Source: a virus
Taxonomy: Duplodnaviria; Caudoviricetes
Direction: 5' to 3' (one strand)
IMG/VR virus record: IMGVR_UViG_3300028591_005215
Location: 1 to 64,000 of that record
DNA: 64,000 nt
Positions 1 through 64,000 of the stretch are shown one piece after another. Positions within the stretch are counted from its first letter, which is position 1. Each line of letters starts with the position of its first letter. The position numbers were made by a program, and so were the translations under genes. The notes beneath the pieces are model-generated. The model searched no databases, was not told where the DNA came from, and worked only from the letters and a program-made list of their open reading frames with translations.

Positions 1-7
1 AGGTTAA

Positions 8-125
8 TTTTAAGCAAAAATATACTATTCATAATATAGCTAATTTAAGCAAAAATATACTATTCATAATATAGCTAATTTAAGCAAAAATATACTATTC
101 ATAATATAGCTAATTTAAGCAAAAA
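8..125. repeat. 35-bp tandem repeat, about 3.3 copies (TAAGCAAAAATATACTATTCATAATATAGCTAATT)
   Basis: Identical units start at 11, 46 and 81, with a partial unit at 116. Confidence 0.95.
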
Positions 126-343
126 AACAGTTTTCCATTTAATTTTCCTCTATTTTTTTAAAAAATCCTGAAAAAATTAATTTTCCTGAAAAAATTTTTA
201 AAAAATAAATTATTAGTAAAAAAAATTTACATCAAAAAAATTTTCCTCTTGTGCGTCAAAAATGTAACTTGTTGATAATCAGCATTTTAAGTAAATTAAT
301 TGTAGTAAAAAATATTTACATTTAATCTATTTAACATAATTAA

Positions 344-375
344 TTTGTTTATTTACTTATTTTTTTATATATTTG
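344..375 (+). promoter_or_regulatory. Bacteroidota sigmaA-type promoter for the left + strand block
   Basis: TTTG...TATATTTG matches the -33 TTTG / -7 TAnnTTTG consensus. Confidence 0.65.
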
Positions 376-379
376 CCAT

Positions 380-577
380 ATGATATTTAAGTTTAGCATA
401 ATAATGATATTGAGTATTACTTATGGTATAAGTTTTTGCTTATACTTGCGTAATATAAGCAATCGTAAGTTAAGACGATTGAATGGGCGTATTGAGCACA
501 TTCCTTATGACATTAGCTATTACATTATGTTAGCTTGTTTATCTATATTATATATATCAATATTATTATCTAAGTAG
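380..577 (+). CDS. Small membrane protein
   Basis: 65-aa ORF with two hydrophobic segments, directly after the promoter. Confidence 0.5.
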   Translation: MIFKFSIIMILSITYGISFCLYLRNISNRKLRRLNGRIEHIPYDISYYIMLACLSILYISILLSK

Positions 578-584
578 GTTATAA

Positions 585-1121
585 ATGAAACGTATAGAGA
601 TAGGTAGGCATCCTACAATTAATGAAGCATTAAGTGTTGAGTTAACTAAGGAAGCTGAGAAAGAAGCTGCTTTGGAAAAAGAGTGGGCATCAAAATATGA
701 TATGGATGAATATGCATCAGATTGGCGTTTATGGATGCAATCATATGATGAATTTGACGATGATGTGTATGATGACGATTATTATGGTGGTGAATTTGAC
801 ATTACTGATTTTGATAGGGAGACAGCTTGCAAGGACATATATTTTTATGACAAGATAGACTGTGTTAGTCCTGATGGTATTGATGATAATCAATATACTG
901 AAAAGTTCAATAATATTAAGGAATTAAAGGATTATTGCGCTGAGAATGGTATTAATATCCCTACTTCGCAATTGAATGCAATTGATTATCGTACTTGCAG
1001 TCATTGTACAATTGACCCTTCTGATGAGCTTTCAAATACATTGATTAGTGATAGCAGTTGGGGTTCATTATATTGGACTTGTTCTGATTTAATGGATGAG
1101 GTTAAATATAGTCATAAATAA
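585..1121 (+). CDS. Hypothetical acidic protein
   Basis: 178-aa ORF; its C-terminal half resembles the next gene (IxFY..., FN/F...C...I). Confidence 0.75.
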   Translation: MKRIEIGRHPTINEALSVELTKEAEKEAALEKEWASKYDMDEYASDWRLWMQSYDEFDDDVYDDDYYGGEFDITDFDRETACKDIYFYDKIDCVSPDGIDDNQYTEKFNNIKELKDYCAENGINIPTSQLNAIDYRTCSHCTIDPSDELSNTLISDSSWGSLYWTCSDLMDEVKYSHK

Positions 1122-1635
1122 ATTAATAGCAATAATAATGAATAAGGATTTAATTACTATACTCTCTAATTTGGATTCAAGGATGATATTTCGTGATGAA
1201 GCTAAGAGGGTTGAGTTAGAAAAATTAAAGAAGGAAAAGGAAGCTGCTGAGGAAGAAGAGAATGAGCGAATCTATGGCTATCGTTGGCCTAACCAATGGA
1301 TGAAAGACCATAGACAGGATTATATTGATGGCAAGTATCGTGGCTATAAATATGGCATTTCAACAACATATACTAATAATGATTATTGTACTATTAATTT
1401 TTATGAATGGAGTACTATGGAAAATAGCCCTAAGAAATTTTATAGTTACAATAATTTCAATGCTTTTTGCAAGGATTGCAATATTATTGTTAGTGAATTC
1501 CAAAAGAGCAAAATGAAGACTTATAGTTGCATGTATATTACATGTACGCCTGGTGAGAGGACTTTATTAATTAGTACTACAGAAGTAGGCTTGCAGTCAT
1601 TAATAAACGAAGCCAACAACAAACGTAAGGTATAA
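1096..1635 (+). CDS. Hypothetical protein (true start probably 1138)
   Basis: 179-aa ORF in a packed operon. Confidence 0.75.
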   Translation: MRLNIVINKLIAIIMNKDLITILSNLDSRMIFRDEAKRVELEKLKKEKEAAEEEENERIYGYRWPNQWMKDHRQDYIDGKYRGYKYGISTTYTNNDYCTINFYEWSTMENSPKKFYSYNNFNAFCKDCNIIVSEFQKSKMKTYSCMYITCTPGERTLLISTTEVGLQSLINEANNKRKV

Positions 1636-1642
1636 ATTTATT

Positions 1643-2293
1643 ATGAAGAAAGAAATAATTAAAAAGCCATTTGATTTGGAAGCATATAAAAAAGGTGCTA
1701 AGATTCAAACAAGGGATGGTCATGAAGTTAGAATTGTTTGCACTAATGCAGAAAACCCAAGATTTCCTATTATTGCGTTAGCTAAGTTATATAATGAAGA
1801 AGAAGTTGTTGTGCATTATACTTTGGAAGGCAAAGCATTGCTTGCTGATATCATTCATCAAAATGACTTAGTGATAGTTGAGGAAGTTAAAGAACCTGAA
1901 GAACCTGAGTTTTGGAGCGATAAGGAAGATAAACAAGCTAAAGGATGGGTTATCGACTTTGAATCAAATATCGTATATCATACTCCAACACAATATAATC
2001 ATCGGCAACACAAATACTTTGCATCCTGGAAACAAGCTAAATCAGCTATAGCAATGGCAATGATTAGTCAGATAATGGCTAATGATATTGAGCATTTTGG
2101 TGGCGTTGTTACTGATGAAGAATGGGATGATGATGATTTGAAATATGTTATATACAGAAGGAATAATAATATTACTTCTATAGCAGTTACTAAATTTGAA
2201 TACTGCTTTCTTGCTTTCCACACGATGGCACAAAGAGATTTATTTTTGGAGAAATATCGTGATTTAGTTAAAGACTATCTAATGATTGATTAA
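1643..2293 (+). CDS. Phage protein, 'KPFDL...TRDG..VRI.CT' family, copy 1
   Basis: Paralogue of 16694-17326, 23146-23802 and 31618-31923. Confidence 0.85.
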   Translation: MKKEIIKKPFDLEAYKKGAKIQTRDGHEVRIVCTNAENPRFPIIALAKLYNEEEVVVHYTLEGKALLADIIHQNDLVIVEEVKEPEEPEFWSDKEDKQAKGWVIDFESNIVYHTPTQYNHRQHKYFASWKQAKSAIAMAMISQIMANDIEHFGGVVTDEEWDDDDLKYVIYRRNNNITSIAVTKFEYCFLAFHTMAQRDLFLEKYRDLVKDYLMID

Positions 2294-2336
2294 TATGAAA
2301 ACAAGAATTGAAAGAACTTGTTAAACAGCTAAAGAA

Positions 2337-2597
2337 GTGATAATTATGACAAAGGAACAAGTTGTAAACATTCTAAATGGAATGGATTGCGAAATTGCAC
2401 AAATTAAATTTTATTTTAATGGTGGCTGCGGTAATATACTCGTATATTTAGTCAATAAACCTTCAATTGAAGACCAAATTATCAATTCTAATCATTTGTG
2501 TATAATTGATATTACAGAATTTATTGAGGATATAGAAACAAATGGTACCGCTGATATTATAAGTGTCACAGAGTTTATATCTGACTTTAATGATTGA
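2337..2597 (+). CDS. Hypothetical protein, paralogue of 24315-24587
   Basis: Shared N-terminus MTKEQVVNILNGMDCEIAQ and C-terminus VTEFISDF. Confidence 0.8.
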   Translation: MIIMTKEQVVNILNGMDCEIAQIKFYFNGGCGNILVYLVNKPSIEDQIINSNHLCIIDITEFIEDIETNGTADIISVTEFISDFND

Positions 2598-2776
2598 TTA
2601 ATATGAATAAACTACAAATTATTTGGATAATATGCATTATTAATATTGGTATATTATTCTATGCTGCAATATGGGTAAATCCAGATATTACTTTATCAGA
2701 GAAACTTACGTTTAGTGGGGTAGTACTATTTATCCAAAGTGTTTTTGGCATTACATCTTATGATAGTTACAAATAA
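2594..2776 (+). CDS. Small 2-TM protein
   Basis: Hydrophobic; FYAAIW motif shared with the next gene. Confidence 0.65.
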   Translation: MINMNKLQIIWIICIINIGILFYAAIWVNPDITLSEKLTFSGVVLFIQSVFGITSYDSYK

Positions 2777-2789
2777 AATTGATTAAATC

Positions 2790-2975
2790 ATGAAGAAAAT
2801 TCTAATTGCAATACTTGTATGGTTTATTGTGGCTGCGTTCTTTTATGCAGCTATATGGACTAACGAGAAATATACGTTGTCTGAATGCTTTATGCTTACA
2901 GGATTTACCTCTATTGGTCAGATATTGCTTACTATTATATTTTATCCTTTAACACGAATAAATATTGAGGAATGA
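2790..2975 (+). CDS. Small 2-TM protein, paralogue of the previous gene
   Basis: FYAAIW...TLSE motif. Confidence 0.65.
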   Translation: MKKILIAILVWFIVAAFFYAAIWTNEKYTLSECFMLTGFTSIGQILLTIIFYPLTRINIEE

Positions 2976-3208
2976 AAAAGATATTATTATTTGCATTCGC
3001 AGCCTTGATGATGGTTGGATGTAGTGATGATGAATCAGATGCTGATGGTTTTGAAACTATAGTTGTTGATAGTTGTGAATACCTTTATAAAGTAATACCA
3101 TCAACAGGTGGAGCATATGCTGTTATGGCTCACAAAGGTAACTGCCGTTTTTGTAAAGAACGTAGAAAACAAGAGTTAAAAGAACTTGTTAAACAGCTAA
3201 AGAAGTGA
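2972..3208 (+). CDS. Putative lipoprotein
   Basis: Signal peptide with MVGC lipobox; HKGNCRFC motif. Confidence 0.7.
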   Translation: MKKILLFAFAALMMVGCSDDESDADGFETIVVDSCEYLYKVIPSTGGAYAVMAHKGNCRFCKERRKQELKELVKQLKK

Positions 3209-3507
3209 TAATTATGAAAGTCCAAGAAATCATTGATTTGGTAAATAATAAACATTTATATTCATTAAATGATGCGAAAAATGTAATAGGGAATAAGGCT
3301 AAACAAGTGACACGTCAAAGAACTAATGTAGGAAATTGCATGCCTTATAGTACTGCTATTGATATCTATAAATGTGACAATGGTTTTGTAGGCGTATGGG
3401 GAATAAGCCAATTATTTAGTAAAGAAGAAACCTTAGAAGATATGGGTGTAGTTTGCCAAGCTTCGGAATATAGAAAAGAGGTAACGGTAAGATATTGGCC
3501 AAAGTAA
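3205..3507 (+). CDS. Hypothetical protein
   Basis: 100-aa ORF with coupled start/stop. Confidence 0.7.
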   Translation: MIIMKVQEIIDLVNNKHLYSLNDAKNVIGNKAKQVTRQRTNVGNCMPYSTAIDIYKCDNGFVGVWGISQLFSKEETLEDMGVVCQASEYRKEVTVRYWPK

Positions 3508-3580
3508 TAAAAAACGAAAGAAAGTTAAAATAATAAAAAAATCCTTCAAAAGTTTGCGTATTTAGAAATAAAGCATTATA

Positions 3581-4087
3581 TTGGTCAATGTTAAACAAAG
3601 AAATGCAATTATGGAAGGAATAGTAAATGATATAAAGAATAAAGTATTAAATTCTGCACTTGAATTTTATTCAAATTTATGTAGGGAGATAAAAGTTCCA
3701 AAAAGACTAAAATTCAAAGGAAATCCTGAGGATATTTGGGATGTTAATGATTATATTCTTGATATTTTAGACTATTTAGATACTAAATATGGTAATAGTT
3801 CTTCTGAAGTACCTAATTGTTGTATGGAGGATAATCTTGAAGAAATTATTAAGTCTATTAATAGTGATATTGTTTTTAAATATAAGAAAACAGAACGTCT
3901 CGATTGGGAAAATGAATATGAAACTGTAAATACTATAGTTTCATATCATAAATCAAATAATAATTGTTGCAATTCTGAATTATGCTTCCACCAATATACT
4001 GGGTATATGGAAGCACCTGGAGAGATTATTAGATTCCTGATTAGAACTCTATTAGCAGATTTATTAGATAATTATGGTAAACATTAA
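3581..4087 (+). CDS. Hypothetical protein
   Basis: 168-aa ORF. Confidence 0.7.
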   Translation: MVNVKQRNAIMEGIVNDIKNKVLNSALEFYSNLCREIKVPKRLKFKGNPEDIWDVNDYILDILDYLDTKYGNSSSEVPNCCMEDNLEEIIKSINSDIVFKYKKTERLDWENEYETVNTIVSYHKSNNNCCNSELCFHQYTGYMEAPGEIIRFLIRTLLADLLDNYGKH

Positions 4088-4427
4088 ATTTTATACAGAC
4101 TATTCACAGTCAAAGGTTCTTAGCAAGCTACTATCGTATGAGAGTGCGGATATGTATTATTCGAAACATGATACTATTTATGCTGACACGTTATATGATT
4201 CATGTGATATTCAATTTTTTCAGATTCGTGGATATATTCCTTGTTGGTCCTTATCAGCGTTGCTTGAGGTTTTACCCAAGAGTATTAACAATGAAGCATT
4301 ATCCATTAAGACCTCTGCTACATTATGGAATATAGGCTATCAAAACTATTATACTGTAAAAGCAGACAATGCAATAGATGGTTGTTATGAACTTATTGCA
4401 TATTTGCATGAATTAAAATTATTGTGA
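4074..4427 (+). CDS. Hypothetical phage protein (PCWSLSALL motif)
   Basis: 117-aa ORF; motif recognised from Bacteroidota phage proteins. Confidence 0.75.
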   Translation: MVNIKFYTDYSQSKVLSKLLSYESADMYYSKHDTIYADTLYDSCDIQFFQIRGYIPCWSLSALLEVLPKSINNEALSIKTSATLWNIGYQNYYTVKADNAIDGCYELIAYLHELKLL

Positions 4428-4642
4428 TTATGGCATATAGAATTGTAGGTAAGTATAAAAACAACAAACTTATTTATAAAGTTCAAGTTGGATTTCTTTT
4501 TATTTGGAAAACTGTTACTTATTGGGGACCTAGTGCACCTCATCCTGATTTAAATATACCTGCACCATGTACTGTTAATTGCATTTTTAGTAATATCAAG
4601 GATGCAGAAAAATGCCTTAATGGGCTAATGAATAAGCTATGA
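4424..4642 (+). CDS. Hypothetical protein
   Basis: 72-aa ORF, coupled. Confidence 0.65.
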   Translation: MIMAYRIVGKYKNNKLIYKVQVGFLFIWKTVTYWGPSAPHPDLNIPAPCTVNCIFSNIKDAEKCLNGLMNKL

Positions 4643-4658
4643 ATGAACTTAAAATGCT

Positions 4659-5135
4659 GTGATTATGCATAAAAAGAAAAATAAATACCCATTGCCAAGT
4701 AGAACGGTATTATATAGTCACAAAAAACATCTGAAGCCAATTCCAGAAGTTGGTAAGAAATATCATTGTTTTGATGATGGAAAAATAACATTTTCACGCC
4801 ATTTTATAATTCAAGTTGATGAAGTTCTTGGACATCAACAATTTAAGAAAAAATATCCTGAAAAGTTTAAGCTATATCGTGAAGCAGTAAAATCTTGCTA
4901 TTGGATATATGCTACGCATAGTGATAAATTCATCATTTCCTATAAAGGGGAGAATGATGAATTAGGCGTTTATGTAAGAACCAAACAAGGTGGTTGGTTT
5001 GGGATTGGTAATTGTTGGAATGCTGCAACGCTTGATGCAAATGGTGAACTATGGGAAAATCTTATTGCAAATATTGATAATTTTGATTATACCCAAGAAG
5101 AAAAAGAACAAATTATTAAAGGGGGAATGATATGA
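4659..5135 (+). CDS. Hypothetical protein
   Basis: 158-aa ORF. Confidence 0.75.
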   Translation: MIMHKKKNKYPLPSRTVLYSHKKHLKPIPEVGKKYHCFDDGKITFSRHFIIQVDEVLGHQQFKKKYPEKFKLYREAVKSCYWIYATHSDKFIISYKGENDELGVYVRTKQGGWFGIGNCWNAATLDANGELWENLIANIDNFDYTQEEKEQIIKGGMI

Positions 5136-5575
5136 AAGAATTATCAAAAGAGGAAAAAGAATTACTATTGAAAGACCTTTGTGCAAGAGCACCTTATGGA
5201 GTTAAAGTTCAATATAATAATAACATATATAACATTGATTATATTTCGCCAATATATGAGGAAGTTAAATTAGATATTCCTGATAATTATACTGTTATGG
5301 CATTTGAAGTTAAACCATACCTCAGGTCAATGAGAAGCATAACAGAGCAAGAATTACATGAAGTACAGGAAATATTAGGTAAAGGGATTGAAGTTCATAT
5401 TGATTTTATATCTATCGTTGATTCTTCAATAAAAGCACTCTCATATCTTGAATTACAGGCATTATTTGATTGGCTTAACAAGAATATGTTTGATTATCTT
5501 GGGCTCGTTAGAAGAGGTTTGGCCGTAAAAGCTCCAAGAGATATGTATAAAAATAAATTAACCAATTATAATTAA
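5132..5575 (+). CDS. Hypothetical phage protein (LLKDLCAR.PYGVK family)
   Basis: 147-aa ORF; motif recognised from Prevotella/Bacteroides phage proteins. Confidence 0.8.
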   Translation: MKELSKEEKELLLKDLCARAPYGVKVQYNNNIYNIDYISPIYEEVKLDIPDNYTVMAFEVKPYLRSMRSITEQELHEVQEILGKGIEVHIDFISIVDSSIKALSYLELQALFDWLNKNMFDYLGLVRRGLAVKAPRDMYKNKLTNYN

Positions 5576-5577
5576 AT

Positions 5578-7383
5578 ATGACACCAAAGGAAAAAGCAGA
5601 AAGATATGATGAAGCCCTTAGAAGAGCTCGTAAATTAAAAGAAGACCCAACTTCTGTATTTTATGAATACTCTCCATCAGAAGGAGATACAATTGCAGAT
5701 TATATTTTTCCTGAACTCAAAGAGAGCGAGGATGAAAAAATAAGGAAATGGATAAGGAAAGAGTTAGAATCTAAATATGTTGTTGGCAATATTGTTAATA
5801 ATGTGATGGCTGATAAAGCTCTTGCTTGGCTTGAAAAGCAAGGCGATAAAGATAAACTTATAAAGGAACTTGGTGCGTATAAGGTAAAATACACACAAGA
5901 AGTGTTGAGTAATCATCCTTATATTATGAATAAAGATGATGAAAGATTAAGAAATACTACTATTGCTTTTCTTAAAGATTTTGCAGATAAAGGCTATGAA
6001 AATGCTGTAGAGTGCATAGATTGGCTTGAAAAGCAAGGTGAGCAAAAGCCACAAGGTAAGACTGCACTTGAAGCTATCAATGAAGAAAAGGTTGATAATC
6101 AGTTTTGTGTAAAACCTGTAGATAAGATTAAACCAAAGTTTAAGACTAATGATATTATAATCAACATACACTACAGATGGAATGGTAAACACAGGATTAG
6201 AGAAATCACAGACGGTAAGTACATCTTTGACAGCGGAAGTTATATTGACATCAAAGAACAGGATAGTTGGGAACTTGCTAATAAGGTTGAGCCAAAGTTT
6301 CATGAGGGACAGTGGATTGTTTGGCAAGACAAATATTATAAAGTTAACTATAATGGCTGTGGGTATGAATTGATTGACCAAAATGGGACAAGTAAGTCAT
6401 TGGAATATGGAGCTATTGATGAAACTGCACACCATTGGGGTGTTTCTGACGCAAAAGATGGTGATGTGCTCATTGACACTAATGAAAAATTTCCATTTAT
6501 ATTCAAACAGTTAAAACCCTGTGATATAAAAACTGATATAAAAAACCCTTTAGCCGTATTAGGATATTGTGGTATCGGAGGAGCAGGATTTACAAAAGGT
6601 GAGGGGTGGGGAGATACAGCTAATTGCACCTATTATCCTGCCACAAAAGAACAGCGTGAACAACTTGAAAAAGCAATGGCTAATGCGGGATATACCTTTG
6701 ACTTTGATAAGAAAGAATTGAAGAAGATTGTTACTCCTAAGTTTGAGGTTGGAGATACAATGAGAACATTACAAGAAGCTTCTAAAGGTATTACAAGTGG
6801 TTTGCCTGTAGTTGTTTCTATTGATGATGAATATTATCATTGTAACAACGAATTGATTGCAATTAAAGACCAAAATAATTATGAGTATCCACCAATGAAT
6901 AAAAAGCATAATGCTTGGAGTGAAGAGGATAAAAAAAGAATAAAAAATATCCTTTCAGTTCTTGATGCCCAAGTTTGTTGGGATGGGGCTACTATGGAGA
7001 AAAGAAATCCTTATCAAAAGGAAATTGATTGGCTAAAATCACTAAAAGATAGAGTTGTTCCGCAATCAAAGCAAGAGTGGAGTAAAGAAGCTGAAAACAA
7101 CATTTTATTTCTGACTTCTATTATTGAAGAATGTTTTAAAGGCAAAGAAGAAATCACTCTATGTGGTGATACTGTTTGTGCTAATTTCACCAAAGAGAAT
7201 GTTATTGATAGGCTCAAATCCCTTAGACCTCAGAATACTTGGAAGCCGAGTGATGAACAAATAAAACATCTTACAGATGTTGTATATGATGCAAAACATA
7301 AAAATAGAATTTATACAAATGGATATGAGCCATATTCATATCTTTATGCATTGTTAATGCAATTAAAGAAGTTAAAAGGATAA
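5578..7383 (+). CDS. Mosaic repeat-module phage protein
   Basis: 601 aa; repeated WLEKQG, PKF and WS(E/K)E / WKPSDE modules. Confidence 0.85.
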   Translation: MTPKEKAERYDEALRRARKLKEDPTSVFYEYSPSEGDTIADYIFPELKESEDEKIRKWIRKELESKYVVGNIVNNVMADKALAWLEKQGDKDKLIKELGAYKVKYTQEVLSNHPYIMNKDDERLRNTTIAFLKDFADKGYENAVECIDWLEKQGEQKPQGKTALEAINEEKVDNQFCVKPVDKIKPKFKTNDIIINIHYRWNGKHRIREITDGKYIFDSGSYIDIKEQDSWELANKVEPKFHEGQWIVWQDKYYKVNYNGCGYELIDQNGTSKSLEYGAIDETAHHWGVSDAKDGDVLIDTNEKFPFIFKQLKPCDIKTDIKNPLAVLGYCGIGGAGFTKGEGWGDTANCTYYPATKEQREQLEKAMANAGYTFDFDKKELKKIVTPKFEVGDTMRTLQEASKGITSGLPVVVSIDDEYYHCNNELIAIKDQNNYEYPPMNKKHNAWSEEDKKRIKNILSVLDAQVCWDGATMEKRNPYQKEIDWLKSLKDRVVPQSKQEWSKEAENNILFLTSIIEECFKGKEEITLCGDTVCANFTKENVIDRLKSLRPQNTWKPSDEQIKHLTDVVYDAKHKNRIYTNGYEPYSYLYALLMQLKKLKG

Positions 7384-7748
7384 TAAAATTATTTTATTGA
7401 ATTAAATAAAAGCAAATATGCATAAAGAAGATTATATAATTACCATTTGCTTTGATAAGAACGGAGAGCCATATTGGAATTTGTCTTGTAAAGGAGAATC
7501 CAAGTTTGCCACAAAAGAGGAATTGTCGATGATTTCTGACGCATTTGAACTTCTAAAGGAACGTATAGAAATTAGTATCGGAGATTGAGAGACTTGAAAA
7601 AATCAATCAAGAATATAAGAAAACTTGGAAATGGAAATTCAATTGGTTCTATCGTACAATAATAGGTAGGTTAGAAGTTTTGGAAGGATTAAAAGCATTC
7701 CTCAAAACTCTCGAAGTGAAAGAAATTCAATGATTAAATATTGTAACT

Positions 7749-7955
7749 ATGACACAGTATATAAACAAAGATGTTCTGGCAGCAGAGATAGAAAATTACA
7801 TTTCTGCCTACAGAGAACTATTAGCTAAAACAGACAGAAATGATACGGTTTGGATTGACTTTGTATCACAGGTCGAAGCAAAGATAAATGTACTTCAACA
7901 CCTTCTTACTTTCATTGATACGCTTGAAGTAAAAGATGTAAATTTGGAGAAATAA
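7749..7955 (+). CDS. Hypothetical protein (MTQYI family)
   Basis: N-terminus and IDTLE motif shared with 8825-9193. Confidence 0.7.
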   Translation: MTQYINKDVLAAEIENYISAYRELLAKTDRNDTVWIDFVSQVEAKINVLQHLLTFIDTLEVKDVNLEK

Positions 7956-8004
7956 TTGTCTCAGTGAGGGAAAAAAAGTATAAAAGCAAAACATATTAAA
8001 AGTT

Positions 8005-8349
8005 ATGCATGGGTATTACTACAAAGCAGGAAAAGCGTGGGAAGATGCCAAACTATGGGGAGCAACAAAAGATAACCCTCAAAATGATATAGACGTTGAA
8101 CCATTTCTTAATCAAGGCAATTATTGGAACATTGGAACTTTCAAGGAACTTGCAAAAGAAATGCAATTAGTTCTTAAAGCAGATTATTCTTTCCCAATCA
8201 TTCTTGATGAAGATTATAAGTTGATAGATGGGGCACATAGGTTGATTCATGCTTATCTTGACGGTAAAACGCATATTAAAAGCGTTATTATAAGGAATGA
8301 CCAATGGCCTGAACCTGATTATGATGAGGCCAAAGAATGTCATGGTTGA
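8005..8349 (+). CDS. Stand-alone ParB/Sulfiredoxin-like domain protein
   Basis: PIIL...LIDGAHRL motif. Confidence 0.7.
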   Translation: MHGYYYKAGKAWEDAKLWGATKDNPQNDIDVEPFLNQGNYWNIGTFKELAKEMQLVLKADYSFPIILDEDYKLIDGAHRLIHAYLDGKTHIKSVIIRNDQWPEPDYDEAKECHG

Positions 8350-8410
8350 GTCCATCACTATTATTTTTTGATTAATAATATTGGTTTTATAAATTAAACA
8401 TAAAAAGCAA

Positions 8411-8821
8411 ATGTTAGATAAAGATAAAAAAGAACTTAAGGATGGTATTATAAGTATATTTGAAAGATTCAATGTATTTGACCATACTATTGGGGATTTG
8501 AGGAATGATATACTTAAATACATTGATTCCATACAAGAAGAACCTGTAAGCGATGATTTTGAAGAAGCTCTCACAAAAGAGTGGAAAGGTTATAATGATA
8601 GGGGTGCTGCAACTGTTGACGCACTTGAAGATAACACACAAGAATTGACTTTTGCGAAAGGCTTTTATAGAGGTGCTAAGTGGAAAAATGAACAAATGAT
8701 GGCAAAGGCTATTGAAAAAGTAGCAGATTACACTATGTCTGTTCCAAGCATCCATATGAGCCTTCCGCTTGGCGTTAACGTTGGAGACAAGGTGAAAGTG
8801 ATTGTAATTAAAGATAGCTAA
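8411..8821 (+). CDS. Hypothetical protein
   Basis: 136-aa ORF. Confidence 0.75.
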   Translation: MLDKDKKELKDGIISIFERFNVFDHTIGDLRNDILKYIDSIQEEPVSDDFEEALTKEWKGYNDRGAATVDALEDNTQELTFAKGFYRGAKWKNEQMMAKAIEKVADYTMSVPSIHMSLPLGVNVGDKVKVIVIKDS

Positions 8822-8824
8822 GTT

Positions 8825-9193
8825 ATGACACAGTATATAAGCAAAGACGATTTAGTGAAGGAAATAAAGGAACGCATTGAAACCTATAATAAAGGTTATG
8901 CTAATGGTGACGACAGAAGAGCGGATGCCTTGGAAGTGTTATTACAAGACATCGACACCCTTGAAACGAAAGACCCTTATGAACAGTGCGTCCAATATTC
9001 AAGTGTTAAAGATGGCATAAAGGCTCATGCTGAAACTTATTCTTTCAATATAGAAAGTCAGTTGTTTAATCAACTGACAAAAGAACAACAATCGTTGTGG
9101 AGAAAGGAAATAGAACAAGCTGTTATTAGTGGCGGTGACGCTGGTGTTGAACTTGCAAGAGACGCACGTTATAAAGAAAATGGGCATAACTAA
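8825..9193 (+). CDS. Hypothetical protein (MTQYI family)
   Basis: 122-aa ORF, last gene of the + block. Confidence 0.75.
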   Translation: MTQYISKDDLVKEIKERIETYNKGYANGDDRRADALEVLLQDIDTLETKDPYEQCVQYSSVKDGIKAHAETYSFNIESQLFNQLTKEQQSLWRKEIEQAVISGGDAGVELARDARYKENGHN

Positions 9194-9214
9194 TATATAG
9201 CTCAATAGCTGTAT

Positions 9215-9234
9215 AGGTACTTAATTAAGTACCT
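9215..9234. repeat. Palindrome AGGTACTTAATTAAGTACCT (first of 7 copies of the GTACTTAATTAAGTAC core)
   Basis: Other copies at 9986, 10141, 13386, 21754, 26542 and 28866. Confidence 0.9.
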
Positions 9235-9531
9235 TATAGCCTTTTTTAGCATAATTTTAAAAACTATATTATAAAAAATGGGTAGAATGATTTTATTTTT
9301 TCATTCTACCCATTTTGTTTATATAACACATCATATTTATTACATTTTAGCTCTTCTGTTAGAGAGCATATATTGTTCATATTGCTTATCAGTACCGTTT
9401 GGAAATTTCTTATTAAATTTGATTGTTAATTCGCAGCCCTCAATATCACCTGAGCCATAATATCCACAACCATAGCAATCATCATCCATTTTTAAATTAC
9501 AATGCGACATAGTTTACTTCTTCTATATAGT

Positions 9532-9948
9532 TTATAAAATTATTTCCTTTTCAACCCCTCTAATGTTTAAAGCATGTTGAAGCTGATGAACAAACATACA
9601 AGGTAAATGTTCAATAAAAACATTTTTTGAATCAATATAAGCCCAAGGTTCTTTGTATGATGTCCTATTTCCTTGTGGAAATGCAAACCCAATCTTTAAT
9701 TTGTCCTTCTCATTTATATATTCATAATACGGGTATGGATAAATATGCTTGTTGGCAAGAAAATCATTCTTTTCAAGAATCTCTGTTGTAACTGATATAG
9801 GTTCGCAATCGCACAGTCTTGCATAGTGCATACGATTTTCATTATCTTTGATATGGTAGCCAACTTTCTTTTTTGTTATACTTGCTACTTTGATTATCCT
9901 ACCTTTATAAGATAGATAATCTGATATCATCAATTCACTTGCTTTCAT
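9532..9948 (-). CDS. Hypothetical phage protein (MKASELMI...VHQLQH family)
   Basis: 138-aa ORF. Confidence 0.8.
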   Translation of the reverse strand: MKASELMISDYLSYKGRIIKVASITKKKVGYHIKDNENRMHYARLCDCEPISVTTEILEKNDFLANKHIYPYPYYEYINEKDKLKIGFAFPQGNRTSYKEPWAYIDSKNVFIEHLPCMFVHQLQHALNIRGVEKEIIL

Positions 9949-10156
9949 AGATTTATCCCTTTTAGGCTATTTAATATTGCTATAAGTACTTAATTAAGTA
10001 CCTACATTGGTATGTACAACGTTAATTGGTAATTCTGCTTTTGAAGGAACTGTATGGCCATCGTTCATACATCATTCATATCAATATTATTATGAATTAC
10101 TAATTATTTCTTTATAATTTATATGCTATTTGCTATATATGTACTTAATTAAGTAC

Positions 10157-10441
10157 CTATACTTGTATTATAGATAAATCATTAGGATTAACTTTATATT
10201 TATTTACTATGTATTCCTTATGCTCTTTAGCTTTTATAATTGTCATTGGATGCGGTGTTTCACACATGTATATATCGGTTGTATATATAAATATATACCC
10301 ACGTTGAATTCCTCTATTAGCTTCAAACCAATCGTTTGTCGCTTCCAACATCGTATTTGGTGAGCATACGTATTTTATTGCGTAATAATTAAAATCAAAC
10401 ACATCTTTTATACGTGTTAAGATTCGTTTAAGTTTTTTCAA
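10157..10441 (-). CDS. Hypothetical protein
   Basis: 94-aa ORF; its stop abuts the palindrome. Confidence 0.6.
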   Translation of the reverse strand: MKKLKRILTRIKDVFDFNYYAIKYVCSPNTMLEATNDWFEANRGIQRGYIFIYTTDIYMCETPHPMTIIKAKEHKEYIVNKYKVNPNDLSIIQV

Positions 10442-10678
10442 TTCGTATTATACCTGTTATTTTTAATTTAACTATTTTAACTCACATTCACACTTTTAGT
10501 TAAGACGTGATGAGGTGAACTATATACTATAAAAAGCATACAATTGCACCTCATTACATAACACAATTTTAACGTTCACCAACGTTATGTATAAATAACC
10601 TTAACTATAAAATTGAATATATTAAAATGCTTTTTCAATTCAGAATACAAAATATAAAAAAACTTTAAAAGTAGATAA

Positions 10679-11035
10679 TTAATATCTACTTCTAAAATCT
10701 TTATCAAATGCCAATCGTGGACGATATTTATCTCTAAAATTGGTTATCCATTTTGCAACCTTTGGGCTGATAGTAACAACGTCATCGTGACCCTCATCTT
10801 TGCAAGTTGCAAGTATTACACCATCTTTAAGTAGTGTGTAACGTGTCCGTGGTAATACGTTTGATGTATATACATTACCATCAAATTTACCCTCTTGAAG
10901 CATCCTCATTGCGTTCACATCGTTCTTTGTCATATAAACAGCATTATCACCTTGTTTAACTGCAATAGTGCGTCTAACAATAGATAATGAAGGTTTTTCA
11001 GTTGATACCTTTGTCAAAACTTTTGTTTCGCTCAT
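10679..11035 (-). CDS. Hypothetical cassette protein
   Basis: 118 aa; AGAAAGGAAA leader and its own promoter. Confidence 0.8.
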   Translation of the reverse strand: MSETKVLTKVSTEKPSLSIVRRTIAVKQGDNAVYMTKNDVNAMRMLQEGKFDGNVYTSNVLPRTRYTLLKDGVILATCKDEGHDDVVTISPKVAKWITNFRDKYRPRLAFDKDFRSRY

Positions 11036-11323
11036 AAATTGTTTCCTTTCTTTATTTGTTACTTCACCTAATATATTATTTTATTTTCAAAAAACAAAAC
11101 TTTTCGGCAATTTTTTTTAGAAAAAATTATTCTTCTTTTTAATGTTATTTAACTATTAATTTTTTTTGTTAAATATGTTTAATAAATTAGGTTATTTGAA
11201 AAGAATATATTATATTTGTCTTAGGAAAAATAGTATACAATAAAAAAAAATGGGAATAGCATTTCTACCATTCCCATTGTTGTAATAACAATTTAAAAAT
11301 AACAAATAATGAAAAGTATTGCA

Positions 11324-11560
11324 TTAACGTGTTGATACTATCCTACTTTCCAATTCAGCACCAAGTGAAAATTCATTAATATCTGCATCTTCGGCTATGG
11401 TGCGAGCTGCATCAAGTGCTTCACCTTCATCGTGAAAATCACCCGTAACATCAACAGTGATATTTGCTTTGTATGAAAAAGTTATAGTATAATTTCTTGC
11501 CATTTTTTTTTCGTTTTTAAGGGTTTTAATTACTTGCTTAATAAATTCTGAACTAACCAC
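11324..11560 (-). CDS. Hypothetical protein (true start probably 11503)
   Basis: ORF followed by a terminator. Confidence 0.7.
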   Translation of the reverse strand: MVSSEFIKQVIKTLKNEKKMARNYTITFSYKANITVDVTGDFHDEGEALDAARTIAEDADINEFSLGAELESRIVSTR

Positions 11561-11904
11561 ATATTTTGTGGCTTATAGCCTTTTGTTTTGCTTGAATAGC
11601 AAATTCTATCGCCATCTTTAGCAAGTGCATTAAATGTCTGCAAAATATGAAGAACAGAAATCTTAACCTTTTCATCAAGTTTAAGATATTTTCTAATTTC
11701 GTCTTGCATTTCAACCGAATTTTCAATAAATTCAAGACGAGGATATTTCATTAAATATTCTGAACCTTCATAATTAGGGCAATAAGCTAAGCCATCATAA
11801 ATTTCAAAGTGTAGCTTTTTCTTAAAACCTAAGATGGTTAAATCTTTTTCATCAACCATCTTATTATACATTTTTTCTAAATCTTCACGTTTAATTCTTT
11901 CCAT
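11530..11904 (-). CDS. Hypothetical protein
   Basis: 124 aa, own promoter. Confidence 0.75.
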   Translation of the reverse strand: MERIKREDLEKMYNKMVDEKDLTILGFKKKLHFEIYDGLAYCPNYEGSEYLMKYPRLEFIENSVEMQDEIRKYLKLDEKVKISVLHILQTFNALAKDGDRICYSSKTKGYKPQNMWLVQNLLSK

Positions 11905-12073
11905 TTTCTATTTTATTTTTAATGTATTGCAAATATATAAGAAAACGATGTTAAACCAAAACATTAATTGTTAAAAAGTTTAAATTTATTTCATAGTTAG
12001 AATTTAATATGTTATATTTGTCTTAGGAAGAGTTATATTCAATAAAAAAGAAGGGTGTTATTATTACCCTTCT

Positions 12074-12751
12074 TTATAATAGTTCTGTTATTTCTTTCCC
12101 TTCATTTTTTACCATTGCTTCAAGTTCTTCAAAACGTTGTTTGGTTACTTTGATACCTCTTAATGTTCGTACCTTTGCCCACGTTTGAAACATTTGGTTA
12201 GTGCTACGATACCAATGTGCTTCGGTTAATATGTTACGTATTGTAAGTTTTCTATTAATCAACTTAGCATATTTTTTGTGCGCATTACATATAAAGTAAT
12301 CACCTTTTTTAGTAACCATAAACATAAGGTAATAACTTTCGTTTTTAGGTATGGCAATAGTTTTTAGTTTATCAGTGCTTCTAACACCCATATTCAAGCC
12401 GTGTAAACGATTATACTTTGCAATAAGAGATTTAAAATATTTGCCGTGGGTTGACGTATCACGTATACCTTTGAAGAAAATATAATAGTGGCACATTTCG
12501 TGCACTAAAGTGTCCCTAAGTCCTTCTTCTGTTCTGTCGTAATACGTTGAAATATCAATAGCGCAATAGTACTTTAACGGTCTTATTTTAAAGATACCGC
12601 AATAGGTTTTAGACTTGCATAAGCCAACACCAAAAACAAAGCGTCTACCATTGACTTCAAATTGTTCATTAATATTAGGTAATTCGTTATTAAATACAAG
12701 TTCATTGTACTTATTGAAATTTTCAATTACCCACTGATTTGTTGCTACCAT
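12074..12751 (-). CDS. SprT-like zinc metalloprotease
   Basis: TLVHEMCH (HExxH) with downstream HGKYF. Confidence 0.85.
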   Translation of the reverse strand: MVATNQWVIENFNKYNELVFNNELPNINEQFEVNGRRFVFGVGLCKSKTYCGIFKIRPLKYYCAIDISTYYDRTEEGLRDTLVHEMCHYYIFFKGIRDTSTHGKYFKSLIAKYNRLHGLNMGVRSTDKLKTIAIPKNESYYLMFMVTKKGDYFICNAHKKYAKLINRKLTIRNILTEAHWYRSTNQMFQTWAKVRTLRGIKVTKQRFEELEAMVKNEGKEITELL

Positions 12752-12848
12752 ATTTAATTTCCTTTCTTTAATTATTTAACGTTGACAAATATAATCATTT
12801 CTTTTTATATAAACAAAAAAAATGGGAGTTTTTTTACTCCCATTTTTA

Positions 12849-13274
12849 TTATTTTCTAAAAATAACACTAAGTAGAAATTTTTTCATATTATCATCGTCT
12901 CTAAAGCAATTTCTATATTCTGCAAATAAGTAGCCCAATTTCGCATTAATTATAAATGCTTTGAGGTCATCATCATTTTTAAAGGTATAATACGTATCAT
13001 TATCAAAGACTATCCATTTATTACCTTCTAAAACGGAATAAAGGCAGTCATTAGAAATACTACCAAAATTTTCACTATCACAATAGAAGTCAGACCATTC
13101 AGTAGAACCGTCTTCATTTAAAGCTAATTTAAGGCAAACACTATCGTGCTGAAAAAGTTCATTATAAATTCTTCTAAGTTCTTCAGTAGTCATTTTTTCT
13201 AATGCGTTAGTGAAAGTAAACGCACCAATATTAGAAGCTGCTTCCATCAAATTTTCATCAAATTTCTGTTCCAT
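12849..13274 (-). CDS. Hypothetical cassette protein
   Basis: 141 aa; own promoter, leader and terminator. Confidence 0.8.
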   Translation of the reverse strand: MEQKFDENLMEAASNIGAFTFTNALEKMTTEELRRIYNELFQHDSVCLKLALNEDGSTEWSDFYCDSENFGSISNDCLYSVLEGNKWIVFDNDTYYTFKNDDDLKAFIINAKLGYLFAEYRNCFRDDDNMKKFLLSVIFRK

Positions 13275-13403
13275 AATTAATTTCCTTTCTTTATTTATTT
13301 GTTTAACGTTAACTAATATATTAATTTCTTTCTAATTACAAAGCGTTATTTAAGTTTTTAACACTTATTTAACACTTTGCTATATATACTTAATTAAGTA
13401 CTT

Positions 13404-13919
13404 TTACATTAACCTCATAACGCTTACACCTTCCATATCTAAGGCTTCAATCATTTCGCCAACTTTCAGATTTTTAAGTCTTCCATCGTTCAAACCGAAT
13501 TTAGATAATACTAAAGGTGAATAGCAAGCCACTTTAATTATACCTTGACCATCGCAATTACGTGCATCATTAATTATCATATATACTCTCACACCGTAAC
13601 GTACATAAAATGTCTTTTCAGTACTATCAGTTAATGAGGTGTTGCCTTCTGACACAATATTGTCTTGCTTGATGACTTCATAGTAGTCTTTGAATATTTC
13701 CCTATAGACGTTTTCGTATAAATGCTGCGCTCTATATAGGTCAATATCATCAATATGTTGCCCTCCAAATTTATGGCGCAGTACAAAACAGCCATTTTCA
13801 AGACAACCAATATATTCTGATAAATCTACACATTCAACATTGTGATTTTTCATCAAAGTGGCAATGTCATTTAAAATTTTTTTAGTAAATGACTCAATTG
13901 CGATTTCATAATTCTTCAT
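13404..13919 (-). CDS. Hypothetical protein, paralogue of 26559-27092
   Basis: Shared MKNYEI...VACYSPL...NLKVGEMI. Confidence 0.85.
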   Translation of the reverse strand: MKNYEIAIESFTKKILNDIATLMKNHNVECVDLSEYIGCLENGCFVLRHKFGGQHIDDIDLYRAQHLYENVYREIFKDYYEVIKQDNIVSEGNTSLTDSTEKTFYVRYGVRVYMIINDARNCDGQGIIKVACYSPLVLSKFGLNDGRLKNLKVGEMIEALDMEGVSVMRLM

Positions 13920-14129
13920 AATTAATTTCCTTTCTTTATTTATTTGTTTAACTTACGATAGCAAATATAATACTTTACTTTTGAATATGCAAATTTTTTG
14001 AAGACTTTTTTTTATTTTTTTTTCTCGTAATTTTATTTGGTAGTTTGGTTTATTTTTATTATATTTGTCTTAGGAAAAATAATATATAAAAAAATGATGT
14101 ACCAAATAAGGTACATCATTAACTTAAAA

Positions 14130-14275
14130 AGGTTGTTCCCCTTTGATAGGCTTGAGTCATCACTTCAAACCTAAATGCACCACCATTAATTTTAATTCGC
14201 CAATTAAAACTTTCATTTAACCTAATAGATAGGCTATTAGCCTAAATGATAGATGATGCAACTATTACCATTTTC
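14130..14275 (-). ncRNA. Putative structured ncRNA in its own promoter-terminator cassette
   Basis: Promoter at 14287-14294, no ORF, nested stems (GCATCATC/GGTGGTGC, TCATTTAG/TTAAATGA, TTTTAATT/AATTAAAA), terminator at about 14092-14120. Confidence 0.55.
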
Positions 14276-14337
14276 ATCTTCCTCTACAAATATATATAAT
14301 TAATTCATAAATTCAAAATAAATCACCACTTATTTTT

Positions 14338-14556
14338 TTATCCAACTTCCCAAACTTTTCCAACCCTTCCTTTATTGTCACGTATAACATATCCATACAT
14401 CCAAAAATAGTCAATAACTTTTACCTTTGTACCTTTTGGTATAGTATACTTGCCAAAACGTTCTACATCATATTTAAGACTGAACTCCATACCAATTTTT
14501 TGCTTCGCTTCATCCCTTTGATGAATTGCTCTATTATATTCGTAACCTAAAGCCAT
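14338..14556 (-). CDS. Hypothetical protein
   Basis: 72-aa ORF. Confidence 0.65.
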   Translation of the reverse strand: MALGYEYNRAIHQRDEAKQKIGMEFSLKYDVERFGKYTIPKGTKVKVIDYFWMYGYVIRDNKGRVGKVWEVG

Positions 14557-14562
14557 AGTATG

Positions 14563-14856
14563 CTATTTTTTTCTAAAAGTATAAATCTTATTACCTATAA
14601 GTAACTTAATCTTTTTCTTATATACCCTATATATTTCGATAGACGAGTCCGATTGGTCTAATGCGTCTATTGTTTGGATATGCTTTCCTAACATCTTATA
14701 CGCAAAGCAATTGCCTTCTACACCAATTTCATCAATACATAAGGTATCATTGGTAAACGTATAAGCAACTTTGCCATTTGTATAAGTGCCGTTTAGGGTG
14801 GCTGCTTTACACCCTAAAGACACGATAAACATTGATAGAATTATTAACTTTTTCAT
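14563..14856 (-). CDS. Putative secreted protein or lipoprotein
   Basis: N-terminal signal peptide with SLGC. Confidence 0.7.
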   Translation of the reverse strand: MKKLIILSMFIVSLGCKAATLNGTYTNGKVAYTFTNDTLCIDEIGVEGNCFAYKMLGKHIQTIDALDQSDSSIEIYRVYKKKIKLLIGNKIYTFRKK

Positions 14857-15374
14857 TATTTATTCTTATTTACTTTGCCATACATATTAAGACGATACCA
14901 AGCTTTAGATTTTTTGGTAGGGTAGTGGAAGCAATACGATGAACCATAAGGTGAAGGGTTATTATCGCAAACGATACCAATAGCATCTAAGTTTTTTAAT
15001 GTACCCTTTAAAAGGTGTGAGTAGTGGCAAATGGTATCTTTCTTTTCCAACTTATTCTTCAAAGAGCGAATCTTTTCTACAATGTAATCTGTTTCTTCTG
15101 AAACGACTGCGTTTTCAAAACCTTTATCGCCATAGGCTTCTTTCAGATACTTGTAAGCATTTGAACGGTGATGTGGTACGTGGAAACGATAGCCGTGTTT
15201 TCCAAGCGCATCAATTTCAATTCCGTGGTTTTCAAATTCACTAATTGTAGCTCGATAGAGAGAAGAATAGTGACAAACACTATCTTTCTTTTTATTGTCT
15301 GCGTTCATTACTTTGGCAATGATGTAAGCGATTTCTGCTACTACTACTGCGTTTTCTGTTCCAAATGTTTTCAT
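14856..15374 (-). CDS. Hypothetical protein with internal duplication
   Basis: KKD(S/T)xCHYS...FH.P..S.A repeated twice; GGAGG leader. Confidence 0.8.
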   Translation of the reverse strand: MKTFGTENAVVVAEIAYIIAKVMNADNKKKDSVCHYSSLYRATISEFENHGIEIDALGKHGYRFHVPHHRSNAYKYLKEAYGDKGFENAVVSEETDYIVEKIRSLKNKLEKKDTICHYSHLLKGTLKNLDAIGIVCDNNPSPYGSSYCFHYPTKKSKAWYRLNMYGKVNKNK

Positions 15375-15485
15375 TATTTATACCTCCTATGTTTAAATTA
15401 TTATTGTTTTTTATTGATGTTGGTAATATATAAAAACCAAACTAAAAAATGAAATATTTTCCTTGTTTTAACACTTATTTAACAT

Positions 15486-15914
15486 TTAATATTTATGTAT
15501 TTTATATACAATATGTGGGGTTTTTATATATTGTGTCTCTGACACAATAACAGCCTCAATTTCATATTTATACAATAATTGCAATTTTTGTAATGTAGTA
15601 GAAGAAACAGAAACGTTATTAGTTTCAATGCTTATTTCGTGTGCATTTTCATCCACATTGACAATACCTTTAATATATTCTTCATATGGTTCAATTATAT
15701 GATGATATTTTTTCAAATAAGCGCAAATAAATCTTTCCAAATGTTTGCGCCTATAGCCAAATAAGTCTTTTTCTTTACCGTGGAACACCCATAATATAGG
15801 AACTAAATCATTATCATTATTATCTTTATTAGGATGCTTGACTTCAAAAGTACCAACTTTGAAATCGTTAAAAATTACATCACCATTACGTTTAAAAATA
15901 AATTTATTTACCAT
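15486..15914 (-). CDS. Hypothetical cassette protein
   Basis: 142 aa. Confidence 0.75.
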   Translation of the reverse strand: MVNKFIFKRNGDVIFNDFKVGTFEVKHPNKDNNDNDLVPILWVFHGKEKDLFGYRRKHLERFICAYLKKYHHIIEPYEEYIKGIVNVDENAHEISIETNNVSVSSTTLQKLQLLYKYEIEAVIVSETQYIKTPHIVYKIHKY

Positions 15915-16117
15915 ATCAATTCTCCTTTATTTGTTACGTAAGCAAATATATAAAATTCAAACTAAAAAATGAAATGATTTAATAGCTTTAACACGACTTT
16001 AACACTTTATTATTAAAAATAAAATAATTGTTAATAAGTTTGGTAGTTTGGTTTGTTTTTAATATATTTGTCTTAGGAAAAAATAGTATATATAAGAAAA
16101 GGATAAGGTTTATCACC

Positions 16118-16432
16118 TTATCCTTTTTCTATTTTAGTAATTAATTTAATATAATTGCCTTCATATCCACCACGTGGAGCGTCATTACCTTTTACGTATT
16201 TAACCTTACAAAGGTCAAGCAAATCACATATAGCGTACATATAATTGTATTTTGATTTGTGTCTTGCAAATCTACCATAATAACCACACGGTCTAATAAT
16301 ATCTTTACCGTTAAAGTAACTACCATATTCTTGATTAGCTATATCAAATAATGTTTTAATTCCAACTATGCTTTTTGCATTTTTCAACTTTATTTGCTTG
16401 TTGATTCTCTTTATTAATGTACTTCGTTTCAT
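16118..16432 (-). CDS. Hypothetical phage protein (GNDAPRGG motif)
   Basis: 104 aa. Confidence 0.8.
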   Translation of the reverse strand: MKRSTLIKRINKQIKLKNAKSIVGIKTLFDIANQEYGSYFNGKDIIRPCGYYGRFARHKSKYNYMYAICDLLDLCKVKYVKGNDAPRGGYEGNYIKLITKIEKG

Positions 16433-16433
16433 A

Positions 16434-16637
16434 TTAACAACCTTTTTCGTGTAACAATAATGATAATTTTTCTATTCCAAAAAACTTTATAAGTTTATTT
16501 TTTGTTTCCTCAAGCATTAGTTTCCCATCATTATTAGGGTTACTAAGACTAATAATGCAATAGTCACCGTAATCTTTTAAATTATCAATCCTAAAACCAT
16601 CACGATACGCACTTTTAACACTTCTATATTTTTTCAT
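16434..16637 (-). CDS. Hypothetical protein
   Basis: 67 aa. Confidence 0.6.
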   Translation of the reverse strand: MKKYRSVKSAYRDGFRIDNLKDYGDYCIISLSNPNNDGKLMLEETKNKLIKFFGIEKLSLLLHEKGC

Positions 16638-16693
16638 AATAAAATTTCGTAATGAACCCCCACAAGTATTTAACTTGTGGGTAGTTTAAACTA

Positions 16694-17326
16694 TTAGTCA
16701 ATCATTAAGTAATCTTTAACTAAATCCCAATATTTTTCCAAAAATGAAGCTCTTTGAGTTCTTGTATGAAAAGCAAGAAAGTAGTATTCACAACTTGAAA
16801 TCATTGTAGAAATTTTATTGCAATTTCTGTATATTACATATTTTGTCTCGCTATTTTTCCATTCTTCATCAGTGATAACTCCACCAAAGTTTTCTATATC
16901 ATTAGCCATTATTTGACTAATTCTTGCCATTGCAATAGCTGATATGGCTTGTTTTCTGTTAGCAAAGTTTTTGTAACGGTTCTGATTATATTTTACATAT
17001 GTACAATATGCAATGCGTGAATCAGATTCAATAAAATACCCATTAGCAATTTTATTTTCCTTATCACTCCAAAACTCTTGCTCAACTTCTTCAACTATCA
17101 CTAAATCAAGTGCGTCAAGCTCTCCTTTAGAATAAAGCCTTCCTTCAGAAGTATAACATTCAGCGTGTTCGCCACCATCCTCTGTCTCAATCAATGCAAT
17201 AATAGGGAAATGGTAAACTTTTGCATCAGTGCAGATAATTCTCGCCTCAGCACCACTTCTTGTTTGAACTTTAGCACCTTTTTTATAAGCTTCTAAATTA
17301 AATGGTTTAATTACTTCTTTTTTCAT
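16694..17326 (-). CDS. 'KPF.L...TR.G' family, copy 2
   Basis: Paralogue of 1643-2293. Confidence 0.85.
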   Translation of the reverse strand: MKKEVIKPFNLEAYKKGAKVQTRSGAEARIICTDAKVYHFPIIALIETEDGGEHAECYTSEGRLYSKGELDALDLVIVEEVEQEFWSDKENKIANGYFIESDSRIAYCTYVKYNQNRYKNFANRKQAISAIAMARISQIMANDIENFGGVITDEEWKNSETKYVIYRNCNKISTMISSCEYYFLAFHTRTQRASFLEKYWDLVKDYLMID

Positions 17327-17554
17327 AATTTATTTTCCTTTCTTTATTTGTTTAACTTACGATAGCAAATATAACACTTTGCTTTTAAAAAAAGAAACAA
17401 TAATGGGTTTTTAACACTACTTTAACACTTTAAGGTTTTATTGGAATAAATGTTAATAAATTTTGTAGTTTGGAAATAATTTACTATATTTGTTTTAAGA
17501 AAAATAGTATATATAAGAAAAGGTAGGGTTGCTTTCCCTACCTTTTTTATTTTT

Positions 17555-18418
17555 TTACCATTCTACTCTTTCATCATCTTTTTGAATTATGAAAGGGTTG
17601 TTAATTTGTTTCGCATAGTGACCGTTTACGATAGTCTTTTTTGAAGGTTTATAATGTAATAGCACTACAACGTTCTTTGGGTCGTCTGCACGAACGTCAC
17701 TAATATCGCCATTCACTATTTCATATCCATTAAACTTTTTAGGTAGTGTATCATTTTTCTTCAAATCAAAAACGACTGCAACACGTGTACCATTTTCAAG
17801 TGCATATTTTGCGTCATTATCGTTATAACCATTATAAGACAAAGTATAGTCTATATTATTGTATTTTTTCTGTAGGTCTAAATATGCACGTACTTTTGTA
17901 TATTCATTAAAAGTAACGTTTGGGCGCAATTCAAGTATATTTTTACCTTGATATTTGAACATTAATGGAGATAAATCAGAAGTTCCGTTTAGACGAGCTA
18001 AAAATCGCAGTCCTAATTTATTTGCTTTTTCAAAAGCTTTGTCAAGTTCTTCTAAGTACATTTGCATAAACACATCACGGTTATATAAGAACAATTCAGT
18101 TCTGATACGTCTTACTCTATCTATAGGACTTTCAGTATTATATTTGTAAAGAACATTAATACCACTTCCCGCTAAGCAATTAATTTTGCAATGTTCAGCG
18201 TTTGGACACATAGTATGGTTGTCCAACTTATAAGGTGTAAGATAAAGAAGAAATTCCAATACACCTTTGTTGTTGAGTGTATGCTTTTGCTTTGATGTAG
18301 CATTAATCGGAACAAGTTCCTTAATTCCTATTGCTTTTGCTACCTTTGCGTGGGTAGTGTAAATCAAATTACCATAGAAGTTCTTCTTTTCTTCAATTGT
18401 CATATTAAATGTATTCAT
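17555..18418 (-). CDS. GP88-like protein (Cys-motif, radical-SAM-like), copy 1
   Basis: CPNAEHCKINCLAGSG, RLNGTSDL, F.EYTK, NGD.SD.R motifs. Confidence 0.75.
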   Translation of the reverse strand: MNTFNMTIEEKKNFYGNLIYTTHAKVAKAIGIKELVPINATSKQKHTLNNKGVLEFLLYLTPYKLDNHTMCPNAEHCKINCLAGSGINVLYKYNTESPIDRVRRIRTELFLYNRDVFMQMYLEELDKAFEKANKLGLRFLARLNGTSDLSPLMFKYQGKNILELRPNVTFNEYTKVRAYLDLQKKYNNIDYTLSYNGYNDNDAKYALENGTRVAVVFDLKKNDTLPKKFNGYEIVNGDISDVRADDPKNVVVLLHYKPSKKTIVNGHYAKQINNPFIIQKDDERVEW

Positions 18419-18505
18419 AACTTAACTAATTATTTGTTTGTTTTTAACGTAGGCAAATATAACCTTTTCTTTTTAATTATCAAACTTTTTTGTGTTAAAA
18501 AAGTG

Positions 18506-18835
18506 TTAATATTTAAACTTTAATCTTTTGCAAACATACATAGTAATAATTTTACTCTTACTTTTTGGTATACAATAATATAAACTGAATAATTCTGCTA
18601 TAACGTTATAAGGTGTTTCTTTGTCTTGTTTTACCTTATCATTAATTTTTGCTGCGTCAAATTTCTTTAGGAATAATTCTACAGCACGTTTTTCTCTGTT
18701 GGTTAGATATATCCATTTCAACGTCATACGTTTACGTTCACGTTCTTGCTTCTCATAGCAACACATACATAAACCACCGTATCTAATATACCTAACATCA
18801 TTAATTTCTTTATTACAATCAATACAATTTGCCAT
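18506..18835 (-). CDS. Small protein with N-terminal Zn-finger-like motif
   Basis: CxxC...CxCC. Confidence 0.7.
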   Translation of the reverse strand: MANCIDCNKEINDVRYIRYGGLCMCCYEKQERERKRMTLKWIYLTNREKRAVELFLKKFDAAKINDKVKQDKETPYNVIAELFSLYYCIPKSKSKIITMYVCKRLKFKY

Positions 18836-19014
18836 ATTTTTATTTCCTTTTTGATTACGTAGGCAAATATAGTCTTTTCAAATTAAAAAATGAAATGATT
18901 TAATGACTTTAACACGACTTTAACACTTTAATGAAAAAGTATAAAAAATATTAATAAGTTTGGTGGTTTGGAAAGAATTTAATATATTTGTTTTAGGAAG
19001 AATAATATATAATA

Positions 19015-19050
19015 AAAAAAAGACACTACTTATCACAAGCAATGTCTTTT
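19015..19050 (-). terminator. Terminator hairpin of the ncRNA operon; recurrent ATTGCTTG(T/C)GA(T)AAGTAGT family
   Basis: Hairpin plus T-run; relatives near 20848, 24778, 28612, 29983 and 33370. Confidence 0.7.
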
Positions 19051-19096
19051 AATTAGTTAAGTTATTTATTGTGTTCCGAGGTGTGGAACAAAGTTG

Positions 19097-19218
19097 TTCT
19101 TTCAAAGCGTGAAGGTGGTAAACGTATTTGTTTGACTATTTTATTATTTACGTTTATGCTTATCAAAGTGATTATCACTTAATGCACTATAGCCACCTTC
19201 ACATAGAAAGGAAATATG
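19097..19218 (-). ncRNA. Structured trailer RNA A (downstream of tRNA-like unit 1)
   Basis: 10-bp stem GTGAAGGTGG/CCACCTTCAC with an outer TTCCTTTC/GAAAGAA stem and internal hairpins. Confidence 0.55.
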
Positions 19219-19220
19219 TA

Positions 19221-19326
19221 GTTGATGGTATTGGATTTGCACCAATGCAGATACCTAAGTATCAGAATGTTCACCACATTCCCCATTTTGTTATACTGCT
19301 ATTATCAGTACTATGGAAACCACCAA
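19221..19326 (-). ncRNA. Non-canonical tRNA-like RNA, unit 1
   Basis: Acceptor TTGGTGGT/ACCATCAA, T arm ATTGG-TGCAAAT-CCAAT, anticodon arm GAATG-TGGTGAA-CATTC. Confidence 0.8.
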
Positions 19327-19339
19327 AATTCTTTATTAA

Positions 19340-19446
19340 ACCTTCTTTATTATAAAGGGGAATGGCTATAAAGCCCCAAATAAAATGCGTGTAGCAAGTA
19401 AGACAATATAACACATTCCCCACATCGAAAGGAGGTATTAAATATG
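19340..19446 (-). ncRNA. Structured trailer RNA B (downstream of tRNA-like unit 2)
   Basis: Stems GGGGAATG/CATTCCCC and ACCTCCTTT/AAAGAAGGT; same architecture as trailer A. Confidence 0.5.
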
Positions 19447-19447
19447 G

Positions 19448-19551
19448 GTTGGTAATGGTGGGTTCGAACCACCGCAGATACCTAAGTATCAGAATGTTCA
19501 CCACATTCCCCATTTTCTTTGCCCAATAATGCAAGCTATGGAAATTACCAA
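19448..19551 (-). ncRNA. Non-canonical tRNA-like RNA, unit 2 (followed by encoded CCA at 19445-19447)
   Basis: Acceptor TTGGTAAT/ATTACCAA, canonical T arm GGTGG-TTCGAAC-CCACC. Confidence 0.85.
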
Positions 19552-19554
19552 ATT

Positions 19555-19660
19555 GTTGGTTGTGATGGGTTCAAACCACCGCAGATACCTAAGTATCAGA
19601 ATGTTCACCACATTCCCCTTTTTGCTATCACTTCAAAATAGTGACTAAGGAAACAACCAA
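19555..19660 (-). ncRNA. Non-canonical tRNA-like RNA, unit 3
   Basis: Acceptor TTGGTTGT/ACAACCAA; compensatory D stem CCTT/AAGG. Confidence 0.8.
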
Positions 19661-19663
19661 ATT

Positions 19664-19772
19664 GTTGGTTAGATAGGATTTGCACCTATGCAGACTTTAA
19701 GTAAAGTCAGAATGTTCACCACATTCCCCATTTTGTTATACTGCTAAATATCAGTACTATGGAACTAACCAA
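19664..19772 (-). ncRNA. Non-canonical tRNA-like RNA, unit 4
   Basis: Acceptor TTGGTTAG/CTAACCAA; variable arm GACTTT/AAAGTC. Confidence 0.8.
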
Positions 19773-19786
19773 AAATATCTTAATTT

Positions 19787-19923
19787 AGGGAAGTAGCTAT
19801 TTTTTAAGACTTTTGCCATTTCGTCTTGTTTCATCACCAAGATGTCGGTTAAATGGTGATGCAACTACTTTTATTAGAATCTTAATTAATCATATATTTA
19901 AATAAGATTGCTGTAACTTCCCT
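19787..19923 (-). ncRNA. Structured leader RNA of the ncRNA operon
   Basis: Closing stem AGGGAAGT/ACTTCCCT; internal CATCACCA/TGGTGATG, AAGAC/GTCTT and AATCTTA/TAAGATT. Confidence 0.5.
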
Positions 19924-19947
19924 TGTTTTTATTTCTTAATTACATTG

Positions 19948-19978
19948 CAAATATATAATAATTAATTTAAAAATCAAA
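19948..19978 (-). promoter_or_regulatory. Promoter for the ncRNA operon
   Basis: TTTG-N19-TATATTTG on the - strand. Confidence 0.75.
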
Positions 19979-19998
19979 CATTCTTTTGTTAAATGATG

Positions 19999-20256
19999 TT
20001 AAGCTTTGGTGTAATATTCAGCTTTCTTTTCTTCGCTGAGGCTTGAATACCATTCATCGTATTCTTTTTGCATTCCATCGTAATTTTCATCTTTAAAGCG
20101 ATAAAAATCAGGATTGGAAGACGTTTTATCAAAGTGAAAGTTTTCAAGTAACATTTTAACAAAAAATTCCTCTTTGGTTTCATAAGTCCATTGTGTTGTG
20201 CTATGTCTTTCACTACCATATAATGAACCTCTCCAATATTCAACTTCAAAAGTCAT
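19999..20256 (-). CDS. Hypothetical protein
   Basis: 85 aa; preferred over the overlapping 19989-20249 frame. Confidence 0.65.
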   Translation of the reverse strand: MTFEVEYWRGSLYGSERHSTTQWTYETKEEFFVKMLLENFHFDKTSSNPDFYRFKDENYDGMQKEYDEWYSSLSEEKKAEYYTKA

Positions 20257-20357
20257 ATATGTAATATTTAATTAATATTCTTTTCGTTATTTCTAACAGT
20301 GCAAATATATAAATAATATTGCAAATAACAAAATGCTAAGTTAATCTTTAACATTCG

Positions 20358-20663
20358 TTAACCTTTGTATTCCAAAAGGCTAACGTTTATTCCAAGAGGG
20401 TTATATGCAGTACCATCTTCCATATAATCAACTGCTCTTGCGCATAGTTTGAAATACTCTATAGGAAGATTGCTACGGTTCTTAAAACCTTCAAACATCC
20501 CTTCAAACAACTCCCATTCATAATAATTACGAACATAAGCATCATTCAAGATGATTATAGTTTCGTCAGTGTTAGGACTTGCAAGTACAATTTGTACCTT
20601 GCGGTTATGATTTACAAAATCACTCTTAATTACATCAGTGATGTTCTTTTTAATTAATGCCAT
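20358..20663 (-). CDS. Hypothetical cassette protein
   Basis: 101 aa; AAGGAG leader. Confidence 0.75.
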   Translation of the reverse strand: MALIKKNITDVIKSDFVNHNRKVQIVLASPNTDETIIILNDAYVRNYYEWELFEGMFEGFKNRSNLPIEYFKLCARAVDYMEDGTAYNPLGINVSLLEYKG

Positions 20664-20892
20664 ATTTTTTATCTCCTTTTTGATTACATTGGCAAATATA
20701 TAAAAATCAAATTAAAAAATGAAATAATATAATCACTTTAACATTACTTTAACAGTTACCCACAATTATTCTAAAAAATGTTAGCAGATTTCATAGTTTG
20801 GAAATAATTTATTATATTTGTCTTAGGAAAAATAATATATAGCAAAAAAGGCACTGCTTATCACAAGCAATGCCCTTTTAATTATCCCCATT

Positions 20893-21141
20893 TTATTCAA
20901 TATTCGCTAACTTAAATTTACCATTGTCTTGAACTTCCCACGTAAGAACAACGGTGGTTTGAAGCTCCCCAATATCGAACGTTACAAGCGTACTAAGGTC
21001 GCCATCCTCTGCAACTTCCATATCGGCAAATCTAATGCCATCAGTTTGCATTTTATTTGTAACGTTTTCTTTGATATACACCGTAGACCCTAAAAATAGG
21101 TGACTAAGGTGTTTTACTAATCTTTCGTGAAATGTTTCCAT
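20893..21141 (-). CDS. Hypothetical protein
   Basis: 82 aa. Confidence 0.7.
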   Translation of the reverse strand: METFHERLVKHLSHLFLGSTVYIKENVTNKMQTDGIRFADMEVAEDGDLSTLVTFDIGELQTTVVLTWEVQDNGKFKLANIE

Positions 21142-21144
21142 AGA

Positions 21145-21465
21145 CTATTTCCAATTAATGTATGCTACTAATTCTTTAATAACATCAAAACCAAGTTCTA
21201 TAAGGCAAATCCATTCATCAGCTTCTTCACAGTTGATTTTAATAGTGTGTACCATAGTCGGAGAAATACCGTCTTGTTTGATTTTATCAATGGTAACTAA
21301 ATTTCTTTCACCACAATCATCAAGATAAGCAAATTCAACGGGTTCATCAGCATAACTAATTTGGAGTTCACCTTTTTCCTTTAGGTCTGTTTTAAGACTC
21401 GTTAATAACTGAATTTCAGCTTTTTCAATATTATCAGTTAAAATTGCATACTTTGTACTGTTCAT
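21145..21465 (-). CDS. Hypothetical protein
   Basis: 106 aa. Confidence 0.75.
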   Translation of the reverse strand: MNSTKYAILTDNIEKAEIQLLTSLKTDLKEKGELQISYADEPVEFAYLDDCGERNLVTIDKIKQDGISPTMVHTIKINCEEADEWICLIELGFDVIKELVAYINWK

Positions 21466-21546
21466 ATTTAATTCCTTTCTTTTTTGTTATAATGCTAATA
21501 TATAAAATTCATTTTAAACTACGAAATATTTTAAGACTTTTTAACA

Positions 21547-21729
21547 TTATATTTCCACTTCATCAGCCAAATCGTGGCTAAGAATATAATCAGAACATCT
21601 GTCTAAATTAATTTCAAGACTTTCATCTTTATTATATAAGTTAAGGAAAAAATATTCAATAATATTATCCATAACACAAATATACTGATAGTTCTTTTTA
21701 AATTCAGAAATAAAATCTTTTTTATTCAT
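21547..21729 (-). CDS. Hypothetical protein (start taken at MNKKDF)
   Basis: The upstream in-frame extension runs through the palindrome, so the shorter start is preferred. Confidence 0.6.
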   Translation of the reverse strand: MNKKDFISEFKKNYQYICVMDNIIEYFFLNLYNKDESLEINLDRCSDYILSHDLADEVEI

Positions 21730-21802
21730 ATGTATTTTTATATAAATGTATAAGTACTTAAATAAGTACCTATACATTGTTTATTTTATTATATTTGCTA
21801 TT

Positions 21803-22072
21803 TTAATCGTGTAAAAATGTTGGTTCAACTTTTAATAAATAATAAAACTTTGAATCAGTTTCATCCGATACATAAATTGAATTATTAGTTTCCTCTATAT
21901 AAAGTTCATTTTCGTTATGAAGCAACCCAATCAGTGTGGCAGCATTAATATAGCTTTCGTGTTGGCACTTCATAGCTTTAATGGCTTGTTCTTCTGATTT
22001 ATATGCTTCTATAACCTCAAAGGTGACTTCACCATCAAAACAATATTCTTTAGTTAATGTGTAAATTTTCAT
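21803..22072 (-). CDS. Hypothetical protein
   Basis: 89 aa. Confidence 0.7.
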   Translation of the reverse strand: MKIYTLTKEYCFDGEVTFEVIEAYKSEEQAIKAMKCQHESYINAATLIGLLHNENELYIEETNNSIYVSDETDSKFYYLLKVEPTFLHD

Positions 22073-22074
22073 AC

Positions 22075-22353
22075 TTACTTTCCTTTCATATAGTTTTTAA
22101 AGTCCTCAATAAACTCTTCCACTGACGTATAGCTTGCTTGAATACCTCGTACTAAGATGTTTCTATAGTCATCTTTAACTTTAGTGTCTTCTAAACATCT
22201 ACGAAAATACTCGCAAGCATTATCTATAAAGGCATCAGTGCGAGTGTACTCGATATTTGCGTCTTCTCTTTTCTTTGAACGGGCAGACAAAATTGGCTCA
22301 CCCTCAAAAAAGTATAATTTCTCTGGTGCTTCCTTTGCTTTCATATCAATCAA
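22075..22353 (-). CDS. Hypothetical phage protein (EAPEK...IEYTRTDAFI family)
   Basis: 92 aa. Confidence 0.75.
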   Translation of the reverse strand: MIDMKAKEAPEKLYFFEGEPILSARSKKREDANIEYTRTDAFIDNACEYFRRCLEDTKVKDDYRNILVRGIQASYTSVEEFIEDFKNYMKGK

Positions 22354-22366
22354 TCATCAAATAATT

Positions 22367-22708
22367 TTAAATTAAGCCACGATAATCGTAGTTATGTTCA
22401 TTTAACCAATCATATACTTTGGCTAAATCATCTCCCCATATTGGGTATGGTAGAAATAATTTATTTTCAGAAATAGCGTCTGAAAAAGCCCTAAATTCAT
22501 CTGTTTCCAATTCAAAGTTTGAGTGATAATAAAAGCCCGCTTTTGTATATAATTCTATTTTTTCTTCTTCGGTCATTGAAGACAGTGGGCGAAAGCAATG
22601 ATTATCATTTTCTTTGGATTCAGTGAATATATATTGCAATACATCGTTGCTAAGATGAAGCTCTCTTGCTCTTTTAAGAGCCTCTTTATATTTCTCTTCG
22701 TAGTCCAT
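22367..22708 (-). CDS. Hypothetical phage protein (RPLSSMTEEE...DYRGLI family)
   Basis: 113 aa; modules shared with 5132-5575 and 5578-7383. Confidence 0.75.
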   Translation of the reverse strand: MDYEEKYKEALKRARELHLSNDVLQYIFTESKENDNHCFRPLSSMTEEEKIELYTKAGFYYHSNFELETDEFRAFSDAISENKLFLPYPIWGDDLAKVYDWLNEHNYDYRGLI

Positions 22709-23145
22709 AGTTTCTACCTCCTCTTATTTTTCAACTTTTATTTCAACAAAACTTTCACCTCCTAATCCATGAGCAGGACAAGGATAAGAATTTCCTGATT
22801 TTTTACAAAAATGATATAAACTACATTCACTACAAAGTAAGAAGTCATCTGTAAGTTTATATATTTTATCATCTATTGTTATAGTTATATTTTTCTGTTC
22901 CATATTATTATAGTTTTTCTTTAAATTTATATTATTATTTCCTTTTTGATTACATAGGTAAATATAACCTTTTCAAATTAAAAAATGAAACTATTTAATG
23001 ACTTTAACACAACTTTAACATTTAACACTATTAATCTAAAAATTATTAATAAGTTTGGCTGTTTGGTTTGTTTTTATTATATTTGTTTTAGGAAAAATAA
23101 TATGTAAGAAATAAGGTAGGGATATTTTCCCTACCTTTTATAATA

Positions 23146-23802
23146 TTAATCAAGCATAAAATAGTCACTAACCAAATCACGATATTTTTCTAAGAATAAG
23201 TCTCTTTGGGCTGCTGTATGAAAAGCAAGAAAATGGTAATCACAATATACAGCTGTTACTCCTATTCTATTTTTATGATTGCACGACCTAAATATCACAT
23301 ACTTCCAATTATCGTCTGTCCATTCTTCATCAGTAACAACACCGCCAAAGTTCTTAATATCATTAGCCATTATTTGGGTAATCTTTGCCATTGCTCTTGC
23401 TGATTTAGCTTGTTTCTCTGTTTTAAATAAGCAATAATCATCAACAGTTCTTTTCACGAAACAATAGTTTGTTATAGAATCTATAGAGATACCATACCCT
23501 TCAATATCTACTTTTTCTTTATCACTCCAAAAGTCTTCTATTACTTCTACTTCTTCAACTATTACTAAGTCATTATCACTAATAGGACCTTTATAATAAA
23601 TTCTACCTTCTGTAGTATAAGATTGAACGGCTTCACTGCCATCCTCTAACTTAATCAACCCAATGATAGGAAAATTTGGCTTTTTAACATCAGTGTATAC
23701 AATTTTAACTTTATGACCGTCCCTTGTTTGGGTCCTTGCTCGGGCTTTAGCACTATTATTATATACTTTTAAGTCAAATGGCTTAATTACTTTTTTCTTC
23801 AT
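23146..23802 (-). CDS. 'KPFDL...TRDG' family, copy 3
   Basis: Paralogue of 1643-2293. Confidence 0.85.
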   Translation of the reverse strand: MKKKVIKPFDLKVYNNSAKARARTQTRDGHKVKIVYTDVKKPNFPIIGLIKLEDGSEAVQSYTTEGRIYYKGPISDNDLVIVEEVEVIEDFWSDKEKVDIEGYGISIDSITNYCFVKRTVDDYCLFKTEKQAKSARAMAKITQIMANDIKNFGGVVTDEEWTDDNWKYVIFRSCNHKNRIGVTAVYCDYHFLAFHTAAQRDLFLEKYRDLVSDYFMLD

Positions 23803-23896
23803 AATTTATTTTCCTTTCTTTATTTGTTTAACTTTGACAAATATAATGATTTGCTTTTAAATGCACAATTTTTTTGCTACTTTTTTATTTAATTAT

Positions 23897-24253
23897 TTAC
23901 CCTTCAATATCATTATACTTATTGAAAACAAGTCTAAGAATTCTTTCTTCAATAATCATATCCGAATTAATGTCATCCACGTCAATAGTATATTCATCAC
24001 CGTTATCATCAGAAGTAACGATAAGACAATACTTATCAGAGTTACCTGGGTCAATCATCACAGCCTTTGTCGTGTATGTTCCTTCCATATCAAGATAAGT
24101 AAAACAGTAGTCTTCCTGTTCATCCTCTGGAATAAGGATTTTACCTGTCTTTTGTAAAAGGTATACGATTGTGTCAGTTATCTTATTGTGAAAATTTATC
24201 ACCTTTGCTTGTTCCTCTTGAAAATCATTAAATGAATTAAATAAATCTTTCAT
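23897..24253 (-). CDS. Hypothetical acidic protein
   Basis: 118 aa. Confidence 0.75.
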   Translation of the reverse strand: MKDLFNSFNDFQEEQAKVINFHNKITDTIVYLLQKTGKILIPEDEQEDYCFTYLDMEGTYTTKAVMIDPGNSDKYCLIVTSDDNGDEYTIDVDDINSDMIIEERILRLVFNKYNDIEG

Positions 24254-24314
24254 AATTACTTTTACTTTTAATTGTTATTACTCTTGTTTGTTTTTTTTTA
24301 TTTGATATTGATTA

Positions 24315-24587
24315 TTAATCATCAAAATCAGATATAAACTCTGTAACGTTTAGAAATTCAAGTGTATCATTTGTATAGTCTTCTATTTCGTCATTAAATT
24401 CTTCAATATTAGAGTATATCCAATGGTGCATAGAATTAATAATTTGGTCATCATTTGAAGGCTCATCAACGAGATATACAAGCACATCATGCTGACAATA
24501 GAGACTTTCCATATAAAATGCAAATTCAACTTGTGCAATTTCGCAATCCATTCCATTTAGAATATTTACAACTTGTTCCTTTGTCAT
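24315..24587 (-). CDS. Hypothetical protein, paralogue of 2337-2597
   Basis: Shared termini. Confidence 0.8.
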   Translation of the reverse strand: MTKEQVVNILNGMDCEIAQVEFAFYMESLYCQHDVLVYLVDEPSNDDQIINSMHHWIYSNIEEFNDEIEDYTNDTLEFLNVTEFISDFDD

Positions 24588-24855
24588 AATTTATTTCCTT
24601 TCTTTATTTGTTTAACTTACGTCAACTAATATATAAAAATCAAACTAAAAAACAAAGCATTATTTGCTTTTTAACTCTGATTTAACATTTACTATTAAAT
24701 TTAAAATAAACGTTAAATTGTTTGGTAGTTTGGAAAGAATTTATTATATTTGTCTTAAGAAAAATAATATATAGCAAAAAAGTGCTATCTATCATCAGAC
24801 AACACTTCTTGACAACATTAAACAATTAAAACTAAACATTATGAAAGTAGATTTG

Positions 24856-24929
24856 TGGGCTCGGAGGGGTTTGAACCCACGACCTTCAGATTATGAGTCT
24901 GCTGCTCTGACCAACTGAGCTACGAGCCC
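24856..24929 (-). tRNA. tRNA with CAU anticodon (Ile2-like; elongator Met not excluded), no encoded CCA
   Basis: GGGCTCGTAGCTCAGTTGGTCAGAGCAGCAGACTCATAATCTGAAGGTCGTGGGTTCAAACCCCTCCGAGCCCA folds as a canonical cloverleaf. Confidence 0.95.
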
Positions 24930-24939
24930 CTATAATGGT

Positions 24940-25038
24940 AATGAGGATAATCTATATCATTTGTAACTGATAGCTTTTAGATTTAATAATCAATTTGCAA
25001 CTTGTTTAGAAAATCTTTAAGCAAAGATTATCCTCATT
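24940..25038 (-). ncRNA. Putative structured RNA 5' of the tRNA
   Basis: Perfect 14-bp closing stem AATGAGGATAATCT/AGATTATCCTCATT enclosing two weaker hairpins; no ORF. Confidence 0.4.
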
Positions 25039-25190
25039 GATAGTGCTTTTTTATTATTATATTAATATTAAAATATTTATATATTATAATAATATATTAT
25101 ATAATTAATATTATTAATATAATATTTTATTTATATTGCAAATATATAATTTTATTTTTAAATTTATAAATGTTTTAACACTTTTAACAT

Positions 25191-25418
25191 TTAGATAAAT
25201 TGTTCAAAATAATCAACAACATCTTTAATATATTTCTTATAGTATGGTTGATTATCCATACACCATAATTTTAATTCTTCACGATTTTTCATTGGCGGAT
25301 AACAAGACTGCCCACTCTGTATCTGTATGAATAGTGGTTTAAGCTCATTAATGAAGTCGCCTACAGTCCAACCTTCCCAAATCTCTTTTTCAAAATTGAT
25401 TTTTTTCTTCTTTGCCAT
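25191..25418 (-). CDS. Hypothetical phage protein (IWEGWTV family)
   Basis: 75 aa. Confidence 0.8.
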   Translation of the reverse strand: MAKKKKINFEKEIWEGWTVGDFINELKPLFIQIQSGQSCYPPMKNREELKLWCMDNQPYYKKYIKDVVDYFEQFI

Positions 25419-25512
25419 ATCTTTTTTTCCTTTCTTTGTTTAACTTTGACTAATATAATGATTTGCTTTTAATATACCAAATAAATTGTGTTAATAAATG
25501 TTAATGATATTA

Positions 25513-25806
25513 TTATTTAACACATTTGAAAACGGATAGAACAGCATAACCACCTTTCAGTTTAATCTTAATATGGAATTTCTGTCCGTCAAGATTAATC
25601 TTTACACCAAACGGTCTTTTGGTTGAGGCTACAAGTGATGCACCGAATTGAGGAAATTGATTATTGATTGTCTTGATAATTACATCACCATACTGGTTAA
25701 TGTCCTCATACTCGCTTTCATCACGCCACCTGTCATACAGATTAAAAAAACAGTTACCAACCTTTTCATTGTTCACGATTGATGTTAATTTCTCGATAGT
25801 TGTCAT
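25513..25806 (-). CDS. Hypothetical phage protein (LYDRW.DE.EYED family)
   Basis: 97 aa. Confidence 0.8.
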   Translation of the reverse strand: MTTIEKLTSIVNNEKVGNCFFNLYDRWRDESEYEDINQYGDVIIKTINNQFPQFGASLVASTKRPFGVKINLDGQKFHIKIKLKGGYAVLSVFKCVK

Positions 25807-26002
25807 AATTACTTTTCCTTTCTTTCTTTGTTTAACTTTGACTAATATAACATTTTCTTTTTAAACTACAAAACTTTTTCCAAACTTTTTTTATTTTTTT
25901 TTCTTGCTTTTTTATTTGGTAGTTCGGATTATTTTTATTATATTTGTCTTAGGAAAAATAACATAATTAAAAAAAGGTAACATTATATGTTACCTTCTCT
26001 TA

Positions 26003-26236
26003 TTAAATAAACCAAATAATCACATTATCACCACATGCGCCACAAATTGTATCATTATGCTTTATAGTGCTTAAATCCATTTCGCTAATGCTAAAAGCTT
26101 GTTCACCATCTTTTAATTGGTTTGTAAGCCATTCACGTGCGTCCTCCCACTTTGATTTTCTTAGGTGAGATGTATCAATGCCCTTTGATTCATACCAATT
26201 CGCATTAATTGAAAGTACTATTACTTTTGTTACCAT
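26003..26236 (-). CDS. Hypothetical protein
   Basis: 77 aa. Confidence 0.65.
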   Translation of the reverse strand: MVTKVIVLSINANWYESKGIDTSHLRKSKWEDAREWLTNQLKDGEQAFSISEMDLSTIKHNDTICGACGDNVIIWFI

Positions 26237-26237
26237 A

Positions 26238-26432
26238 TTACAAATAATCTTTTATGTAGTCCCACAATTCATTTTCTTCCTCGTCACAAAACGATTCAAG
26301 TTGTTCACCTTCTATTTCAGTTATAAGTATATTAGTAATTTCATCATATACGGCAATACCTTTGCTATCAGTCCCATCAGTGTTAAAATGGAAATAATCT
26401 TTTAAGATGAAATTATAAAGCTTACGTTCCAT
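26238..26432 (-). CDS. Hypothetical acidic protein
   Basis: 64 aa. Confidence 0.65.
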   Translation of the reverse strand: MERKLYNFILKDYFHFNTDGTDSKGIAVYDEITNILITEIEGEQLESFCDEEENELWDYIKDYL

Positions 26433-26558
26433 ATCTTATTTACTTTTTTTGTTTAACTTACGTGAACTAATATATTAATTTCTTTTTAATTACAAAGTGT
26501 TATTTAAGGTTTTAACACTTATTTAACACTTTGCAATATATGTACTTAATTAAGTACC

Positions 26559-27092
26559 TTAAAATAGTCGTAGAACACTTGCACCTTCCATACTTAAACT
26601 TTTAATCATTTCACCAACTTTCAAGTTTTCAAGTCTTTTATCATTCCAACCAAAGTTAGATAAAGCTAAAGGTGAATAACAAGCCACATTAGTCACACCG
26701 TGACCACCACAATAACGTGCATCATTAATCAGCGTATACACTTTCATACCATATTTTACGTAAAACGTATCTTCATAGCAATCAGTTATTGAAGCTTCAT
26801 CTTTTGGTACAATATTTTCTTGCTTGATAATTTGATAATAGTCGCTGAATATTGCACTATATACTTCTTCATATACAGACCGCAAAGTGTATGGGCTAAC
26901 TTCATTTATATCATTAATTTCAAGAATACGTTTTCCCTCAAATTTAAGACGCAGTGTAAAACCACATTCTTCAAGAGAGACAATGCAGTCCGATAATTCC
27001 ATATGTTCAACATTATGATTTTTCATCAAAGTGATGATACCACTTTTAATTTTATTATTGACTGCCTTAATATCAATTTCGTAATTCTTCAT
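26559..27092 (-). CDS. Hypothetical protein, paralogue of 13404-13919
   Basis: 177 aa. Confidence 0.85.
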   Translation of the reverse strand: MKNYEIDIKAVNNKIKSGIITLMKNHNVEHMELSDCIVSLEECGFTLRLKFEGKRILEINDINEVSPYTLRSVYEEVYSAIFSDYYQIIKQENIVPKDEASITDCYEDTFYVKYGMKVYTLINDARYCGGHGVTNVACYSPLALSNFGWNDKRLENLKVGEMIKSLSMEGASVLRLF

Positions 27093-27541
27093 AATTAATT
27101 TTCCTTTCTTTATTTATTTAACTTTGTCTAATATAATAAATTCTTTTTAATTATAAAACTTTTTTGGCAATTATTTTATTGCATTTAATATGTTTTTTAA
27201 TGCAAACATTTCTTCGGGGGTTAAAAAAATGGAATGGTGAAAGCCCTCACTATCAGTCTTATAAATAATAAAATTATTAGACTTCTTGTCTGCAACTACT
27301 TCTACATTTCTTATCATCATAATATTTACTTTTATTTGTTTTACATAGGTAAATATAACTTTTTCAAATTAAAAAATGAAATGATTTAATGGTTTTAACA
27401 CGACTTTAACATTTGAATTAAAAACTAAAATAAATGTTAAATTATTTGGCAGTTTGGAAGTAATTTAATATATTTGTTTTAGGAAAAATAATGTTTAAGA
27501 AATAAGGTAGAGTTATTTTCCCTACCTTATTATGAACAAAT

Positions 27542-28108
27542 CTATTTAAATAAACCACCAATTTTTAATTTTCCTTCTTTATCTTTTAATACAATACAGT
27601 CCGAATCAGTTCTTATTGCTTTATATACTGTATTGCAAATGCTTGCACAAGTTCCCTCCCCTAATTGTTCAGCGTCATTGATAGCTTGCATTATGAACAA
27701 TTTATATTGTAATTTTTGTGCGTAGTTACTACTAATATTATATTTTTTGAAAATTTCTAAAAGCTTTTCAATCATATCATCAGTATACTTATAATCATCA
27801 AGAATATAATCGCCATAATTTGTACATAAACGAATATTATAGTCCAAATTAGGAAAAATACCACCTTTAAGGATTATATCCACGTAAGCGTCAATGTGTT
27901 GATTAATATTACGAAGTGTACGTGAAAATGCACGTCTTGTTAAGATAACAGTATCATCAAGAATTTCATTATCTGTTTTTTTAAACCCTTCTTGAACACC
28001 TTGATTAATAGCGTTCTTTAGATTATCCATAAACTCTATATCATTTTTACCCAATTCAATAGCATATATACTAATAGCGTTCTTTAATTTTTCCATATTT
28101 ATTTTCAT
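27542..28108 (-). CDS. Hypothetical protein
   Basis: 188 aa. Confidence 0.75.
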   Translation of the reverse strand: MKINMEKLKNAISIYAIELGKNDIEFMDNLKNAINQGVQEGFKKTDNEILDDTVILTRRAFSRTLRNINQHIDAYVDIILKGGIFPNLDYNIRLCTNYGDYILDDYKYTDDMIEKLLEIFKKYNISSNYAQKLQYKLFIMQAINDAEQLGEGTCASICNTVYKAIRTDSDCIVLKDKEGKLKIGGLFK

Positions 28109-28111
28109 TCT

Positions 28112-28429
28112 TTATTTAATTTTTAATTCTTCATTATTTTCACTAACAAGTATCTTTGTAAACTCCCAAACCTCATCTAAATTTACAAGAACGTAAGTTT
28201 TTGGGGTGATGTATATTTTAAGGTAAGAAACGTCTAAATATTCTTTGCTTAGCCAATAGGTTTGCAAATAGCTCTTAAAACTATCAGTAACATCATCTAC
28301 AACAGATTTAACAAGTTTGTTTAAATCAATATTATTTAAATCAGCAATATTGATAGTTTCCTTATCATTCAATAAGAATTTAGTCAACTCATCTTTAATT
28401 TTACCAATTCTTTTTTCAGTCATTTTCAT
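28112..28429 (-). CDS. Hypothetical protein
   Basis: 105 aa; AAGGAG leader. Confidence 0.75.
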   Translation of the reverse strand: MKMTEKRIGKIKDELTKFLLNDKETINIADLNNIDLNKLVKSVVDDVTDSFKSYLQTYWLSKEYLDVSYLKIYITPKTYVLVNLDEVWEFTKILVSENNEELKIK

Positions 28430-28882
28430 ATTTTATATCTCCTTTGGTTTACGTCAACTAATATATAAAATTCAAACTAAAAAATGAAATAATAATGGGT
28501 TTTTAACACTACTTTAACACTTATCACTAAATTTGAAATAAACGTTAAAATATTTTGTAGTTTGGAAAGAATTTAATATATTTGTCTTAGGAAAAATAAT
28601 ACACAATAAAAAAAACGTACTACTTATCGCAAGCAATACGTTTTTTAATCATTTAATAATATCAATCATTTTTTAATTAGCTTTATGGATAGTTCTTTAA
28701 TATTTGACAAATCTTATTTACTCCCTTTGTTTTACGTTGTCTAATATAACATTTTCTTTTTAAACTACAAAACTTTTTGGCTCTTTTTTTCTATTTTTTT
28801 TATGGGTGGCTTAAATTCTTAATAAAGGAATAAGGGATAAGAATATAAATCCTTATCCCTTATAGGTACTTAATTAAGTACT

Positions 28883-29566
28883 TTACTTGTTCAGTTCGTG
28901 AATAAGTTTGGTAATATCCTCAAATGTACCAAAGTTACCAAATCTTTCGTTCGCCCAAGCTTTTTCTCCTTGCGCTAAGAAAATTACATTTTCTTCTTTG
29001 AAGTTCTTCACACCTATAATATTCTTAATGTTTAAAGCTTCTTGCTTTGCGCTTGCTTTTTTTGGTGTGGTATACTTTAGTATATCTTTTTCTTCTTCTT
29101 CTGTGGCAAGTCGGTCGTCCAAAAATGTAAAGTATTTTACTTTGGTAGGTTTACGTCCTTGATATAGTCTTAAATATCTTTGGTCGCCATCTTTTTTCTT
29201 TAGCAAGAAGTTTTCTAACTTATCAGAAGCTTTTTCAGCGTATGTAGACTCTTTTGGAAAAGCTATATTAAACTCTTCATCAGTAAAGTCGATTCCTTCT
29301 CGCTTACATTCAGATTTTACGCAAGCATAATAACTGACACCACTGCAAGCATTTTCGTAAAGTGCTAAAGTAAATACACGTCCGTCATACTTAGCGTAAG
29401 TTTTATTTTGCTTACTCTCTTTAAGTGTTTCACCCTTTGGGGTTTTGTTCACTTTTTTTGGTGTATATGTGGCGCAATAAAGTCCGAATGAACCCTTTTT
29501 GAAATTTTCGCCAAACTCGTCAATAGTGTTAAATACTTTGCTATACATACTTATTTTCCTTTCCAT
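28883..29566 (-). CDS. Hypothetical protein
   Basis: 227 aa, own promoter. Confidence 0.8.
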   Translation of the reverse strand: MERKISMYSKVFNTIDEFGENFKKGSFGLYCATYTPKKVNKTPKGETLKESKQNKTYAKYDGRVFTLALYENACSGVSYYACVKSECKREGIDFTDEEFNIAFPKESTYAEKASDKLENFLLKKKDGDQRYLRLYQGRKPTKVKYFTFLDDRLATEEEEKDILKYTTPKKASAKQEALNIKNIIGVKNFKEENVIFLAQGEKAWANERFGNFGTFEDITKLIHELNK

Positions 29567-30090
29567 TTAAATTAATATTGTTATTTCCTTTAACATTAGC
29601 TAATATAATACTTTACTTTTAAAAAACAAAACTTTTACCGACTTTTTTTACTAAAAACATAGTTAAAAATTTCATCTTTTTTTTATCACTTTTTTAACAA
29701 TTTTAACGTGAAAATATTTTGTAGTTTGGAAAGAATTTAATATATTTGTCTTAGGAGAAATGGTATGCAATAAAAAAGAGCCACAAATTATTTGTGATTT
29801 GTTTTATATAGAATAACACATATATTTAGGTTTAATTTATTTCATTTAATTTGCTTAAATAAATGCTCCAAATAGCTTTATATTTATAAAGCCTATAAAA
29901 CTATCATCAGATTAATTTTATACCCTTATAAGCAATTTAAATGCGTTAAACTTATTTGAAATAAGCGCATATAGCAACAAAAAAAATGATACTACTTTCG
30001 CAAGCAATATCATTAATACTCAAATAATAAAAATCATTTAAAAAATTAAACCAAAAAAATATTAAATTAGAAGAATGTTTTTATTCTTAT

Positions 30091-30327
30091 TTAAGGTAGA
30101 ACTGCAAAATAATAATCTGCACCGTAATCGTAATAAATTTCAAGTCCTTCCTTTGTAGTTGTTACATATCTATGATACTTTGGCATATCTCCCTCAGTAA
30201 ATTCGCCATCAGTGTACACTTCATCAAAGTAATCGCTCATAGCTTCAAATATATTATTATATGAGCTATAATTGAAAATTTCTTCTACTTGAGAACTATC
30301 AAGAATATTATTAAAAATCTTTGCCAT
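30091..30327 (-). CDS. Hypothetical acidic protein
   Basis: 78 aa. Confidence 0.75.
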   Translation of the reverse strand: MAKIFNNILDSSQVEEIFNYSSYNNIFEAMSDYFDEVYTDGEFTEGDMPKYHRYVTTTKEGLEIYYDYGADYYFAVLP

Positions 30328-30535
30328 AATAGTAAATTATTTAATGTTGTTGTCATTTCTTTTAACATCAGCTAATATAATACTTTACTTTTGAATATGC
30401 AAATTTTTAAGCAACTTTTTTTTTATTTTTTTTCTTGCTTTTTTATTTGGTAGTTTGGTTTATTTTTATTATATTTGTCTTAAGAAAAATAATACCCAAT
30501 AAAAAAGTAGGGATATTTCCCTACTTTTTACTTTA

Positions 30536-31399
30536 TTACCACTCTATCCTATTATCATTTTTTGAAATAACGAAAGGGTTATCTGTTTGTTTTGTATAAT
30601 GTCCGTTTACAATAGTCTTTTTTGACGGCTTATAATGTAACAATACTATAACGTTCTTTGCGTCATCCGCTCTAACATCACTTATATCACCGTTTACAAC
30701 TTCATAACCGTTAAACTTTTTAGGCAATATATCATTTTTCTTTAAATCGAACACAACAGCGACACGTGTACCGTTTTCAATAGCGTATTTAGCTTCACTA
30801 TCATTATAGCCGTTATATGAAAAAGTATAATCTATATTACTATATTTCTTTTGTAGGTCTAAATAGGCACGTACCTTTGTATATTCGTTAAAAGTGATAT
30901 TAGGACGAAGCTCCAAAATATTTTTACCCTTATACTTAAACATTAAAGGGGATAAATCAGAAGTTCCGTTTAGACGAGCCAAAAAACGTAAACCTAACTT
31001 GTTTGCTTTTTCAAAAGCTCTATCAAGCTCATATAGATACATTTGCATAAATACTTCACGATTATACAAAAATAGTTCGGTTCTTATACGTCTAACTCTA
31101 TCAATAGGGCTCTCACTATTATACTTATAAAGTACATTGATACCACTGCCCGCCAAACAAGTAACTTTGCAGTGTTCGGCATTTGGGCACATAGTATGAT
31201 TATCTAATTTATAAGGTGTAAGATAAAGAAGAAACTCTAAAACTCCCTTATTATCAAGTGTATGCTTTTGTTTTGATGTAGCATTAAGGGGAACAAGTTC
31301 TTTAATTCCTATTGCTTTTGCCACTTTTGAGTGACTTGTATATATTAAATTGCCGTAAAAATTCTTTTTTTCCTCAATAGTCATATTAATTGTCTCCAT
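30536..31399 (-). CDS. GP88-like protein, copy 2
   Basis: Same length (287 aa) as and highly similar to 17555-18418, with many synonymous differences. Confidence 0.75.
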   Translation of the reverse strand: METINMTIEEKKNFYGNLIYTSHSKVAKAIGIKELVPLNATSKQKHTLDNKGVLEFLLYLTPYKLDNHTMCPNAEHCKVTCLAGSGINVLYKYNSESPIDRVRRIRTELFLYNREVFMQMYLYELDRAFEKANKLGLRFLARLNGTSDLSPLMFKYKGKNILELRPNITFNEYTKVRAYLDLQKKYSNIDYTFSYNGYNDSEAKYAIENGTRVAVVFDLKKNDILPKKFNGYEVVNGDISDVRADDAKNVIVLLHYKPSKKTIVNGHYTKQTDNPFVISKNDNRIEW

Positions 31400-31617
31400 A
31401 ACTTAACTTATTACTTAATTGTTTTAACATCAACTAATATATAAAAACCAAATTAAAAAATGAAGCAATAATAACTTTTTAACACGACTTTAACATATAA
31501 AAGAAAAAATATAAAAAATGTTAAAAAGCTTTGTAGTTTGAAAGTAATTTAATATATTTGTTTTAGGAAAAATAATATAATTAAAAAAAGGTAGGGAAAA
31601 TAACCCTACCTTTTATG

Positions 31618-31863
31618 TTATTCAACTATTACCAAATCAGCGTTGCACTCTTTATCATTTTTATAAATTTTGCCTTCAGAAGTATACAATACAATTTGCT
31701 CTTTGCCTTTATACAATTTAACCAAAGCAATAATAGGGTAATTTGAGTCATTGTCTGCATCTGTGCAAATAATTCTAACTTTATTACGTCCTTTCCTTAA
31801 TTTGATTTTAGCACCTTTATTATATTCTTCTAAGCTAAATGGTTTAATTACTTTTTTCTTCAT
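31618..31863 (-). CDS. Short 'KPF.L' family member (N-terminal domain only), copy 4
   Basis: MKKKVIKPFSLEEY...RIICTDA...DLVIVE; GGAGG upstream supports a start at 31863. Confidence 0.7.
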   Translation of the reverse strand: MKKKVIKPFSLEEYNKGAKIKLRKGRNKVRIICTDADNDSNYPIIALVKLYKGKEQIVLYTSEGKIYKNDKECNADLVIVE

Positions 31864-32323
31864 ATTTTTTACCTCCTTTATTTTATTACTTAATGATAAT
31901 CTGACTTCTGCCAATTGTTTCAAAAGAGATACCCTTTAGAGTCAACTCTATTACTTTGTTCTCTGTTTCTTTTTCTGTATTAAAATTCAATATCTTCATA
32001 ATAGTAAATTATTTAATGTTGTTGTCATTTCTTTTAACATTAACAAATATATAAAAATCAAATTAAAAAATGAAACAATAATGCTCATTTAACACAACTT
32101 TAACACTTAAAAGTTTTATTGAAAAAATTGTTAAATTGTTTGGCAGTTTGGAAACAATTTAATATATTTGTCTTAGGAAAAATAATATACAATAAAAAGC
32201 CTACCTAATAAAAATAGGTAGGTTTTTTGTTATAAGACGTTTTATATTATTTGCTGATACCTTATACTATAATAGCAAAATAAAGCCCTATATCCAAAGG
32301 AATAGGGCTTAAATTCAATTTTA

Positions 32324-32749
32324 TTAATAAATTCGTGGTTCTCCACCATTCATATAGTAAGATAAACCGTTTATTTCATAGATAGGTTGATAAAAAGGCA
32401 TAAAGTTACCAATATTCATAAACCCAATAAATTTAAATAATTTGTGTGGGTTCATAGGTGTAAGCTCTTCACCTTCACCGTTATAACCGATAGCTTTTAA
32501 CTCTGTATCACCCCACAAACAATTTTTACGCTTTAAATTTTTAGACGTTAAAAAGTGTTTAATAAGGTAATTAAGACCTTTTTCAGCTTGTTCGTCAGTA
32601 ACAAACACATCATTTTCCCCAATAGGTGAAAAATCAATATTTTCACCACGGTTTAAACGACTCTTAAGTAAGTTAATATCACGCTCACTGATAGTCTCTT
32701 TTGCTACTGCTTCACTGATAACTATTTCACTTGCTCTTTTCTTTGCCAT
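32324..32749 (-). CDS. Hypothetical cassette protein
   Basis: 141 aa. Confidence 0.75.
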   Translation of the reverse strand: MAKKRASEIVISEAVAKETISERDINLLKSRLNRGENIDFSPIGENDVFVTDEQAEKGLNYLIKHFLTSKNLKRKNCLWGDTELKAIGYNGEGEELTPMNPHKLFKFIGFMNIGNFMPFYQPIYEINGLSYYMNGGEPRIY

Positions 32750-33598
32750 AATAGTTTAATTTTAAAATGTTTATAACTTAATTGTGATAGGAATATAATA
32801 CTTTATTTTTATTCTTGCAAATTTTTAATGAACTTTTTTTGAAGTTTTTTACTCTTCTAAATCTTTAAGTTCTTTTTCCCAATCAACATCTGACTCGTAT
32901 ACAAGACTACAAGCTAAAACTATTAACGCAACAATAATGAAAATTCCAAACATATTTTTTTCCTTTCTATTTAATTAATATTGTTATTTCTTTTAACGAC
33001 TGCAATATAACACTTTACTTTTGAATATGCAAGCTTTTAGGCAACTTTTTTTTATTTTTTTTTTCTTGCGATTTTGTTTGGTAGTTTGGAAAGAATTTAT
33101 TATATTTGTTTTAGGAAAAGAAATACATACATAAAAGAAAAGGCTATCTATTTTGTTAGATAACCTTTTCTTTTTCGTTTATATTAATAAAGTAGGTAAA
33201 ATACGCCTATAGCTTTATTTTGTTGCTTTTAAGCGTTTATTATAATCTTCTGATAGAAATCTTTATACACTATTATAAATGCTAATTAGAGGCAAAATCT
33301 TGTTATTTGTTATCTTCTTTAATTGTAATAACAAGATAATACTTTATGATAGGAAAAGAATATATAAAAAAAAACGTACTACTTATCACAAGCAATACGT
33401 TAATTAATATTTAACTCGATTAATCAATGAATATTTGACATAATTATTTTCCTTTTTTTAATTGACTATATAAATGTATCGCTATACATTATTTTTATTC
33501 ATTCCCTTAACGTTAGCTAATATATACATTTCATTTTAAACTTGCAAATTTTTGAGCGACTTTTTTTAAAAAAATATTTATGCAATTAATATTCATAT

Positions 33599-33614
33599 TG
33601 TTTCACGTGAAACA
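33599..33614. promoter_or_regulatory. parS: parS-type site TGTTTCACGTGAAACA
   Basis: Perfect match to the 16-bp bacterial parS consensus palindrome. Confidence 0.75.
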
Positions 33615-33617
33615 TAT

Positions 33618-33930
33618 GGGGGGTACTACCCTACTATACCCCACCCCTATCCGCACCCATAGGGGTAGGGGGATTTTTAGTGCTTTATATGAGGGAACAG
33701 TTCTTTAAAAAATTCCAGAAAAAAAATTTCAATTTTTTAAATAAAGGCTTCTTTTTTTTAATACAGATAACAACTAAAAAAAAAATTCCAGAAAAAAATT
33801 TTCAATTCTTTAAATAAGTAAGGTATGTTTTTTATACTGTTATTCAGAAAATAATTTTCTATTTTTTTTAAATGGGGGGGCGTATATTTTTTATTACCCT
33901 TAATAAAAAAAATTCCAGAAAAATTTTTTG
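33618..33930. other. GC-rich island plus three AAAAAATTCCAGAAAAA repeats; candidate origin, terminus or packaging region
   Basis: G/C runs at 33618-33673 in otherwise AT-rich DNA; repeats near 33707, 33780 and 33906; no ORF. Confidence 0.45.
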
Positions 33931-34219
33931 TAATTTTTTAATAAAGAAGTCTGATTTTTAAAAAGTCATATAACTGTTATCACTGATAATGTTTTAGTGC
34001 AAATAATAATAAAAACCACTATCACATATAGTATGATAGTGGTTTAATAATTTTGTAATTACATTCATCTGCACTGCTTACCATATATAATAAAACTACA
34101 GTGCTTTGAATGAATGTCTTTACTACAATGATTTTCACAATGCAAATATATAGAAAAAATCTGAGAAAAACAAATTTATAGTAATATTTTTATAATGATA
34201 TAGAAGTTGGCACAAAACA

Positions 34220-34645
34220 TCAAATTATATTTTCAATGGCTTCTTTATTAATTATTATTGTCCCAACATCCCCTTGCCTATTAAATTCTATGACATCATA
34301 TCCAAGTTTTTTTGCTTTATATAACACTTTGCATAAATAAGAAAGATAATTATCGTTTCTATTAGGCTTAATTCTCATTTTTCTTTCTGTCGCTATTTTT
34401 GCGCTTGGTTTCATTTGATATATTGTTATATGATTTCCATAATCCATAGCCAATGCCTTATCTTTTGAGACAAATAAGTTATTATCCCAAAATTCATTAC
34501 CAGTGGCAATGTGCCTTGTTTCATTAGGGACTGTTCCTCTATAATATATATTACCACCTTTATGATGGTTTTGGCTAAGTTTATTTGTTACTTCTTGTAT
34601 AACTTTTTTTACAATTATATTCAAATCTGATTCTGTTATATTCAT
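34220..34645 (-). CDS. ADP-ribosyltransferase-fold-like protein with MNITESDL leader
   Basis: YYRGT...LFVS.D...A.DYG pattern. Confidence 0.5.
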   Translation of the reverse strand: MNITESDLNIIVKKVIQEVTNKLSQNHHKGGNIYYRGTVPNETRHIATGNEFWDNNLFVSKDKALAMDYGNHITIYQMKPSAKIATERKMRIKPNRNDNYLSYLCKVLYKAKKLGYDVIEFNRQGDVGTIIINKEAIENII

Positions 34646-34995
34646 ATTAAATGCATATTTTCTAATAAATAGTGTATAGAATCAATTTAATTGTACCATC
34701 TGCTATATTTTTTTATAAAAAAATGAATATTTTTTTTTCGAAGATTTATTATTTTACTAGCAAATAATAGCCTACACTATCGCCTTAATCACAACATTTT
34801 AAATATAGTGCTCAAAATTCTTCTTCCATATTTTGGGTAACATAATCGTACAAGTTATCTCTTGAGTCTTGGTCATAACAAGGATGATAATTTGGGCTAT
34901 CTAAATCCTTGTTGGTATATTTACTTTTTATTTTTCTTTTCATAATCAGTATAGTTTTTCATAAATTCTGCTAATGTAATAACATTATTCTAATT

Positions 34996-35295
34996 TTATT
35001 TTACTAACAAATTAGATACAAGTTTTCCTTCATTTAAAAACTTCTGTATTATATGATTATATTTTTCATCCCATGTCATCCAATGAAAAAGATTATGTCT
35101 TTTGCAATCCCAACGAAATGTGTTAATTAAATTTAAATATACTTCATTGCTGAATAAGAATTCACACAATGATTCTATTGTATTAAAGCTACCATAAAAT
35201 GAAGCTTGGTATAGTCCATTTTTAAAATCTTCATATATTTTATTTTTTATTAAAAATAATCTTAATATATACTCTACATCTTTATTGCTAATCAT
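34996..35295 (-). CDS. Tandem paralogue family member 12
   Basis: LFLIKNKIYE.F...F.W...W..W. Confidence 0.8.
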   Translation of the reverse strand: MISNKDVEYILRLFLIKNKIYEDFKNGLYQASFYGSFNTIESLCEFLFSNEVYLNLINTFRWDCKRHNLFHWMTWDEKYNHIIQKFLNEGKLVSNLLVK

Positions 35296-35567
35296 TTTTT
35301 TAATAAATTATTTATTAGTTTTGATTTGCTGTGCCATTCCATACTTATTTGAACCCAGTTGTCATAATCATCTATGAATACTTCCCAAGGAAATGCATAA
35401 CCTACTAATTCTGAATAACATTCTCCTACGTGTGTTAATAAGAAGTTTTCAAAATTGCTATCAACATATACATATTTAAATGCTTTAATATATTTTTCAT
35501 ATATGTTTCTTTTGATAAGAAATAATTTAAATAAAATTATCCTATCTTCCATAATGTTTTTATCCAT
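35292..35567 (-). CDS. Tandem paralogue family member 11
   Basis: FKLFLIKRNIYE...FPW. Confidence 0.8.
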   Translation of the reverse strand: MDKNIMEDRIILFKLFLIKRNIYEKYIKAFKYVYVDSNFENFLLTHVGECYSELVGYAFPWEVFIDDYDNWVQISMEWHSKSKLINNLLKK

Positions 35568-35794
35568 TTTTTATGTATTTCTGACCAATTTACAAAATCA
35601 TTATACATTTTGTTTTCATTTAGCCAACCGAAAGCAACAAATACCCAATCAGTGGAACGTCTCGTATTAGCGAAATGTTTTATATCAATACCATTAGGCT
35701 TGTGCAAGGTACGTAGTGATAAAATATAACGTTCATAGGCATTATTCTTGATGAGAAGCAATTTAAATATTATTAGTATTTCATCTTTTTTCAT
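35537..35794 (-). CDS. Tandem paralogue family member 10
   Basis: FKLLLIKNNAYERY...FGW. Confidence 0.8.
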   Translation of the reverse strand: MKKDEILIIFKLLLIKNNAYERYILSLRTLHKPNGIDIKHFANTRRSTDWVFVAFGWLNENKMYNDFVNWSEIHKKWIKTLWKIG

Positions 35795-36099
35795 TTTAAA
35801 TATTTTTTATTAAACTTTATTGCACTTTTCACCCATTTCCCATTACATCTACACCAATCAACATAGTTGCCATTCATTTCATTTTCCTCTTCCCAATTGA
35901 AAGCACCCATTATAAAATTTAATGGGGAACGGCTCTTAGTAAGAGAATCTAAATCAATATTAAGCGATTTATGAAGTGATTCTATAAATCTATCATATAA
36001 ACCACATTTTTTTAAGAATAGCACAAGCAATATTTTTTCTTCAGCATGCATATTTTTTTTTCCTATAAATGAAAACAGTATTTGTCTATATCTGTACAA
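35791..36099 (-). CDS. Tandem paralogue family member 9 (true start probably 36051)
   Basis: LFLKKCGLYDRF...FNW. Confidence 0.8.
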   Translation of the reverse strand: MYRYRQILFSFIGKKNMHAEEKILLVLFLKKCGLYDRFIESLHKSLNIDLDSLTKSRSPLNFIMGAFNWEEENEMNGNYVDWCRCNGKWVKSAIKFNKKYLK

Positions 36100-36386
36100 C
36101 TTCTTTTAAAGTTCGCTTTGACTATTTTATACCATTTATCATGATACAATGACCAACGTATATAATCTTTATAGTGCTTATTTTCATAATCCCATACAAA
36201 AGCACAACGTATCAGTGATTTTAATAAATTCATGTTTCGTATATTTTCAGACAAATATTGCGAAAAACTTATTTTATCAGCATCTATTGTAAGGTTGAAT
36301 CCTTCTTTAAATCTATCATATATTTTATTCTTAATCAAAAAGACTATGAAAATCGTCTCCGTGTCTTTGTAAGAAAGATAATACAT
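36063..36386 (-). CDS. Tandem paralogue family member 8
   Basis: VFLIKNKIYDRF...FVW. Confidence 0.8.
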   Translation of the reverse strand: MYYLSYKDTETIFIVFLIKNKIYDRFKEGFNLTIDADKISFSQYLSENIRNMNLLKSLIRCAFVWDYENKHYKDYIRWSLYHDKWYKIVKANFKRSCTDIDKYCFHL

Positions 36387-36408
36387 AATTAATTTTTTAT
36401 ATTTAGTT

Positions 36409-36720
36409 TTATAATTTATTTTCCTTTAGCATGTTAAGATACATAAGATACAACGGAACAATTTTATGCCATTTATCATCATACGATGACCAATATATGT
36501 ATTTTTTATAAAATCTATTTTCATATTCCCATACAAAGGCTTGAAACATTAGTGTTTTTAACAAATCTACATTTAACATATGATTGTATAAATATTGCTC
36601 AAAACTTATTTCAGTTCTGCGTAATGGAAGTTGAAAACTTTTTTTGAATCTATCATATATTTTATTCTTAATTAAAAAGATTGAGAAAATCATTTTCGTG
36701 TCACCATAAAAACACATCAT
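36409..36720 (-). CDS. Tandem paralogue family member 7
   Basis: IFLIKNKIYDRF...FVW. Confidence 0.8.
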   Translation of the reverse strand: MMCFYGDTKMIFSIFLIKNKIYDRFKKSFQLPLRRTEISFEQYLYNHMLNVDLLKTLMFQAFVWEYENRFYKKYIYWSSYDDKWHKIVPLYLMYLNMLKENKL

Positions 36721-36721
36721 A

Positions 36722-36991
36722 CTAATATCTTAAACGTAGTTTTCTACATATATTAAAAAATTTAGTGTCGAAATGAACCCAATAATTAATTCCGTCAGGT
36801 CTTTTAAAACTCCACGCAAATGAATTGATAACGGAAGTATTATAGTTTGGAGTATAATTCATACATAATCCTTCTATTGTTTTAAATTCTGGGCGAAATG
36901 GGTACTTTGCTAATGAATCTTTAAATTGCTCATATATTTTATTTTTTATTAAAAATAATCTTAATAAAATTTCCAAATCACGTCTATTCAT
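36722..36991 (-). CDS. Tandem paralogue family member 6
   Basis: LFLIKNKIYEQF...FAW. Confidence 0.8.
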   Translation of the reverse strand: MNRRDLEILLRLFLIKNKIYEQFKDSLAKYPFRPEFKTIEGLCMNYTPNYNTSVINSFAWSFKRPDGINYWVHFDTKFFNICRKLRLRY

Positions 36992-37263
36992 TATATCTTA
37001 TTTTTTTTACGTACTACAAAATAGTTTACAATTTTTTTCCAACGATTACTAATAAAATACCAATCAACATAATGACTTCTATCTCTGTTGTCGTATCCCC
37101 AAGAAAATGCAGATTCAATCAATTGAATTGGGTCTGATATTCTATTGTAATAAAAAGATTTAATTGTTATACGTGAGGACTTATATAATGATGTTTTATA
37201 TCTTTCTAATAAATCATTCTTTTTTAAAAAGATAATGAATACTATTAATAATTCTTCTTTCAT
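36991..37263 (-). CDS. Tandem paralogue family member 5
   Basis: IFLKKNDLLERY...FSW. Confidence 0.8.
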   Translation of the reverse strand: MKEELLIVFIIFLKKNDLLERYKTSLYKSSRITIKSFYYNRISDPIQLIESAFSWGYDNRDRSHYVDWYFISNRWKKIVNYFVVRKKNKI

Positions 37264-37265
37264 AC

Positions 37266-37529
37266 TTATATTAGTCTAAGTATATTATTACAATAAAGTT
37301 TACCGTACCATATGTCATCTAATTTTTTAATAATTTCATAATTTCCTTTGATGCCATAATCTTTTATTACTAAAGTGTAGTCACGGAATGGTATATTTAA
37401 TGCCACCCACTCAATCGTTTTATCAGGTCCTAAGCTATTTATGAACCATTCATATTGCTTATGTTTGCAAAGGAAAACACGAAAAACCATTTCAATATCT
37501 TTACGGTTATATATCTCTACCTGTACCAT
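37266..37529 (-). CDS. Tandem paralogue family member 4
   Basis: FRVFLCKHKQYEWF...WYGKLY. Confidence 0.8.
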   Translation of the reverse strand: MVQVEIYNRKDIEMVFRVFLCKHKQYEWFINSLGPDKTIEWVALNIPFRDYTLVIKDYGIKGNYEIIKKLDDIWYGKLYCNNILRLI

Positions 37530-37787
37530 TTAGTTCATTTTAATTATACCTTCTTGATAAAGTTTGCCATACCATATACCATCTAAATTTTTAAAAATTT
37601 CATAATTTATATGGTCATCAAAACCTTTTGCTTTTATCATGTAGTCACTGAAATGCGTATCAAGTGCAATTCTTTCAATTGTATCACCACATAAATATTT
37701 TATAAACCATTCATATTTTTTATGCTTGCAAAGGAAAATACGAAAAATTGTTTCAATATCTCCAATCTTATCTATTCGTACCTGCAT
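37530..37787 (-). CDS. Tandem paralogue family member 3
   Basis: FRIFLCKHKKYEWF...WYGKLY. Confidence 0.8.
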   Translation of the reverse strand: MQVRIDKIGDIETIFRIFLCKHKKYEWFIKYLCGDTIERIALDTHFSDYMIKAKGFDDHINYEIFKNLDGIWYGKLYQEGIIKMN

Positions 37788-37825
37788 AATTTTACCTATT
37801 TAAATTTATATTGCCAAATTTACAA

Positions 37826-38158
37826 TTAATGGTAATCAAACATTATTATTTCATTACTAATTAGCTCAAAATACCATTTATTGTCTAACATATTAGCTAT
37901 TTCTTTTTCATCATTTGGAAGCCCAAGTAACTGTAAACAATAAGAAGCAGGTGAGCATATTGTATTTAGCTGGTTTATATTAAAATTTACATTTAATTTA
38001 CGATTATTTGGCAATCTTAAATTGTAGAATTCATAAAAGCCTTCTTTCATTAGAAAAATTTTAAATAGCATAAGCGATTCATCGCCTGCTTTAAATTTAA
38101 AATGCCCCATTGTAAATAATTTATCTTGTTTCATTTTTTTATTTTTGTCAGTTGGCAT
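37826..38158 (-). CDS. Tandem paralogue family member 2
   Basis: FKIFLMKEGFYEFY...KWY. Confidence 0.75.
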   Translation of the reverse strand: MPTDKNKKMKQDKLFTMGHFKFKAGDESLMLFKIFLMKEGFYEFYNLRLPNNRKLNVNFNINQLNTICSPASYCLQLLGLPNDEKEIANMLDNKWYFELISNEIIMFDYH

Positions 38159-38170
38159 ACGCTATCATTA

Positions 38171-38482
38171 TTAATCTTCAAAGAGTTTATGATGATTTTT
38201 ACTATAAAAATTTTCCCATTTATATTGAAAATAACCCCAGTCTAACATATTTTCATACAATCTATTTTCAGAAGCCCATCCAAAGCTATCTATTAGCCTA
38301 TCTATAGATTTAAAAGTACGCTTTATTTTAATTAAACTATCTAACGAATTAACGTCCTTATAAAACGAAGTTTTAGAAAGCCCGCATAAAAATCTATCAT
38401 ATATGTTATTTTTTTTCAAAAACAATATAAAAACTGCTTTAATTAAAAATAACTGTTTGCTTTTATTTTTTTGATTACCCAT
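38171..38482 (-). CDS. Tandem paralogue family member 1
   Basis: LFLKKNNIYDRF...FGW; promoter at about 38508. Confidence 0.8.
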   Translation of the reverse strand: MGNQKNKSKQLFLIKAVFILFLKKNNIYDRFLCGLSKTSFYKDVNSLDSLIKIKRTFKSIDRLIDSFGWASENRLYENMLDWGYFQYKWENFYSKNHHKLFED

Positions 38483-38567
38483 AATATGTATATGTTATTT
38501 TATATGCAAATATAGTAAATTAAATCTGTAATAACAAATAAATTAAGAAACTTTAAGTTAAATAAAC

Positions 38568-38603
38568 AAAAAAGGTACACCCTTTAAAAGAGTATACCTT
38601 TTT
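38568..38603 (-). terminator. Intrinsic terminator after the 1316-aa gene
   Basis: AAAAGGTA...TACCTTTT hairpin. Confidence 0.7.
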
Positions 38604-38623
38604 ATTATTAGAGATTTTTTCTA

Positions 38624-41600
38624 TTAATTATCATTACCACCTAAGAATGGTGTGCTTGTTGATGATGGATAGAATTGATTATGAATTATGTCATACATTC
38701 CATATACATTATCTGAATCACGCTTAACAGGTTTCATATTTAAGGTTGGGGTATCATTACCATTTATGTACAACTTAAATGAATAGAATTTACCACGATA
38801 AATCGGATATGATACAGTATTTTTATTACCAGCACTAAGTAAAGTTAAAGTGTTAGTGCCATTAGAGAATGAAACATAGTTTGAATCTAAAGCATCCCAA
38901 TGTTTAGTTGCAACACTTTCGTTAACTTTCAAACCGCCATCTTTAGTAGACCAATCAAATTCATATGAAACATTTATTTTTGTGTCAGCACTTAAGGTTA
39001 CTTTCTGATTTTGTAAATTTTCTCTTTTGTTACCGATGGTACCGCCATTACCATATAATCCTCTTTGATAAAATCCTAAAGTACAGAATGCGTTACCGTT
39101 ATGATTCAAAATTTGTACAAAATCTTCTTCAGTATCATCTATTGCTGACATAGAAACTTCTGCTTCAAATTTAACTTTATGAGTTTCTGACGAGAATGGG
39201 TTTATACCACAAATCTTAGCTACATTTTCACCATTATTACCTGCTGCTGTTGCTGATACAGTGTTCATAACCCAACCAACATCAGTATAAGTTTCAATGT
39301 TTGATACTACAATATCAACAGTCTTATCTTTAGCGTTTGTATGAGCCTTAACTGTAATAGTTTGGTTCTCTACATTTTCGTTAACTGTAATGTTGCCATT
39401 TTGGTCAATTGTAGCATATTCAGCGCCACTAATAATGCTAAATTGTATTTGTTCATTAGCCGTTACTGGTGTAATATTAGATATAGTTACATTACCGCTC
39501 TTATTAATAGTTTGTGGGGCTGACAATGTAAAGTCTTGCACGTATACTGTTTGGTCATAACCACCGCTGAAAGCAGTAGTAATAGATGGATAGAATTGTC
39601 CACTTAAATTACTATACATACCATACACATTATCTGATTTTCTTAAAGCTGCTCGTAAATCAAATTTTAATGTATTACCTTCATAAGCTTGTATATAATA
39701 TATTTGGCCGTTAAACGTATCACCAATGAATCTAGGAATTGCATAAAAACGTTGCGTTCCAATTGGGCTTAAACTGTCAAAACTTTTTGAAACTACACCT
39801 AAATTATTTACGTTTAGTGTTAATGTTCCTGCTTGTGTACTGCTAGAACTATTGTTCCCGAAATTACTTGTTGCTTCAATTTCGTAAACTGTATTAGGCT
39901 CAATTGTTAATGAATAGGTCAACCCACTATATGTGTTATTAGCTCCATCACGTTCCTCAATAGATATGCCATTTGAATTTATGTAAATAGAAAAATATAC
40001 ACTATTATGTGAGATGTCACCAGTACAAGGTGCAGTAAAATAAGTTGTACCTGTTGGTACGGCACTGCCAGTTTTTATCTTCAATTTAAATGTATATACT
40101 TCGCATTGATTAAGTTTAGATTCATAATAGTCAACGTAGCCTAATGCAGATTTCTGACTTCCGCTACCTTCTTGCTTTATCCAATTAACAAATTCAACAT
40201 CTTCTTTGTATTGAACCATCACAGTTTTTGTAGCTGTAGCGTGATAGCTACTACTAACGCAAGCAACTGTTACATTTGGTTTATAATAGTTAATCATACC
40301 ACTAGCAGTAGTTTGATTAGATAGCCCTAATTTTTTAGGTGTTAGCAGTCCTTCACTTGTTAAAGTTGCATAGTTAGAATCGTTAGTACCACTTAAAATC
40401 CATCTGTATTTTTCAGTATAATTGCTTGGCTCTATTGTAGCTGTATATTGTTTTGAAGTACCAATCGCTTCAGAATCGCCACTAATGGTAATAGCCGAAA
40501 TAGGGATAACTGTTGGATGATTCGCTTCTTCCAAAGTAGTTTTTAATTGAGGGACAATTTGTGGCATTTGGAGGAAATGAATACCATCATTACCTTCATA
40601 AACGTAAGCTAAATCCTTTTCAAAATAGTCCATATTAGAATACCCTAAATTAGAACCATTTTGTATTTCTACTGAACGTGTCCAACCATTAATACCATCA
40701 TTACTAACCCATAATGACATATTCATACGTTTATTATATGTTTCAACGGTTGCATTCATATTTGTATTATAGTCAAAAGACATTACATACATATTTTCAA
40801 TTTTATCAATGTCAGCTTGGCATTCAAGCTGTCTTGGGTCAAAATCATTGCTAACTGCTGTAAACGTGTCATTGTCAAAATCATATGTATAGCAATTCCT
40901 TTTATATGATGGTGTTGCATTTTTGTCATTGCTTCTTGCGTTCAAATATAGTTTTCCATCATTGCCTTCAAAGATAGCAACCTCATTATCACCAGCGTGT
41001 GGGGTAGTATTTGAATACGTCCAATCACCACCAACACGTTTATAAATTAAGCCACTATACCAATTATTATCAGTTTTAGTAGCCATAGCTGGCAAAACCA
41101 ATGTACCATCACTCATTTGAATACCATTTGTTGCAGCAACCCAAGAGCATTTAAATTTAGTTGAATTCCACTTATCTTTTGTTGATATTGGGTTAGACCA
41201 TGTTTTTCCATCATCATCAGAATACATGTATAAAGAATCACCTTCTTCTGTTGTAGCTGAGACTGCTTTTGCATGATTTGTTGACATATCTTTACGGTAA
41301 ACCAATACCCAAAGATAAATCCTACCTTTAACACCATGCACACCAGTTCTATCAATGACGAACATAGGGTTCATATATTTTAAGCTAGCACTTTCATCAT
41401 ATGCTAATAAAGTTCTATATTCCCAAGTTGTTGCAGAATAATTCCTACGAGCAAACAATATACTTGTATCAGTTTCATCTGCCACAGCTGGGCGGTCTTC
41501 GCAAGTTGCAATATAGTTTCCTTTATTTGTAATAGCTACTGAAGGAATACGTCTAAAAGACCCTGTGCCACTACCAGTATCAACACCACTTTTGAAAATT

Positions 41601-42574
41601 ACGTTATCTGCAATTTGATAATCACTATTATCTGTGTTAAATTCATCTAAAGTAACTGTGCTAATTGATGTATAAATCGAATTAACTTCAATTTGAATAA
41701 AAGGTAGAATTCTTATATCATTAGTGCTACTTGTATTGTTAACAGTCCAAGATTCTATTGTGTCATTAGCACCTTGAATATAATATATAGCTTCAGACGA
41801 AAATAATGCTGCATTATTTAATGCTGTCTGCTTTAATGTAGAAGTCCAATAACCTGAAGAAGCTAAAGTTGCAGAACTACCTAAAGTTTCTAAGGCAGCT
41901 TCTAAAATAGAATTGGATTTTATGCCATTTAAACGTGCACTTTCAAATTCACCAGCGCTAGGTATATACCATTCACTACTAAAATTATTTTTTAGTAATT
42001 CAAGTGCTGGGAATTTACTAAAATCACTAATAGAATCTAGCCATGCTTGAGTGTTAGACATTCCACCAAAGTCTTTTATTAATATAGGTATAGCAATACT
42101 TGGACTTATACTAGTACTAGTTATGTTTGCAGCAGCAATTTGCCCTTCAACACCATTTGTTTCTCCAGTTATCCCATAAAAGGTTAAATTAGGATTTCCT
42201 GAATTAACATCTTGTAAGGTACTGAAGTTTACATGCTGTGTAAAAGCATTATTTGTTAATGCCTTTACTGAAGCAAACATTGGCTTATTTGTCATTTCAT
42301 TAACACCAACAAAGATACCGATAGCATCAGCCTTTTGCGACTCTGTAATTGAAGCTTGAGATACAACTGTCTTCTTGTCTGAAAGCAAGAAAGAACCTAT
42401 TTTCAATGCTGTATAAACAGGGATTTCCTTTCCGCCTTCTTCTTGTGTTCCGACATTGAAGTAAACGGTATCACCTTGCCTAATCCAAGCAATTCCAGGC
42501 ACAATCATGTTTTCTTGTCCGCCTGCATCCATAAAATCTTGCAGGGTTTCGTAAGCTTTTAAATATTTTGCCAT
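38624..42574 (-). CDS. Multidomain protein, probably virion-associated: DUF1566-like N-domain, GH33-like sialidase (BNR), Ig-like domains and duplicated C-terminal domain
   Basis: WYIPSAGE...YWTST; FRRIP; Asp-boxes SDDDGKTW and SNDGINGW; YAT(L/I)...G Ig repeats; two RxSDNVYGMY...FYPS repeats. Confidence 0.75.
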   Translation of the reverse strand: MAKYLKAYETLQDFMDAGGQENMIVPGIAWIRQGDTVYFNVGTQEEGGKEIPVYTALKIGSFLLSDKKTVVSQASITESQKADAIGIFVGVNEMTNKPMFASVKALTNNAFTQHVNFSTLQDVNSGNPNLTFYGITGETNGVEGQIAAANITSTSISPSIAIPILIKDFGGMSNTQAWLDSISDFSKFPALELLKNNFSSEWYIPSAGEFESARLNGIKSNSILEAALETLGSSATLASSGYWTSTLKQTALNNAALFSSEAIYYIQGANDTIESWTVNNTSSTNDIRILPFIQIEVNSIYTSISTVTLDEFNTDNSDYQIADNVIFKSGVDTGSGTGSFRRIPSVAITNKGNYIATCEDRPAVADETDTSILFARRNYSATTWEYRTLLAYDESASLKYMNPMFVIDRTGVHGVKGRIYLWVLVYRKDMSTNHAKAVSATTEEGDSLYMYSDDDGKTWSNPISTKDKWNSTKFKCSWVAATNGIQMSDGTLVLPAMATKTDNNWYSGLIYKRVGGDWTYSNTTPHAGDNEVAIFEGNDGKLYLNARSNDKNATPSYKRNCYTYDFDNDTFTAVSNDFDPRQLECQADIDKIENMYVMSFDYNTNMNATVETYNKRMNMSLWVSNDGINGWTRSVEIQNGSNLGYSNMDYFEKDLAYVYEGNDGIHFLQMPQIVPQLKTTLEEANHPTVIPISAITISGDSEAIGTSKQYTATIEPSNYTEKYRWILSGTNDSNYATLTSEGLLTPKKLGLSNQTTASGMINYYKPNVTVACVSSSYHATATKTVMVQYKEDVEFVNWIKQEGSGSQKSALGYVDYYESKLNQCEVYTFKLKIKTGSAVPTGTTYFTAPCTGDISHNSVYFSIYINSNGISIEERDGANNTYSGLTYSLTIEPNTVYEIEATSNFGNNSSSSTQAGTLTLNVNNLGVVSKSFDSLSPIGTQRFYAIPRFIGDTFNGQIYYIQAYEGNTLKFDLRAALRKSDNVYGMYSNLSGQFYPSITTAFSGGYDQTVYVQDFTLSAPQTINKSGNVTISNITPVTANEQIQFSIISGAEYATIDQNGNITVNENVENQTITVKAHTNAKDKTVDIVVSNIETYTDVGWVMNTVSATAAGNNGENVAKICGINPFSSETHKVKFEAEVSMSAIDDTEEDFVQILNHNGNAFCTLGFYQRGLYGNGGTIGNKRENLQNQKVTLSADTKINVSYEFDWSTKDGGLKVNESVATKHWDALDSNYVSFSNGTNTLTLLSAGNKNTVSYPIYRGKFYSFKLYINGNDTPTLNMKPVKRDSDNVYGMYDIIHNQFYPSSTSTPFLGGNDN

Positions 42575-42672
42575 AATTTAATAAATCGTTTAGATATAAA
42601 TATCTTACTGATTTATTAAAAAAGCAAAAAAGATGATGAATAACTTATTACTCACCATCTTTTAAATAGCCT

Positions 42673-43074
42673 TTAATCTATATTAGACATAAATTTTATA
42701 GCGTTATCAGTTTTTTGCATATATTCGCATTTAATGCTTCCTCGTTGAGTATATCTTATTGAAGAAGCATATTTCTTCTCAATAAAAATATCCATACGTT
42801 TTTTACCATCAATTGGTGGTACGTGATACCAGCAGCCTTCTTTGATAAAATCAAAATTAAATATTGGTTTAATATCTTTGAATGATTTGAATTTTCTTTC
42901 CTTTAATAAAGGACACCAAGAAGGCGTGTTTATAATATCACCATCTTTTAATCTGTGTGCAATTGATTGCTTGAAGCCGAAAACCAAACTTGCTCCACAT
43001 GAAGCAGTATATAATCCTTTTCTGAAAGGCATTACACTTCTATGAACGTATTTGCAAATGTTACAACATTTCAT
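42673..43074 (-). CDS. Hypothetical Cys-motif protein
   Basis: CCNIC...C...PSWCPL. Confidence 0.7.
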   Translation of the reverse strand: MKCCNICKYVHRSVMPFRKGLYTASCGASLVFGFKQSIAHRLKDGDIINTPSWCPLLKERKFKSFKDIKPIFNFDFIKEGCWYHVPPIDGKKRMDIFIEKKYASSIRYTQRGSIKCEYMQKTDNAIKFMSNID

Positions 43075-43307
43075 GTATTATTTTTTTAAAATTTTGTTTC
43101 ATTACTGACCTTGATAGTGGTGATGCAATATTTTCCCACCAATTTTCCACTTTTTTTCCTTTAGAATGTAAGTGTGAGTCTATTTTCCAAGAGTTACCTC
43201 CTGTGATATGTTTTTGTCTTCCATAAGGTTTCATATGTGATAATATATATAAAATTTTTTTAATAAAAAACTATTTAATAATATTTAACTGTTAATATTA
43301 TTTAACT

Positions 43308-44072
43308 ATGGAAGTAGATAAAATTTTTAATGAGGATTGCGTTTCAACAATAGAGAATAGAATTGAAGATAGTACAATAGATTTAGTTATGACATCACCA
43401 CCATACAATATGACGCATAGAAAAGGTGGTTATGCTGATAGCGGAAGATATGATGTATATAAGGATTGGAAGTCTGAAGAAGAATATATAGAATGGACAT
43501 GTCATTTATTTAATGATTTTGATAGAATCGTTAAAAATAATGGTACTGTAATTTATAACTTTTCATATTCAGTTTTGAACCCTTCATTACCATACAAAAT
43601 TATTGCAGAGATAGAAAAACAAAGTAATTGGAGATTGGTAGACACTATTGTATGGAAGAAGAAATCTTGTATTCCTGTACCTGGACAGCCGAGAAGATTG
43701 ACAAGGGCATGGGAATTTGTTTGGATTTTTGCAAGAAATACTGAAATAGAAACATATAACGTATATAAAGGTGTAAAAACAATTTCACAAAAAACTGGAC
43801 AAAAATTTTATAACCTTTTCTACAACTATATTGAAGCGAAAAATAATGATAATGAAACAAGGAAATTGAATCAAGCAACTTATTCTACAGACCTATGTAA
43901 ACAGTTGTTTAGGATATATGCCACTGATGAAAACTTGATATATGACCCATTTATGGGTACAGGAACAACTGCTGCTGCTTGCAAGGAACTTGGCTTGCAT
44001 TATCTTGGTAGTGAACTATCTGAAAATCAGTGTAAATATGCTGAAGAACGCATTAAAAATATAGCTGATTAG
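43308..44072 (+). CDS. Amino (N4-C/N6-A) DNA methyltransferase, beta class, orphan
   Basis: TSPPY catalytic motif precedes DPFMGTGTT SAM-binding motif. Confidence 0.92.
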   Translation: MEVDKIFNEDCVSTIENRIEDSTIDLVMTSPPYNMTHRKGGYADSGRYDVYKDWKSEEEYIEWTCHLFNDFDRIVKNNGTVIYNFSYSVLNPSLPYKIIAEIEKQSNWRLVDTIVWKKKSCIPVPGQPRRLTRAWEFVWIFARNTEIETYNVYKGVKTISQKTGQKFYNLFYNYIEAKNNDNETRKLNQATYSTDLCKQLFRIYATDENLIYDPFMGTGTTAAACKELGLHYLGSELSENQCKYAEERIKNIAD

Positions 44073-44102
44073 AGATAGATATTTAATAAAATAAAAGAAG
44101 AA

Positions 44103-45200
44103 ATGAATATATTTATAGTATATTCATTTTTTTTATCATATATGAAAAATATTAAAAGTATTATAACTGAAGAAATAAATAAGTTTGTTAATGAGGTTAA
44201 ATACATTGACAATGCTTATGGTAAAGATACGATGCCACCTTTACCTGGCGAAAAACACCCTTATAAAGTTGTCGGCAAAACAAATTGGACTGATAGATAT
44301 GAACAGGAACCTATAAAGAATAGTGATAAGATTAGAGTGTTTCATAAATGTAACATGAACACTGCTATGCAATTTGCTTTATATGGCACAAGTGGTAAAG
44401 TATATGCAAAAAGAGCATTTTCATATGAATCAGGGATGAATCCTAAAGGAATATTTGTAACTACTGATTTTAATGTAGCTAAGAATGGTTCATTTGCTTC
44501 ACACGGTGTGATTATTGAATTTACTGCAAGTGCTACTGACCTTGATACACCTGTTTGGAATGGGCAAGGAACGTATTTTGGGCAAGGAACTCAGCCTATG
44601 CCTTTTGCTAATAAGTCTGAAAGGGATGCACAAAAAAAGAAATATAATGATGATGCAAGGAGTGTAGAAGATGAAAGATATTTTAATTATCAAACTAAAA
44701 AGGACGATGTAATTTCATATGACTATATAAGGAATAGTGATAATCCTGCAATGGCTTATAACATATTTAATAACAACGAACATCAAGCTTTATTCCTTGG
44801 TGATTTGAACCCTAATATGATTAAACGTTTCTGGGTCAAGGAAGAAAACAGTGAACAATACGTACCTTATAAAAGGGTTGACTTCATAAGGAAATTTAAA
44901 GAAAAAGAAAAGGAAGAATATAAACCTGAATATTCTGATATATTTAATCCTAACGATGATTTTTCTTGGAATAAATTAGCTAAATACGAATATAATTTTG
45001 ATAGTTACTACTGCAAGAAAAACAATATATCTTTTGAGGAGTATCTTAATAAAAACTTTAAAGAAATGAAAGATACAATATTATATTATGCTGAAAATAA
45101 TCCTTATGAGTTGAGATATTATTTCTGGCCAAAACAATTGATACAAATTCTTGGTAAAGAAAAATATTTGGAAACGTTTGGTGGCATAATGGGCGTTTAA
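44103..45200 (+). CDS. ADP-ribosyltransferase-fold-like protein with IITEE leader (true start probably 44142)
   Basis: RVFH...PKGIFVTTD...GVIIEF...EHQALF. Confidence 0.55.
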   Translation: MNIFIVYSFFLSYMKNIKSIITEEINKFVNEVKYIDNAYGKDTMPPLPGEKHPYKVVGKTNWTDRYEQEPIKNSDKIRVFHKCNMNTAMQFALYGTSGKVYAKRAFSYESGMNPKGIFVTTDFNVAKNGSFASHGVIIEFTASATDLDTPVWNGQGTYFGQGTQPMPFANKSERDAQKKKYNDDARSVEDERYFNYQTKKDDVISYDYIRNSDNPAMAYNIFNNNEHQALFLGDLNPNMIKRFWVKEENSEQYVPYKRVDFIRKFKEKEKEEYKPEYSDIFNPNDDFSWNKLAKYEYNFDSYYCKKNNISFEEYLNKNFKEMKDTILYYAENNPYELRYYFWPKQLIQILGKEKYLETFGGIMGV

Positions 45201-45206
45201 CGCATA

Positions 45207-45249
45207 AATTATAAAATCCAGAAAAAAACATTTTCTGGATTTTATAATT
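45207..45249. terminator. Bidirectional terminator between convergent genes
   Basis: Long inverted repeat AATTATAAAATCCAGAAAA/TTTTCTGGATTTTATAATT. Confidence 0.75.
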
Positions 45250-45258
45250 TATTTACAC

Positions 45259-45924
45259 TTACCATTTTTTTAATCCGTATAAACAATTTAGTGACCAAAA
45301 TACATATTGCATTGCCATACAATAGTTCTCAGCATTAAACCAAAGAATGATAGACCCAAAGTCAATAAACAACCAATAATACCACGATTCTTTATATCTA
45401 TATATTGATAGAACTTGCGCAATTAGCGCAGGAACTGTTGTAATTGAATCTATAAATGGTTGTGTGTCATTAGTGCATTTAAAGGTTTGCCAAGTAAATA
45501 AAGTACCAAAAAACGCAATAATCAACGAAAAAGTTAATCCTTTATGTGTTAATGACTTTGTTGCAACTTCATTTTCATCCATTTCGTTAATTCTATAATG
45601 TTTAAGCCATATATAAATTCCATATATCATTGTAACAAAATAGAAAGCATTTTCAATTAATTCACCATAGAAAGCTTCTTTCCAAGATAAAATTACGTAA
45701 GTGAATAATTGGATAAAGCCTAAGAAATAGAATGATATTTTCCTTTGAGAACAAAGCACAACTGATAAAACACCAGATAATCCGCTCATTAATGATAAAA
45801 CAGAATTATCAGTTATAACAAACGTTACAATTTGCAATAACAAACCAAAAAGGAGGAACAACACATCAAATGTTGTTCTTCCATTTACAAATTCTTCTTT
45901 TAAGAAGCTATTAATCTTCCCCAT
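45259..45924 (-). CDS. pnuC: PnuC-family nicotinamide riboside transporter
   Basis: About 7 TM segments; YGIYIW, PFIDSITT, ESW..W...D and YG..KW motifs. Confidence 0.88.
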   Translation of the reverse strand: MGKINSFLKEEFVNGRTTFDVLFLLFGLLLQIVTFVITDNSVLSLMSGLSGVLSVVLCSQRKISFYFLGFIQLFTYVILSWKEAFYGELIENAFYFVTMIYGIYIWLKHYRINEMDENEVATKSLTHKGLTFSLIIAFFGTLFTWQTFKCTNDTQPFIDSITTVPALIAQVLSIYRYKESWYYWLFIDFGSIILWFNAENYCMAMQYVFWSLNCLYGLKKW

Positions 45925-46999
45925 AAAATGAATTAATATAATCCTTTACTCGGTTAAAATTACCTTCAAAAGTATCATCAAGAATTTCAACTTTTTCCCA
46001 CAACCCAAATTCCTTAATAAATGTGACTAAAATACCAAAGTTTTTACTTCTTTCTTCGATTGAAGATTGCTTCATATATCTTGTACCATCATCGACAAAA
46101 GTGTTCTTAGGTGGTAGTAAAAATATTTTATCCCACTTAATAGAATCTTTCAAAGATAAAGCAAGCGGTTTTAATATTGTTTCAAATTCTTCACTTGTCA
46201 GTTGCATTTCATCATTAGTTGAATAAGCTAAAGCATACATAAGTGTTACGATATTATCAGTATCTGAAATAAACAAGCCACTGTTTGATTTAGTACTTTT
46301 TTCAACCATATCATTCCTTTGACCAATTATAAAATTGGTAAAATCTTTAACAGTTAAATCAGTGTCTAGCATACATTTCTTTTCCATATATTTTCTTCCA
46401 TATTCTTCCGAAAAAGGAATGTTAAAATATGTTGCAATGTCACGGACAAGTGTTGATTTACCTTCTGAAGCTGTGCCTGTAATAAGAATGTTTTTAGTTA
46501 GTGTTTCTCTAAAAGGCGGAAGTATATAGCTCCAATATTTTACAGGATTCTTTCTTATCTTTGTACCACTAATAGGAATTGTCTTTGGTATTACAACGAC
46601 ATTAAATTTGTCAGAAACTTTTTCAATAGATTCTTGGTAGAATTTTTCAGCCAAATAGAAAGTGAAATGTGATTCATCAGTGTATAAATTATGTTTTTTA
46701 AGTTTTCTTTCGACTTCACCAAGCCAAATCTTCCAGTTATTAGGACACATGCTTTCATCAAGTCCTAAATCAGTATCGTTTATTGCATCAATTATGACTT
46801 GTTCATCGTTTTTAAATATTTCTTTTACCTTACAAGTTTTTTGGCTTAAAGAAAGGGTGATTTCTTTAGCCCTTTCTTCGCCTTCATATCCGCAAACAAT
46901 AAGTAAAACCTTATCATTTTCTTTTTTTGCTTTCATGATGCTGTCTAAATGCCCTCTATGCATAGGGCAATACCCACCAAAACAAATACCTACCTTCAT
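45911..46999 (-). CDS. nadR: NadR-like bifunctional NMN adenylyltransferase / ribosylnicotinamide kinase (no HTH)
   Basis: GGYCPMHRGH (HxGH), ISGTKIR, P-loop GTASEGKST, EYGR, DTD, FVDDGTR. Confidence 0.88.
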   Translation of the reverse strand: MKVGICFGGYCPMHRGHLDSIMKAKKENDKVLLIVCGYEGEERAKEITLSLSQKTCKVKEIFKNDEQVIIDAINDTDLGLDESMCPNNWKIWLGEVERKLKKHNLYTDESHFTFYLAEKFYQESIEKVSDKFNVVVIPKTIPISGTKIRKNPVKYWSYILPPFRETLTKNILITGTASEGKSTLVRDIATYFNIPFSEEYGRKYMEKKCMLDTDLTVKDFTNFIIGQRNDMVEKSTKSNSGLFISDTDNIVTLMYALAYSTNDEMQLTSEEFETILKPLALSLKDSIKWDKIFLLPPKNTFVDDGTRYMKQSSIEERSKNFGILVTFIKEFGLWEKVEILDDTFEGNFNRVKDYINSFYGED

Positions 47000-47001
47000 G
47001 C

Positions 47002-49083
47002 TTAGAAATTAATTTTAAATATACCCATCACATTAGTACCTGCAAGTGGGCAGTACAATGTTTCATTACTTGCGCCAACTGCACCTGAGCAGTAATTAGT
47101 ACGATTAAAAATATTGTTAATCTTACCAATAAATTCTAATGCTTTACTGAACTTAATATTGCCATAAAGATTAAAAGTGCAGCTATTAGGGATATAATGT
47201 TCATTTGACATATCCACATACATTTTAGAATAAAAGTTAAAATTCAAACCAACACCATATGTAGGCTTCTCCCAACTCAAGTCAGTATTCCAAATAATAG
47301 ATGGTGAAAGAATAGAATTCATATTATCACCAAAGGTTTCAGTACTTACTTTATTCTTAGATAAAGAGAATGTGTTATTAAAATTTAAGCCATCCCACAC
47401 ATTCCAATATTCACTAACTTCGACACCATATCGTTTACTTGACTTAGCATTTTCATGCTGAGGAAGGCCATTCAAGCCAAACTCACCATTAAGGACAAGT
47501 TCATCCTTAAATTTCATATAGAACAAGTTAACATTAAATTTAAAACCATCAGTAACGTATTCTGTTCCAAGTTCCCAATCATTAGCCTTTTCAGCTTTGC
47601 TTGTTGCAATAGCTGGTGTGCCATCAGCATTATAAGTGATATATTCATTACCGCCAAACATATCACTACGTGTTGGCTCACGATTTACATGGTTAAATCG
47701 TGCATAAGTTTTAAGGTTATATGTTGGGTTATATTCAAACCCTAATCCATAATTAATAAAATTCCACTTACTACCAAGTTCTGAACCAGAATACTTGTTG
47801 TTAGAGAGTAAATCAGTATATGTGAAATTAACGTGGCGATATTGAACGTTAGCATTTACCTTTAAATTAGAAAGAATTTCATAGTTAGCAATTCCAAACA
47901 ACGTTAAATCAAACTTATTTCCGCCATTATCATAATAATCGCCACCATTATATACATTGTCATTAAAGTTTACATTTTCAGATTTATTATCCAAAAAATG
48001 ATGACGATAATAATTATACGCTGATACGCCTGTTGTTACATTAAATTTATCGTAAATAAGTTTTAACGCATTAGATGTACCTTCCATATAATATCGCAAA
48101 CCATAGCTATAAAGTGAGTTAGTTGTACCAATTTTCCATGTAGGGTCAACCATACGTTGCATATAGTTATCTAAATCCATACGATATGAACCTCGCTGCG
48201 TTTGGAAATATAATGCAGATGTCAACAATGCATGGTCTGAAATCCAACCTTTATACTGAAGTTTTAAGAAAGAAGTCCAAAAATCATCAGTATCTTTTTT
48301 GCTATTGCCATTTGCACGTGGGTTACTTGCTAATTCTTCCTTAGAATTAAAAATCCAACCTTGTCCATTACGATGATAGCCAGTTACACCAAAGAAATCA
48401 ATTATGTTTTTATCATTAAACTTGTATGCAGTTTTAAATGCAAAAGAATGTGAATTATTAGAACTATAATTGCGATAACCATCAGTTTGAAAATGTGTTG
48501 ACCTTACGTGTAACCCCCACTTATCTGTTGGTGTCATATTATAAGCAACACTATTTTCAAATGTCTTATCACTTCCATAACCAAATGATGCATACGATTT
48601 ATGTGGTTTAAATACATCAATAGATTCAAAATTTACACCACCAGCTACACCTGCAATACCATTATACATAGATGATGCACCACGTTCAATTTTAACTGAT
48701 TGCATCGAACTTAAAAGGTCAGGTACATTAGCAAAATAAACACCAAAATCTTCAGCTTCATTCCAAGGACATCCATCTAACGTTACATTTATACGTGTTT
48801 GGTCAAGCCCACGAATTCTGAAATATCCATACCCATATTCAGTTCCATTATCAGACATTGAAAAGATAGATGGTAACTTTGCGAAAAGATGAGACGGCTC
48901 TTGCTGCAAGTTAGATTTACTAAGCTCATCACTTGTAATAAGACTACCTGTTAACACATTGTTACGATAAAAAGACGTAACACTAACTTCATCTATGTGA
49001 TGGATTGAATCCATCAATTCTTCATTTGCGAATGCTACGATTGATGAAATAAGCATTGCAAACATTAGAAGTAATTTTTTCAT
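47002..49083 (-). CDS. TonB-dependent outer-membrane receptor
   Basis: Signal peptide; plug motifs IRG...RINVTLDG.P.N and IERG; C-terminal Phe. Confidence 0.9.
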   Translation of the reverse strand: MKKLLLMFAMLISSIVAFANEELMDSIHHIDEVSVTSFYRNNVLTGSLITSDELSKSNLQQEPSHLFAKLPSIFSMSDNGTEYGYGYFRIRGLDQTRINVTLDGCPWNEAEDFGVYFANVPDLLSSMQSVKIERGASSMYNGIAGVAGGVNFESIDVFKPHKSYASFGYGSDKTFENSVAYNMTPTDKWGLHVRSTHFQTDGYRNYSSNNSHSFAFKTAYKFNDKNIIDFFGVTGYHRNGQGWIFNSKEELASNPRANGNSKKDTDDFWTSFLKLQYKGWISDHALLTSALYFQTQRGSYRMDLDNYMQRMVDPTWKIGTTNSLYSYGLRYYMEGTSNALKLIYDKFNVTTGVSAYNYYRHHFLDNKSENVNFNDNVYNGGDYYDNGGNKFDLTLFGIANYEILSNLKVNANVQYRHVNFTYTDLLSNNKYSGSELGSKWNFINYGLGFEYNPTYNLKTYARFNHVNREPTRSDMFGGNEYITYNADGTPAIATSKAEKANDWELGTEYVTDGFKFNVNLFYMKFKDELVLNGEFGLNGLPQHENAKSSKRYGVEVSEYWNVWDGLNFNNTFSLSKNKVSTETFGDNMNSILSPSIIWNTDLSWEKPTYGVGLNFNFYSKMYVDMSNEHYIPNSCTFNLYGNIKFSKALEFIGKINNIFNRTNYCSGAVGASNETLYCPLAGTNVMGIFKINF

Positions 49084-49189
49084 TATAAAAATATTTCGTT
49101 ATACATTTAATTAACAATGGCAAATATAACTATTTATTTTTATACTACAAAAGTTCTAATGTTAAAAAAATAAAAAAAGGTAAGTAAAA

Positions 49190-50359
49190 TCACTTACCTT
49201 TTAACTTTTGCATAATACCATTATGGAAAAATATAGAATCACCTCCCATTTCCCTTACAAAATCAGTTAGCATTTTAACGCAATTTAGTGCATCATCACT
49301 TTCTGCATAATCGCAGTTTAATTTTTTAATTCCTTCTTGCGCTTTACTTGAAAGTATATTTAATTCTTCTCCACCTAATTCGTCTGAATATAATTCACTT
49401 GCCATTTGTACCATAGGTGTTGAATAATTTGATAATCCATAATCATCAAGATATTCTTCTGCTATATTAATAGCATCGACTTTAAATGCAAATGGTGCAT
49501 TATCATCCATCATAACATAGTACAGCCCCATAAATAATGCAACATTACAAATACAAGATGTTACTTCTTTACTAAAGTCATATTGATTGGTTTGATTTAT
49601 ATTAATTAAATCACTTGGTAGAATTTGAATTTCATTTCTATTGCTTGCAAAATCTTCCATAGTTCCATAAAAATGGAAAATATCATGATGTTCAGTAAAA
49701 TAATCTTTTATATTATTTAATTCTCTTAATATAACTTTTTTATAAGACCCTCTATCTTTAGCTGATTTTGCTATTAATATATCTATTCTTTTAATATATT
49801 TTTTAGCACCATTTATAAATGGTTTATCTGAAAATATTCTATCCTCATTTTCGATTTGTGCTTGATATTTTAATTGATTAGAACCTTGTAAGTTGTGAAG
49901 ATTTGTCACTGACTTATCCTTCCAAATGTTATTTATCCCATTTAAAGCACTTTGTTTAGTTGAAAACTCTCTTTTATCCCTGTCTTTTAAATCTATATAA
50001 TTATAATCGCTATCATCACCATCTATGGTGTTATATTTATCAGGCCATCTAAAAAAGTTAACAGGTTTTCCCCTATAATTATTAGACAATAAATCACCAT
50101 CAAGTGTTAGTCTTACAAATCCATTTGAAACCCAAGAATTATAACCTATATATGGGTTTGATGCTCTTGTAACTGACATAAAGAATCTTCTTTTTGGCTG
50201 ATTCCAATGTTCACTTTTAGAAACGGCATTTGTTTTTAGAATAAATCTGTCACTCTTAATAATTTTAACAAAATTATCCAACCCTGTAAAATGAAAACAA
50301 ATACTTGAAATGCTTTCATTTAATGTGTTTTTAACTATATCTCCAAAATTAAAGTCCAT
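49190..50359 (-). CDS. ADP-ribosyltransferase-fold-like protein with TLNE leader
   Basis: FHFT...MSVTR...VRLTLDG...ENEDR (H, S and ExE pattern). Confidence 0.5.
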   Translation of the reverse strand: MDFNFGDIVKNTLNESISSICFHFTGLDNFVKIIKSDRFILKTNAVSKSEHWNQPKRRFFMSVTRASNPYIGYNSWVSNGFVRLTLDGDLLSNNYRGKPVNFFRWPDKYNTIDGDDSDYNYIDLKDRDKREFSTKQSALNGINNIWKDKSVTNLHNLQGSNQLKYQAQIENEDRIFSDKPFINGAKKYIKRIDILIAKSAKDRGSYKKVILRELNNIKDYFTEHHDIFHFYGTMEDFASNRNEIQILPSDLININQTNQYDFSKEVTSCICNVALFMGLYYVMMDDNAPFAFKVDAINIAEEYLDDYGLSNYSTPMVQMASELYSDELGGEELNILSSKAQEGIKKLNCDYAESDDALNCVKMLTDFVREMGGDSIFFHNGIMQKLKGK

Positions 50360-50407
50360 TTTATGTAATAATATAGTAATAAATATGTTGGAAATAAAAA
50401 ATGGAAA

Positions 50408-51145
50408 CTATATTTCATAGTTTCCATTCATCATAGCTTGTTCGTTTTTTCGTCTTTCAATATGACCTTTTTGGTATACCCTTGTTTCACTAACACAAGA
50501 AATTGCTTGCTTAATTTTTCCACTTTTTAAAAGTTCATAAAATCTTGTTGTTTTTATTCCTCGTTCACCACAATTATAAATTAATGATGCAAGACCATCA
50601 ACAAAATCTTGACTAACATATACTTTATTAGCTGATAATTCATCGGTGATTCTAACAAGTGCAGGATTAATGAATTCATTCATATCTTTTTCAAATAATT
50701 CATCTGCATCTTTTTTTGATATCCAATCACCTACCTTTTTATTTCTCAACCATTTAGGGTCTTTTGAATTTATTTTATGACCCCAGCCTAAAGTTATACC
50801 ATTAACATCCCAATAAGCTCTTCTTGACAATGTTTCAGTACTTTTAATGAATGCCATTCCATTTTTTGAAATGTGAACTTTTTCAACTGTTTTTTGCTTT
50901 TTTACATCGTTATTTTTACCTACATTATTTGCAATACGTTGCTCATTTATTTTTTTATGTTCTTTAGTAATTATTTTAGTCTTAATATACCCTGAAGGCA
51001 TAGGATTCCCAAAGAGCGTTGATGTACCTATGATGCCCCAAAAAAGTAAAGAACATTTTATATTATCTTTAATCTTCTTTTTGGTATTATAAATGCTTAT
51101 TGCTCTTTTAGCAGTAGGATTATTTTTTACTAAATTATTCATCAT
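50408..51145 (-). CDS. Phage lysozyme (GH24) with N-terminal hydrophobic segment
   Basis: E-x8-D-x4-T triad (ETLSRRAYWDVNGITLGWGH), SLIYNCG, RRKNE. Confidence 0.85.
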   Translation of the reverse strand: MMNNLVKNNPTAKRAISIYNTKKKIKDNIKCSLLFWGIIGTSTLFGNPMPSGYIKTKIITKEHKKINEQRIANNVGKNNDVKKQKTVEKVHISKNGMAFIKSTETLSRRAYWDVNGITLGWGHKINSKDPKWLRNKKVGDWISKKDADELFEKDMNEFINPALVRITDELSANKVYVSQDFVDGLASLIYNCGERGIKTTRFYELLKSGKIKQAISCVSETRVYQKGHIERRKNEQAMMNGNYEI

Positions 51146-51230
51146 GTCAAAAATTGGTTATAACGGCAATATAATATAATTATTCTGTTATTGAAAATAT
51201 TTATAGTTAATAAAAGTTAAATAAAATAAT

Positions 51231-51542
51231 ATGAATTTTTTAAGGTCTTTAATTAACATAAACTCCGCTGATAGTAGCAGAAGTTTTACGCTTGTAGTTT
51301 CAAGTTTTATATCAATTTTAATTGGTGTTATAATTTGTTTTGCAATTGTATGGGATGTAATACACAATGATTACATAAAAACTGATATGGAAAACGTAGG
51401 AATCTTTATGCTATGCCTTGGTGGTTATGTAGCAGGTAGTTCTGTCAGTAAAGTTTTCCCAAATAAACTAAAAGGAACAAAAGCAGGTGAATATATGGAA
51501 GCAATTGAAAATAATGATAAAGAAGAAATTAACCAAAATTAA
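51231..51542 (+). CDS. 2-TM membrane protein, holin candidate
   Basis: Two TM segments, charged tail, next to the lysozyme. Confidence 0.5.
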   Translation: MNFLRSLININSADSSRSFTLVVSSFISILIGVIICFAIVWDVIHNDYIKTDMENVGIFMLCLGGYVAGSSVSKVFPNKLKGTKAGEYMEAIENNDKEEINQN

Positions 51543-51688
51543 CAAAAATAATTTGCTTTATAAAATTTAATTTTGTATATTTGGTGTACGTATAAAGAAA
51601 AGAAGCAAAAGAAATAAATAATAATATATTATATATAATAATCTATATAATATTATATAATATATATTATTAATATAATAATAAAATC

Positions 51689-52129
51689 ATGAAAAAATAT
51701 TTGTTATTTTTAGTTAGTATTTTCTATATAGTTATAGGACTTACTTCATGCTCAACAACTTTTGGAAGCACTGATGATGAATACCAAAATAGTAGTTTTG
51801 ACATAAGCATAGTACTTTCAAATGGTACTCCATATTATTACAATAATAGGCTGAATTATTACTTGTATAACGGGGTCTACTATTACCCACTTTTCTACAA
51901 TGGCTATTGGTACTATCGTGGGTATACAAGACCTTTTGCAAGAGGGTACTATCCAAGATTTGATTATCGGACAGGTTATAGATACGTTCCAAGAAGAAAT
52001 ACATTCTTTAGAAGAAGACCATATGTTAATTACCAAAGAATTAATAGGCTTCCACGAAAAAGAAGGGATTATGCAAATAGAATTTTTGGCGGTAATCATA
52101 TGCATAGACCAAACGGTTGGTATAGATAA
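51689..52129 (+). CDS. Tyr/Arg-rich lipoprotein
   Basis: LTSC lipobox. Confidence 0.75.
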   Translation: MKKYLLFLVSIFYIVIGLTSCSTTFGSTDDEYQNSSFDISIVLSNGTPYYYNNRLNYYLYNGVYYYPLFYNGYWYYRGYTRPFARGYYPRFDYRTGYRYVPRRNTFFRRRPYVNYQRINRLPRKRRDYANRIFGGNHMHRPNGWYR

Positions 52130-52224
52130 TATTAAAGGTGAATCTTAACTGATTCACCTTTTTTGTTTTTATGTGCTATTTAATATTTATAGATAAATTA
52201 TAATTTTTATAAAAATATTATATA

Positions 52225-53940
52225 ATGGCTAATAATATAAATATGTCAGCTAGAGTAAAAATGGTATATAGTGATAAAACAAATGCTATATATTTCAATG
52301 TGCATCTACCTGATGAATCTAAAATACAAGATATAGTAGACATATTAGATGATGAAAATTTTATTGCTAATTTAATGTCAAGCATAGACTCAAAAACAAA
52401 TCAAACTGTTAGGGAAAAAGGTGCTTATGAGGTTATTTTTCCTGCTTTAGATAAAGACGGTAAATATAACATTAAAATACCAAGGGATGGTAAGCCTGAA
52501 GACTGGGTACCTATAGATTGGGAAGAGTTTATGGATGATTATGCAGAGGATAAAAGCATTTTAAATGAATTATTTGACGTTATCGAAAGGTATGGATATA
52601 CTGTTAATCCATATGATAAAAAAATGGCTTCATCTACACCATTTGTTATCGAAAAAACGATAGAAGCGTTAAATCAACCAATTAACGAAAATATGGCTAA
52701 TATGGCCGAAGCTATTTTTGCAAATATTCATAATCCTGAAATACAAAAAATGTTAAATGGAATTAGAATAGCATCAGATTCCGTAGATGATATGCAAAAT
52801 AGCATAGGTAATGCGGAATTTGGTAGTGCTAAGTATATTTTAGCAACGAAAGCGTTAAGTGAAAAAAATACAGTGTGGATTCTTTCTCAATGGTTAACTT
52901 ATAATAGACCAGGTGCGCCAACTTTGATTGCCACATCAAATCAATGGAATGAAATTGGGTGTGAAGTTGTTAACCCAAATTATCCATTAAGAGCACGTAA
53001 GCCATATAGTTATAATGGTAATGAAATGGGTGATGATGAAGCTGAAGCAAAATTAGGTGTTGATAGAGATACAGCGTATAAAATGGATAAAGGTGTTGGA
53101 AAAGCATGGGATAGATTCAGTAGTTTCCAAAGATATAATGATGGGAATTTCACACAAGTTATTTATTGGGACATACAAGATGTACAAGTAGTTGACCAAC
53201 GTCTTTGGCAAGAATTCCAAGAAGATGCCAATATGGAAAATATGTCGCATAAGTTTAATCAAAAAGCGCTTGATTTAATGTCTGATGACGAAAAAAATTC
53301 TATTGGTAATGAAATCAGCACACAGGATGATAATACACAAAACGGCAATGATGATGAAAACATGATAGCTGATAACGCAGTTAACATTGAATTAACAAGA
53401 GAAGCATTATTAGACTTAATAGGTGATAACCCAATATATAGCGACACTGTTAAGCTTATTAAATCACGTCCTGATAATATTAGTGATATATTACGTTCAT
53501 ATTTTATGCACGAACCTAATATTGACCGTGAAAAAAACATTAAATTGAAAAATTCAAAAATTGAAATTTGTAATGGTGCTGTTCAAATGACGTTAAGAAT
53601 TGGTCTTGCAGATGTAAGAAATAAATGGAGAGAAGTAGCTAATAGCTTCAAAGATATACATGAACTTACTGAAATGTATAGTAATGTGGCAAAGGTAATC
53701 AATGCAGTTAAAGCTAAGCAAAAAGAATATGTTATGAAAGAAAATAGGGTGATTAATGAAGGAAATGAATTCACTTTTAACGATTTTTTAAATTGTTTGG
53801 GAATTTCAGAAAATGATTTAGAAAAACAAATTCAACATAATCAACAAATGGCAATGGAACAAAAGCAAATAAAATCCAAATTTTACAAAATGTGGAACAA
53901 AATAATTGAAGCTAACAATTTAAATCATGGGGTTATTTAA
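52225..53940 (+). CDS. Large protein with a possible ArdC-N-like ssDNA-binding domain
   Basis: S..N...I..Q...PT.IA...QW...G..V...P...F..V..WDI pattern. Confidence 0.5.
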   Translation: MANNINMSARVKMVYSDKTNAIYFNVHLPDESKIQDIVDILDDENFIANLMSSIDSKTNQTVREKGAYEVIFPALDKDGKYNIKIPRDGKPEDWVPIDWEEFMDDYAEDKSILNELFDVIERYGYTVNPYDKKMASSTPFVIEKTIEALNQPINENMANMAEAIFANIHNPEIQKMLNGIRIASDSVDDMQNSIGNAEFGSAKYILATKALSEKNTVWILSQWLTYNRPGAPTLIATSNQWNEIGCEVVNPNYPLRARKPYSYNGNEMGDDEAEAKLGVDRDTAYKMDKGVGKAWDRFSSFQRYNDGNFTQVIYWDIQDVQVVDQRLWQEFQEDANMENMSHKFNQKALDLMSDDEKNSIGNEISTQDDNTQNGNDDENMIADNAVNIELTREALLDLIGDNPIYSDTVKLIKSRPDNISDILRSYFMHEPNIDREKNIKLKNSKIEICNGAVQMTLRIGLADVRNKWREVANSFKDIHELTEMYSNVAKVINAVKAKQKEYVMKENRVINEGNEFTFNDFLNCLGISENDLEKQIQHNQQMAMEQKQIKSKFYKMWNKIIEANNLNHGVI

Positions 53941-55312
53941 TAATGTAGTAGAAAACGTATTATGTGAAACTAAAAAGAAAGAAACGTTTAATTATGATTC
54001 CATTCCAGAAAGTGATTTTGTAAATGGCCCTGTGTATGTTTACCATATGACATCAGAAAATAACCTTAAAGGTGGCATTCTTAAATCAGGATGGGAAAGT
54101 TTTTATAATTTGGTTAATTCATATGGCCCTGGTATATATACCACAATATACCCAAGCTTTGACCCAAGAGCTGAAGTTAAAGATGAAAATGGCAATCCAA
54201 ACCCAACATTGGACTATGATGGTGGCACGTCAAGATATAGTGCAAGACGTTGGATTTATGGTGAAAAAGATAACAAAGGTGGTGGACGTGGTAAACCTGC
54301 TGTTATGATTGCTTGTAAAACAATTAATCCAAAACCTTTTTGGAGCTTTGTTATTTTAGATGAAAAAATAGCTAAACAAGTATATAGAAGACATTGGAGG
54401 TTAGAAGACCAACTTAAATTAATATTAGGTGATAAATTATATTCTTATGCCGAAAGAAAATTTGGACATAATTTAATACACCTTTACAATGCAGGAAGGC
54501 GATTAACATATGAAAGGGGTGATGTTGCATATAGCATTGACCATATGCTTTGCAGTGATTTGATGCTTAATAGAAAAATAAAAGGTATTATTTTCCACGG
54601 TCCTGGTGATGGATTTGTTGCAATATTCAGGGACTACAACGCATTACAGCCTTTTGCTGTTAGTGATGATTGTGGACATACATTTAGAGAACTAAATGTT
54701 GAGCATACTTACGAAGAATATAATAATAACAATGTTGACGTTAGAAGTGCTTTAGGTCTTGATAGATTCTTCTTTGTTAAAAAAGACACAATTAAACCTG
54801 AGTATATTGGCAGATTAAAAGGTGTTCCTTTTAAATATCTTAGTAGTGTGTTTTACGGTGATTATGCTATGGTAGGTGATACTGATAATCCGCAAATAAG
54901 AAGAGAAACAATTGGTGGCAGACCTTATAGTTTTATAACAACTGAAAATAAAAATGAATGGAAATGGAACTTTATTTACAAGCCTTTAATTAATTCTTCA
55001 GAAGATTATAATGATATTCTTGTTAGTAAACATATATGGTTTGATACAGTTTCAGAAGTTTGGAATAAGAATACTTGCCTTGTATCTAAAGATAATAAGC
55101 TATATTATATAATAAATAAAAGTGGAACATTCTTCTTATATGATAATAAAGGTATAGAAATAGGCGATTTAGCTAACATAACTGACGCTGATTTAATAAA
55201 CGCAGAAGAAACTAATGATAAGCAAAATGAACCTAAAAATGAGCCCAATAATACTGATAACAAATCAGTTAAGAAAGTAAGACCTAAACGAATATTTGGC
55301 TTAAAAAAATAA
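53927..55312 (+). CDS. ADP-ribosyltransferase-fold-like protein
   Basis: VYHMT...YGPGIYTT pattern; VENVLCE leader. Confidence 0.55.
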   Translation: MGLFNNVVENVLCETKKKETFNYDSIPESDFVNGPVYVYHMTSENNLKGGILKSGWESFYNLVNSYGPGIYTTIYPSFDPRAEVKDENGNPNPTLDYDGGTSRYSARRWIYGEKDNKGGGRGKPAVMIACKTINPKPFWSFVILDEKIAKQVYRRHWRLEDQLKLILGDKLYSYAERKFGHNLIHLYNAGRRLTYERGDVAYSIDHMLCSDLMLNRKIKGIIFHGPGDGFVAIFRDYNALQPFAVSDDCGHTFRELNVEHTYEEYNNNNVDVRSALGLDRFFFVKKDTIKPEYIGRLKGVPFKYLSSVFYGDYAMVGDTDNPQIRRETIGGRPYSFITTENKNEWKWNFIYKPLINSSEDYNDILVSKHIWFDTVSEVWNKNTCLVSKDNKLYYIINKSGTFFLYDNKGIEIGDLANITDADLINAEETNDKQNEPKNEPNNTDNKSVKKVRPKRIFGLKK

Positions 55313-55447
55313 AAATCTGAAAAAAGTTAGCCCAAAATTTGGTTCTAACTTTTTTTTATTATATATTTGCATCGTTACAAATGACGAACACAATGAATGT
55401 TATGTAACATATTATATATTTTTAATATTTAAATTTTTCAGATTTTT

Positions 55448-55984
55448 ATGAAGACTAAAATTTTAGTAGCAGAGATTCCATTCGGTGAATCAGTAGAGAG
55501 TGTTTTGGATAGTATTCTTCGTGATACTATTGTAGATGCACCACGTGGTTTTAATTCACGTACCACTCGTACCGCATTTACACCTAATCGTCAATCACGT
55601 GTTAAGCATTGCACTTTTGGTAATGCATTTGATGAAGACTTTAGCGTTTCACGTGAGGTTCGTTTTGATGAACCACTCCCAGCTTGGGGTGTAGCAGGCA
55701 AACCTGCTGACAATAACAAGGTATTCGGAGCAGGGTTCCATATTGATGAACCTGTAATTGAAAACTATGCATTTGGTGACGAATGGAAATTCGAATCAGA
55801 CAAGGAAGCATTTGACCGCTTCGTAGATGCAGGTGAAGATTGTGTAGCACGTGGTTTGGCACGTCCAGATGGTGTTACTGAGCATCGTGTACAGGCTATT
55901 CGTAAGAGAATTCAGGATGGACCTGCTTTTCCTCACGAAACTGGTGGTAATGAATTGATTGGTGAAAGCCATATTTGGCGATAA
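55448..55984 (+). CDS. Hypothetical protein, codon usage suggests high expression
   Basis: Own promoter and terminator; CGT/GGT-biased codons. Confidence 0.8.
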   Translation: MKTKILVAEIPFGESVESVLDSILRDTIVDAPRGFNSRTTRTAFTPNRQSRVKHCTFGNAFDEDFSVSREVRFDEPLPAWGVAGKPADNNKVFGAGFHIDEPVIENYAFGDEWKFESDKEAFDRFVDAGEDCVARGLARPDGVTEHRVQAIRKRIQDGPAFPHETGGNELIGESHIWR

Positions 55985-56086
55985 ATCAATTAAAACATAA
56001 ATAAGGCGTACTTTAATCAGTATGCCTTATTTTTTTTTATATATTGTAATTGTGAACAAGAATCTTCACTCAAATTATGAAATAAT

Positions 56087-57412
56087 ATGGAAACTTTTAG
56101 AGATATAGAAAATGATGGTAGACTTTTGTATAAATACACAAGGGGTTCTACTTTATATAATCTAAACACACCAGATAGCGATTTAGATGAAGGTGGACTT
56201 TATATTCAAAGTAAAAATAGTTTTTTAGGGCTTTCAGATATAGAGTTCAAAGGACAAGTTTCTGATGAAAGGAACGATACTACGTGGTATGAAGTAGGTA
56301 AGTTTTGTGGTATGCTTTTATCTTCAAACCCAACAGTGTTAGAAGCATTGTTTACACCTGAAGATAAACAACTATTAAAACCAAACAAAGTTTTAACGCC
56401 TTTATTTGAGAACAGGGATTTGTTTATAACAAAAGATTGCTTCAAACCTTTTGTTCAATATGCGATTGAACAAATACATAAGGCAAGAGGATTAAATAAA
56501 AAAATTGTTAATCCGATTAATGAAAGAAAATGGCCACTTGAATTTTGTTACACTTTTAGAAAGCAAGGTAGTACAAATGTAACACATTGGCTTGAATACC
56601 GTAACTTGAAACAAGAATATTGTGGCCTTGTTAATATTCCAAATATGCACGATATATATGGCGTTTATTATGATTGGGGCAAATATTTTGAAGATGAAGG
56701 AATTACAGGTGAAGACTTGGTTAAATACTATCATTACCCAAAGGAATATTGGGACACAGCAAAAATTGTAAAATTGCTTAAGGGAGCAAAATCTGAAAAA
56801 GAAAAATCTAATTATGAAAAGATGCTAAAAGGATGCCACCAATACAATATGGCGCATTTTATAGCAGATTTTTATAGTTTCAATGGTGATATTGATGAAA
56901 CATTAATGAAGTTTGCGAAGCAAAAGCCTATTGGCTATCATGGGATAGTAAGTCCAAAATCCAACGAACTTAGGCTATCTTCAGTGTCTAAGGGTGAAAT
57001 GCCTATCTGTTATATATCATTTAATCAGCAAGGTTATACAAAGCATTGCATTGAGTATAATGAATATCAAAAATGGGTTAAATTCAGAAATCCTAAAAGG
57101 TATGAAAGTAACCTTAAAAAGAATTATGACTCAAAAAATATGATGCATTGTATTAGACTTATCACAATGGGCCAAGAATTAGCTGAAGGTAAAGGACTTA
57201 TTCTTGATAGACGTATTGCTGGCGATAGGGACTTTTTAATGGATATAAGGAATCATAAATTTGAATATGATGAATTAATAGCAATTGCAATAGAAAAAGA
57301 AGCAAAAATGAAAGAAGCTATTGCTAAATCTACATTAGCGGAACATATCAATAAAGACTTAATTAATGACATTCTTATAGATATAAGAAAAAATATGTAC
57401 AAAATGCAATAA
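56087..57412 (+). CDS. Pol-beta-superfamily nucleotidyltransferase (YcgL/RlaP-like)
   Basis: RGSTLYNLNTPDSDLD (GS...DxD), SNPTVLE, YDSKNMMHCIRL. Confidence 0.85.
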   Translation: METFRDIENDGRLLYKYTRGSTLYNLNTPDSDLDEGGLYIQSKNSFLGLSDIEFKGQVSDERNDTTWYEVGKFCGMLLSSNPTVLEALFTPEDKQLLKPNKVLTPLFENRDLFITKDCFKPFVQYAIEQIHKARGLNKKIVNPINERKWPLEFCYTFRKQGSTNVTHWLEYRNLKQEYCGLVNIPNMHDIYGVYYDWGKYFEDEGITGEDLVKYYHYPKEYWDTAKIVKLLKGAKSEKEKSNYEKMLKGCHQYNMAHFIADFYSFNGDIDETLMKFAKQKPIGYHGIVSPKSNELRLSSVSKGEMPICYISFNQQGYTKHCIEYNEYQKWVKFRNPKRYESNLKKNYDSKNMMHCIRLITMGQELAEGKGLILDRRIAGDRDFLMDIRNHKFEYDELIAIAIEKEAKMKEAIAKSTLAEHINKDLINDILIDIRKNMYKMQ

Positions 57413-57512
57413 TATTTGCCGTTAACATCACTTAACATCAAATATTTTCGTTTATGACTTATTTTTAATATATTTGCATCATCAAAACAGCAATTTAAAA
57501 TAATAAAGTAAT

Positions 57513-58559
57513 ATGGGATGCTTTAATTCAAGCGGTTTTTTCAGCCATTTGCCTTTGCAATGTGGTGATGAAATGGTAGCAATAGTTTGCTATGGTTCAT
57601 CAAATGATAAAATAAGTAATCTACCTATTAATTGCAATTCGTCATTAACTCCTATTTGTGCTCCTATATTTGGGAAATACAATGATTATGGCTCAATTCA
57701 AGATGTTATTGATGATAATAATTATATGTTTTTCCAAGACAAGCTTCAGATTAGCATTAATTGGCTTTTTGATTTTCTTCATGATAAAGGTTGTTTAACA
57801 TATAATGATTCAGAATCATATGAAGAAAATAAAGAAAAAGAATATAAAATACATTCTAAAGAGAGCAGCCTAAATAAATATATAATTGAATCTGACATAA
57901 AAGATTTGGAGGATATTGCGAAATACCGTTCAATCCTTGAAAAAATATTTAAAGATTTCTATGGGGATTGGAAAAATCAATACCTTTGTATTATTATGGA
58001 GCGTAAAGATGTTTACAATACTATTGTAAATGCATCATCAAAATATTGTTATTACAGTAAAAAATATATAGAAAATGTTTTTAATGATTTAATATCAAGA
58101 AGTAATGCTATTAAATCGTTATGTAATAAGATAGGATTAAAAACATCAAGCGCTGATTTTTCAATTTTTAATGATAATGAACATTTCAGTAGAATAGAAA
58201 TGAAACTATTCGATATGGCAAATGGATGTGATGAAGAAAAATGGAAAGAATATTTTGCTGAATTTAAAAAATATAAGCAAAGTAGTTTTCCTATAGAATT
58301 CAATTACATTACTTCATTTGGGCAAGAAACGGCAAAAGGGTTTGATTTATATAATGATTTTGAGCATGATTGGAATGGTATTAAAGATAATCTAATTGAT
58401 TTTTGTTTATTCGCAAAAGCACTTAATGCTATTGGTGCTAAATTTGAATTATCTTCATATAGTGGGCAAGACACATTTTATAAAATGAACAAAGAAATAT
58501 TAGAATCAATGCTTGATATTGTAACGAAAAAGATTAATAAAGAAGTTGATGAAGAATAA
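57513..58559 (+). CDS. Hypothetical large-phage protein (MGCFN...G.YNDYG family)
   Basis: 348 aa, own promoter. Confidence 0.8.
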   Translation: MGCFNSSGFFSHLPLQCGDEMVAIVCYGSSNDKISNLPINCNSSLTPICAPIFGKYNDYGSIQDVIDDNNYMFFQDKLQISINWLFDFLHDKGCLTYNDSESYEENKEKEYKIHSKESSLNKYIIESDIKDLEDIAKYRSILEKIFKDFYGDWKNQYLCIIMERKDVYNTIVNASSKYCYYSKKYIENVFNDLISRSNAIKSLCNKIGLKTSSADFSIFNDNEHFSRIEMKLFDMANGCDEEKWKEYFAEFKKYKQSSFPIEFNYITSFGQETAKGFDLYNDFEHDWNGIKDNLIDFCLFAKALNAIGAKFELSSYSGQDTFYKMNKEILESMLDIVTKKINKEVDEE

Positions 58560-58663
58560 CATTAATTAACATATTATCTTTTTGTTTTCAAGATTTTTTT
58601 AATATATTTGCATTGTAAAATTTAAATAGAAACAATTTTTTTAATAACTTATCTTAAATAAAA

Positions 58664-59494
58664 ATGGTACAAAACAAAGAGCAGCTTCGCCAAGAAGCAC
58701 AGGCTTGGATTGCACAAGCATCACAGGATTTGAGTGGTCGTTTTAACGATTTTATTCGTCAGAGTGAAATTGATGTCGATGAGTTGGCTGACGTGTTAGA
58801 TATTAGTGTTGATACATTAGACTATATCCTACATGGTGATGTTGCCAATATTACAGCGGAAACACTTATTAAGTTGTTCATCGCTAATGATTTGGCGGTA
58901 GAAATTAAACCTGTTAGTGAGACACCTATTGGTAACTTCGGTCCTATGAGTGGTCGTATGCCAATGCCACCACTTGGTACACGCACTCCTATGGGCGTAC
59001 CTATCCCACCAAGAGGTGGATTTGGCCGTAGGCCAGTTGCAGCACCTCAGCCACGTGACGAACACGGACGTTTCGTTTCACGTGCTCGTAAGGCAGCTCC
59101 ATCACCTCAACGTGTAGTACGTAAGGTAGAAGCACCTCGTCAGCATCAAGCACCAACACCTTATGATGGGCTTGATAAAGATGCACTTGCTAATATCATT
59201 AATCGTAATCTTTGGGGTAGTGAAATTGATTTGGTTAATGCCACTAAGCAGCAGATGGTTAATTTCCTCATTGATAAGGAACGTGCATTTGCTGAGGTTG
59301 AAAGTCAGCAATCTCCACGTCAGAATGAGCCACGTAAGCAACAGGAAGCACCACGTGCTGAAACCCGTCAAGCACCTCAGTCTAATGGTAATGTAAACGA
59401 CCCACGTGTGGCTGGCTTGCTTAATGGAATGCTGAAACTCATTGAGCAGAATCCACAATTGGCTGAGCAGCTTAGTAAGTTTGGACAGAACTAA
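58664..59494 (+). CDS. XRE-like HTH protein with Pro/Arg/Gln-rich disordered region
   Basis: ELADVLDISVDTLDYILHG...ITAETLIKL. Confidence 0.65.
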   Translation: MVQNKEQLRQEAQAWIAQASQDLSGRFNDFIRQSEIDVDELADVLDISVDTLDYILHGDVANITAETLIKLFIANDLAVEIKPVSETPIGNFGPMSGRMPMPPLGTRTPMGVPIPPRGGFGRRPVAAPQPRDEHGRFVSRARKAAPSPQRVVRKVEAPRQHQAPTPYDGLDKDALANIINRNLWGSEIDLVNATKQQMVNFLIDKERAFAEVESQQSPRQNEPRKQQEAPRAETRQAPQSNGNVNDPRVAGLLNGMLKLIEQNPQLAEQLSKFGQN

Positions 59495-59603
59495 GCAAAA
59501 GCTTAAAAAGTATAAAAGGTAGAACAAATTAATTTGTTCTACCTTTTTTGTTATTTAACAATTTTTATATATATTTGCGTCACGATTATTAAAATAAAAC
59601 ATT

Positions 59604-62300
59604 ATGGCTAAAAAAAAGAAAAAGGACATAGAATGGTCACATTATCAATTAGCGATTTATGATTTCATACAAAATGGTCAAGGAAATGCAGTAATAGAAG
59701 CATGCGCTGGTAGTGGTAAAAGTACATCATTAGTTAAATGTTTGGATTTTATTGGTGAAGATAAACGTATTTTAATTACCGCCTTTAACAAAGACATAGT
59801 TAATGTTCTTACTAAAAAGACTAAGAATAGGACTAATGTATCTTCTATGACAATGCATAGCCTTGGTTTGCAAATGTTACGAACAAACTTTAGGGATAAA
59901 TCTTTAGAATTAGATGAATTTAAATATAGGTCTTTTGTTTCAACAAATCTTAAAAAATTAACATCAATTGACACATATGCGTTAGGCAAAAAAGACTTTC
60001 TTAGATATGTAGATAATATTTGTAAATATATTGATTTTGGTAGATATTATCTTTGTCAAACAGTAAAAGATTTAGACTTTATAGAGGATAGATACGAAAT
60101 AGACACAATTGCTGACGAAAAGGCAGTCGCAATACAATCAATGGAATGGGGTAAAAGAAATCTTGATACGATTGACTATACTGATATGGTTTGGCTTCCA
60201 AATATGCTGAACTGCCAACCTTATGGACTTAAATTTGATTGGATTGCAGTTGATGAAGCACAAGACCTTAACTGTGCGCAAAGGGAATTATTACTAAAAT
60301 GTAGGAAAATTTCAACACGTATGCTAATATTTGGCGATAGTGACCAATGCCAACCAACGGGAACTAAAGTTATGCTCACTGATGGTACTGAAAAAAATAT
60401 TGAAGACTTAAATGTTGGCGATTATGTTGTAACATATAATAGCGAATATGGATATTATGTTGGATATAAAAATTATTCTGTTAAAGGTAATATAACAAAC
60501 CATCAATGCAAACGAATTAGTGCAATAGAACATCATACTGAAAATGAACTAATAACTATTGAAACAACTAGTGGCAAAAAAAGTTCTTATACCCCTAGTC
60601 ATATTTGTTATGCTAGAATGAATAGAGAATATAGCAAGACTGCATACTGTACTTATGTCATGAGAAATGATAAAGGCATGTATCGAATTGGTAAGACTAA
60701 ACTTTATAGAAATAATTATACATTTTCATTAAGCCACCGATTACTGAGTGAGGGGTGTATAGACGCATGGATTTTAAATATTTTTGAGACAGAAAAAGAA
60801 GCTAGAATATGCGAACTTGTAAATAGTTATAAATTTGGAATACCACAACTAGTATTTGATATGGAACGAGCAAATAATGCTGAAGGTAGAACTCCATATT
60901 TTTTAAATGAAGAAATTTGTGAAATTTATAAGCAAATTAATGAAAATATCGAAGAAAGGGTTAAAAGATGTTTAGAGTATAATCATAGAAAATTGGAATA
61001 TCCAATTGTTTCTAGAAATAAAAAAAATTATATTTCAAAAGAGCATTTTACAACATTTAATGCATGCAATTTATTTCCTAAATTTATGGAGGTTAATACG
61101 TTAAATGAAAATAATTTAAGAGAAAAACATAAATATAAAATTATAAGAACACCTGAAAAAATTACAAATGTTAAATATAGTTATGGAGAATTTGAAGTAT
61201 ATTCATTAAATGTTGAGGGAAATCATAATTATGTTGCAGATGGAATATTGACACATAATTGCCTTTATAGCTTTAGCGGAAGTGACCCTGATTCATTTAA
61301 TATCCTTAAATCGCTCCCTAACACGATTTCTTTACCACTTAGTATAAGTTATCGGTGTGCAGATAATATCGTCTCATACGCAAAGCAATTAGTCCCTACA
61401 ATAGAAAAAAATACTGAAGGTAGGAAAGGCGAAATAATTGAAAATGCTAAGATAGAAGACGTTAATGATGGTGATATGATTGTTTGCCGTAATAATGCAC
61501 CTTTGATGAAAATTTATAATTCTTTTATAAAAGAAGGGAAGAAATGTTTTGTCAGGGGCAAAGACATTGGAAACAATCTTAAACGTATTGTTAAAAACAC
61601 TAAAAAAGAAAACTTGTATAAAGATTTAAGTAAAGACGGGGTTTTCGTAAGACTTTACAGCAATTTGTTTGACGCAAGAGACACTTTGATGCTTAACAGT
61701 AACATTGATTTAGACACTGCTATGCAGTCATCTTTAATCGTTAACAGATTAGATACAATTAAAGCACTTGAAGTTCTTGCTGATGGCATTAATACCACCG
61801 ATGAACTAATAGAAAAAATATCTAATGTGTTTTCTGATAGGAAAAAGAACGGTATTTCATTATCAACAATCCATAAAGCCAAAGGGCTTGAAGCAGATAG
61901 AGTATTTGTGGCATGTAAATCATTAATGCCATCAAAGTCAGCTAAAAAGGATTGGGAAATTAAACAAGAATATAATCTTATGTATGTTGCTTACACAAGA
62001 GCTAAAAATACATTAGGATTCCTTGATGAAAGCTATTTTGATGATATAATTTCAGACTTGCCAAAAGAAAAGAAAAAATTAACTGCAATTGAAATGCAAG
62101 TTAGCAAAGTATTGGGTAAAAAAGCTAAATACATTTCAGCAAGTACTGCTTACGCTTCTGAAATTGTAAAACGTGCAGGCAAATTAGAAATGCCTAAGTC
62201 CAATTCAAAGTCATTAAGTAAAGAAACCAAAAGAGTACAAGTTAAACCATCACTTAGTGGACTTTTCAATAGAAAAATAACAAAAAGAACTTTGTTTTAA
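59604..62300 (+). CDS. UvrD/Rep-like SF1 helicase interrupted by an intein
   Basis: ACAGSGKS, VDEAQD, GDSDQ|..|CLYSF.G, STIHKAKGLE, YVAYTRAK. Confidence 0.92.
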   Translation: MAKKKKKDIEWSHYQLAIYDFIQNGQGNAVIEACAGSGKSTSLVKCLDFIGEDKRILITAFNKDIVNVLTKKTKNRTNVSSMTMHSLGLQMLRTNFRDKSLELDEFKYRSFVSTNLKKLTSIDTYALGKKDFLRYVDNICKYIDFGRYYLCQTVKDLDFIEDRYEIDTIADEKAVAIQSMEWGKRNLDTIDYTDMVWLPNMLNCQPYGLKFDWIAVDEAQDLNCAQRELLLKCRKISTRMLIFGDSDQCQPTGTKVMLTDGTEKNIEDLNVGDYVVTYNSEYGYYVGYKNYSVKGNITNHQCKRISAIEHHTENELITIETTSGKKSSYTPSHICYARMNREYSKTAYCTYVMRNDKGMYRIGKTKLYRNNYTFSLSHRLLSEGCIDAWILNIFETEKEARICELVNSYKFGIPQLVFDMERANNAEGRTPYFLNEEICEIYKQINENIEERVKRCLEYNHRKLEYPIVSRNKKNYISKEHFTTFNACNLFPKFMEVNTLNENNLREKHKYKIIRTPEKITNVKYSYGEFEVYSLNVEGNHNYVADGILTHNCLYSFSGSDPDSFNILKSLPNTISLPLSISYRCADNIVSYAKQLVPTIEKNTEGRKGEIIENAKIEDVNDGDMIVCRNNAPLMKIYNSFIKEGKKCFVRGKDIGNNLKRIVKNTKKENLYKDLSKDGVFVRLYSNLFDARDTLMLNSNIDLDTAMQSSLIVNRLDTIKALEVLADGINTTDELIEKISNVFSDRKKNGISLSTIHKAKGLEADRVFVACKSLMPSKSAKKDWEIKQEYNLMYVAYTRAKNTLGFLDESYFDDIISDLPKEKKKLTAIEMQVSKVLGKKAKYISASTAYASEIVKRAGKLEMPKSNSKSLSKETKRVQVKPSLSGLFNRKITKRTLF
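60348..61259 (+). mobile_element. Intein (304 aa) in helicase motif III
   Basis: Begins CQPTGTKV, block B TPSH, ends NYVADGILTHN followed by Cys+1. Confidence 0.92.
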
Positions 62301-62305
62301 ATAAT

Positions 62306-62596
62306 ATGAGCAGCATTAAAACAATTAAAAGATATTGGGCTGATTGGTGTCAGCCTTGTCACGCATTTGAAAAAACATTCAATGAAGCATCAGCCAAAGA
62401 TAAATATAAAAATATTAGTTTTGAGTCTATAAATATAGAAGATGATGAAGGTGTTGACGATTCAATTAAATATAGTATAAGAAGTATACCAACAACAATT
62501 CTTTTTGGTGAAAACGGAGAATGTTTAAAAAAAATAATAGGAAACGTATCATTATCTGATTTTGAAATGATTGTGGACGATGAATTAACTATGTGA
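62306..62596 (+). CDS. Thioredoxin
   Basis: WADWCQPC and IRSIPT. Confidence 0.92.
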   Translation: MSSIKTIKRYWADWCQPCHAFEKTFNEASAKDKYKNISFESINIEDDEGVDDSIKYSIRSIPTTILFGENGECLKKIIGNVSLSDFEMIVDDELTM

Positions 62597-62683
62597 TGAT
62601 AACGGTGTGAGTTTACTATATTATGGTAGATATAGTGGGTGTATTAAGAATAAGAAAATAATTCTATATAAAATAAAGCAATT

Positions 62684-63550
62684 ATGATACTTGGTTTCTG
62701 CGGGAGAATGAGGTCTGGAAAAACAGAGCTTGCTAAAGTTTGTGAAAAATATGGCTATAAAAGACTGTATTTTGCTTTGCCGTTAAAGGCAATTTGTGCT
62801 GAGTTTTTAAATATATCTATAGATGAACTTAATAGGTTAAAAAATGAAAATATTGGCATAGATATAGATATATCTAATGATGCTATTGAATATTTTTCCG
62901 AACAAACTAAAATACCAATAGAAACTGTTCAAATGGTTATCGGTGGTAAACATATTAAAAATGTTAGGGAAATGCTTCAAGTAATAGGAACTGATTTAAT
63001 TAGGGGGTATAATATGAATTGGCATATTAATAAAATTAGGGAAATGATTAACCCTGATAAAAAATATGTAATTGAAGATGTTAGATTCCCCAACGAAAAA
63101 GAAATGATTGAAGAATTAGGTGGTGAAAATTGGTTTGTTGTTAGGCCTCAATTAAGTAATATTTCGCACCACATATCTGAAGAATCTTTGAAATGGCAAG
63201 ACTTTGGTGATAATGTAATAATTAACAACAAGTCACTTGAATATCTATCTGTTACATGGGAAAATTTTTTGCTTAATTATGATATGTCAGTAAAATTAAG
63301 GCAAAAACTTGTAGTTGATATTTCATTAAAAGGTTTGGGTTATATTAAAGATGATGCTTTCACGTTGTCTGATTCATTATTTATTTCACCTTATTTTTTT
63401 AATTACAAAAAAAATAATATAAATGAAGAACAAATTAGAAATGTTTCTTTAAACGATAAAGGAAATGCTGTAGTTGAACTTAAGGACGGCTCAATTTTGC
63501 TAATATCAAACCCACTTAACATTGAAGATTTAAAATTTTTGATTAATTAA
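62684..63550 (+). CDS. Deoxynucleoside monophosphate kinase
   Basis: GRMRSGKT, FALPLK, REMLQVIGT, DVRFPNE, H.SE. Confidence 0.88.
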   Translation: MILGFCGRMRSGKTELAKVCEKYGYKRLYFALPLKAICAEFLNISIDELNRLKNENIGIDIDISNDAIEYFSEQTKIPIETVQMVIGGKHIKNVREMLQVIGTDLIRGYNMNWHINKIREMINPDKKYVIEDVRFPNEKEMIEELGGENWFVVRPQLSNISHHISEESLKWQDFGDNVIINNKSLEYLSVTWENFLLNYDMSVKLRQKLVVDISLKGLGYIKDDAFTLSDSLFISPYFFNYKKNNINEEQIRNVSLNDKGNAVVELKDGSILLISNPLNIEDLKFLIN

Positions 63551-63725
63551 CATATTTATTTTTGTGTTTAATTTTTTTAATTATATATTAGCAACATATG
63601 GCACAATTAGCAAAATTAGAAACAAAACGAATGTATCAAACTTCAGACGGTATGAAACATGACACATACGAAAAAGCTTTGTATCATTCAAACATTTTGA
63701 AGTTTAGAAAAAAAATAGGATTGTT

Positions 63726-63914
63726 ATGAAAAAGAGTAAAAGACCTAAGTCAACCGACCCAATTAAAATTTTGCGTTGGCTAAGTAGGGATGACGAATTT
63801 GAACGCAATGGAGGTGGTCAATGGGTAGCCAAAGATAGACCTTGGAAAAACAAAAAGAAGTATGATAGAAAAGTAAATAAAAAAGACTTGGGGAATATCC
63901 TCAAGTCTTTTTAG
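63726..63914 (+). CDS. Small basic hypothetical protein
   Basis: 62 aa, KNKKKYDRK motif. Confidence 0.6.
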   Translation: MKKSKRPKSTDPIKILRWLSRDDEFERNGGGQWVAKDRPWKNKKKYDRKVNKKDLGNILKSF

Positions 63915-64000
63915 TTTTTATACATTTTAATCTTCTGACTGGCCTAAATCTAATCCGTATTTTTTTCTTTCATCATAATCTTGCTGCGCTGCTATACCTC

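What the first reader, a model, noticed from the sequence alone, without database searches (positions are those of the whole stretch)
11185..33120. 17 opposing promoter elements that appear to transcribe almost nothing, spaced through a 22-kb cassette array
Every credible gene from 9.5 to 33.5 kb is on the - strand. Yet roughly every 0.6-2.3 kb (mean about 1.4 kb) there is a conserved + strand element, TTTG(G)TAGTTTG...TATATTTGT(C/T)TTA(G/A)GAAAAAT. It matches the Bacteroidota sigmaA consensus, sits back-to-back with a - strand promoter, and in most copies runs within about 25 nt into the terminator hairpin of the neighbouring cassette. The start region (TCTTAGGAAAAAT) is conserved, unlike in the gene-driving promoters, and I saw no copy outside this block. 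Known analogue: promoter/stem-loop cassettes that shuffle genes in T4-type phages, but those face the genes. Hypotheses: an RNA polymerase sink, a source of short or antisense RNAs, insulation by supercoiling or collision, transcription-assisted DNA entry, or recombination homology.
Basis: partly seen in the sequence, partly recalled or inferred. Interest (0 to 1): 0.8.

Follow-up and report, generated by a model that had tools for sequence, protein, structure and literature searches.

The report
Backward promoters in phage cassette junctions
A giant T4-like phage of rumen Bacteroidota separates 17 early-gene units with a repeated junction that holds a near-perfect host promoter pointing away from the genes and straight into the neighbour's terminator. 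Related phages have gained, lost and reordered gene units by recombining at this junction, but what the backward promoter does is still untested.

Summary
There are 17 copies, all on the + strand, at 11211-33121 and nowhere else in the 279,749-bp phage record; shuffles predict 0.26.

Each copy is one part of a roughly 160-210-nt boundary module. In the direction of the genes, the module holds:
- a symmetric A-run/hairpin/T-run terminator;
- the opposing promoter about 12 nt further on, with the full Bacteroidota sigmaA shape;
- the next unit's gene-facing promoter, with its leader and ribosome site, 75-135 nt beyond that.

The 9-nt -7 box TATATTTGT is invariant in 45 distinct copies from this phage and four related metagenome contigs. 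It is 117/117 identical between positional orthologues, where other segments are 83-94% identical.

Close relatives differ by whole units. Breakpoints cluster in the module, and one crossover maps to the roughly 65-nt opposing element alone.

So this is a PeSL-like shuffling cassette of a T4-type phage. This scan has seen such arrays before on other DNA. What is new here is a built-in backward promoter whose roughly 55-nt transcript ends at the neighbour's terminator.

Its function is inferred only: most likely boundary insulation, through polymerase collision, recapture of recycling polymerase, or short antisense RNA. Relatives with 82-84% identical capsid proteins lack it. Interest is moderate.

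The parts
11068..11278 (.). Boundary module 1. - strand -7 box 11068-11075; + promoter 11187-11218 (core 11211-11231; -33 reads TTAG); terminator hairpin 11249-11278.
11930..12075 (.). Boundary module 2. - strand -7 box 11930-11937; + promoter 11989-12020 (core 12013-12033; -33 reads TTTC); hairpin 12047-12075.
13962..14120 (.). Boundary module 3 (class A: A-tract between the two promoters). - strand -7 box 13962-13969; + promoter 14036-14067; core 14060-14080; hairpin 14093-14120.
15943..16128 (.). Boundary module 4 (class B: GTTAAAGT double box upstream of the - promoter). - strand -7 box 15943-15950; + promoter 16039-16070; core 16063-16083; hairpin 16096-16128.
17366..17547 (.). Boundary module 5 (class B). 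- strand -7 box 17366-17373; + promoter 17461-17492; core 17485-17505; hairpin 17517-17547.
18864..19050 (.). Boundary module 6 (class B). - strand -7 box 18864-18871; + promoter 18959-18990; core 18983-19003; hairpin 19018-19050.
20693..20874 (.). Boundary module 7 (class B). - strand -7 box 20693-20700; + promoter 20789-20820 (-33 reads TTTC); core 20813-20833; hairpin 20850-20874.
22959..23137 (.). Boundary module 8 (class B). - strand -7 box 22959-22966; + promoter 23054-23085; core 23078-23098; hairpin 23113-23137.
24626..24788 (.). Boundary module 9 (class B). - strand -7 box 24626-24633; + promoter 24721-24752; core 24745-24765. Only a weak hairpin, 24771-24788. A - strand tRNA-Met lies at 24855-24929.
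25842..25996 (.). Boundary module 10 (class A). - strand -7 box 25842-25849; + promoter 25915-25946; core 25939-25959; hairpin 25974-25996.
27350..27537 (.). Boundary module 11 (class B). - strand -7 box 27350-27357; + promoter 27445-27476; core 27469-27489; hairpin within 27493-27537. The relative REL1 has two copies of this module flanking an extra unit.
28458..28646 (.). Boundary module 12 (class B). - strand -7 box 28458-28465; + promoter 28553-28584; core 28577-28597; hairpin 28610-28646. A crossover with REL1 maps to about 28541-28612, which is the + element alone.
29600..29807 (.). Boundary module 13. - strand -7 box 29600-29607; + promoter 29717-29748; core 29741-29761; weak hairpin 29770-29807.
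30372..30529 (.). Boundary module 14 (class A). - strand -7 box 30372-30379; + promoter 30446-30477; core 30470-30490; hairpin 30502-30529.
31434..31614 (.). Boundary module 15 (class B). - strand -7 box 31434-31441; + promoter 31529-31560; core 31553-31573; hairpin 31586-31614.
32044..32231 (.). Boundary module 16 (class B). - strand -7 box 32044-32051; + promoter 32139-32170; core 32163-32183; hairpin 32191-32231.
33002..33174 (.). Boundary module 17 (class A), at the head of the array. - strand -7 box 33002-33009; + promoter 33077-33108; core 33101-33121; hairpin 33133-33174.
9532..32749 (-). Array of - strand early-type transcription units of 1-7 small genes each. Most genes have no recognisable family. 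The exceptions are SprT-like (12074-12751) and GP88-family (17555-18418 and 30536-31399). The array also holds a - strand RNA operon at about 19015-19978 and tRNA-Met.

Best explanation
The 17 elements are the opposing-promoter part of a repeated boundary module in the hyperplastic early-gene region of a T4-type jumbo phage of rumen Bacteroidota. The module is a Bacteroidota counterpart of the PeSL terminator/early-promoter cassettes.

Shown:
- The module is the unit of homology at which related phages have gained, lost, duplicated and reordered transcription units by homologous recombination.
- The opposing element by itself has served as a crossover site.
- Its copies evolve as a mosaic.

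Inferred, fairly likely (about 0.7): the element is a live host-sigmaA promoter. Its transcript starts near TTAGG, runs about 20-25 A-rich nucleotides, and ends at the same symmetric hairpin that terminates the upstream - strand unit, giving an RNA of about 55 nt.

Inferred, less sure (about 0.35-0.4): the purpose is to seal the unit boundary, so that each shuffled unit is expressed on its own. Three ways of doing this cannot be told apart from sequence:
- polymerase fired from the opposing promoter meets read-through polymerase head-on at the bidirectional terminator;
- the opposing promoter recaptures polymerase that slides on the DNA after termination, before it reaches the next unit's promoter;
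- the short RNA, which is complementary to the 3' end of the neighbour's message and to any read-through, marks read-through RNA for cleavage.

The confidence of 0.4 given for this explanation is for the whole chain, boundary sealing included. The recombination-module part alone stands at about 0.85.
For: Promoter identity:
- The -7 box TATATTTG is present in 17/17 copies, and TTTG lies 19-20 nt upstream in 14/17. This matches the sigmaABfr consensus as quoted in PMC7366714.
- The same extended shape drives genes in unrelated phages.
- TATATTTGT is invariant in 45 distinct copies. It is 117/117 identical between positional orthologues, against 83-94% for every other segment; at 90% background the chance of that is about 4e-6.
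- In diverged REL1 copies the correctly spaced TTTG survives while the second TTTGG is lost.
- The opposing promoter matches the consensus better than the gene-facing promoters beside it, which read TATATTAG, TATATTTA or TTTC.

Terminator coupling:
- The hairpin starts a median of 12 nt after the core, with an A-run on one side and a T-run on the other. Orthologues show compensatory stem changes.
- Predicted RNAs have an open 5' leader and a stable 3' hairpin, with z-scores of -2.5 to -5.1.

Recombination:
- REL1 carries 20 copies and REL2 carries 10, all in the same orientation.
- REL1 has three extra whole units, one split unit, and genes moved between units.
- The W28577 indel has its crossover in the roughly 65-nt element alone.
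- Ten of 21 synteny breakpoints fall in the module, against 17.5% expected by length (P = 0.0014).
- Eight of 20 REL1 elements join flanks that are not neighbours in the window.
- In about 7 of 16 positions a non-orthologous copy is closer than the orthologue.

Setting:
- A Gp23-type capsid gene and a RecA/UvsX-like gene are present.
- No tyrosine or serine recombinase is detected.

Precedents for boundary sealing:
- Head-on collisions at bidirectional terminators are needed to stop read-through (bioRxiv 10.1101/2022.10.23.513370).
- Terminated polymerase can reinitiate at the nearest promoter in either orientation (PMC11347151).
Against: - There are no transcript data. Promoter activity, start site and RNA length are all predictions.
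- The element is lineage-specific. Complete or large relatives with 82-84% identical capsid protein lack it. They hold only 2 orphan promoter-hairpin units each, against 10 here under the same strict test. The equivalent array of G007 manages with gene-facing promoters only. Any function is therefore dispensable or replaceable.
- Two terminators inside the block (12818-12847 and 28830-28863) have no opposing element.
- A polymerase sitting at the opposing promoter would cover the neighbour's termination point. An elongating polymerase may simply knock it off rather than be stopped.
- Concerted evolution could keep copies alike without any function. Only the excess constraint on the -7 box argues against that.
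Confidence: 0.4

Rival explanations
1. The opposing units are small-RNA genes. They would give 17-20 near-identical RNAs of about 55 nt, each with a shared A-rich 5' end (AGGAAAAAUAAUAUA...) and a variable terminator hairpin. Such RNAs would act in trans. One possibility is a decoy of the phage's own ribosome-binding regions for a ribosome, nuclease or RNA-binding protein. Another is cis-antisense action on the neighbour's 3' end, like lambda oop RNA.
For: - The transcribed start region is nearly invariant, more so than promoter function needs.
- The predicted RNAs have the open leader plus 3' hairpin typical of intergenic small RNAs.
- The leader resembles the phage's own translation start regions. 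It reads AGGAAAAAUAAUAUA, against AAGGAAAUAAAAAUAUG before the genes.
- Some copies carry ATG followed by a stop within one to five codons.
- The high copy number would give high abundance.
Against: - No Rfam family matches.
- No complementary target motif exists elsewhere in the genome.
- The leader is A-rich like the gene leaders, not complementary to them.
- The ATG is not conserved; most copies have ATA or ACA.
- Relatives lack the RNA altogether.
- Overlap with the neighbour's message is limited to the terminator.
Confidence: 0.2
2. The element has no transcriptional role. It would be a passenger: a relic of an emptied, inverted promoter-leader-terminator unit that became part of the junction repeat. 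Its spread and its uniformity would then come only from recombination and gene conversion among junctions.
For: - Mosaic copies, and spacer variants that swap between positional orthologues.
- Crossovers lie in the element.
- The leader looks like a translation start region with the start codon decayed.
- The element is absent from relatives whose arrays work without it.
Against: - The -7 box is 117/117 identical between orthologues while neighbouring positions in the same conversion tracts vary.
- The -33 spacing is kept in otherwise diverged copies.
- All 47 aligned copies keep one orientation and a near-fixed distance to a terminator.
- The element matches the consensus better than the working promoters next to it.
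Confidence: 0.2
3. The element is a helper of the gene-facing promoter next to it. Divergent firing, or shared upstream contacts, would raise or throttle initiation at the - strand promoter, through local negative supercoiling or by holding polymerase nearby.
For: - The two promoters sit at fixed distances within each module class: 111-112, 89-91 and 133-135 nt. The steps between classes are about 21 nt, or two helical turns.
- The upstream edges of the two polymerase footprints would lie a few to about 30 bp apart.
Against: - A 55-nt transcript makes little supercoiling.
- The fixed distances follow from whole-module duplication, so they amount to only two or three independent observations.
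- The element recombines away from the gene-facing promoter.
- Internal gene-facing promoters in the same block work without it.
Confidence: 0.1
4. The units are replication origins of the T4 type: a promoter followed by an AT-rich unwinding stretch, whose transcript primes leading-strand synthesis.
For: The layout, a promoter followed by about 25 nt of nearly pure A/T, resembles the promoter-plus-unwinding-element layout of T4 oriF and oriG. The T4 layout is stated from my own knowledge and was not checked here.
Against: - A strong terminator follows at once and should release the RNA.
- Seventeen origins within 22 kb have no precedent.
- Forks would run head-on into the early genes.
- Relatives lack the units.
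Confidence: 0.04
5. The elements are site-specific recombination sites of an integron-like or invertible-promoter system.
For: A co-oriented array of units, each ending in a hairpin followed by an invariant core, looks superficially like attC sites.
Against: - No tyrosine or serine recombinase is found in the 280-kb record, although the record is only about 80% complete.
- Crossover positions vary from the core alone to the whole module.
- The units carry their own promoters.
- No copy is inverted among 47.
Confidence: 0.03

Closest known systems
PeSL (promoter-early stem-loop) and PmSL cassettes of T4-type phages (Arbiol et al. 2010, PMC2839356; Comeau et al. 2014, PMC4122927)
   Same: - The host genome is T4-type.
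- The motif is composite: terminator stem-loop, AT-rich stretch, host-sigma early promoter, ribosome site and start codon.
- It is repeated between small genes of unknown family in a hyperplastic region.
- Insertions, deletions and replacements between close relatives have their junctions in the motif.
- Homologous recombination is the likely agent.
   Different: - Here about 110 nt lie between the stem-loop and the gene-facing promoter. They hold a second promoter that faces backwards, and that is the best-conserved part of the junction.
- The PeSL papers mention no antisense or bidirectional component.
- The promoter type is Bacteroidota sigmaA, not sigma70.
- Mini-circles were not testable.
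Collision-driven bidirectional terminators between convergent genes in E. coli (Ju et al. 2019, as cited in Wang et al.; Wang, Watters, Ju and Liu, bioRxiv 10.1101/2022.10.23.513370)
   Same: A hairpin element is approached by transcription from both sides. The model is that head-on polymerase meetings at the hairpin stop read-through.
   Different: - In E. coli the opposing transcription comes from a real convergent gene or antisense RNA. Here it would come from a dedicated promoter about 20 nt from the hairpin that makes nothing else.
- Here the hairpins also look like ordinary intrinsic terminators.
- Nothing here has been measured.
Lambda oop RNA (short antisense RNA with its own promoter and terminator, overlapping the 3' end of cII); cited from my own knowledge
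   Same: A short phage RNA with its own promoter and intrinsic terminator, made opposite to a neighbouring early gene's 3' end.
   Different: - There are 17-20 copies rather than one.
- The overlap is confined to the terminator and any read-through, not the coding end.
- No regulatory role is known.
Recycling termination with reinitiation at the nearest promoter in either orientation (PMC11347151 and works cited there)
   Same: A promoter lies next to a hairpin terminator, in the antisense orientation. That is the layout at which sliding post-termination polymerase was shown to restart.
   Different: The mechanism was shown for E. coli polymerase in vitro. Whether Bacteroidota polymerase does this, and whether a phage exploits it, is unknown.

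Membership tests
PeSL-type shuffling cassette of T4-type phages | The host genome is a T4-type phage | tested here: met
The Pfam Gp23 major capsid family matches at E = 1.6e-64 in a 660-aa frame. A RecA/UvsX-like gene is present.
PeSL-type shuffling cassette of T4-type phages | Composite motif in this order: terminator stem-loop, then host-sigma early promoter, then ribosome site and start codon of the next gene | tested here: met
   Hairpins; - strand TTTG/TTTC...TATATTTG promoters, AAAGGAAA ribosome sites and ATG. About 110 extra nt lie between the hairpin and the promoter.
PeSL-type shuffling cassette of T4-type phages | Repeated in the intergenic spaces of a hyperplastic region full of small genes of unknown family | tested here: met
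   17 modules in 22 kb. Of 30 ORFs tested against Pfam, 27 had no hit above the curated cut-off.
PeSL-type shuffling cassette of T4-type phages | Insertions, deletions and replacements between close relatives have junctions in the motif | tested here: met
   Ten of 21 breakpoints fall in the module, P = 0.0014.
PeSL-type shuffling cassette of T4-type phages | The conserved promoter of the motif faces the downstream gene | tested here: not met
   The best-conserved promoter faces away from the genes in all 47 aligned copies. The gene-facing promoter is present but more variable.
PeSL-type shuffling cassette of T4-type phages | Excised mini-circles carrying one chimeric motif | not testable with these tools
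   Needs inverse PCR on infected cells or virions.
Bacteroidota sigmaA (sigmaABfr) promoter | TAnnTTTG at about -7 | tested here: met
   17/17 copies in the window, and invariant in 45 distinct copies. Consensus as quoted in PMC7366714.
Bacteroidota sigmaA (sigmaABfr) promoter | TTTG at about -33, at the proper spacing | tested here: met
   14/17 copies have TTTG 19-20 nt upstream of the -7 box. The other three have one mismatch (TTAG, TTTC, TTTC).
Bacteroidota sigmaA (sigmaABfr) promoter | Polymerase binding and a mapped transcription start | not testable with these tools
   No transcript or binding data are available.
Bidirectional terminator with convergent transcription | A hairpin flanked by an A-run on one side and a T-run on the other, usable from both strands | tested here: met
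   Most of the 47 copies. In the 9 nt on each side of the hairpin the mean is 4.9 A before and 4.1 T after, and the stems often extend into A/T pairs. Three or four copies are weak.
Bidirectional terminator with convergent transcription | Transcription actually arrives from both sides and 3' ends coincide | not testable with these tools
   Needs 3'-end mapping such as Term-seq or SEnd-seq.
Integron-like cassette array | A site-specific recombinase, with junctions at one fixed point | tested here: not met
   No Phage_integrase or Resolvase match in the record, which is about 80% complete. Crossover positions vary.
Invertible promoter (inverton) of Bacteroidales | Both orientations are found, and flanking inverted repeats are present | tested here: not met
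   All 17 + 20 + 10 copies are in one orientation, in three independent assemblies.

The most novel reading that the evidence does not exclude
The phage has built a portable transcriptional insulator. It would consist of a dedicated, otherwise unproductive opposing promoter placed about 20 nt from a bidirectional terminator. Its only job would be to send polymerase into, or recapture polymerase from, the boundary of each early-gene unit, so that shuffled units stay independent. That would be a natural, modular use of programmed polymerase collision or recycling.
Probability: 0.25. Interest if true: 0.75.

Novelty: new variant of a known kind. Interest (0 to 1): 0.55.

Why it matters
PeSL-type junctions explain how T4-like phages trade accessory genes. 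Finding them in a Bacteroidota jumbo phage, with mapped crossovers, extends that mechanism to a major gut and rumen phage group.

The backward promoter is the new piece. If it fires, it would be a natural example of a promoter kept for what the polymerase does at a boundary, not for the RNA it makes. That would give a direct test, in living phage, of collision-assisted or recycling-linked termination, which so far has been studied mainly in E. coli and in vitro.

It could also give a compact insulator part for genetic circuits in Bacteroides.

If it does not fire, it shows how a promoter-shaped repeat can persist as pure recombination homology.

Tried and rejected
- Exact-core scan of IMG/VR: only three single chance matches.
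- Exact-core scan of 185,579 prokaryote genomes: only single chance matches. The one Bacteroidales contig (L318) is unrelated.
- Megablast of the block against GenBank phages: only a tRNA-like stretch matched.
- A GP88-family protein used as bait for relatives: nothing found.
- The -33/-7 shape scanned in IMG/VR: no relatives, but it showed that the shape is an ordinary gene-facing promoter elsewhere.
- The GTTAAAGT double box scanned in IMG/VR: a widespread upstream motif, not a marker of this lineage.
- Rfam at permissive E-values: only the tRNA and noise.
- MotA and AsiA families: not found. The control also rang nowhere, so this says little.
- A small + strand ORF behind the promoter: rejected. 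ATG is present in only a minority of copies and is followed by a stop within 1-5 codons.
- A late-promoter reading on the - strand: rejected. No TATAAATA-like word is conserved across the two spacer variants.
- An operator reading of the start region: no support. The word occurs nowhere else.
- DNA-entry motor: rejected as unlikely. Transcripts would be about 55 nt, and the array lies mid-genome in a complete relative.
- Helical phasing of the two promoters (90, 111 and 133 nt): noted, but there are too few independent classes to count as evidence.

Full report
**1. What is there**

The core TATATTTGTYTTARGAAAAAT occurs 17 times in the window with up to 3 mismatches, always on the + strand, between 11211 and 33121. 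Shuffled sequence gives 0.26 matches on average. The window is the first 64 kb of a 279,749-bp virus record, about 80% complete, and that record holds the same 17 copies and no others. Shorter pieces of the element are also absent elsewhere in it. Spacing is 610-2265 nt, mean 1368.

The genes of the block are on the - strand:
- the - strand ORFs tile the region;
- three match Pfam families: SprT-like, and GP88 twice;
- the only tRNA is on the - strand;
- GC skew is negative.

Most other ORFs match nothing. The record encodes a T4 Gp23-type capsid protein and a RecA/UvsX-like protein.

**2. Anatomy**

Alignment of the copies with their flanks shows that the element is one part of a module of about 160-210 nt at each boundary between transcription units. 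Read in the direction of the genes, the module holds:
- the stop codon of the upstream unit;
- a hairpin flanked by an A-run and a T-run;
- the opposing element about 12 nt further on;
- the gene-facing promoter 75-135 nt beyond that, followed by a leader with a strong ribosome site (AAAGGAAA or AAGGAG) and the ATG.

On the + strand the element reads (A/T)GTTAA..TTTGGTAGTTTGG-N11-TATATTTGT(C/T)TTAGGAAAAATAATATA.

The gene-facing promoters come in two main kinds:
- Four have an A-tract upstream and lie 89-91 nt from the opposing -7 box.
- Ten have a GTTAAAGTnGTGTTAAAG double box and lie 111-112 nt away.

That double box turned out to be common upstream of TATATTTG promoters in more than a hundred unrelated IMG/VR contigs.

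The units hold one to seven genes. Inside them there are further gene-facing promoters, and two terminators, without any opposing element.

**3. Is it a promoter?**

The Bacteroidetes primary sigma factor recognises TAnnTTTG near -7 and TTTG near -33 (PMC7366714).

- All 17 copies have TATATTTG, and 14 have TTTG 19-20 nt upstream. These 14 are nearly a quarter of the 62 strict matches in the whole genome.
- The extended shape TTTGGTAGTTTGG-N11-TATATTTGT is used in unrelated phages directly in front of start codons. It is therefore a normal, probably strong, promoter form.
- Across 45 distinct copies from this phage and its relatives, the nine bases TATATTTGT never vary. TTAGGAAAAAT is almost invariant, and the -33 region and spacer vary more.
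- Between positional orthologues in the window and the relative REL1, the -7 box is identical at 117 of 117 positions. Every other segment, coding or not, is 83-94% identical. At 90% background the chance of that is about 4e-6.
- In three diverged REL1 copies, the TTTG at the right spacing is kept while the neighbouring TTTGG is lost.
- The gene-facing promoters beside the element match the consensus less well.

I take this as good, though indirect, evidence that the element is kept as a working promoter in the + orientation.

**4. What it would transcribe**

The hairpin base lies 23-27 nt after the -7 box. With a start 5-8 nt after the box, the RNA would have about 20 A-rich, unstructured nucleotides, then a hairpin and a short U-run, about 55 nt in all. 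Six examples fold this way, with z-scores of -2.5 to -5.1.

The hairpins are symmetric (AAAAAG...CTTTTT), so they can terminate from either side. Orthologues show compensatory stem changes and flipped loops.

- No Rfam family matches.
- There is no conserved ORF. Where some copies have ATG, others have ATA or ACA, and a stop follows within one to five codons.
- The leader does resemble the phage's own translation start regions. The unit may have begun as an emptied gene unit.

**5. Relatives and recombination**

IMG/VR and GenBank phages gave no copy. One scan of metagenome contigs did:
- a 96.5-kb contig of which 29 kb is held (REL1; 20 copies; about 88-96% identical);
- an 11.7-kb contig (REL2; 10 copies; about 97%);
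- two smaller contigs.

All copies have the same orientation.

Unit-by-unit comparison shows that REL1 has:
- three extra whole units: one novel, and two that are paralogues of units elsewhere in the window;
- one window unit split by an extra element;
- single genes moved between units.

REL2 has a two-gene segment moved to the neighbouring unit.

At the indel next to 28577, the two REL1 junctions share only the roughly 65-nt opposing element, so the crossover lay inside it. At 27469 the shared stretch is the whole module of about 210 nt.

- Ten of 21 synteny breakpoints fall within -175 to +65 of an element. That span covers 17.5% of the block (P = 0.0014).
- Eight of 20 REL1 elements join flanks that are not neighbours in the window.
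- In about 7 of 16 positions another copy is closer than the positional orthologue, and the two spacer variants swap between orthologues.

No tyrosine or serine recombinase was found, and crossover positions vary. Homologous recombination is therefore the likely agent.

This is the behaviour described for PeSL cassettes of T4-type phages (PMC2839356, PMC4122927). Those papers describe gene-facing promoters only and mention no antisense or bidirectional part. This scan has reported PeSL-like arrays before on other DNA.

**6. How special is the opposing promoter?**

Phages whose capsid protein is 82-84% identical lack the element. They are G007 (295 kb, terminal repeats), G008 (312 kb, terminal repeats) and G003 (273 kb).

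I applied one strict test to all four genomes: consensus promoter, no ORF of 35 codons or more within 130 nt, and a hairpin with a T-run within 40 nt. It finds 10 of the 17 units here, but only two scattered candidates in each relative.

G007's equivalent array (about 130-158 kb) has some 40 conserved gene-facing promoters. In many the upstream terminator hairpin appears to wrap around the -33 box, with the T-run serving as spacer; I read this from the listed sequences and did not fold them.

The backward promoter is therefore a recent addition in one lineage, not a general need of these phages.

**7. Mechanism**

Shown: the module is the homology at which units are exchanged, and the opposing element alone suffices as a crossover site.

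Inferred: it is an active promoter whose transcript ends at the neighbour's terminator.

The element keeps a tight distance to the terminator. Its distance to the gene-facing promoter depends on the module class, and it recombines away from that promoter. I therefore tie its role to the terminator side.

The best-fitting idea is boundary sealing, and published work gives two physical routes:
- Head-on polymerase collisions at bidirectional terminators are needed to prevent read-through (bioRxiv 10.1101/2022.10.23.513370).
- Polymerase that stays on the DNA after termination restarts at the nearest promoter in either orientation (PMC11347151). Here that nearest promoter is the opposing one, which would send the polymerase back into the terminator rather than on to the next unit.

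A third route is cleavage of read-through RNA after pairing with the short RNA.

None of these can be told apart from sequence. A polymerase parked on the opposing promoter would overlap the neighbour's termination point and might simply be displaced.

The rival readings are a trans-acting small-RNA family, a passenger repeat, a helper of the gene-facing promoter, replication origins, and site-specific recombination sites. They are weighed in their own section.

**8. Verdict**

The thing is a new variant of a known kind. It is a PeSL-like shuffling junction of a Bacteroidota T4-type jumbo phage with a built-in, strongly constrained backward promoter.

Noticed in passing
L067-L179 (IMG/VR loci); window class B modules, e.g. 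18895-18925: The double box TGTTAAAGTnnTGTTAAA lies about 35-45 nt upstream of TATATTTG-type -7 boxes in more than 100 unrelated Bacteroidota phage contigs. It often comes right after a terminator hairpin. It looks like a widespread upstream promoter element, or a binding site, of unknown partner.
   Followed up: partly
G007 (L305-L306), about 130-158 kb of that record: A relative's array has about 40 near-identical gene-facing promoters (TTTGGynAnTTCAAAATAATTTCGTACCTTTGCA). The upstream terminator hairpin appears to enclose the -33 TTTGG in its loop, with the T-run doubling as the promoter spacer. This would be a very compact PeSL. Read from the listed sequences; not folded.
   Followed up: partly
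window 14093-14120 vs REL1; window 25974-25996 vs REL2 (L191): Orthologous terminator hairpins differ by a flipped loop (CCAAATAAGG vs CCTTATTTGG; ATTATAT vs ATATAAT) and by compensatory stem changes. This suggests inversion within the hairpin arms.
   Followed up: no
window 28650-28830, - strand: There is a gene-facing promoter, leader and ribosome site (AAAGGGAG). They are followed by ATT where an ATG is expected, and by only a few codons before a stop. This looks like a decayed or emptied unit between terminator 28830-28863 and module 12.
   Followed up: no
window 9949-10156, 13275-13403, 26433-26558, 28598-28882, - strand: The palindrome (G)GTACTTAATTAAGTAC(C) sits directly after stop codons. 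In two places it is followed by a second long hairpin (GCAAAGTGTTAAATAAGTGTTAAAA...CACTTTGT). Another first-stage note covers the palindrome.
   Followed up: no
window 33121-34150: A consensus - strand promoter ending at 34143 faces about 1 kb without a long ORF. That stretch holds the parS-like palindrome noted by others, and it ends at the hairpin next to the last opposing element (33133-33174). A non-coding transcript of about 1 kb may therefore head the array.
   Followed up: no
L038, L039, L054, L059, L065 (IMG/VR): In another phage group the same promoter shape (TAGTTTGG-N11-TATATTTGT) is followed by about 45 nt and a GC-rich terminator hairpin with no ORF. This is a single small-RNA-like unit, conserved across five contigs.
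   Followed up: no
window modules; distances: The distances between the opposing and gene-facing -7 boxes fall into classes of 89-91, 111-112 and 133-135 nt. The steps are about two helical turns. There are too few independent classes to test.
   Followed up: partly

What the first reader, a model, noticed from the sequence alone, without database searches (positions are those of the whole stretch)
19015..19978. A roughly 900-nt protein-free operon of at least seven structured RNA modules
A consensus promoter (19948-19978) and a terminator (19015-19050) bracket, in transcription order: a multibranch leader RNA (19787-19923), tRNA-like units 4, 3 and 2, trailer RNA B, tRNA-like unit 1, trailer RNA A, and a small hairpin (TGTTCC/GGAACA, about 19072-19090). 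It occupies a slot in the cassette array exactly as protein genes do. Inference: a polycistronic ncRNA precursor cut into separate RNAs at the tRNA-like units.
Basis: partly seen in the sequence, partly recalled or inferred. Interest (0 to 1): 0.75.

Follow-up and report, generated by a model that had tools for sequence, protein, structure and literature searches.

The report
Phage operon of tRNA-shaped non-coding RNAs
A rumen jumbo phage carries a promoter-to-terminator unit that makes no protein but four copies of a new tRNA-shaped RNA that cannot decode, plus other folded RNAs; related giant phages keep the same RNA family, often next to the enigmatic GOLLD RNA.

Summary
On the minus strand, 19015-19978 has a Bacteroidota-type promoter, a strong terminator and no conserved ORF.

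It encodes a folded leader, four about 105-nt tRNA-like units, two related trailer RNAs and a small hairpin.

The units are a real, undescribed RNA family:
- A model built only from the four copies finds about 45 homologues in related 295-412 kb herbivore-gut phages.
- 26 of 36 base pairs show compensatory changes, and conserved G-U pairs fix the strand.
- Seven of eight near-complete relatives carry 2-4 copies.

The family derives from class-II tRNA-Tyr. It keeps the acceptor and T arms and the flanks of genuine tRNAs of these phages (U-1, A73, C74). The D arm carries an extra hairpin, and a fixed 5-6-nt loop (GGURA or UUCGUG) replaces the anticodon loop, so it cannot decode.

In the large relatives the units lie just 5' of a GOLLD-like RNA. 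This genome has none.

Both trailers start with a sequence complementary to the Shine-Dalgarno-plus-AUG region of the phage's early cassette genes.

Cutting by tRNA-processing enzymes is likely but untested. Function is unknown.

This scan has noted similar non-decoding tRNA look-alikes in Firmicutes phages; this is a different family.

The parts
19948..19978 (-). Bacteroidota-type promoter: -33 TTTG (19975-19978), 19-nt spacer, -7 TATATTTG (19948-19955)
   Evidence: Sequence. The motif is enriched 30 against 0.8 expected and heads the other minus-strand cassettes.
19788..19922 (-). Leader RNA: a 7-bp closing stem (GGGAAGU/ACUUCCC) around three hairpins, giving a cloverleaf-like four-way junction
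   Evidence: MFE -34.5 kcal/mol, z = -5.0, 0 of 200 shuffles as good. No homologue found by blastn. It varies more than the units in natural variants.
19664..19772 (-). tRNA-like unit 4, first in transcription order
   Evidence: Cloverleaf fold; 117.5 bits with R1
19555..19660 (-). tRNA-like unit 3
19448..19551 (-). tRNA-like unit 2, with the canonical T loop GGUUCGAACC
19329..19447 (-). Trailer RNA B: an anti-(SD+AUG) 5' segment followed by a long hairpin
   Evidence: MFE z = -3.2. Same architecture as trailer A.
19427..19446 (-). Anti-TIR element CAUAUUUAAUACCUCCUUUC, at the start of trailer B
   Evidence: Identical 20-21 nt directly after the last unit in phage G012, where it is single-stranded in the MFE fold. 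Complementary to the TIRs of cassette genes.
19221..19326 (-). tRNA-like unit 1
   Evidence: 126.7 bits with R1; folds
19095..19220 (-). Trailer RNA A. It starts with CAUAUUUCCUUUCU (19205-19218), followed by a 10-bp stem enclosing two hairpins.
   Evidence: MFE z = -4.6. In variant L081 a U-A pair becomes U-G, which fits only the minus-strand RNA, and the loop carries an 8-nt indel.
19072..19090 (-). Small hairpin UGUUCC/GGAACA
19018..19050 (-). Intrinsic terminator: 15-pair stem followed by a T run

Best explanation
This is a non-coding RNA transcription unit of a roughly 280-kb jumbo phage from the herbivore gut, whose host is probably a member of the Bacteroidota. A precursor of about 920 nt runs from the promoter (-7 box at 19948-19955) to the terminator (19018-19050).

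Its main products are four copies of a tRNA-Tyr-derived RNA that cannot decode. Each copy keeps the acceptor stem, T arm, variable arm and the processing flanks of a real tRNA. Its D arm carries an inserted hairpin, and its anticodon arm is a 7-bp stem capped by an invariant GGUGA loop.

Inferred: host RNase P, together with 3' trimming or RNase Z and the CCA-adding enzyme, cuts the precursor at each unit. This would release stable tRNA-shaped RNAs of about 105 nt. It would also give the two trailer RNAs defined 5' ends that expose an anti-Shine-Dalgarno/anti-AUG segment.

Inferred, weaker: the tRNA mimics act in bulk on a tRNA-binding partner. That could be as a decoy for a host factor that targets tRNA or tRNA-Tyr, or as a companion of GOLLD-type RNA assemblies as in relatives. 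The trailers may pair with the translation start regions of the phage's own early cassette genes.
For: Transcription unit:
- A promoter of the local family and a terminator bracket the region.
- No Pfam match to the ORFs inside it, and those ORFs are broken or re-framed in the 97%-identical contig L081.

The units are an RNA family:
- Model R1, built from the four copies only, finds 116-140-nt homologues at 37-72 bits in related phage contigs.
- On 42 distinct sequences 96.5% of cells pair, against 32-45% when partners are slid. 26 of 36 pairs have changes on both sides, and 0 of 500 shuffles reach this.
- G-U pairs kept in 41 of 42 and 37 of 42 sequences fix the strand. The minus-strand fold is also more stable than the plus-strand fold.
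- Seven of eight clade genomes that are at least 90% complete carry 2-4 copies.

Origin from tRNA:
- The best non-family hits of R1 and R2 in the genomes searched are 88-90-nt RNAs; the four checked with ARAGORN are tRNA-Tyr(GTA).
- One unit in G013 keeps a CUGUAAA loop.

Non-decoding:
- The loops are GGUGA, GGUAA or UUCGUG.
- ARAGORN and Rfam's tRNA model do not call the units.

Processing signals:
- U-1, A73 and C74 are invariant in the family, and genuine tRNAs of these phages have the same flanks.

Natural variation: the units changed at about 1.4% of positions, the flanking genes at about 4%.

Expression (weak): contigs from RNA libraries of three studies cover the leader and units.

Trailers:
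- The same 20-21 nt follow the last unit in G012.
- Predicted duplexes with early-cassette start regions are -11.9 and -9.9 kcal/mol, against -5.7 and -4.7 for other genes (p about 1e-9).
- SD-like motifs sit upstream of 62% of cassette genes but of only 8.5% of ORFs across the whole genome.
Against: - No ends, strand or sizes of the RNAs were measured. The RNA-library data are contigs, DNA carry-over is not excluded, and some contigs bridge units and the upstream gene. Unprocessed precursor, or DNA, is therefore present.
- The genome encodes no CCA-adding enzyme, RtcB or Ro60 that could point to a pathway.
- Leader and trailers have no detectable homologues apart from the 20-nt element, so their status as functional RNAs rests on folding scores and one near-identical variant.
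- The anti-SD match partly reflects composition, and in this phage's trailer B the segment is partly paired within the trailer.
- No GOLLD-like RNA exists in the 80%-complete genome.
Confidence: 0.65

Rival explanations
1. The tRNA-like units are only punctuation. They would be cutting signals for RNase P and RNase Z, and the functional products would be the RNAs between them: leader and trailers here, GOLLD-like and other modules in relatives.
For: In relatives a unit directly precedes the GOLLD-like RNA, a second tRNA-like type and other structured modules. Here both trailers start right after a unit.
Against: - Units stand in direct tandem with about 3-5 nt between them and no cargo: units 4-3-2 here, three in G012, and tandem pairs or runs in L048, L057, L078 and L080.
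- The inserted D-arm hairpin and the fixed GGURA or UUCGUG loops are conserved across the clade, yet RNase P and RNase Z do not need them.
Confidence: 0.15
2. The roughly 0.9-kb transcript works uncut as one large ornate RNA, a counterpart of GOLLD or ROOL with embedded tRNA-like domains.
For: - Its size is like that of GOLLD.
- Relatives have a GOLLD-like RNA in the same operon, and GOLLD can embed tRNAs.
- RNA-library contigs bridge neighbouring modules.
Against: - No GOLLD or ROOL match was found even at E = 10 in the region, or at E = 1 in the whole genome.
- Copy number and order of modules differ between lineages.
- The units carry the flanks of independent tRNA genes.
Confidence: 0.1
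3. The units are working tRNAs with unusual decoding, for example Tyr or suppressor tRNAs.
For: They have a cloverleaf with acceptor, T and variable arms and descend from tRNA-Tyr. Relatives encode many odd tRNAs, including ones with a CTA anticodon.
Against: - The loops have 5-6 nt and no U33 or anticodon, and they are fixed as GGURA or UUCGUG across the clade.
- No tRNA caller accepts the units.
Confidence: 0.03
4. The region is translated. This could be from the ORFs at 19271-19534 (-) or 19128-19355 (+), or from plus-strand mini-ORFs behind the strong SD+ATG sequences at 19427-19446 and 19205-19218.
For: - ORFs of 75-87 aa exist.
- On the plus strand the two elements read as SD, spacer and ATG.
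- A promoter-like element at 18959-18990 points into the unit on the plus strand.
Against: - The ORFs have TTG starts and no family match, and they are not conserved in L081.
- The ATGs are followed by stops after 0 and 2 further codons here, and by an unrelated antisense ORF in G012.
- The plus-strand promoter-like element is followed about 30 nt later by the terminator hairpin.
- Conserved G-U pairs fit only the minus strand.
Confidence: 0.03

Closest known systems
Phage tRNA islands that accompany GOLLD and ROOL RNAs (Weinberg 2009 and 2017, own knowledge; Kretsch et al. 2025, PMC12286853)
   Same: Phage-encoded RNA-only clusters of tRNAs and large structured RNAs. In relatives the units lie between a tRNA-Met and a GOLLD-like RNA, the same order reported for GOLLD env-38, which sits downstream of a Met-tRNA.
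   Different: This window and genome have no GOLLD or ROOL match. The literature describes genuine tRNAs near GOLLD, not a conserved non-decoding tRNA-like family. The hosts here are probably Bacteroidota, and the GOLLD matches of relatives are below Rfam's cut-off.
Murine gammaherpesvirus 68 TMERs: a viral tRNA-like RNA followed by pre-miRNA hairpins (own knowledge; see PMC4337559)
   Same: A virus-encoded cluster of non-decoding tRNA-like RNAs, each directly followed by a hairpin RNA whose 5' end is set by tRNA 3' processing.
   Different: TMERs are eukaryotic RNA polymerase III units cut by tRNase Z and feed the miRNA pathway. There is no sequence relation. Cleavage here is untested.
Class II tRNA-Tyr of the same phage clade
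   Same: Shared acceptor, T and variable arms, shared flanks (U-1, A73, C74), and the best cross-hit of the family models.
   Different: The units have an inserted D-arm hairpin, a 7-8-bp stem with a 5-6-nt loop in place of the anticodon arm, and often G55 in the T loop (UGCAAAU).
E. coli 3'ETS-leuZ, a regulatory RNA made from a tRNA 3' trailer (Lalaouna et al. 2015, own knowledge)
   Same: The RNA segment directly 3' of a tRNA-shaped element carries a base-pairing sequence and would be released by tRNA processing.
   Different: 3'ETS-leuZ sponges the small RNAs RyhB and RybB. Here the predicted partners are mRNA start regions, and nothing has been tested.
Phage T4 stable RNAs C and D, encoded in the tRNA gene cluster (own knowledge)
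   Same: Phage-encoded stable non-tRNA RNAs that are co-transcribed and processed with tRNAs, and whose function is still unknown.
   Different: No sequence or structure relation was tested. T4 has single copies, not tandem arrays.
Bacterial Y RNAs (YrlA) with Ro60
   Same: Non-coding RNAs that mimic part of a tRNA; phage examples exist.
   Different: In Y RNAs the ends form the Ro-binding stem and the acceptor is closed by a loop. Here the ends form the acceptor stem. The genome has no TROVE (Ro60) gene and no Rfam match.

Membership tests
Decoding tRNA (Rfam RF00005) | Acceptor stem plus a 5-bp T stem with a 7-nt T loop | tested here: met
   Helices 1 and 6 pair in 99.7% and 100% of cells, with compensatory changes.
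Decoding tRNA (Rfam RF00005) | 5-bp anticodon stem with a 7-nt loop carrying U33 and an anticodon | tested here: not met
   A 7-bp stem with a GGUGA loop in all four copies. Relatives have GGUAA or UUCGUG.
Decoding tRNA (Rfam RF00005) | Recognised by ARAGORN, or scores at least 29 bits with RF00005 | tested here: not met
   (no tRNA match in 18800-20200 even at E = 10), and for G012 and G013.
Decoding tRNA (Rfam RF00005) | Simple D arm: 3-4-bp stem with a 7-11-nt loop | tested here: not met
   The D stem encloses an extra 5-6-bp hairpin.
tRNA-Sec (bacterial 8/5 fold) | 8-bp acceptor stem plus 5-bp T stem | tested here: inconclusive
   An eighth pair, U-1:A73, is invariant. But U-1 and A73 are also the usual flanks of ordinary tRNAs of these phages.
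tRNA-Sec (bacterial 8/5 fold) | UCA anticodon, 6-bp D stem with 4-nt loop, G73 | tested here: not met
GOLLD RNA (RF02032) | Match to the conserved 3' domain model | tested here: not met
   No match in the region at E = 10 or in the genome at E = 1. Relatives match at 45-75 bits, below the 150-bit cut-off, next to their units.
ROOL RNA (RF03087) | Match to the family model | tested here: not met
   The control search for this family rang nowhere, so the test is weak.
tmRNA | tRNA-like domain plus a tag-peptide reading frame | tested here: not met
   Relatives have separate genuine tmRNAs.
Bacterial Y RNA with Ro60 | A Ro60 (TROVE) gene in the genome, and RNA ends that form the Ro-binding stem | tested here: not met
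   No TROVE gene. The RNA ends form the acceptor stem.
tRNA-linked ncRNA precursors (TMER, mascRNA and 3'ETS types) | A tRNA-shaped element directly 5' of a second structured RNA | tested here: met
   Unit 2 is followed by trailer B and unit 1 by trailer A. The same layout occurs in relatives.
tRNA-linked ncRNA precursors (TMER, mascRNA and 3'ETS types) | Cleavage at the tRNA-shaped element by RNase P or RNase Z | not testable with these tools
   Only assembled contigs of RNA libraries were available.
New family: tRNA-Tyr-derived non-decoding tRNA-like RNA of herbivore-gut jumbo phages | UUUGG...CCAAC ends, D stem with inserted hairpin, ACAAA-UGGG junction, 7-8-bp arm with a GGURA or UUCGUG loop, variable-arm hairpin, T arm | tested here: met

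The most novel reading that the evidence does not exclude
The tRNA-Tyr-derived mimics are made in bulk to engage a tRNA-binding partner. They could act as decoys against a host defence that attacks tRNA-Tyr or tRNA acceptor ends, or as the natural companions or cargo of GOLLD-type RNA cages. The trailers released by their processing could be trans-acting anti-Shine-Dalgarno RNAs that switch off the only SD-led gene set of a phage whose other genes are SD-less.
Probability: 0.2. Interest if true: 0.85.

Novelty: new variant of a known kind. Interest (0 to 1): 0.68.

Why it matters
- It adds a well-supported, uncatalogued structured RNA family to giant phages of the rumen and hindgut.
- It shows that a phage lineage has turned a tRNA into a non-decoding RNA and keeps it in several tandem copies.
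- The family is co-transcribed with GOLLD-like RNAs in relatives. GOLLD forms RNA cages of unknown use, so this gives a concrete candidate partner to test.
- The anti-Shine-Dalgarno trailers, together with an SD-led early gene set in an otherwise SD-less genome, offer a handle on how translation is steered in hosts that normally ignore the Shine-Dalgarno signal.

Tried and rejected
Searches that found nothing:
- blastn of the region against 50,697 phage records gave no match.
- The exact 22-23-nt anticodon-arm motif had no match in IMG/VR. In metagenome contigs it hit only one near-identical variant, L081.
- blastn of the leader, the trailers and the second RNA cassette against all fetched loci gave only chance-level hits.
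- A family motif searched in 185,579 species genomes hit one 5.4-kb contig of a horse-faeces MAG, probably phage DNA, so no host copy was found.
- RtcB, TROVE and CCA-adding enzyme families are absent from the genome.
- The anti-TIR 20-mer in IMG/VR, apart from G012, hit only unrelated phages, where its complement is a real start region.
- Full-text literature searches for tRNA-like RNAs in megaphages, or next to GOLLD, found no description.

RNA-library contigs:
- No contig covered 19016-19246, and contig ends did not coincide. I draw no conclusion from this.

The upstream 85-aa protein (19999-20256):
- It is syntenic with the units only here and in G013 (36% identity) and is absent from four other unit-bearing genomes.
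- It has 5 relatives among 1.8 billion representatives.
- I rejected it as an obligate partner and did not model its structure.

Full report
**Setting.** The window is the first 64 kb of a 279,749-bp IMG/VR phage record. The record is 30.6% G+C and about 80% complete. It has only two canonical tRNAs, Met-CAT at 24855-24929 and Gln-CTG. Its large terminase is only 22-33% identical to those of isolated phages. Near-identical DNA occurs in sheep and cattle gut metagenomes of about eleven studies.

The host is probably a member of the Bacteroidota, for two reasons:
- The cassettes are headed by TTTG, 17-22 nt, then TATATTTG, which is the Bacteroides promoter consensus (own knowledge). This pattern occurs 30 times in the window against 0.8 expected.
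- Only 8.5% of the phage's ORFs have a Shine-Dalgarno-like 4-mer upstream, against 4.5% at random positions.

**Observation.**
- Promoter: -33 TTTG at 19975-19978 and -7 TATATTTG at 19948-19955.
- Terminator: a 15-pair stem at 19050-19018 followed by a T run.
- Leader: 19788-19922 folds into a closing stem around three hairpins, z = -5.0.
- Units: four repeats at 19664-19772, 19555-19660, 19448-19551 and 19221-19326.
- Trailers: two RNAs of similar build follow units 2 and 1, z = -3.2 and -4.6.
- A small hairpin precedes the terminator.
- The whole unit folds better on the minus strand than on the plus strand, -259 against -228 kcal/mol.

One qualification. The upstream 85-aa gene (19999-20256) ends 20 nt before the promoter and has no terminator. 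RNA-library contigs bridge it to the leader. Read-through into the RNA unit is therefore likely.

**Not coding.** The ORFs inside the region have TTG or GTG starts and no Pfam match. Contig L081 is 97% identical and carries a 1-nt deletion, a 1-nt insertion and an 8-nt insertion in the region. These cut the 87-aa minus-strand ORF to 55 aa and change the frame and ends of the 75-aa plus-strand ORF. The RNA helices stay intact, and one U-A pair becomes U-G.

**The units are a real RNA family.**
- Each copy folds on its own into the same cloverleaf:
  - an 8-bp acceptor stem, then UU;
  - a 4-bp D stem enclosing an extra hairpin;
  - a 7-bp stem with a GGUGA loop;
  - a variable-arm hairpin;
  - a 5-bp T stem with a 7-nt loop.
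- Model R1 was built only from these four copies. It finds 116-140-nt matches at 37-72 bits in contigs of related phages. That gives 41 distinct sequences.
- On 42 distinct sequences, 96.5% of cells pair, against 32-45% when partners are slid by 1-3 columns. 26 of 36 pairs change on both sides, and no shuffle reaches the observed values.
- G-U pairs conserved in 41 of 42 and 37 of 42 sequences show that the modelled strand is the RNA strand.
- With the wider model R2, seven of eight clade genomes that are at least 90% complete carry 2-4 copies.
- Rfam 15 has no matching family. Three full-text searches found no description.

**What the units are.**
- In the genomes searched, the best non-family hits of R1 and R2 are 88-90-nt RNAs, and the four checked with ARAGORN are tRNA-Tyr(GTA).
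- One unit of phage G013 still has a CUGUAAA loop.
- The family keeps U at -1, A73 and C74. The same flanks occur in 177 genuine tRNAs of these phages: T at -1 in 144, and C after the discriminator followed by an A-rich trailer in most.
- The units cannot decode. The anticodon loop is replaced by a fixed GGURA or UUCGUG loop while the stem below it covaries. ARAGORN and the Rfam tRNA model reject them.
- Both loop classes occur in the same tandem arrays in relatives. This phage, G012 and G013 have the GGURA class.

**Operon architecture in relatives.**
- In the 295-412-kb relatives the order is promoter, leader, an unusual tRNA-Met(CAT), one to several units, sometimes other structured modules, then a GOLLD-like RNA.
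- RF02032 matches at 45-75 bits (E from 1e-9 to 1e-17, full model length, below the 150-bit cut-off) in all eight loci examined.
- Other loci hold a unit followed by a second tRNA-like type and a terminator.
- G012 (401 kb) has a promoter, a leader, three tandem units and one trailer.
- G013 has a homologue of the 85-aa gene followed by two units.
- This genome has no GOLLD or ROOL match.
- RNA-only operons built around this family are therefore conserved, while the accompanying modules vary.

**Trailers.**
- Trailer B begins with CAUAUUUAAUACCUCCUUUC. The same 20-21 nt follow the last unit of G012, where they are unpaired ahead of a hairpin and a terminator-like stem.
- Trailer A begins with CAUAUUUCCUUUCU.
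- Their complements read as Shine-Dalgarno, spacer and AUG. On the plus strand, however, stops follow after 0 or 2 codons here, and an unrelated frame follows in G012.
- SD-like motifs are concentrated in the minus-strand cassette genes at 9-34 kb. 62% of them carry one, with the consensus AAAGAAAGGAAAU..AUUAUG.
- The trailer 5' segments are predicted to pair with these start regions far better than with other genes or than shuffled segments do: -11.9 and -9.9 against -5.7 and -4.7 kcal/mol, p about 1e-9.
- This fits trailer RNAs that act on the early genes' start regions. Part of the signal is composition, and nothing has been tested.

**Expression.** Contigs assembled from four metatranscriptome runs of three studies cover the leader, the units and the neighbouring genes. 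They give no strand and no ends, and DNA carry-over cannot be excluded. This is weak support only. In these variants the units changed at about 1.4% of positions, the upstream genes at about 4% and the leader at about 4.7%.

**Mechanism.**
- Shown: a promoter-terminator unit with no conserved ORF; a conserved, strand-specific, tRNA-Tyr-derived non-decoding RNA in tandem copies with genuine tRNA flanks; and trailers that carry a conserved anti-start-region segment.
- Inferred: RNase P and 3' processing cut at each unit, giving stable tRNA-shaped RNAs and trailers with defined ends.
- Function is open.
  - The tandem copies argue for a bulk role.
  - The descent from tRNA-Tyr recalls defences that destroy tRNA-Tyr, which phages counter with their own tRNA-Tyr (PMC11555353).
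  - The link to GOLLD recalls the proposal that its cages hold tRNAs (PMC12286853).
  - I put 0.65 on the operon-plus-processing reading and about 0.2 on the decoy, cage-partner and anti-SD ideas taken together.

**Verdict.** It is a new RNA family and a new variant of the known theme of virus-encoded tRNA look-alikes linked to other non-coding RNAs. Earlier notes of this scan describe comparable non-decoding tRNA look-alikes beside GOLLD in Firmicutes phages. Those are different families on other DNA, and I did not check them.

Noticed in passing
window 14036-33108, + strand (e.g. 18959-18990): Fourteen copies of a conserved element lie just beyond the terminator of minus-strand cassettes. 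On the plus strand each reads as a full Bacteroidota-type promoter (TTTGGTAGTTTGG...TATATTTG), followed about 30 nt later by the cassette's terminator hairpin. They may be tiny convergent transcription units or insulators. G012 has a similar convergent promoter-like site after its RNA operon.
   Followed up: partly
window 9000-34000, - strand: The early cassette genes share a strong SD-like start region (AAAGAAAGGAAAU..AUUAUG; 62% have an SD-like 4-mer). Genome-wide only 8.5% of ORFs do. This is an SD-led gene set in an otherwise SD-less phage.
   Followed up: partly
L048 10510-11377; also L022, L051, L055, L078, L080, L163, L170: GOLLD-like RNAs in herbivore-gut megaphages score 45-75 bits, below Rfam's 150-bit cut-off. 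At least two carry a tRNA inside them (L048 10969-11041 and L078 3428-3499). They are probably a divergent GOLLD subgroup that Rfam's threshold misses.
   Followed up: partly
loci L024-L080 of related phages: Many tRNAs of normally short-armed species (Lys, Thr, Trp, Asn, Gln, Met, Val, Pro, Arg) are 80-93 nt long with long variable arms. tRNAs with a CTA anticodon, possible amber suppressors, are common.
   Followed up: partly
L021 1410-1500 (-), L025 1622-1700 (+): A second tRNA-like type follows a unit in several relatives. It has an 8-bp acceptor-like stem and a GGUUCGAUUCC-type T arm but no anticodon arm.
   Followed up: no
L167 1386-1500 (-) (phage G013): One family member keeps a CUGUAAA loop (Tyr anticodon GUA) on a shifted stem. 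It looks like an intermediate between tRNA-Tyr and the non-decoding units.
   Followed up: partly
window 14092-14294 (-) and 24700-25146 (-): Two further RNA-only cassettes lie in the same array. One is a structured RNA of about 150 nt between a promoter and a terminator. The other holds tRNA-Met behind a long AT-rich leader with a hairpin.
   Followed up: no
window 19999-20256 (-): An 85-aa protein gene sits directly upstream and has no terminator. A 36%-identical homologue sits upstream of the units in G013. It has few relatives anywhere; one is a 2298-aa protein matched over six stretches.
   Followed up: partly
window 38624-42574, 47002-49083, 56087-57412, 59604-62300: The phage encodes a BNR-repeat (sialidase-like) protein of 1316 aa, a TonB-dependent receptor with a plug domain, an RlaP-type RNA-repair nucleotidyltransferase, and a UvrD-like helicase interrupted by an intein-like Hint domain.
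   Followed up: no
L009 1309-3525 (genome 84445-86661): Most relatives match only residues 1 to about 376-402 of the large-terminase ORF, which is at least 739 aa long. The gene may be interrupted or extended here, for example by an intein or an intron.
   Followed up: no

What the first reader, a model, noticed from the sequence alone, without database searches (positions are those of the whole stretch)
19221..19772. Four non-canonical tRNA-like RNAs with an 8/5 fold, hairpin-extended D arm and invariant anticodon arm
Seen on the - strand: four 104-109 nt units; units 4, 3 and 2 are joined by 3-nt AAT linkers. Each unit reads: 8-bp acceptor, TT, 4-bp D stem, AG, an extra 4-5-bp hairpin, an A-rich linker, G, GAATG-TGGTGAA-CATTC, a long variable arm, TGC, 5-bp T arm, acceptor 3' strand, C. 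The stems differ in sequence but keep pairing. Acceptors are TTGGTGGT, TTGGTAAT, TTGGTTGT and TTGGTTAG; D stems CCAT/ATGG vs CCTT/AAGG; T stems ATTGG, GGTGG and ATAGG; variable arms GATAC/GTATC vs GACTTT/AAAGTC. U8-A14 and G15-C48 equivalents are retained. The last two bases of the extra hairpin loop covary with T-loop positions 55-56 (GG with TC, GA with TT, AG with GC twice), as expected for the 18-55 / 19-56 elbow contact. Only the anticodon arm is invariant: GTG (His-like) but with G instead of U33. Unit 2 ends in C-CCA. Inference: a selected, folded tRNA mimic rather than a decayed tRNA. Possible roles are a decoy for tRNA-targeting defences or synthetases, a ribosome ligand, or an RNase P/Z processing signal. 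I know no described class that matches it.
Basis: partly seen in the sequence, partly recalled or inferred. Interest (0 to 1): 0.95.

Follow-up and report, generated by a model that had tools for sequence, protein, structure and literature searches.

The report
Phage tRNA-Tyr mimics with extra hairpin
A rumen jumbo phage carries four folded RNAs built from a tyrosine tRNA but altered so that they probably cannot read codons; they belong to an uncatalogued family found in gut jumbo phages that also encode their own tyrosine-charging enzyme, which points to an unknown phage-host conflict over tyrosine tRNA.

Summary
The four units are real. Across 22 distinct homologues 99% of the helix positions pair and 17 of 31 pairs change on both sides; Rfam and ARAGORN miss them. 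The units derive from Bacteroidota-type tRNA-Tyr. They belong to a wider family (62 distinct sequences, three D-loop designs) in arrays of gut jumbo phages. The elbow covariation holds but rests on few independent changes. All six complete relatives with the RNAs encode a TyrRS; so does this phage's species, just beyond the broken end of this record, with a swapped GxHH active-site motif. Best reading: non-decoding, multi-copy tRNA-Tyr mimics that act as a dose-dependent decoy for a host factor that attacks or binds tRNA-Tyr (about 40%); main rival: non-ribosomal partners of the phage TyrRS. Mature RNA and function are not shown. First readers of this scan noted the sister subfamily (type B) on other genomes.

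The parts
19948..19978 (-). Bacteroidota-type promoter (TTTG ... TAnnTTTG), predicted start near 19940
   Evidence: pattern; consensus from own knowledge; same promoter type precedes homologous arrays
19787..19922 (-). Leader RNA closed by a GGGAAGT/ACTTCCC stem with a TACAGCAA motif
   Evidence: fold; same closing stem and motif before the arrays in L036, L038, L039; similar elements in the tRNA clusters of relatives
19665..19771 (-). Unit 4: tRNA-Tyr-derived mimic, T loop TGCAAAT, hairpin loop ends AG
19556..19659 (-). Unit 3: mimic, T loop TTTGAAC, hairpin loop ends GA
19449..19550 (-). Unit 2: mimic, T loop TTCGAAC, hairpin loop ends GG
19327..19446 (-). Structured spacer that begins with a conserved CATA...ACCTCCTTTC segment (19446-19427), complementary to a Shine-Dalgarno plus start codon
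   Evidence: fold; motif conserved behind arrays in L036, L038, L039, L289
19222..19325 (-). Unit 1: mimic, T loop TGCAAAT, hairpin loop ends AG
19094..19218 (-). Structured trailer (multi-branch hairpin)
   Evidence: fold
19018..19050 (-). Intrinsic terminator with U tract; closes a predicted transcript of about 930 nt

Best explanation
The units are non-decoding mimics of tRNA-Tyr. Shown: they keep the tRNA-Tyr body (7-bp acceptor, A73, U8/A14/G15/C48 core, long variable arm in the Tyr setting, G34-U35, a D/T elbow pair) and have a hairpin inserted in the D loop, no U33 and a free base 36. Inferred: they are transcribed as one operon from their own promoter, cut out by the host tRNA-processing enzymes like ordinary tRNAs, and kept off the ribosome by the missing U-turn base and the bulky D arm. 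Inferred, most likely role: made in several diversified copies, they act by dose as a decoy for a host protein that recognises tRNA-Tyr, most plausibly a tRNA-Tyr-cleaving anti-phage nuclease of the kind known as Septu/PtuAB, while the phage TyrRS and the phage's own tRNA-Tyr keep tyrosine decoding running.
For: Ancestry: ordinary tRNA-Tyr inside the array shares acceptor and D stem; host tRNA-Tyr has A73 in 76/76 and the same variable-arm end in 74/76. Non-decoding: of 36 seven-base loops none has U33, all have G34-U35, base 36 is A, G or T, and GTA and GTG or GTT copies stand in one array or contig; 29 of 32 type B units have no seven-base loop at all. Selection. Multi-copy: 1-6 copies per locus with different stems. 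Tyrosine focus: TyrRS in 6/6 complete mimic-bearing genomes and in 0/11 large phage records without mimics; no class Ia or IIa synthetase in four complete relatives; the same-species 354-kb contig carries both the four units and the TyrRS. The decoding tRNA-Tyr of this species and of G002/G003 has an unusual variable region. Literature: Septu and retron-Eco7 cut the variable arm of tRNA-Tyr, phages escape by raising tRNA-Tyr dose, and phage tRNA-Tyr partly protects host tRNA-Tyr, 'decoy or supplement' (PMC13096335).
Against: No experiment. In PMC11555353 changing the anticodon of a phage tRNA-Tyr abolished rescue from retron-Eco7, which the authors read as supplementation, not decoy. A PtuB-type HNH model gave no match over its cut-off in 40 rumen/gut Bacteroidales genomes, three weak ones. 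The TyrRS link comes from one phage clade, so it is not independent evidence. RNA libraries hold the stretch but also its neighbours, so discrete RNAs are not shown.
Confidence: 0.4

Rival explanations
1. Private partners of the phage TyrRS: the RNAs are tyrosylated (or bind the enzyme) and serve outside the ribosome, as a tyrosine donor, a buffer or a regulator of the phage enzyme.
For: They keep A73, G34-U35 and the long variable arm, the elements named for TyrRS recognition (PMC9976931); U1:A72 in all 62 mimics and in the phage tRNA-Tyr, against G1:C72 in 76/76 host tRNA-Tyr; phage TyrRSs differ from hosts at the residue after the GGxDQ motif (W in hosts, F/Y/L in phages) and group apart from host enzymes in a quick tree; TyrRS co-occurrence.
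Against: Most type B units have lost G34-U35; the phages also encode an ordinary or altered decoding tRNA-Tyr, which alone explains the TyrRS; no acceptor enzyme for a non-ribosomal Tyr transfer was identified; the GxHH enzyme variant does not track the type A RNA (G004 and G006 have GxHH with type B).
Confidence: 0.25
2. Processing handles: the tRNA shape directs RNase P and 3' trimming so that the neighbouring structured RNAs (leader, spacer, trailer) are released and stabilised.
For: Acceptor/T half and elbow are intact; conserved non-coding modules flank the units.
Against: Units stand head to tail with 2-6 nt between them and nothing to release; a handle would not need a conserved anticodon loop sequence on different stems.
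Confidence: 0.12
3. Ligands of the Ro60-like vWA protein (DUF2828/DUF7788) encoded next to the TyrRS, working like Y RNAs in RNA repair or decay.
For: The gene lies directly before tyrS in all relatives examined; jumbo-phage TROVE proteins are proposed to work with tRNA-like partners (PMC7824862).
Against: No YrlA match in Rfam; the units have ordinary, unpermuted tRNA ends and no Ro-binding stem; the canonical TROVE model finds nothing; Ro60-likeness of DUF2828 is from memory, not tested.
Confidence: 0.08
4. Unusual but working tRNAs, hardened against nucleases, that decode Tyr codons (GTA copies).
For: The A18:G55 elbow also occurs in ordinary phage tRNA-Met and tRNA-Tyr; G33 is tolerated in Candida tRNA-Ser(CAG) (own knowledge); allo-tRNAs with odd shapes decode (PMC5389517).
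Against: All four copies here read GTG with A73 and no G-1, so they would put Tyr or nothing at His codons; base 36 is free; most type B units lack an anticodon loop; the phage has ordinary tRNA-His and tRNA-Asn.
Confidence: 0.08
5. The hairpin is an intron or the units are decaying tRNA pseudogenes.
For: Large phages have tRNAs with inserts read as introns (10.1101/356790).
Against: The elbow partner lies inside the type A hairpin, so removal would destroy it; the hairpin has four pairs with two-sided changes; the Lak Tyr insert lies at position 37, not in the D loop; RNA contigs show no joint that skips the hairpin (weak).
Confidence: 0.04

Closest known systems
Bacterial type II tRNA-Tyr (Bacteroidota and their phages; Rfam RF00005)
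   Same: 7/5 acceptor branch, A73, CCAG/ATGG-type D stem, U8, A14, G15, C48, long variable arm with one unpaired base before and two after, G34-U35
   Different: D loop enlarged by a 3-6 bp hairpin (three designs), no U33, free base 36 or a 7-bp arm with a six-base loop, mostly A18:G55 elbow; below Rfam and ARAGORN thresholds
tRNA-Sec (8/5) and allo-tRNA / selC* tRNAs (8/4, 9/3; Mukai et al., PMC5389517)
   Same: Long variable arm, non-canonical cloverleaf, longer D arm, found partly in phages, missed by standard annotation
   Different: Acceptor branch here is 7/5; those RNAs keep U33 and decode; their D arm is one continuous stem with a short loop, not a stem plus inserted hairpin
Phage T4 species 1 and 2 RNAs (rnaC, rnaD)
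   Same: Stable non-decoding small RNAs inside a phage tRNA transcript; rnaC has an acceptor-like stem and T arm
   Different: No sequence or CM match (L286 gives only tRNA-Leu, weakly); rnaC has no D stem or anticodon arm of tRNA type
Phage tRNA-Tyr against Septu / retron-Eco7 PtuAB (PMC11555353, PMC13096335)
   Same: Phage-encoded, dose-dependent tRNA-Tyr answer to a host attack on tRNA-Tyr; copy number matters
   Different: Those are decoding tRNAs; a dedicated non-decoding mimic has not been described
Plant-virus tRNA-like structures such as BMV TLS-Tyr, and bacterial YrlA Y RNAs
   Same: tRNA mimics that do not decode; the BMV element is tyrosylated (PMC9976931)
   Different: Free-standing cloverleaf genes derived from a tRNA, no pseudoknot, no permutation, no Ro-binding stem

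Membership tests
tRNA-Sec-like 8/5 tRNA | 8-bp acceptor stem (13-bp branch) | tested here: not met
   pair -1:73 present in 2 of 17 sequences outside this species; A73 invariant
tRNA-Sec-like 8/5 tRNA | UCA anticodon, 6-bp D stem with 4-nt loop | tested here: not met
   loop YGGTNAR; 4-bp stem plus internal loop plus hairpin
allo-tRNA / selC* (8/4, 9/3) | T stem of 4 or 3 bp with longer acceptor stem | tested here: not met
   5-bp T stem, 100% paired in 22 sequences
tRNA-His | G-1 and C73 with GUG anticodon | tested here: not met
   T-1 and A73 in all four units; an ordinary tRNA-His exists in the species
tRNA-Tyr (decoding) | A73, G34-U35, long variable arm in Tyr setting | tested here: met
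tRNA-Tyr (decoding) | U33 and A36, D loop of 8-11 nt | tested here: not met
   0 of 36 loops with U33; base 36 free; D loop region 24-57 nt
tRNA-Tyr (decoding) | Aminoacylation with Tyr and decoding on the ribosome | not testable with these tools
   needs biochemistry
YrlA Y RNA | Rfam RF02553 match, Ro60-binding stem, TROVE gene nearby | tested here: not met
Any Rfam 15 family | Score over the gathering threshold | tested here: not met
Intron-containing phage tRNA (Lak type) | Insert 3' of the anticodon that is removed | tested here: not met
   Lak Tyr insert at 37-129; insert here lies in the D loop; no spliced contig seen
RNA anti-defence decoy | Expressed in infection, binds or relieves a defence protein | not testable with these tools
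   RNA contigs only show presence

The most novel reading that the evidence does not exclude
These phages run a tyrosine module of their own: a phage TyrRS (in one branch with the swapped GxHH motif, known from inhibitor-resistant IleRS2), an altered decoding tRNA-Tyr, and a dedicated family of non-decoding tRNA-Tyr mimics with a rebuilt elbow that serve as RNA anti-defence decoys or as non-ribosomal TyrRS substrates. That would be a purpose-built tRNA-derived effector class in phages.
Probability: 0.35. Interest if true: 0.9.

Novelty: new variant of a known kind. Interest (0 to 1): 0.74.

Why it matters
Why large phages carry tRNAs and single synthetases is an open question. This family gives a direct test of the decoy idea, because the RNAs look unable to supplement translation. 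It also shows a tRNA elbow that survives a 3-6 bp hairpin in the D loop in three different ways, and it comes with a phage TyrRS/RNA set that differs from the host at base pair 1:72, of possible use for orthogonal translation work. Standard annotation misses all of it.

Tried and rejected
Rfam and ARAGORN: no hit; relaxed ARAGORN with introns gave noise. The exact 17-base anticodon arm in IMG/VR found only chance matches in genes; two relaxed type A patterns found nothing there. No match in GenBank phages for type A or B beyond ordinary tRNA-Tyr. No copy in cellular species genomes. Recoded genetic code: not supported, coding density 86% under table 11. bS21 and canonical TROVE genes absent from five records. 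Models R1 and R2 were built with the D and anticodon stems one column off (seen); they still found homologues by sequence, but their scores are not structure-true; the correct pair count is. RNA-library contigs cover units and neighbours alike, and two contigs run across the predicted promoter, so they show neither ends nor level. A small ORF on the + strand from the SD/ATG behind unit 2 stops after three codons and is not conserved. Literature searches for such RNAs found nothing; the supplement of the viral structured-RNA catalogue PMC10690425, which lists a candidate overlapping tRNA-Tyr (DNAVirus_1423), was not held, so overlap with it is not excluded. The TyrRS tree is a quick one with long branches. 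One search was a wasted look-up.

Full report
Setting. The window is the first 64 kb of a 279,749-bp virus record, 80% complete. Near-identical DNA comes from sheep and cattle gut samples, and a 354-kb contig of the same species carries the same four units. The closest cellular relatives of the phage TyrRS are Bacteroidales and the promoters are of Bacteroidota type, so the host is probably a rumen Bacteroidales; this is inference.

Observation. The four units are present where stated and fold as described. In tRNA numbering they span 19771-19665, 19659-19556, 19550-19449 and 19325-19222. ARAGORN and Rfam report nothing there. A promoter lies at 19978-19948 and a terminator at 19050-19018, which frames a protein-free unit of about 930 nt with a structured leader, spacer and trailer.

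Homologues. A pattern scan of metagenome contigs found the same design (type A) in other gut phages. On 22 distinct sequences the corrected structure pairs in 99.0% of cells, 17 of 31 pairs change on both sides, and every helix, the extra hairpin included, has such changes; shuffled and slid controls are far lower (related sequences inflate these counts). Scans of IMG/VR then found two sister designs. Type B (32 distinct sequences) has a GAGAA segment, a variable hairpin and a fixed linker in the D loop; 29 have a 7-bp anticodon-position arm with a six-base loop, the others a seven-base loop. Type C (3 tandem units in a 401-kb phage) has a 3-bp hairpin and an ordinary TTCGAAT T loop, and one unit has the same seven-base loop as the window on a different stem. 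No copy was found in cellular genomes or GenBank phages.

What they are built from. In L038 and L039 an ordinary tRNA-Tyr(GTA) lies inside the array and shares acceptor sequence, U1:A72, A73 and D stem with its neighbours. Host tRNA-Tyr has A73 in 76 of 76 cases and the same end of the variable region in 74. The fold is 7/5. The seven-base loops read YGGTNAR (once CCGTAAA): none of 36 has U33, all have G34-U35, and base 36 is A, G or T, sometimes mixed within one array. U33 is needed for the anticodon U-turn (established knowledge), and a free base 36 on a Tyr-type body would misread His or Asn codons. The species has ordinary tRNA-His and tRNA-Asn. I conclude that they do not decode; this is inference.

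Elbow. The rule G18:U55 or A18:G55 with G19:C56 is visible in ordinary phage tRNAs (three tRNA-Met and one tRNA-Tyr with TAG and a TGC T loop), in type B (31 AG:GC, 1 GG:TC) and in type C (GG:TC). In types B and C the partner bases sit behind the hairpin, in the normal register. In type A the normal register fits only 14 of 27 sequences, whereas the last two bases of the hairpin loop fit all 27 (25 by script, 2 by eye), and a further insert in that loop (L036) leaves them next to the stem.

The tyrosine module. Four complete relatives encode a class Ic synthetase identified as TyrRS, and no class Ia or IIa synthetase. In a wider test all 6 complete genomes with the RNAs had TyrRS, as did 3 of 7 further fragments, and none of 11 large phage records without the RNAs; these phages form one clade, so this is association, not proof. 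The window's record breaks inside dnaK. A contig 97-99% identical to its end continues through dnaJ, IF3, a sigma factor and a DUF2828/DUF7788 gene to a 427-aa TyrRS, and this exact protein is on record on the 354-kb contig that holds the four units. The enzyme keeps the tyrosine-binding residues and KFGKT but has GVHH in place of HxGH, shared with G004, G006 and other relatives. In IleRS2 this swap leaves activity nearly intact and gives hyper-resistance to an adenylate-mimicking antibiotic, while it kills IleRS1 (PMC10485003); activity of this TyrRS is therefore plausible but untested. The same species has a tRNA-Tyr with U33 and an unusual D and variable region, as do G002 and G003.

Expression. 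Six RNA libraries from four studies hold part of the stretch. Contigs from four of them cover pieces of the units but also neighbouring genes, and two run across the predicted promoter. This shows presence in RNA libraries and no more.

Mechanism. The conserved features are those by which proteins recognise tRNA-Tyr (A73, long variable arm, G34-U35; PMC9976931); the lost ones are those needed to read a codon. Several diversified copies under one promoter suggest action by dose. Septu and retron-Eco7 cut the variable arm of tRNA-Tyr, and phages escape by making more tRNA-Tyr, as 'decoy or supplement' (PMC13096335). A decoy role is my best reading (0.40). Against it, an anticodon change abolished rescue in PMC11555353, and a PtuB-type model found no clear member in 40 Bacteroidales genomes, so the target may be another protein. 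A private partner of the phage TyrRS is the main rival (0.25): U1:A72 in all mimics against G1:C72 in the hosts fits, but most type B units lack G34-U35. Processing handle, Ro60-like ligand, working tRNA and intron or decay are less likely, for the reasons listed.

Comparison and novelty. It works like a tRNA mimic but is not a member of tRNA-Sec, allo-tRNA, tRNA-His, YrlA or any Rfam family. T4 species 1 and 2 RNAs are the nearest precedent in kind, with a different build. The Lak tRNA-Tyr insert is at another position. I found no paper on this family; one catalogue of candidate viral RNAs could not be checked. First readers of this scan noted type B on other genomes, and follow-up notes describe other anticodon-less phage tRNA mimics; these are leads, not support. 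Verdict: a real, conserved, uncatalogued family of tRNA-Tyr-derived mimics tied to a phage TyrRS; new variant of a known kind, function open.

Noticed in passing
L303:13435-14718 (same phage species, beyond the end of this record): Phage TyrRS with the HIGH motif swapped to GVHH, also in G004, G006, P0189, P0190; the swap is known from inhibitor-resistant IleRS2 and, as far as I could search, not from TyrRS.
   Followed up: partly
window 19446-19427 (-), also 19218-19206; L036, L038, L039, L289: A conserved segment behind the arrays is complementary to a Shine-Dalgarno plus AUG and resembles the 3' end of 16S rRNA; 20 bases are identical in the distant phage G001. No conserved ORF on the other strand. 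Possible antisense or anti-SD mimic RNA.
   Followed up: partly
window 19922-19787 (-); L296:18401, 19279, 19834; L305:11711, 16350, 16561, 18464: A recurring small RNA module opening with GGAA...ACAGCAA and closed by a stem, repeated through the tRNA clusters of these phages; no Rfam match.
   Followed up: no
L305:17303-17391; L291:1468-1562 and 1654-1752: Phage tRNA-Tyr(GTA) genes with U33 but unusual D arm and variable region; G002 has three Tyr-like genes side by side.
   Followed up: partly
L077:10500-10770, L118, L120, L079, L086, L087 (behind type B units): A conserved structured RNA of several hundred bases follows the last type B unit; no Rfam match at gathering threshold.
   Followed up: no
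L049:6018-6082, L051: Short tRNA-like module in Bacillaceae genomes with acceptor stem, small D arm ending in TAG, one hairpin and a TGCAAAT T loop; no Rfam match.
   Followed up: no
L077:11390-11510, L079:6136-6261, L083:3877-4000, L086:10109-10232, L118:2962-3082, L120:4637-4757: 120-135-nt tRNA-like genes with weak tRNA scores in the type B phages, apparently another enlarged tRNA class.
   Followed up: no
L035:9129-9245: A type A unit with a longer hairpin insert whose 3' half is replaced by unrelated sequence: a truncated copy.
   Followed up: no
L303:11415-13115: DUF2828/DUF7788 vWA gene directly before tyrS in all relatives examined.
   Followed up: partly
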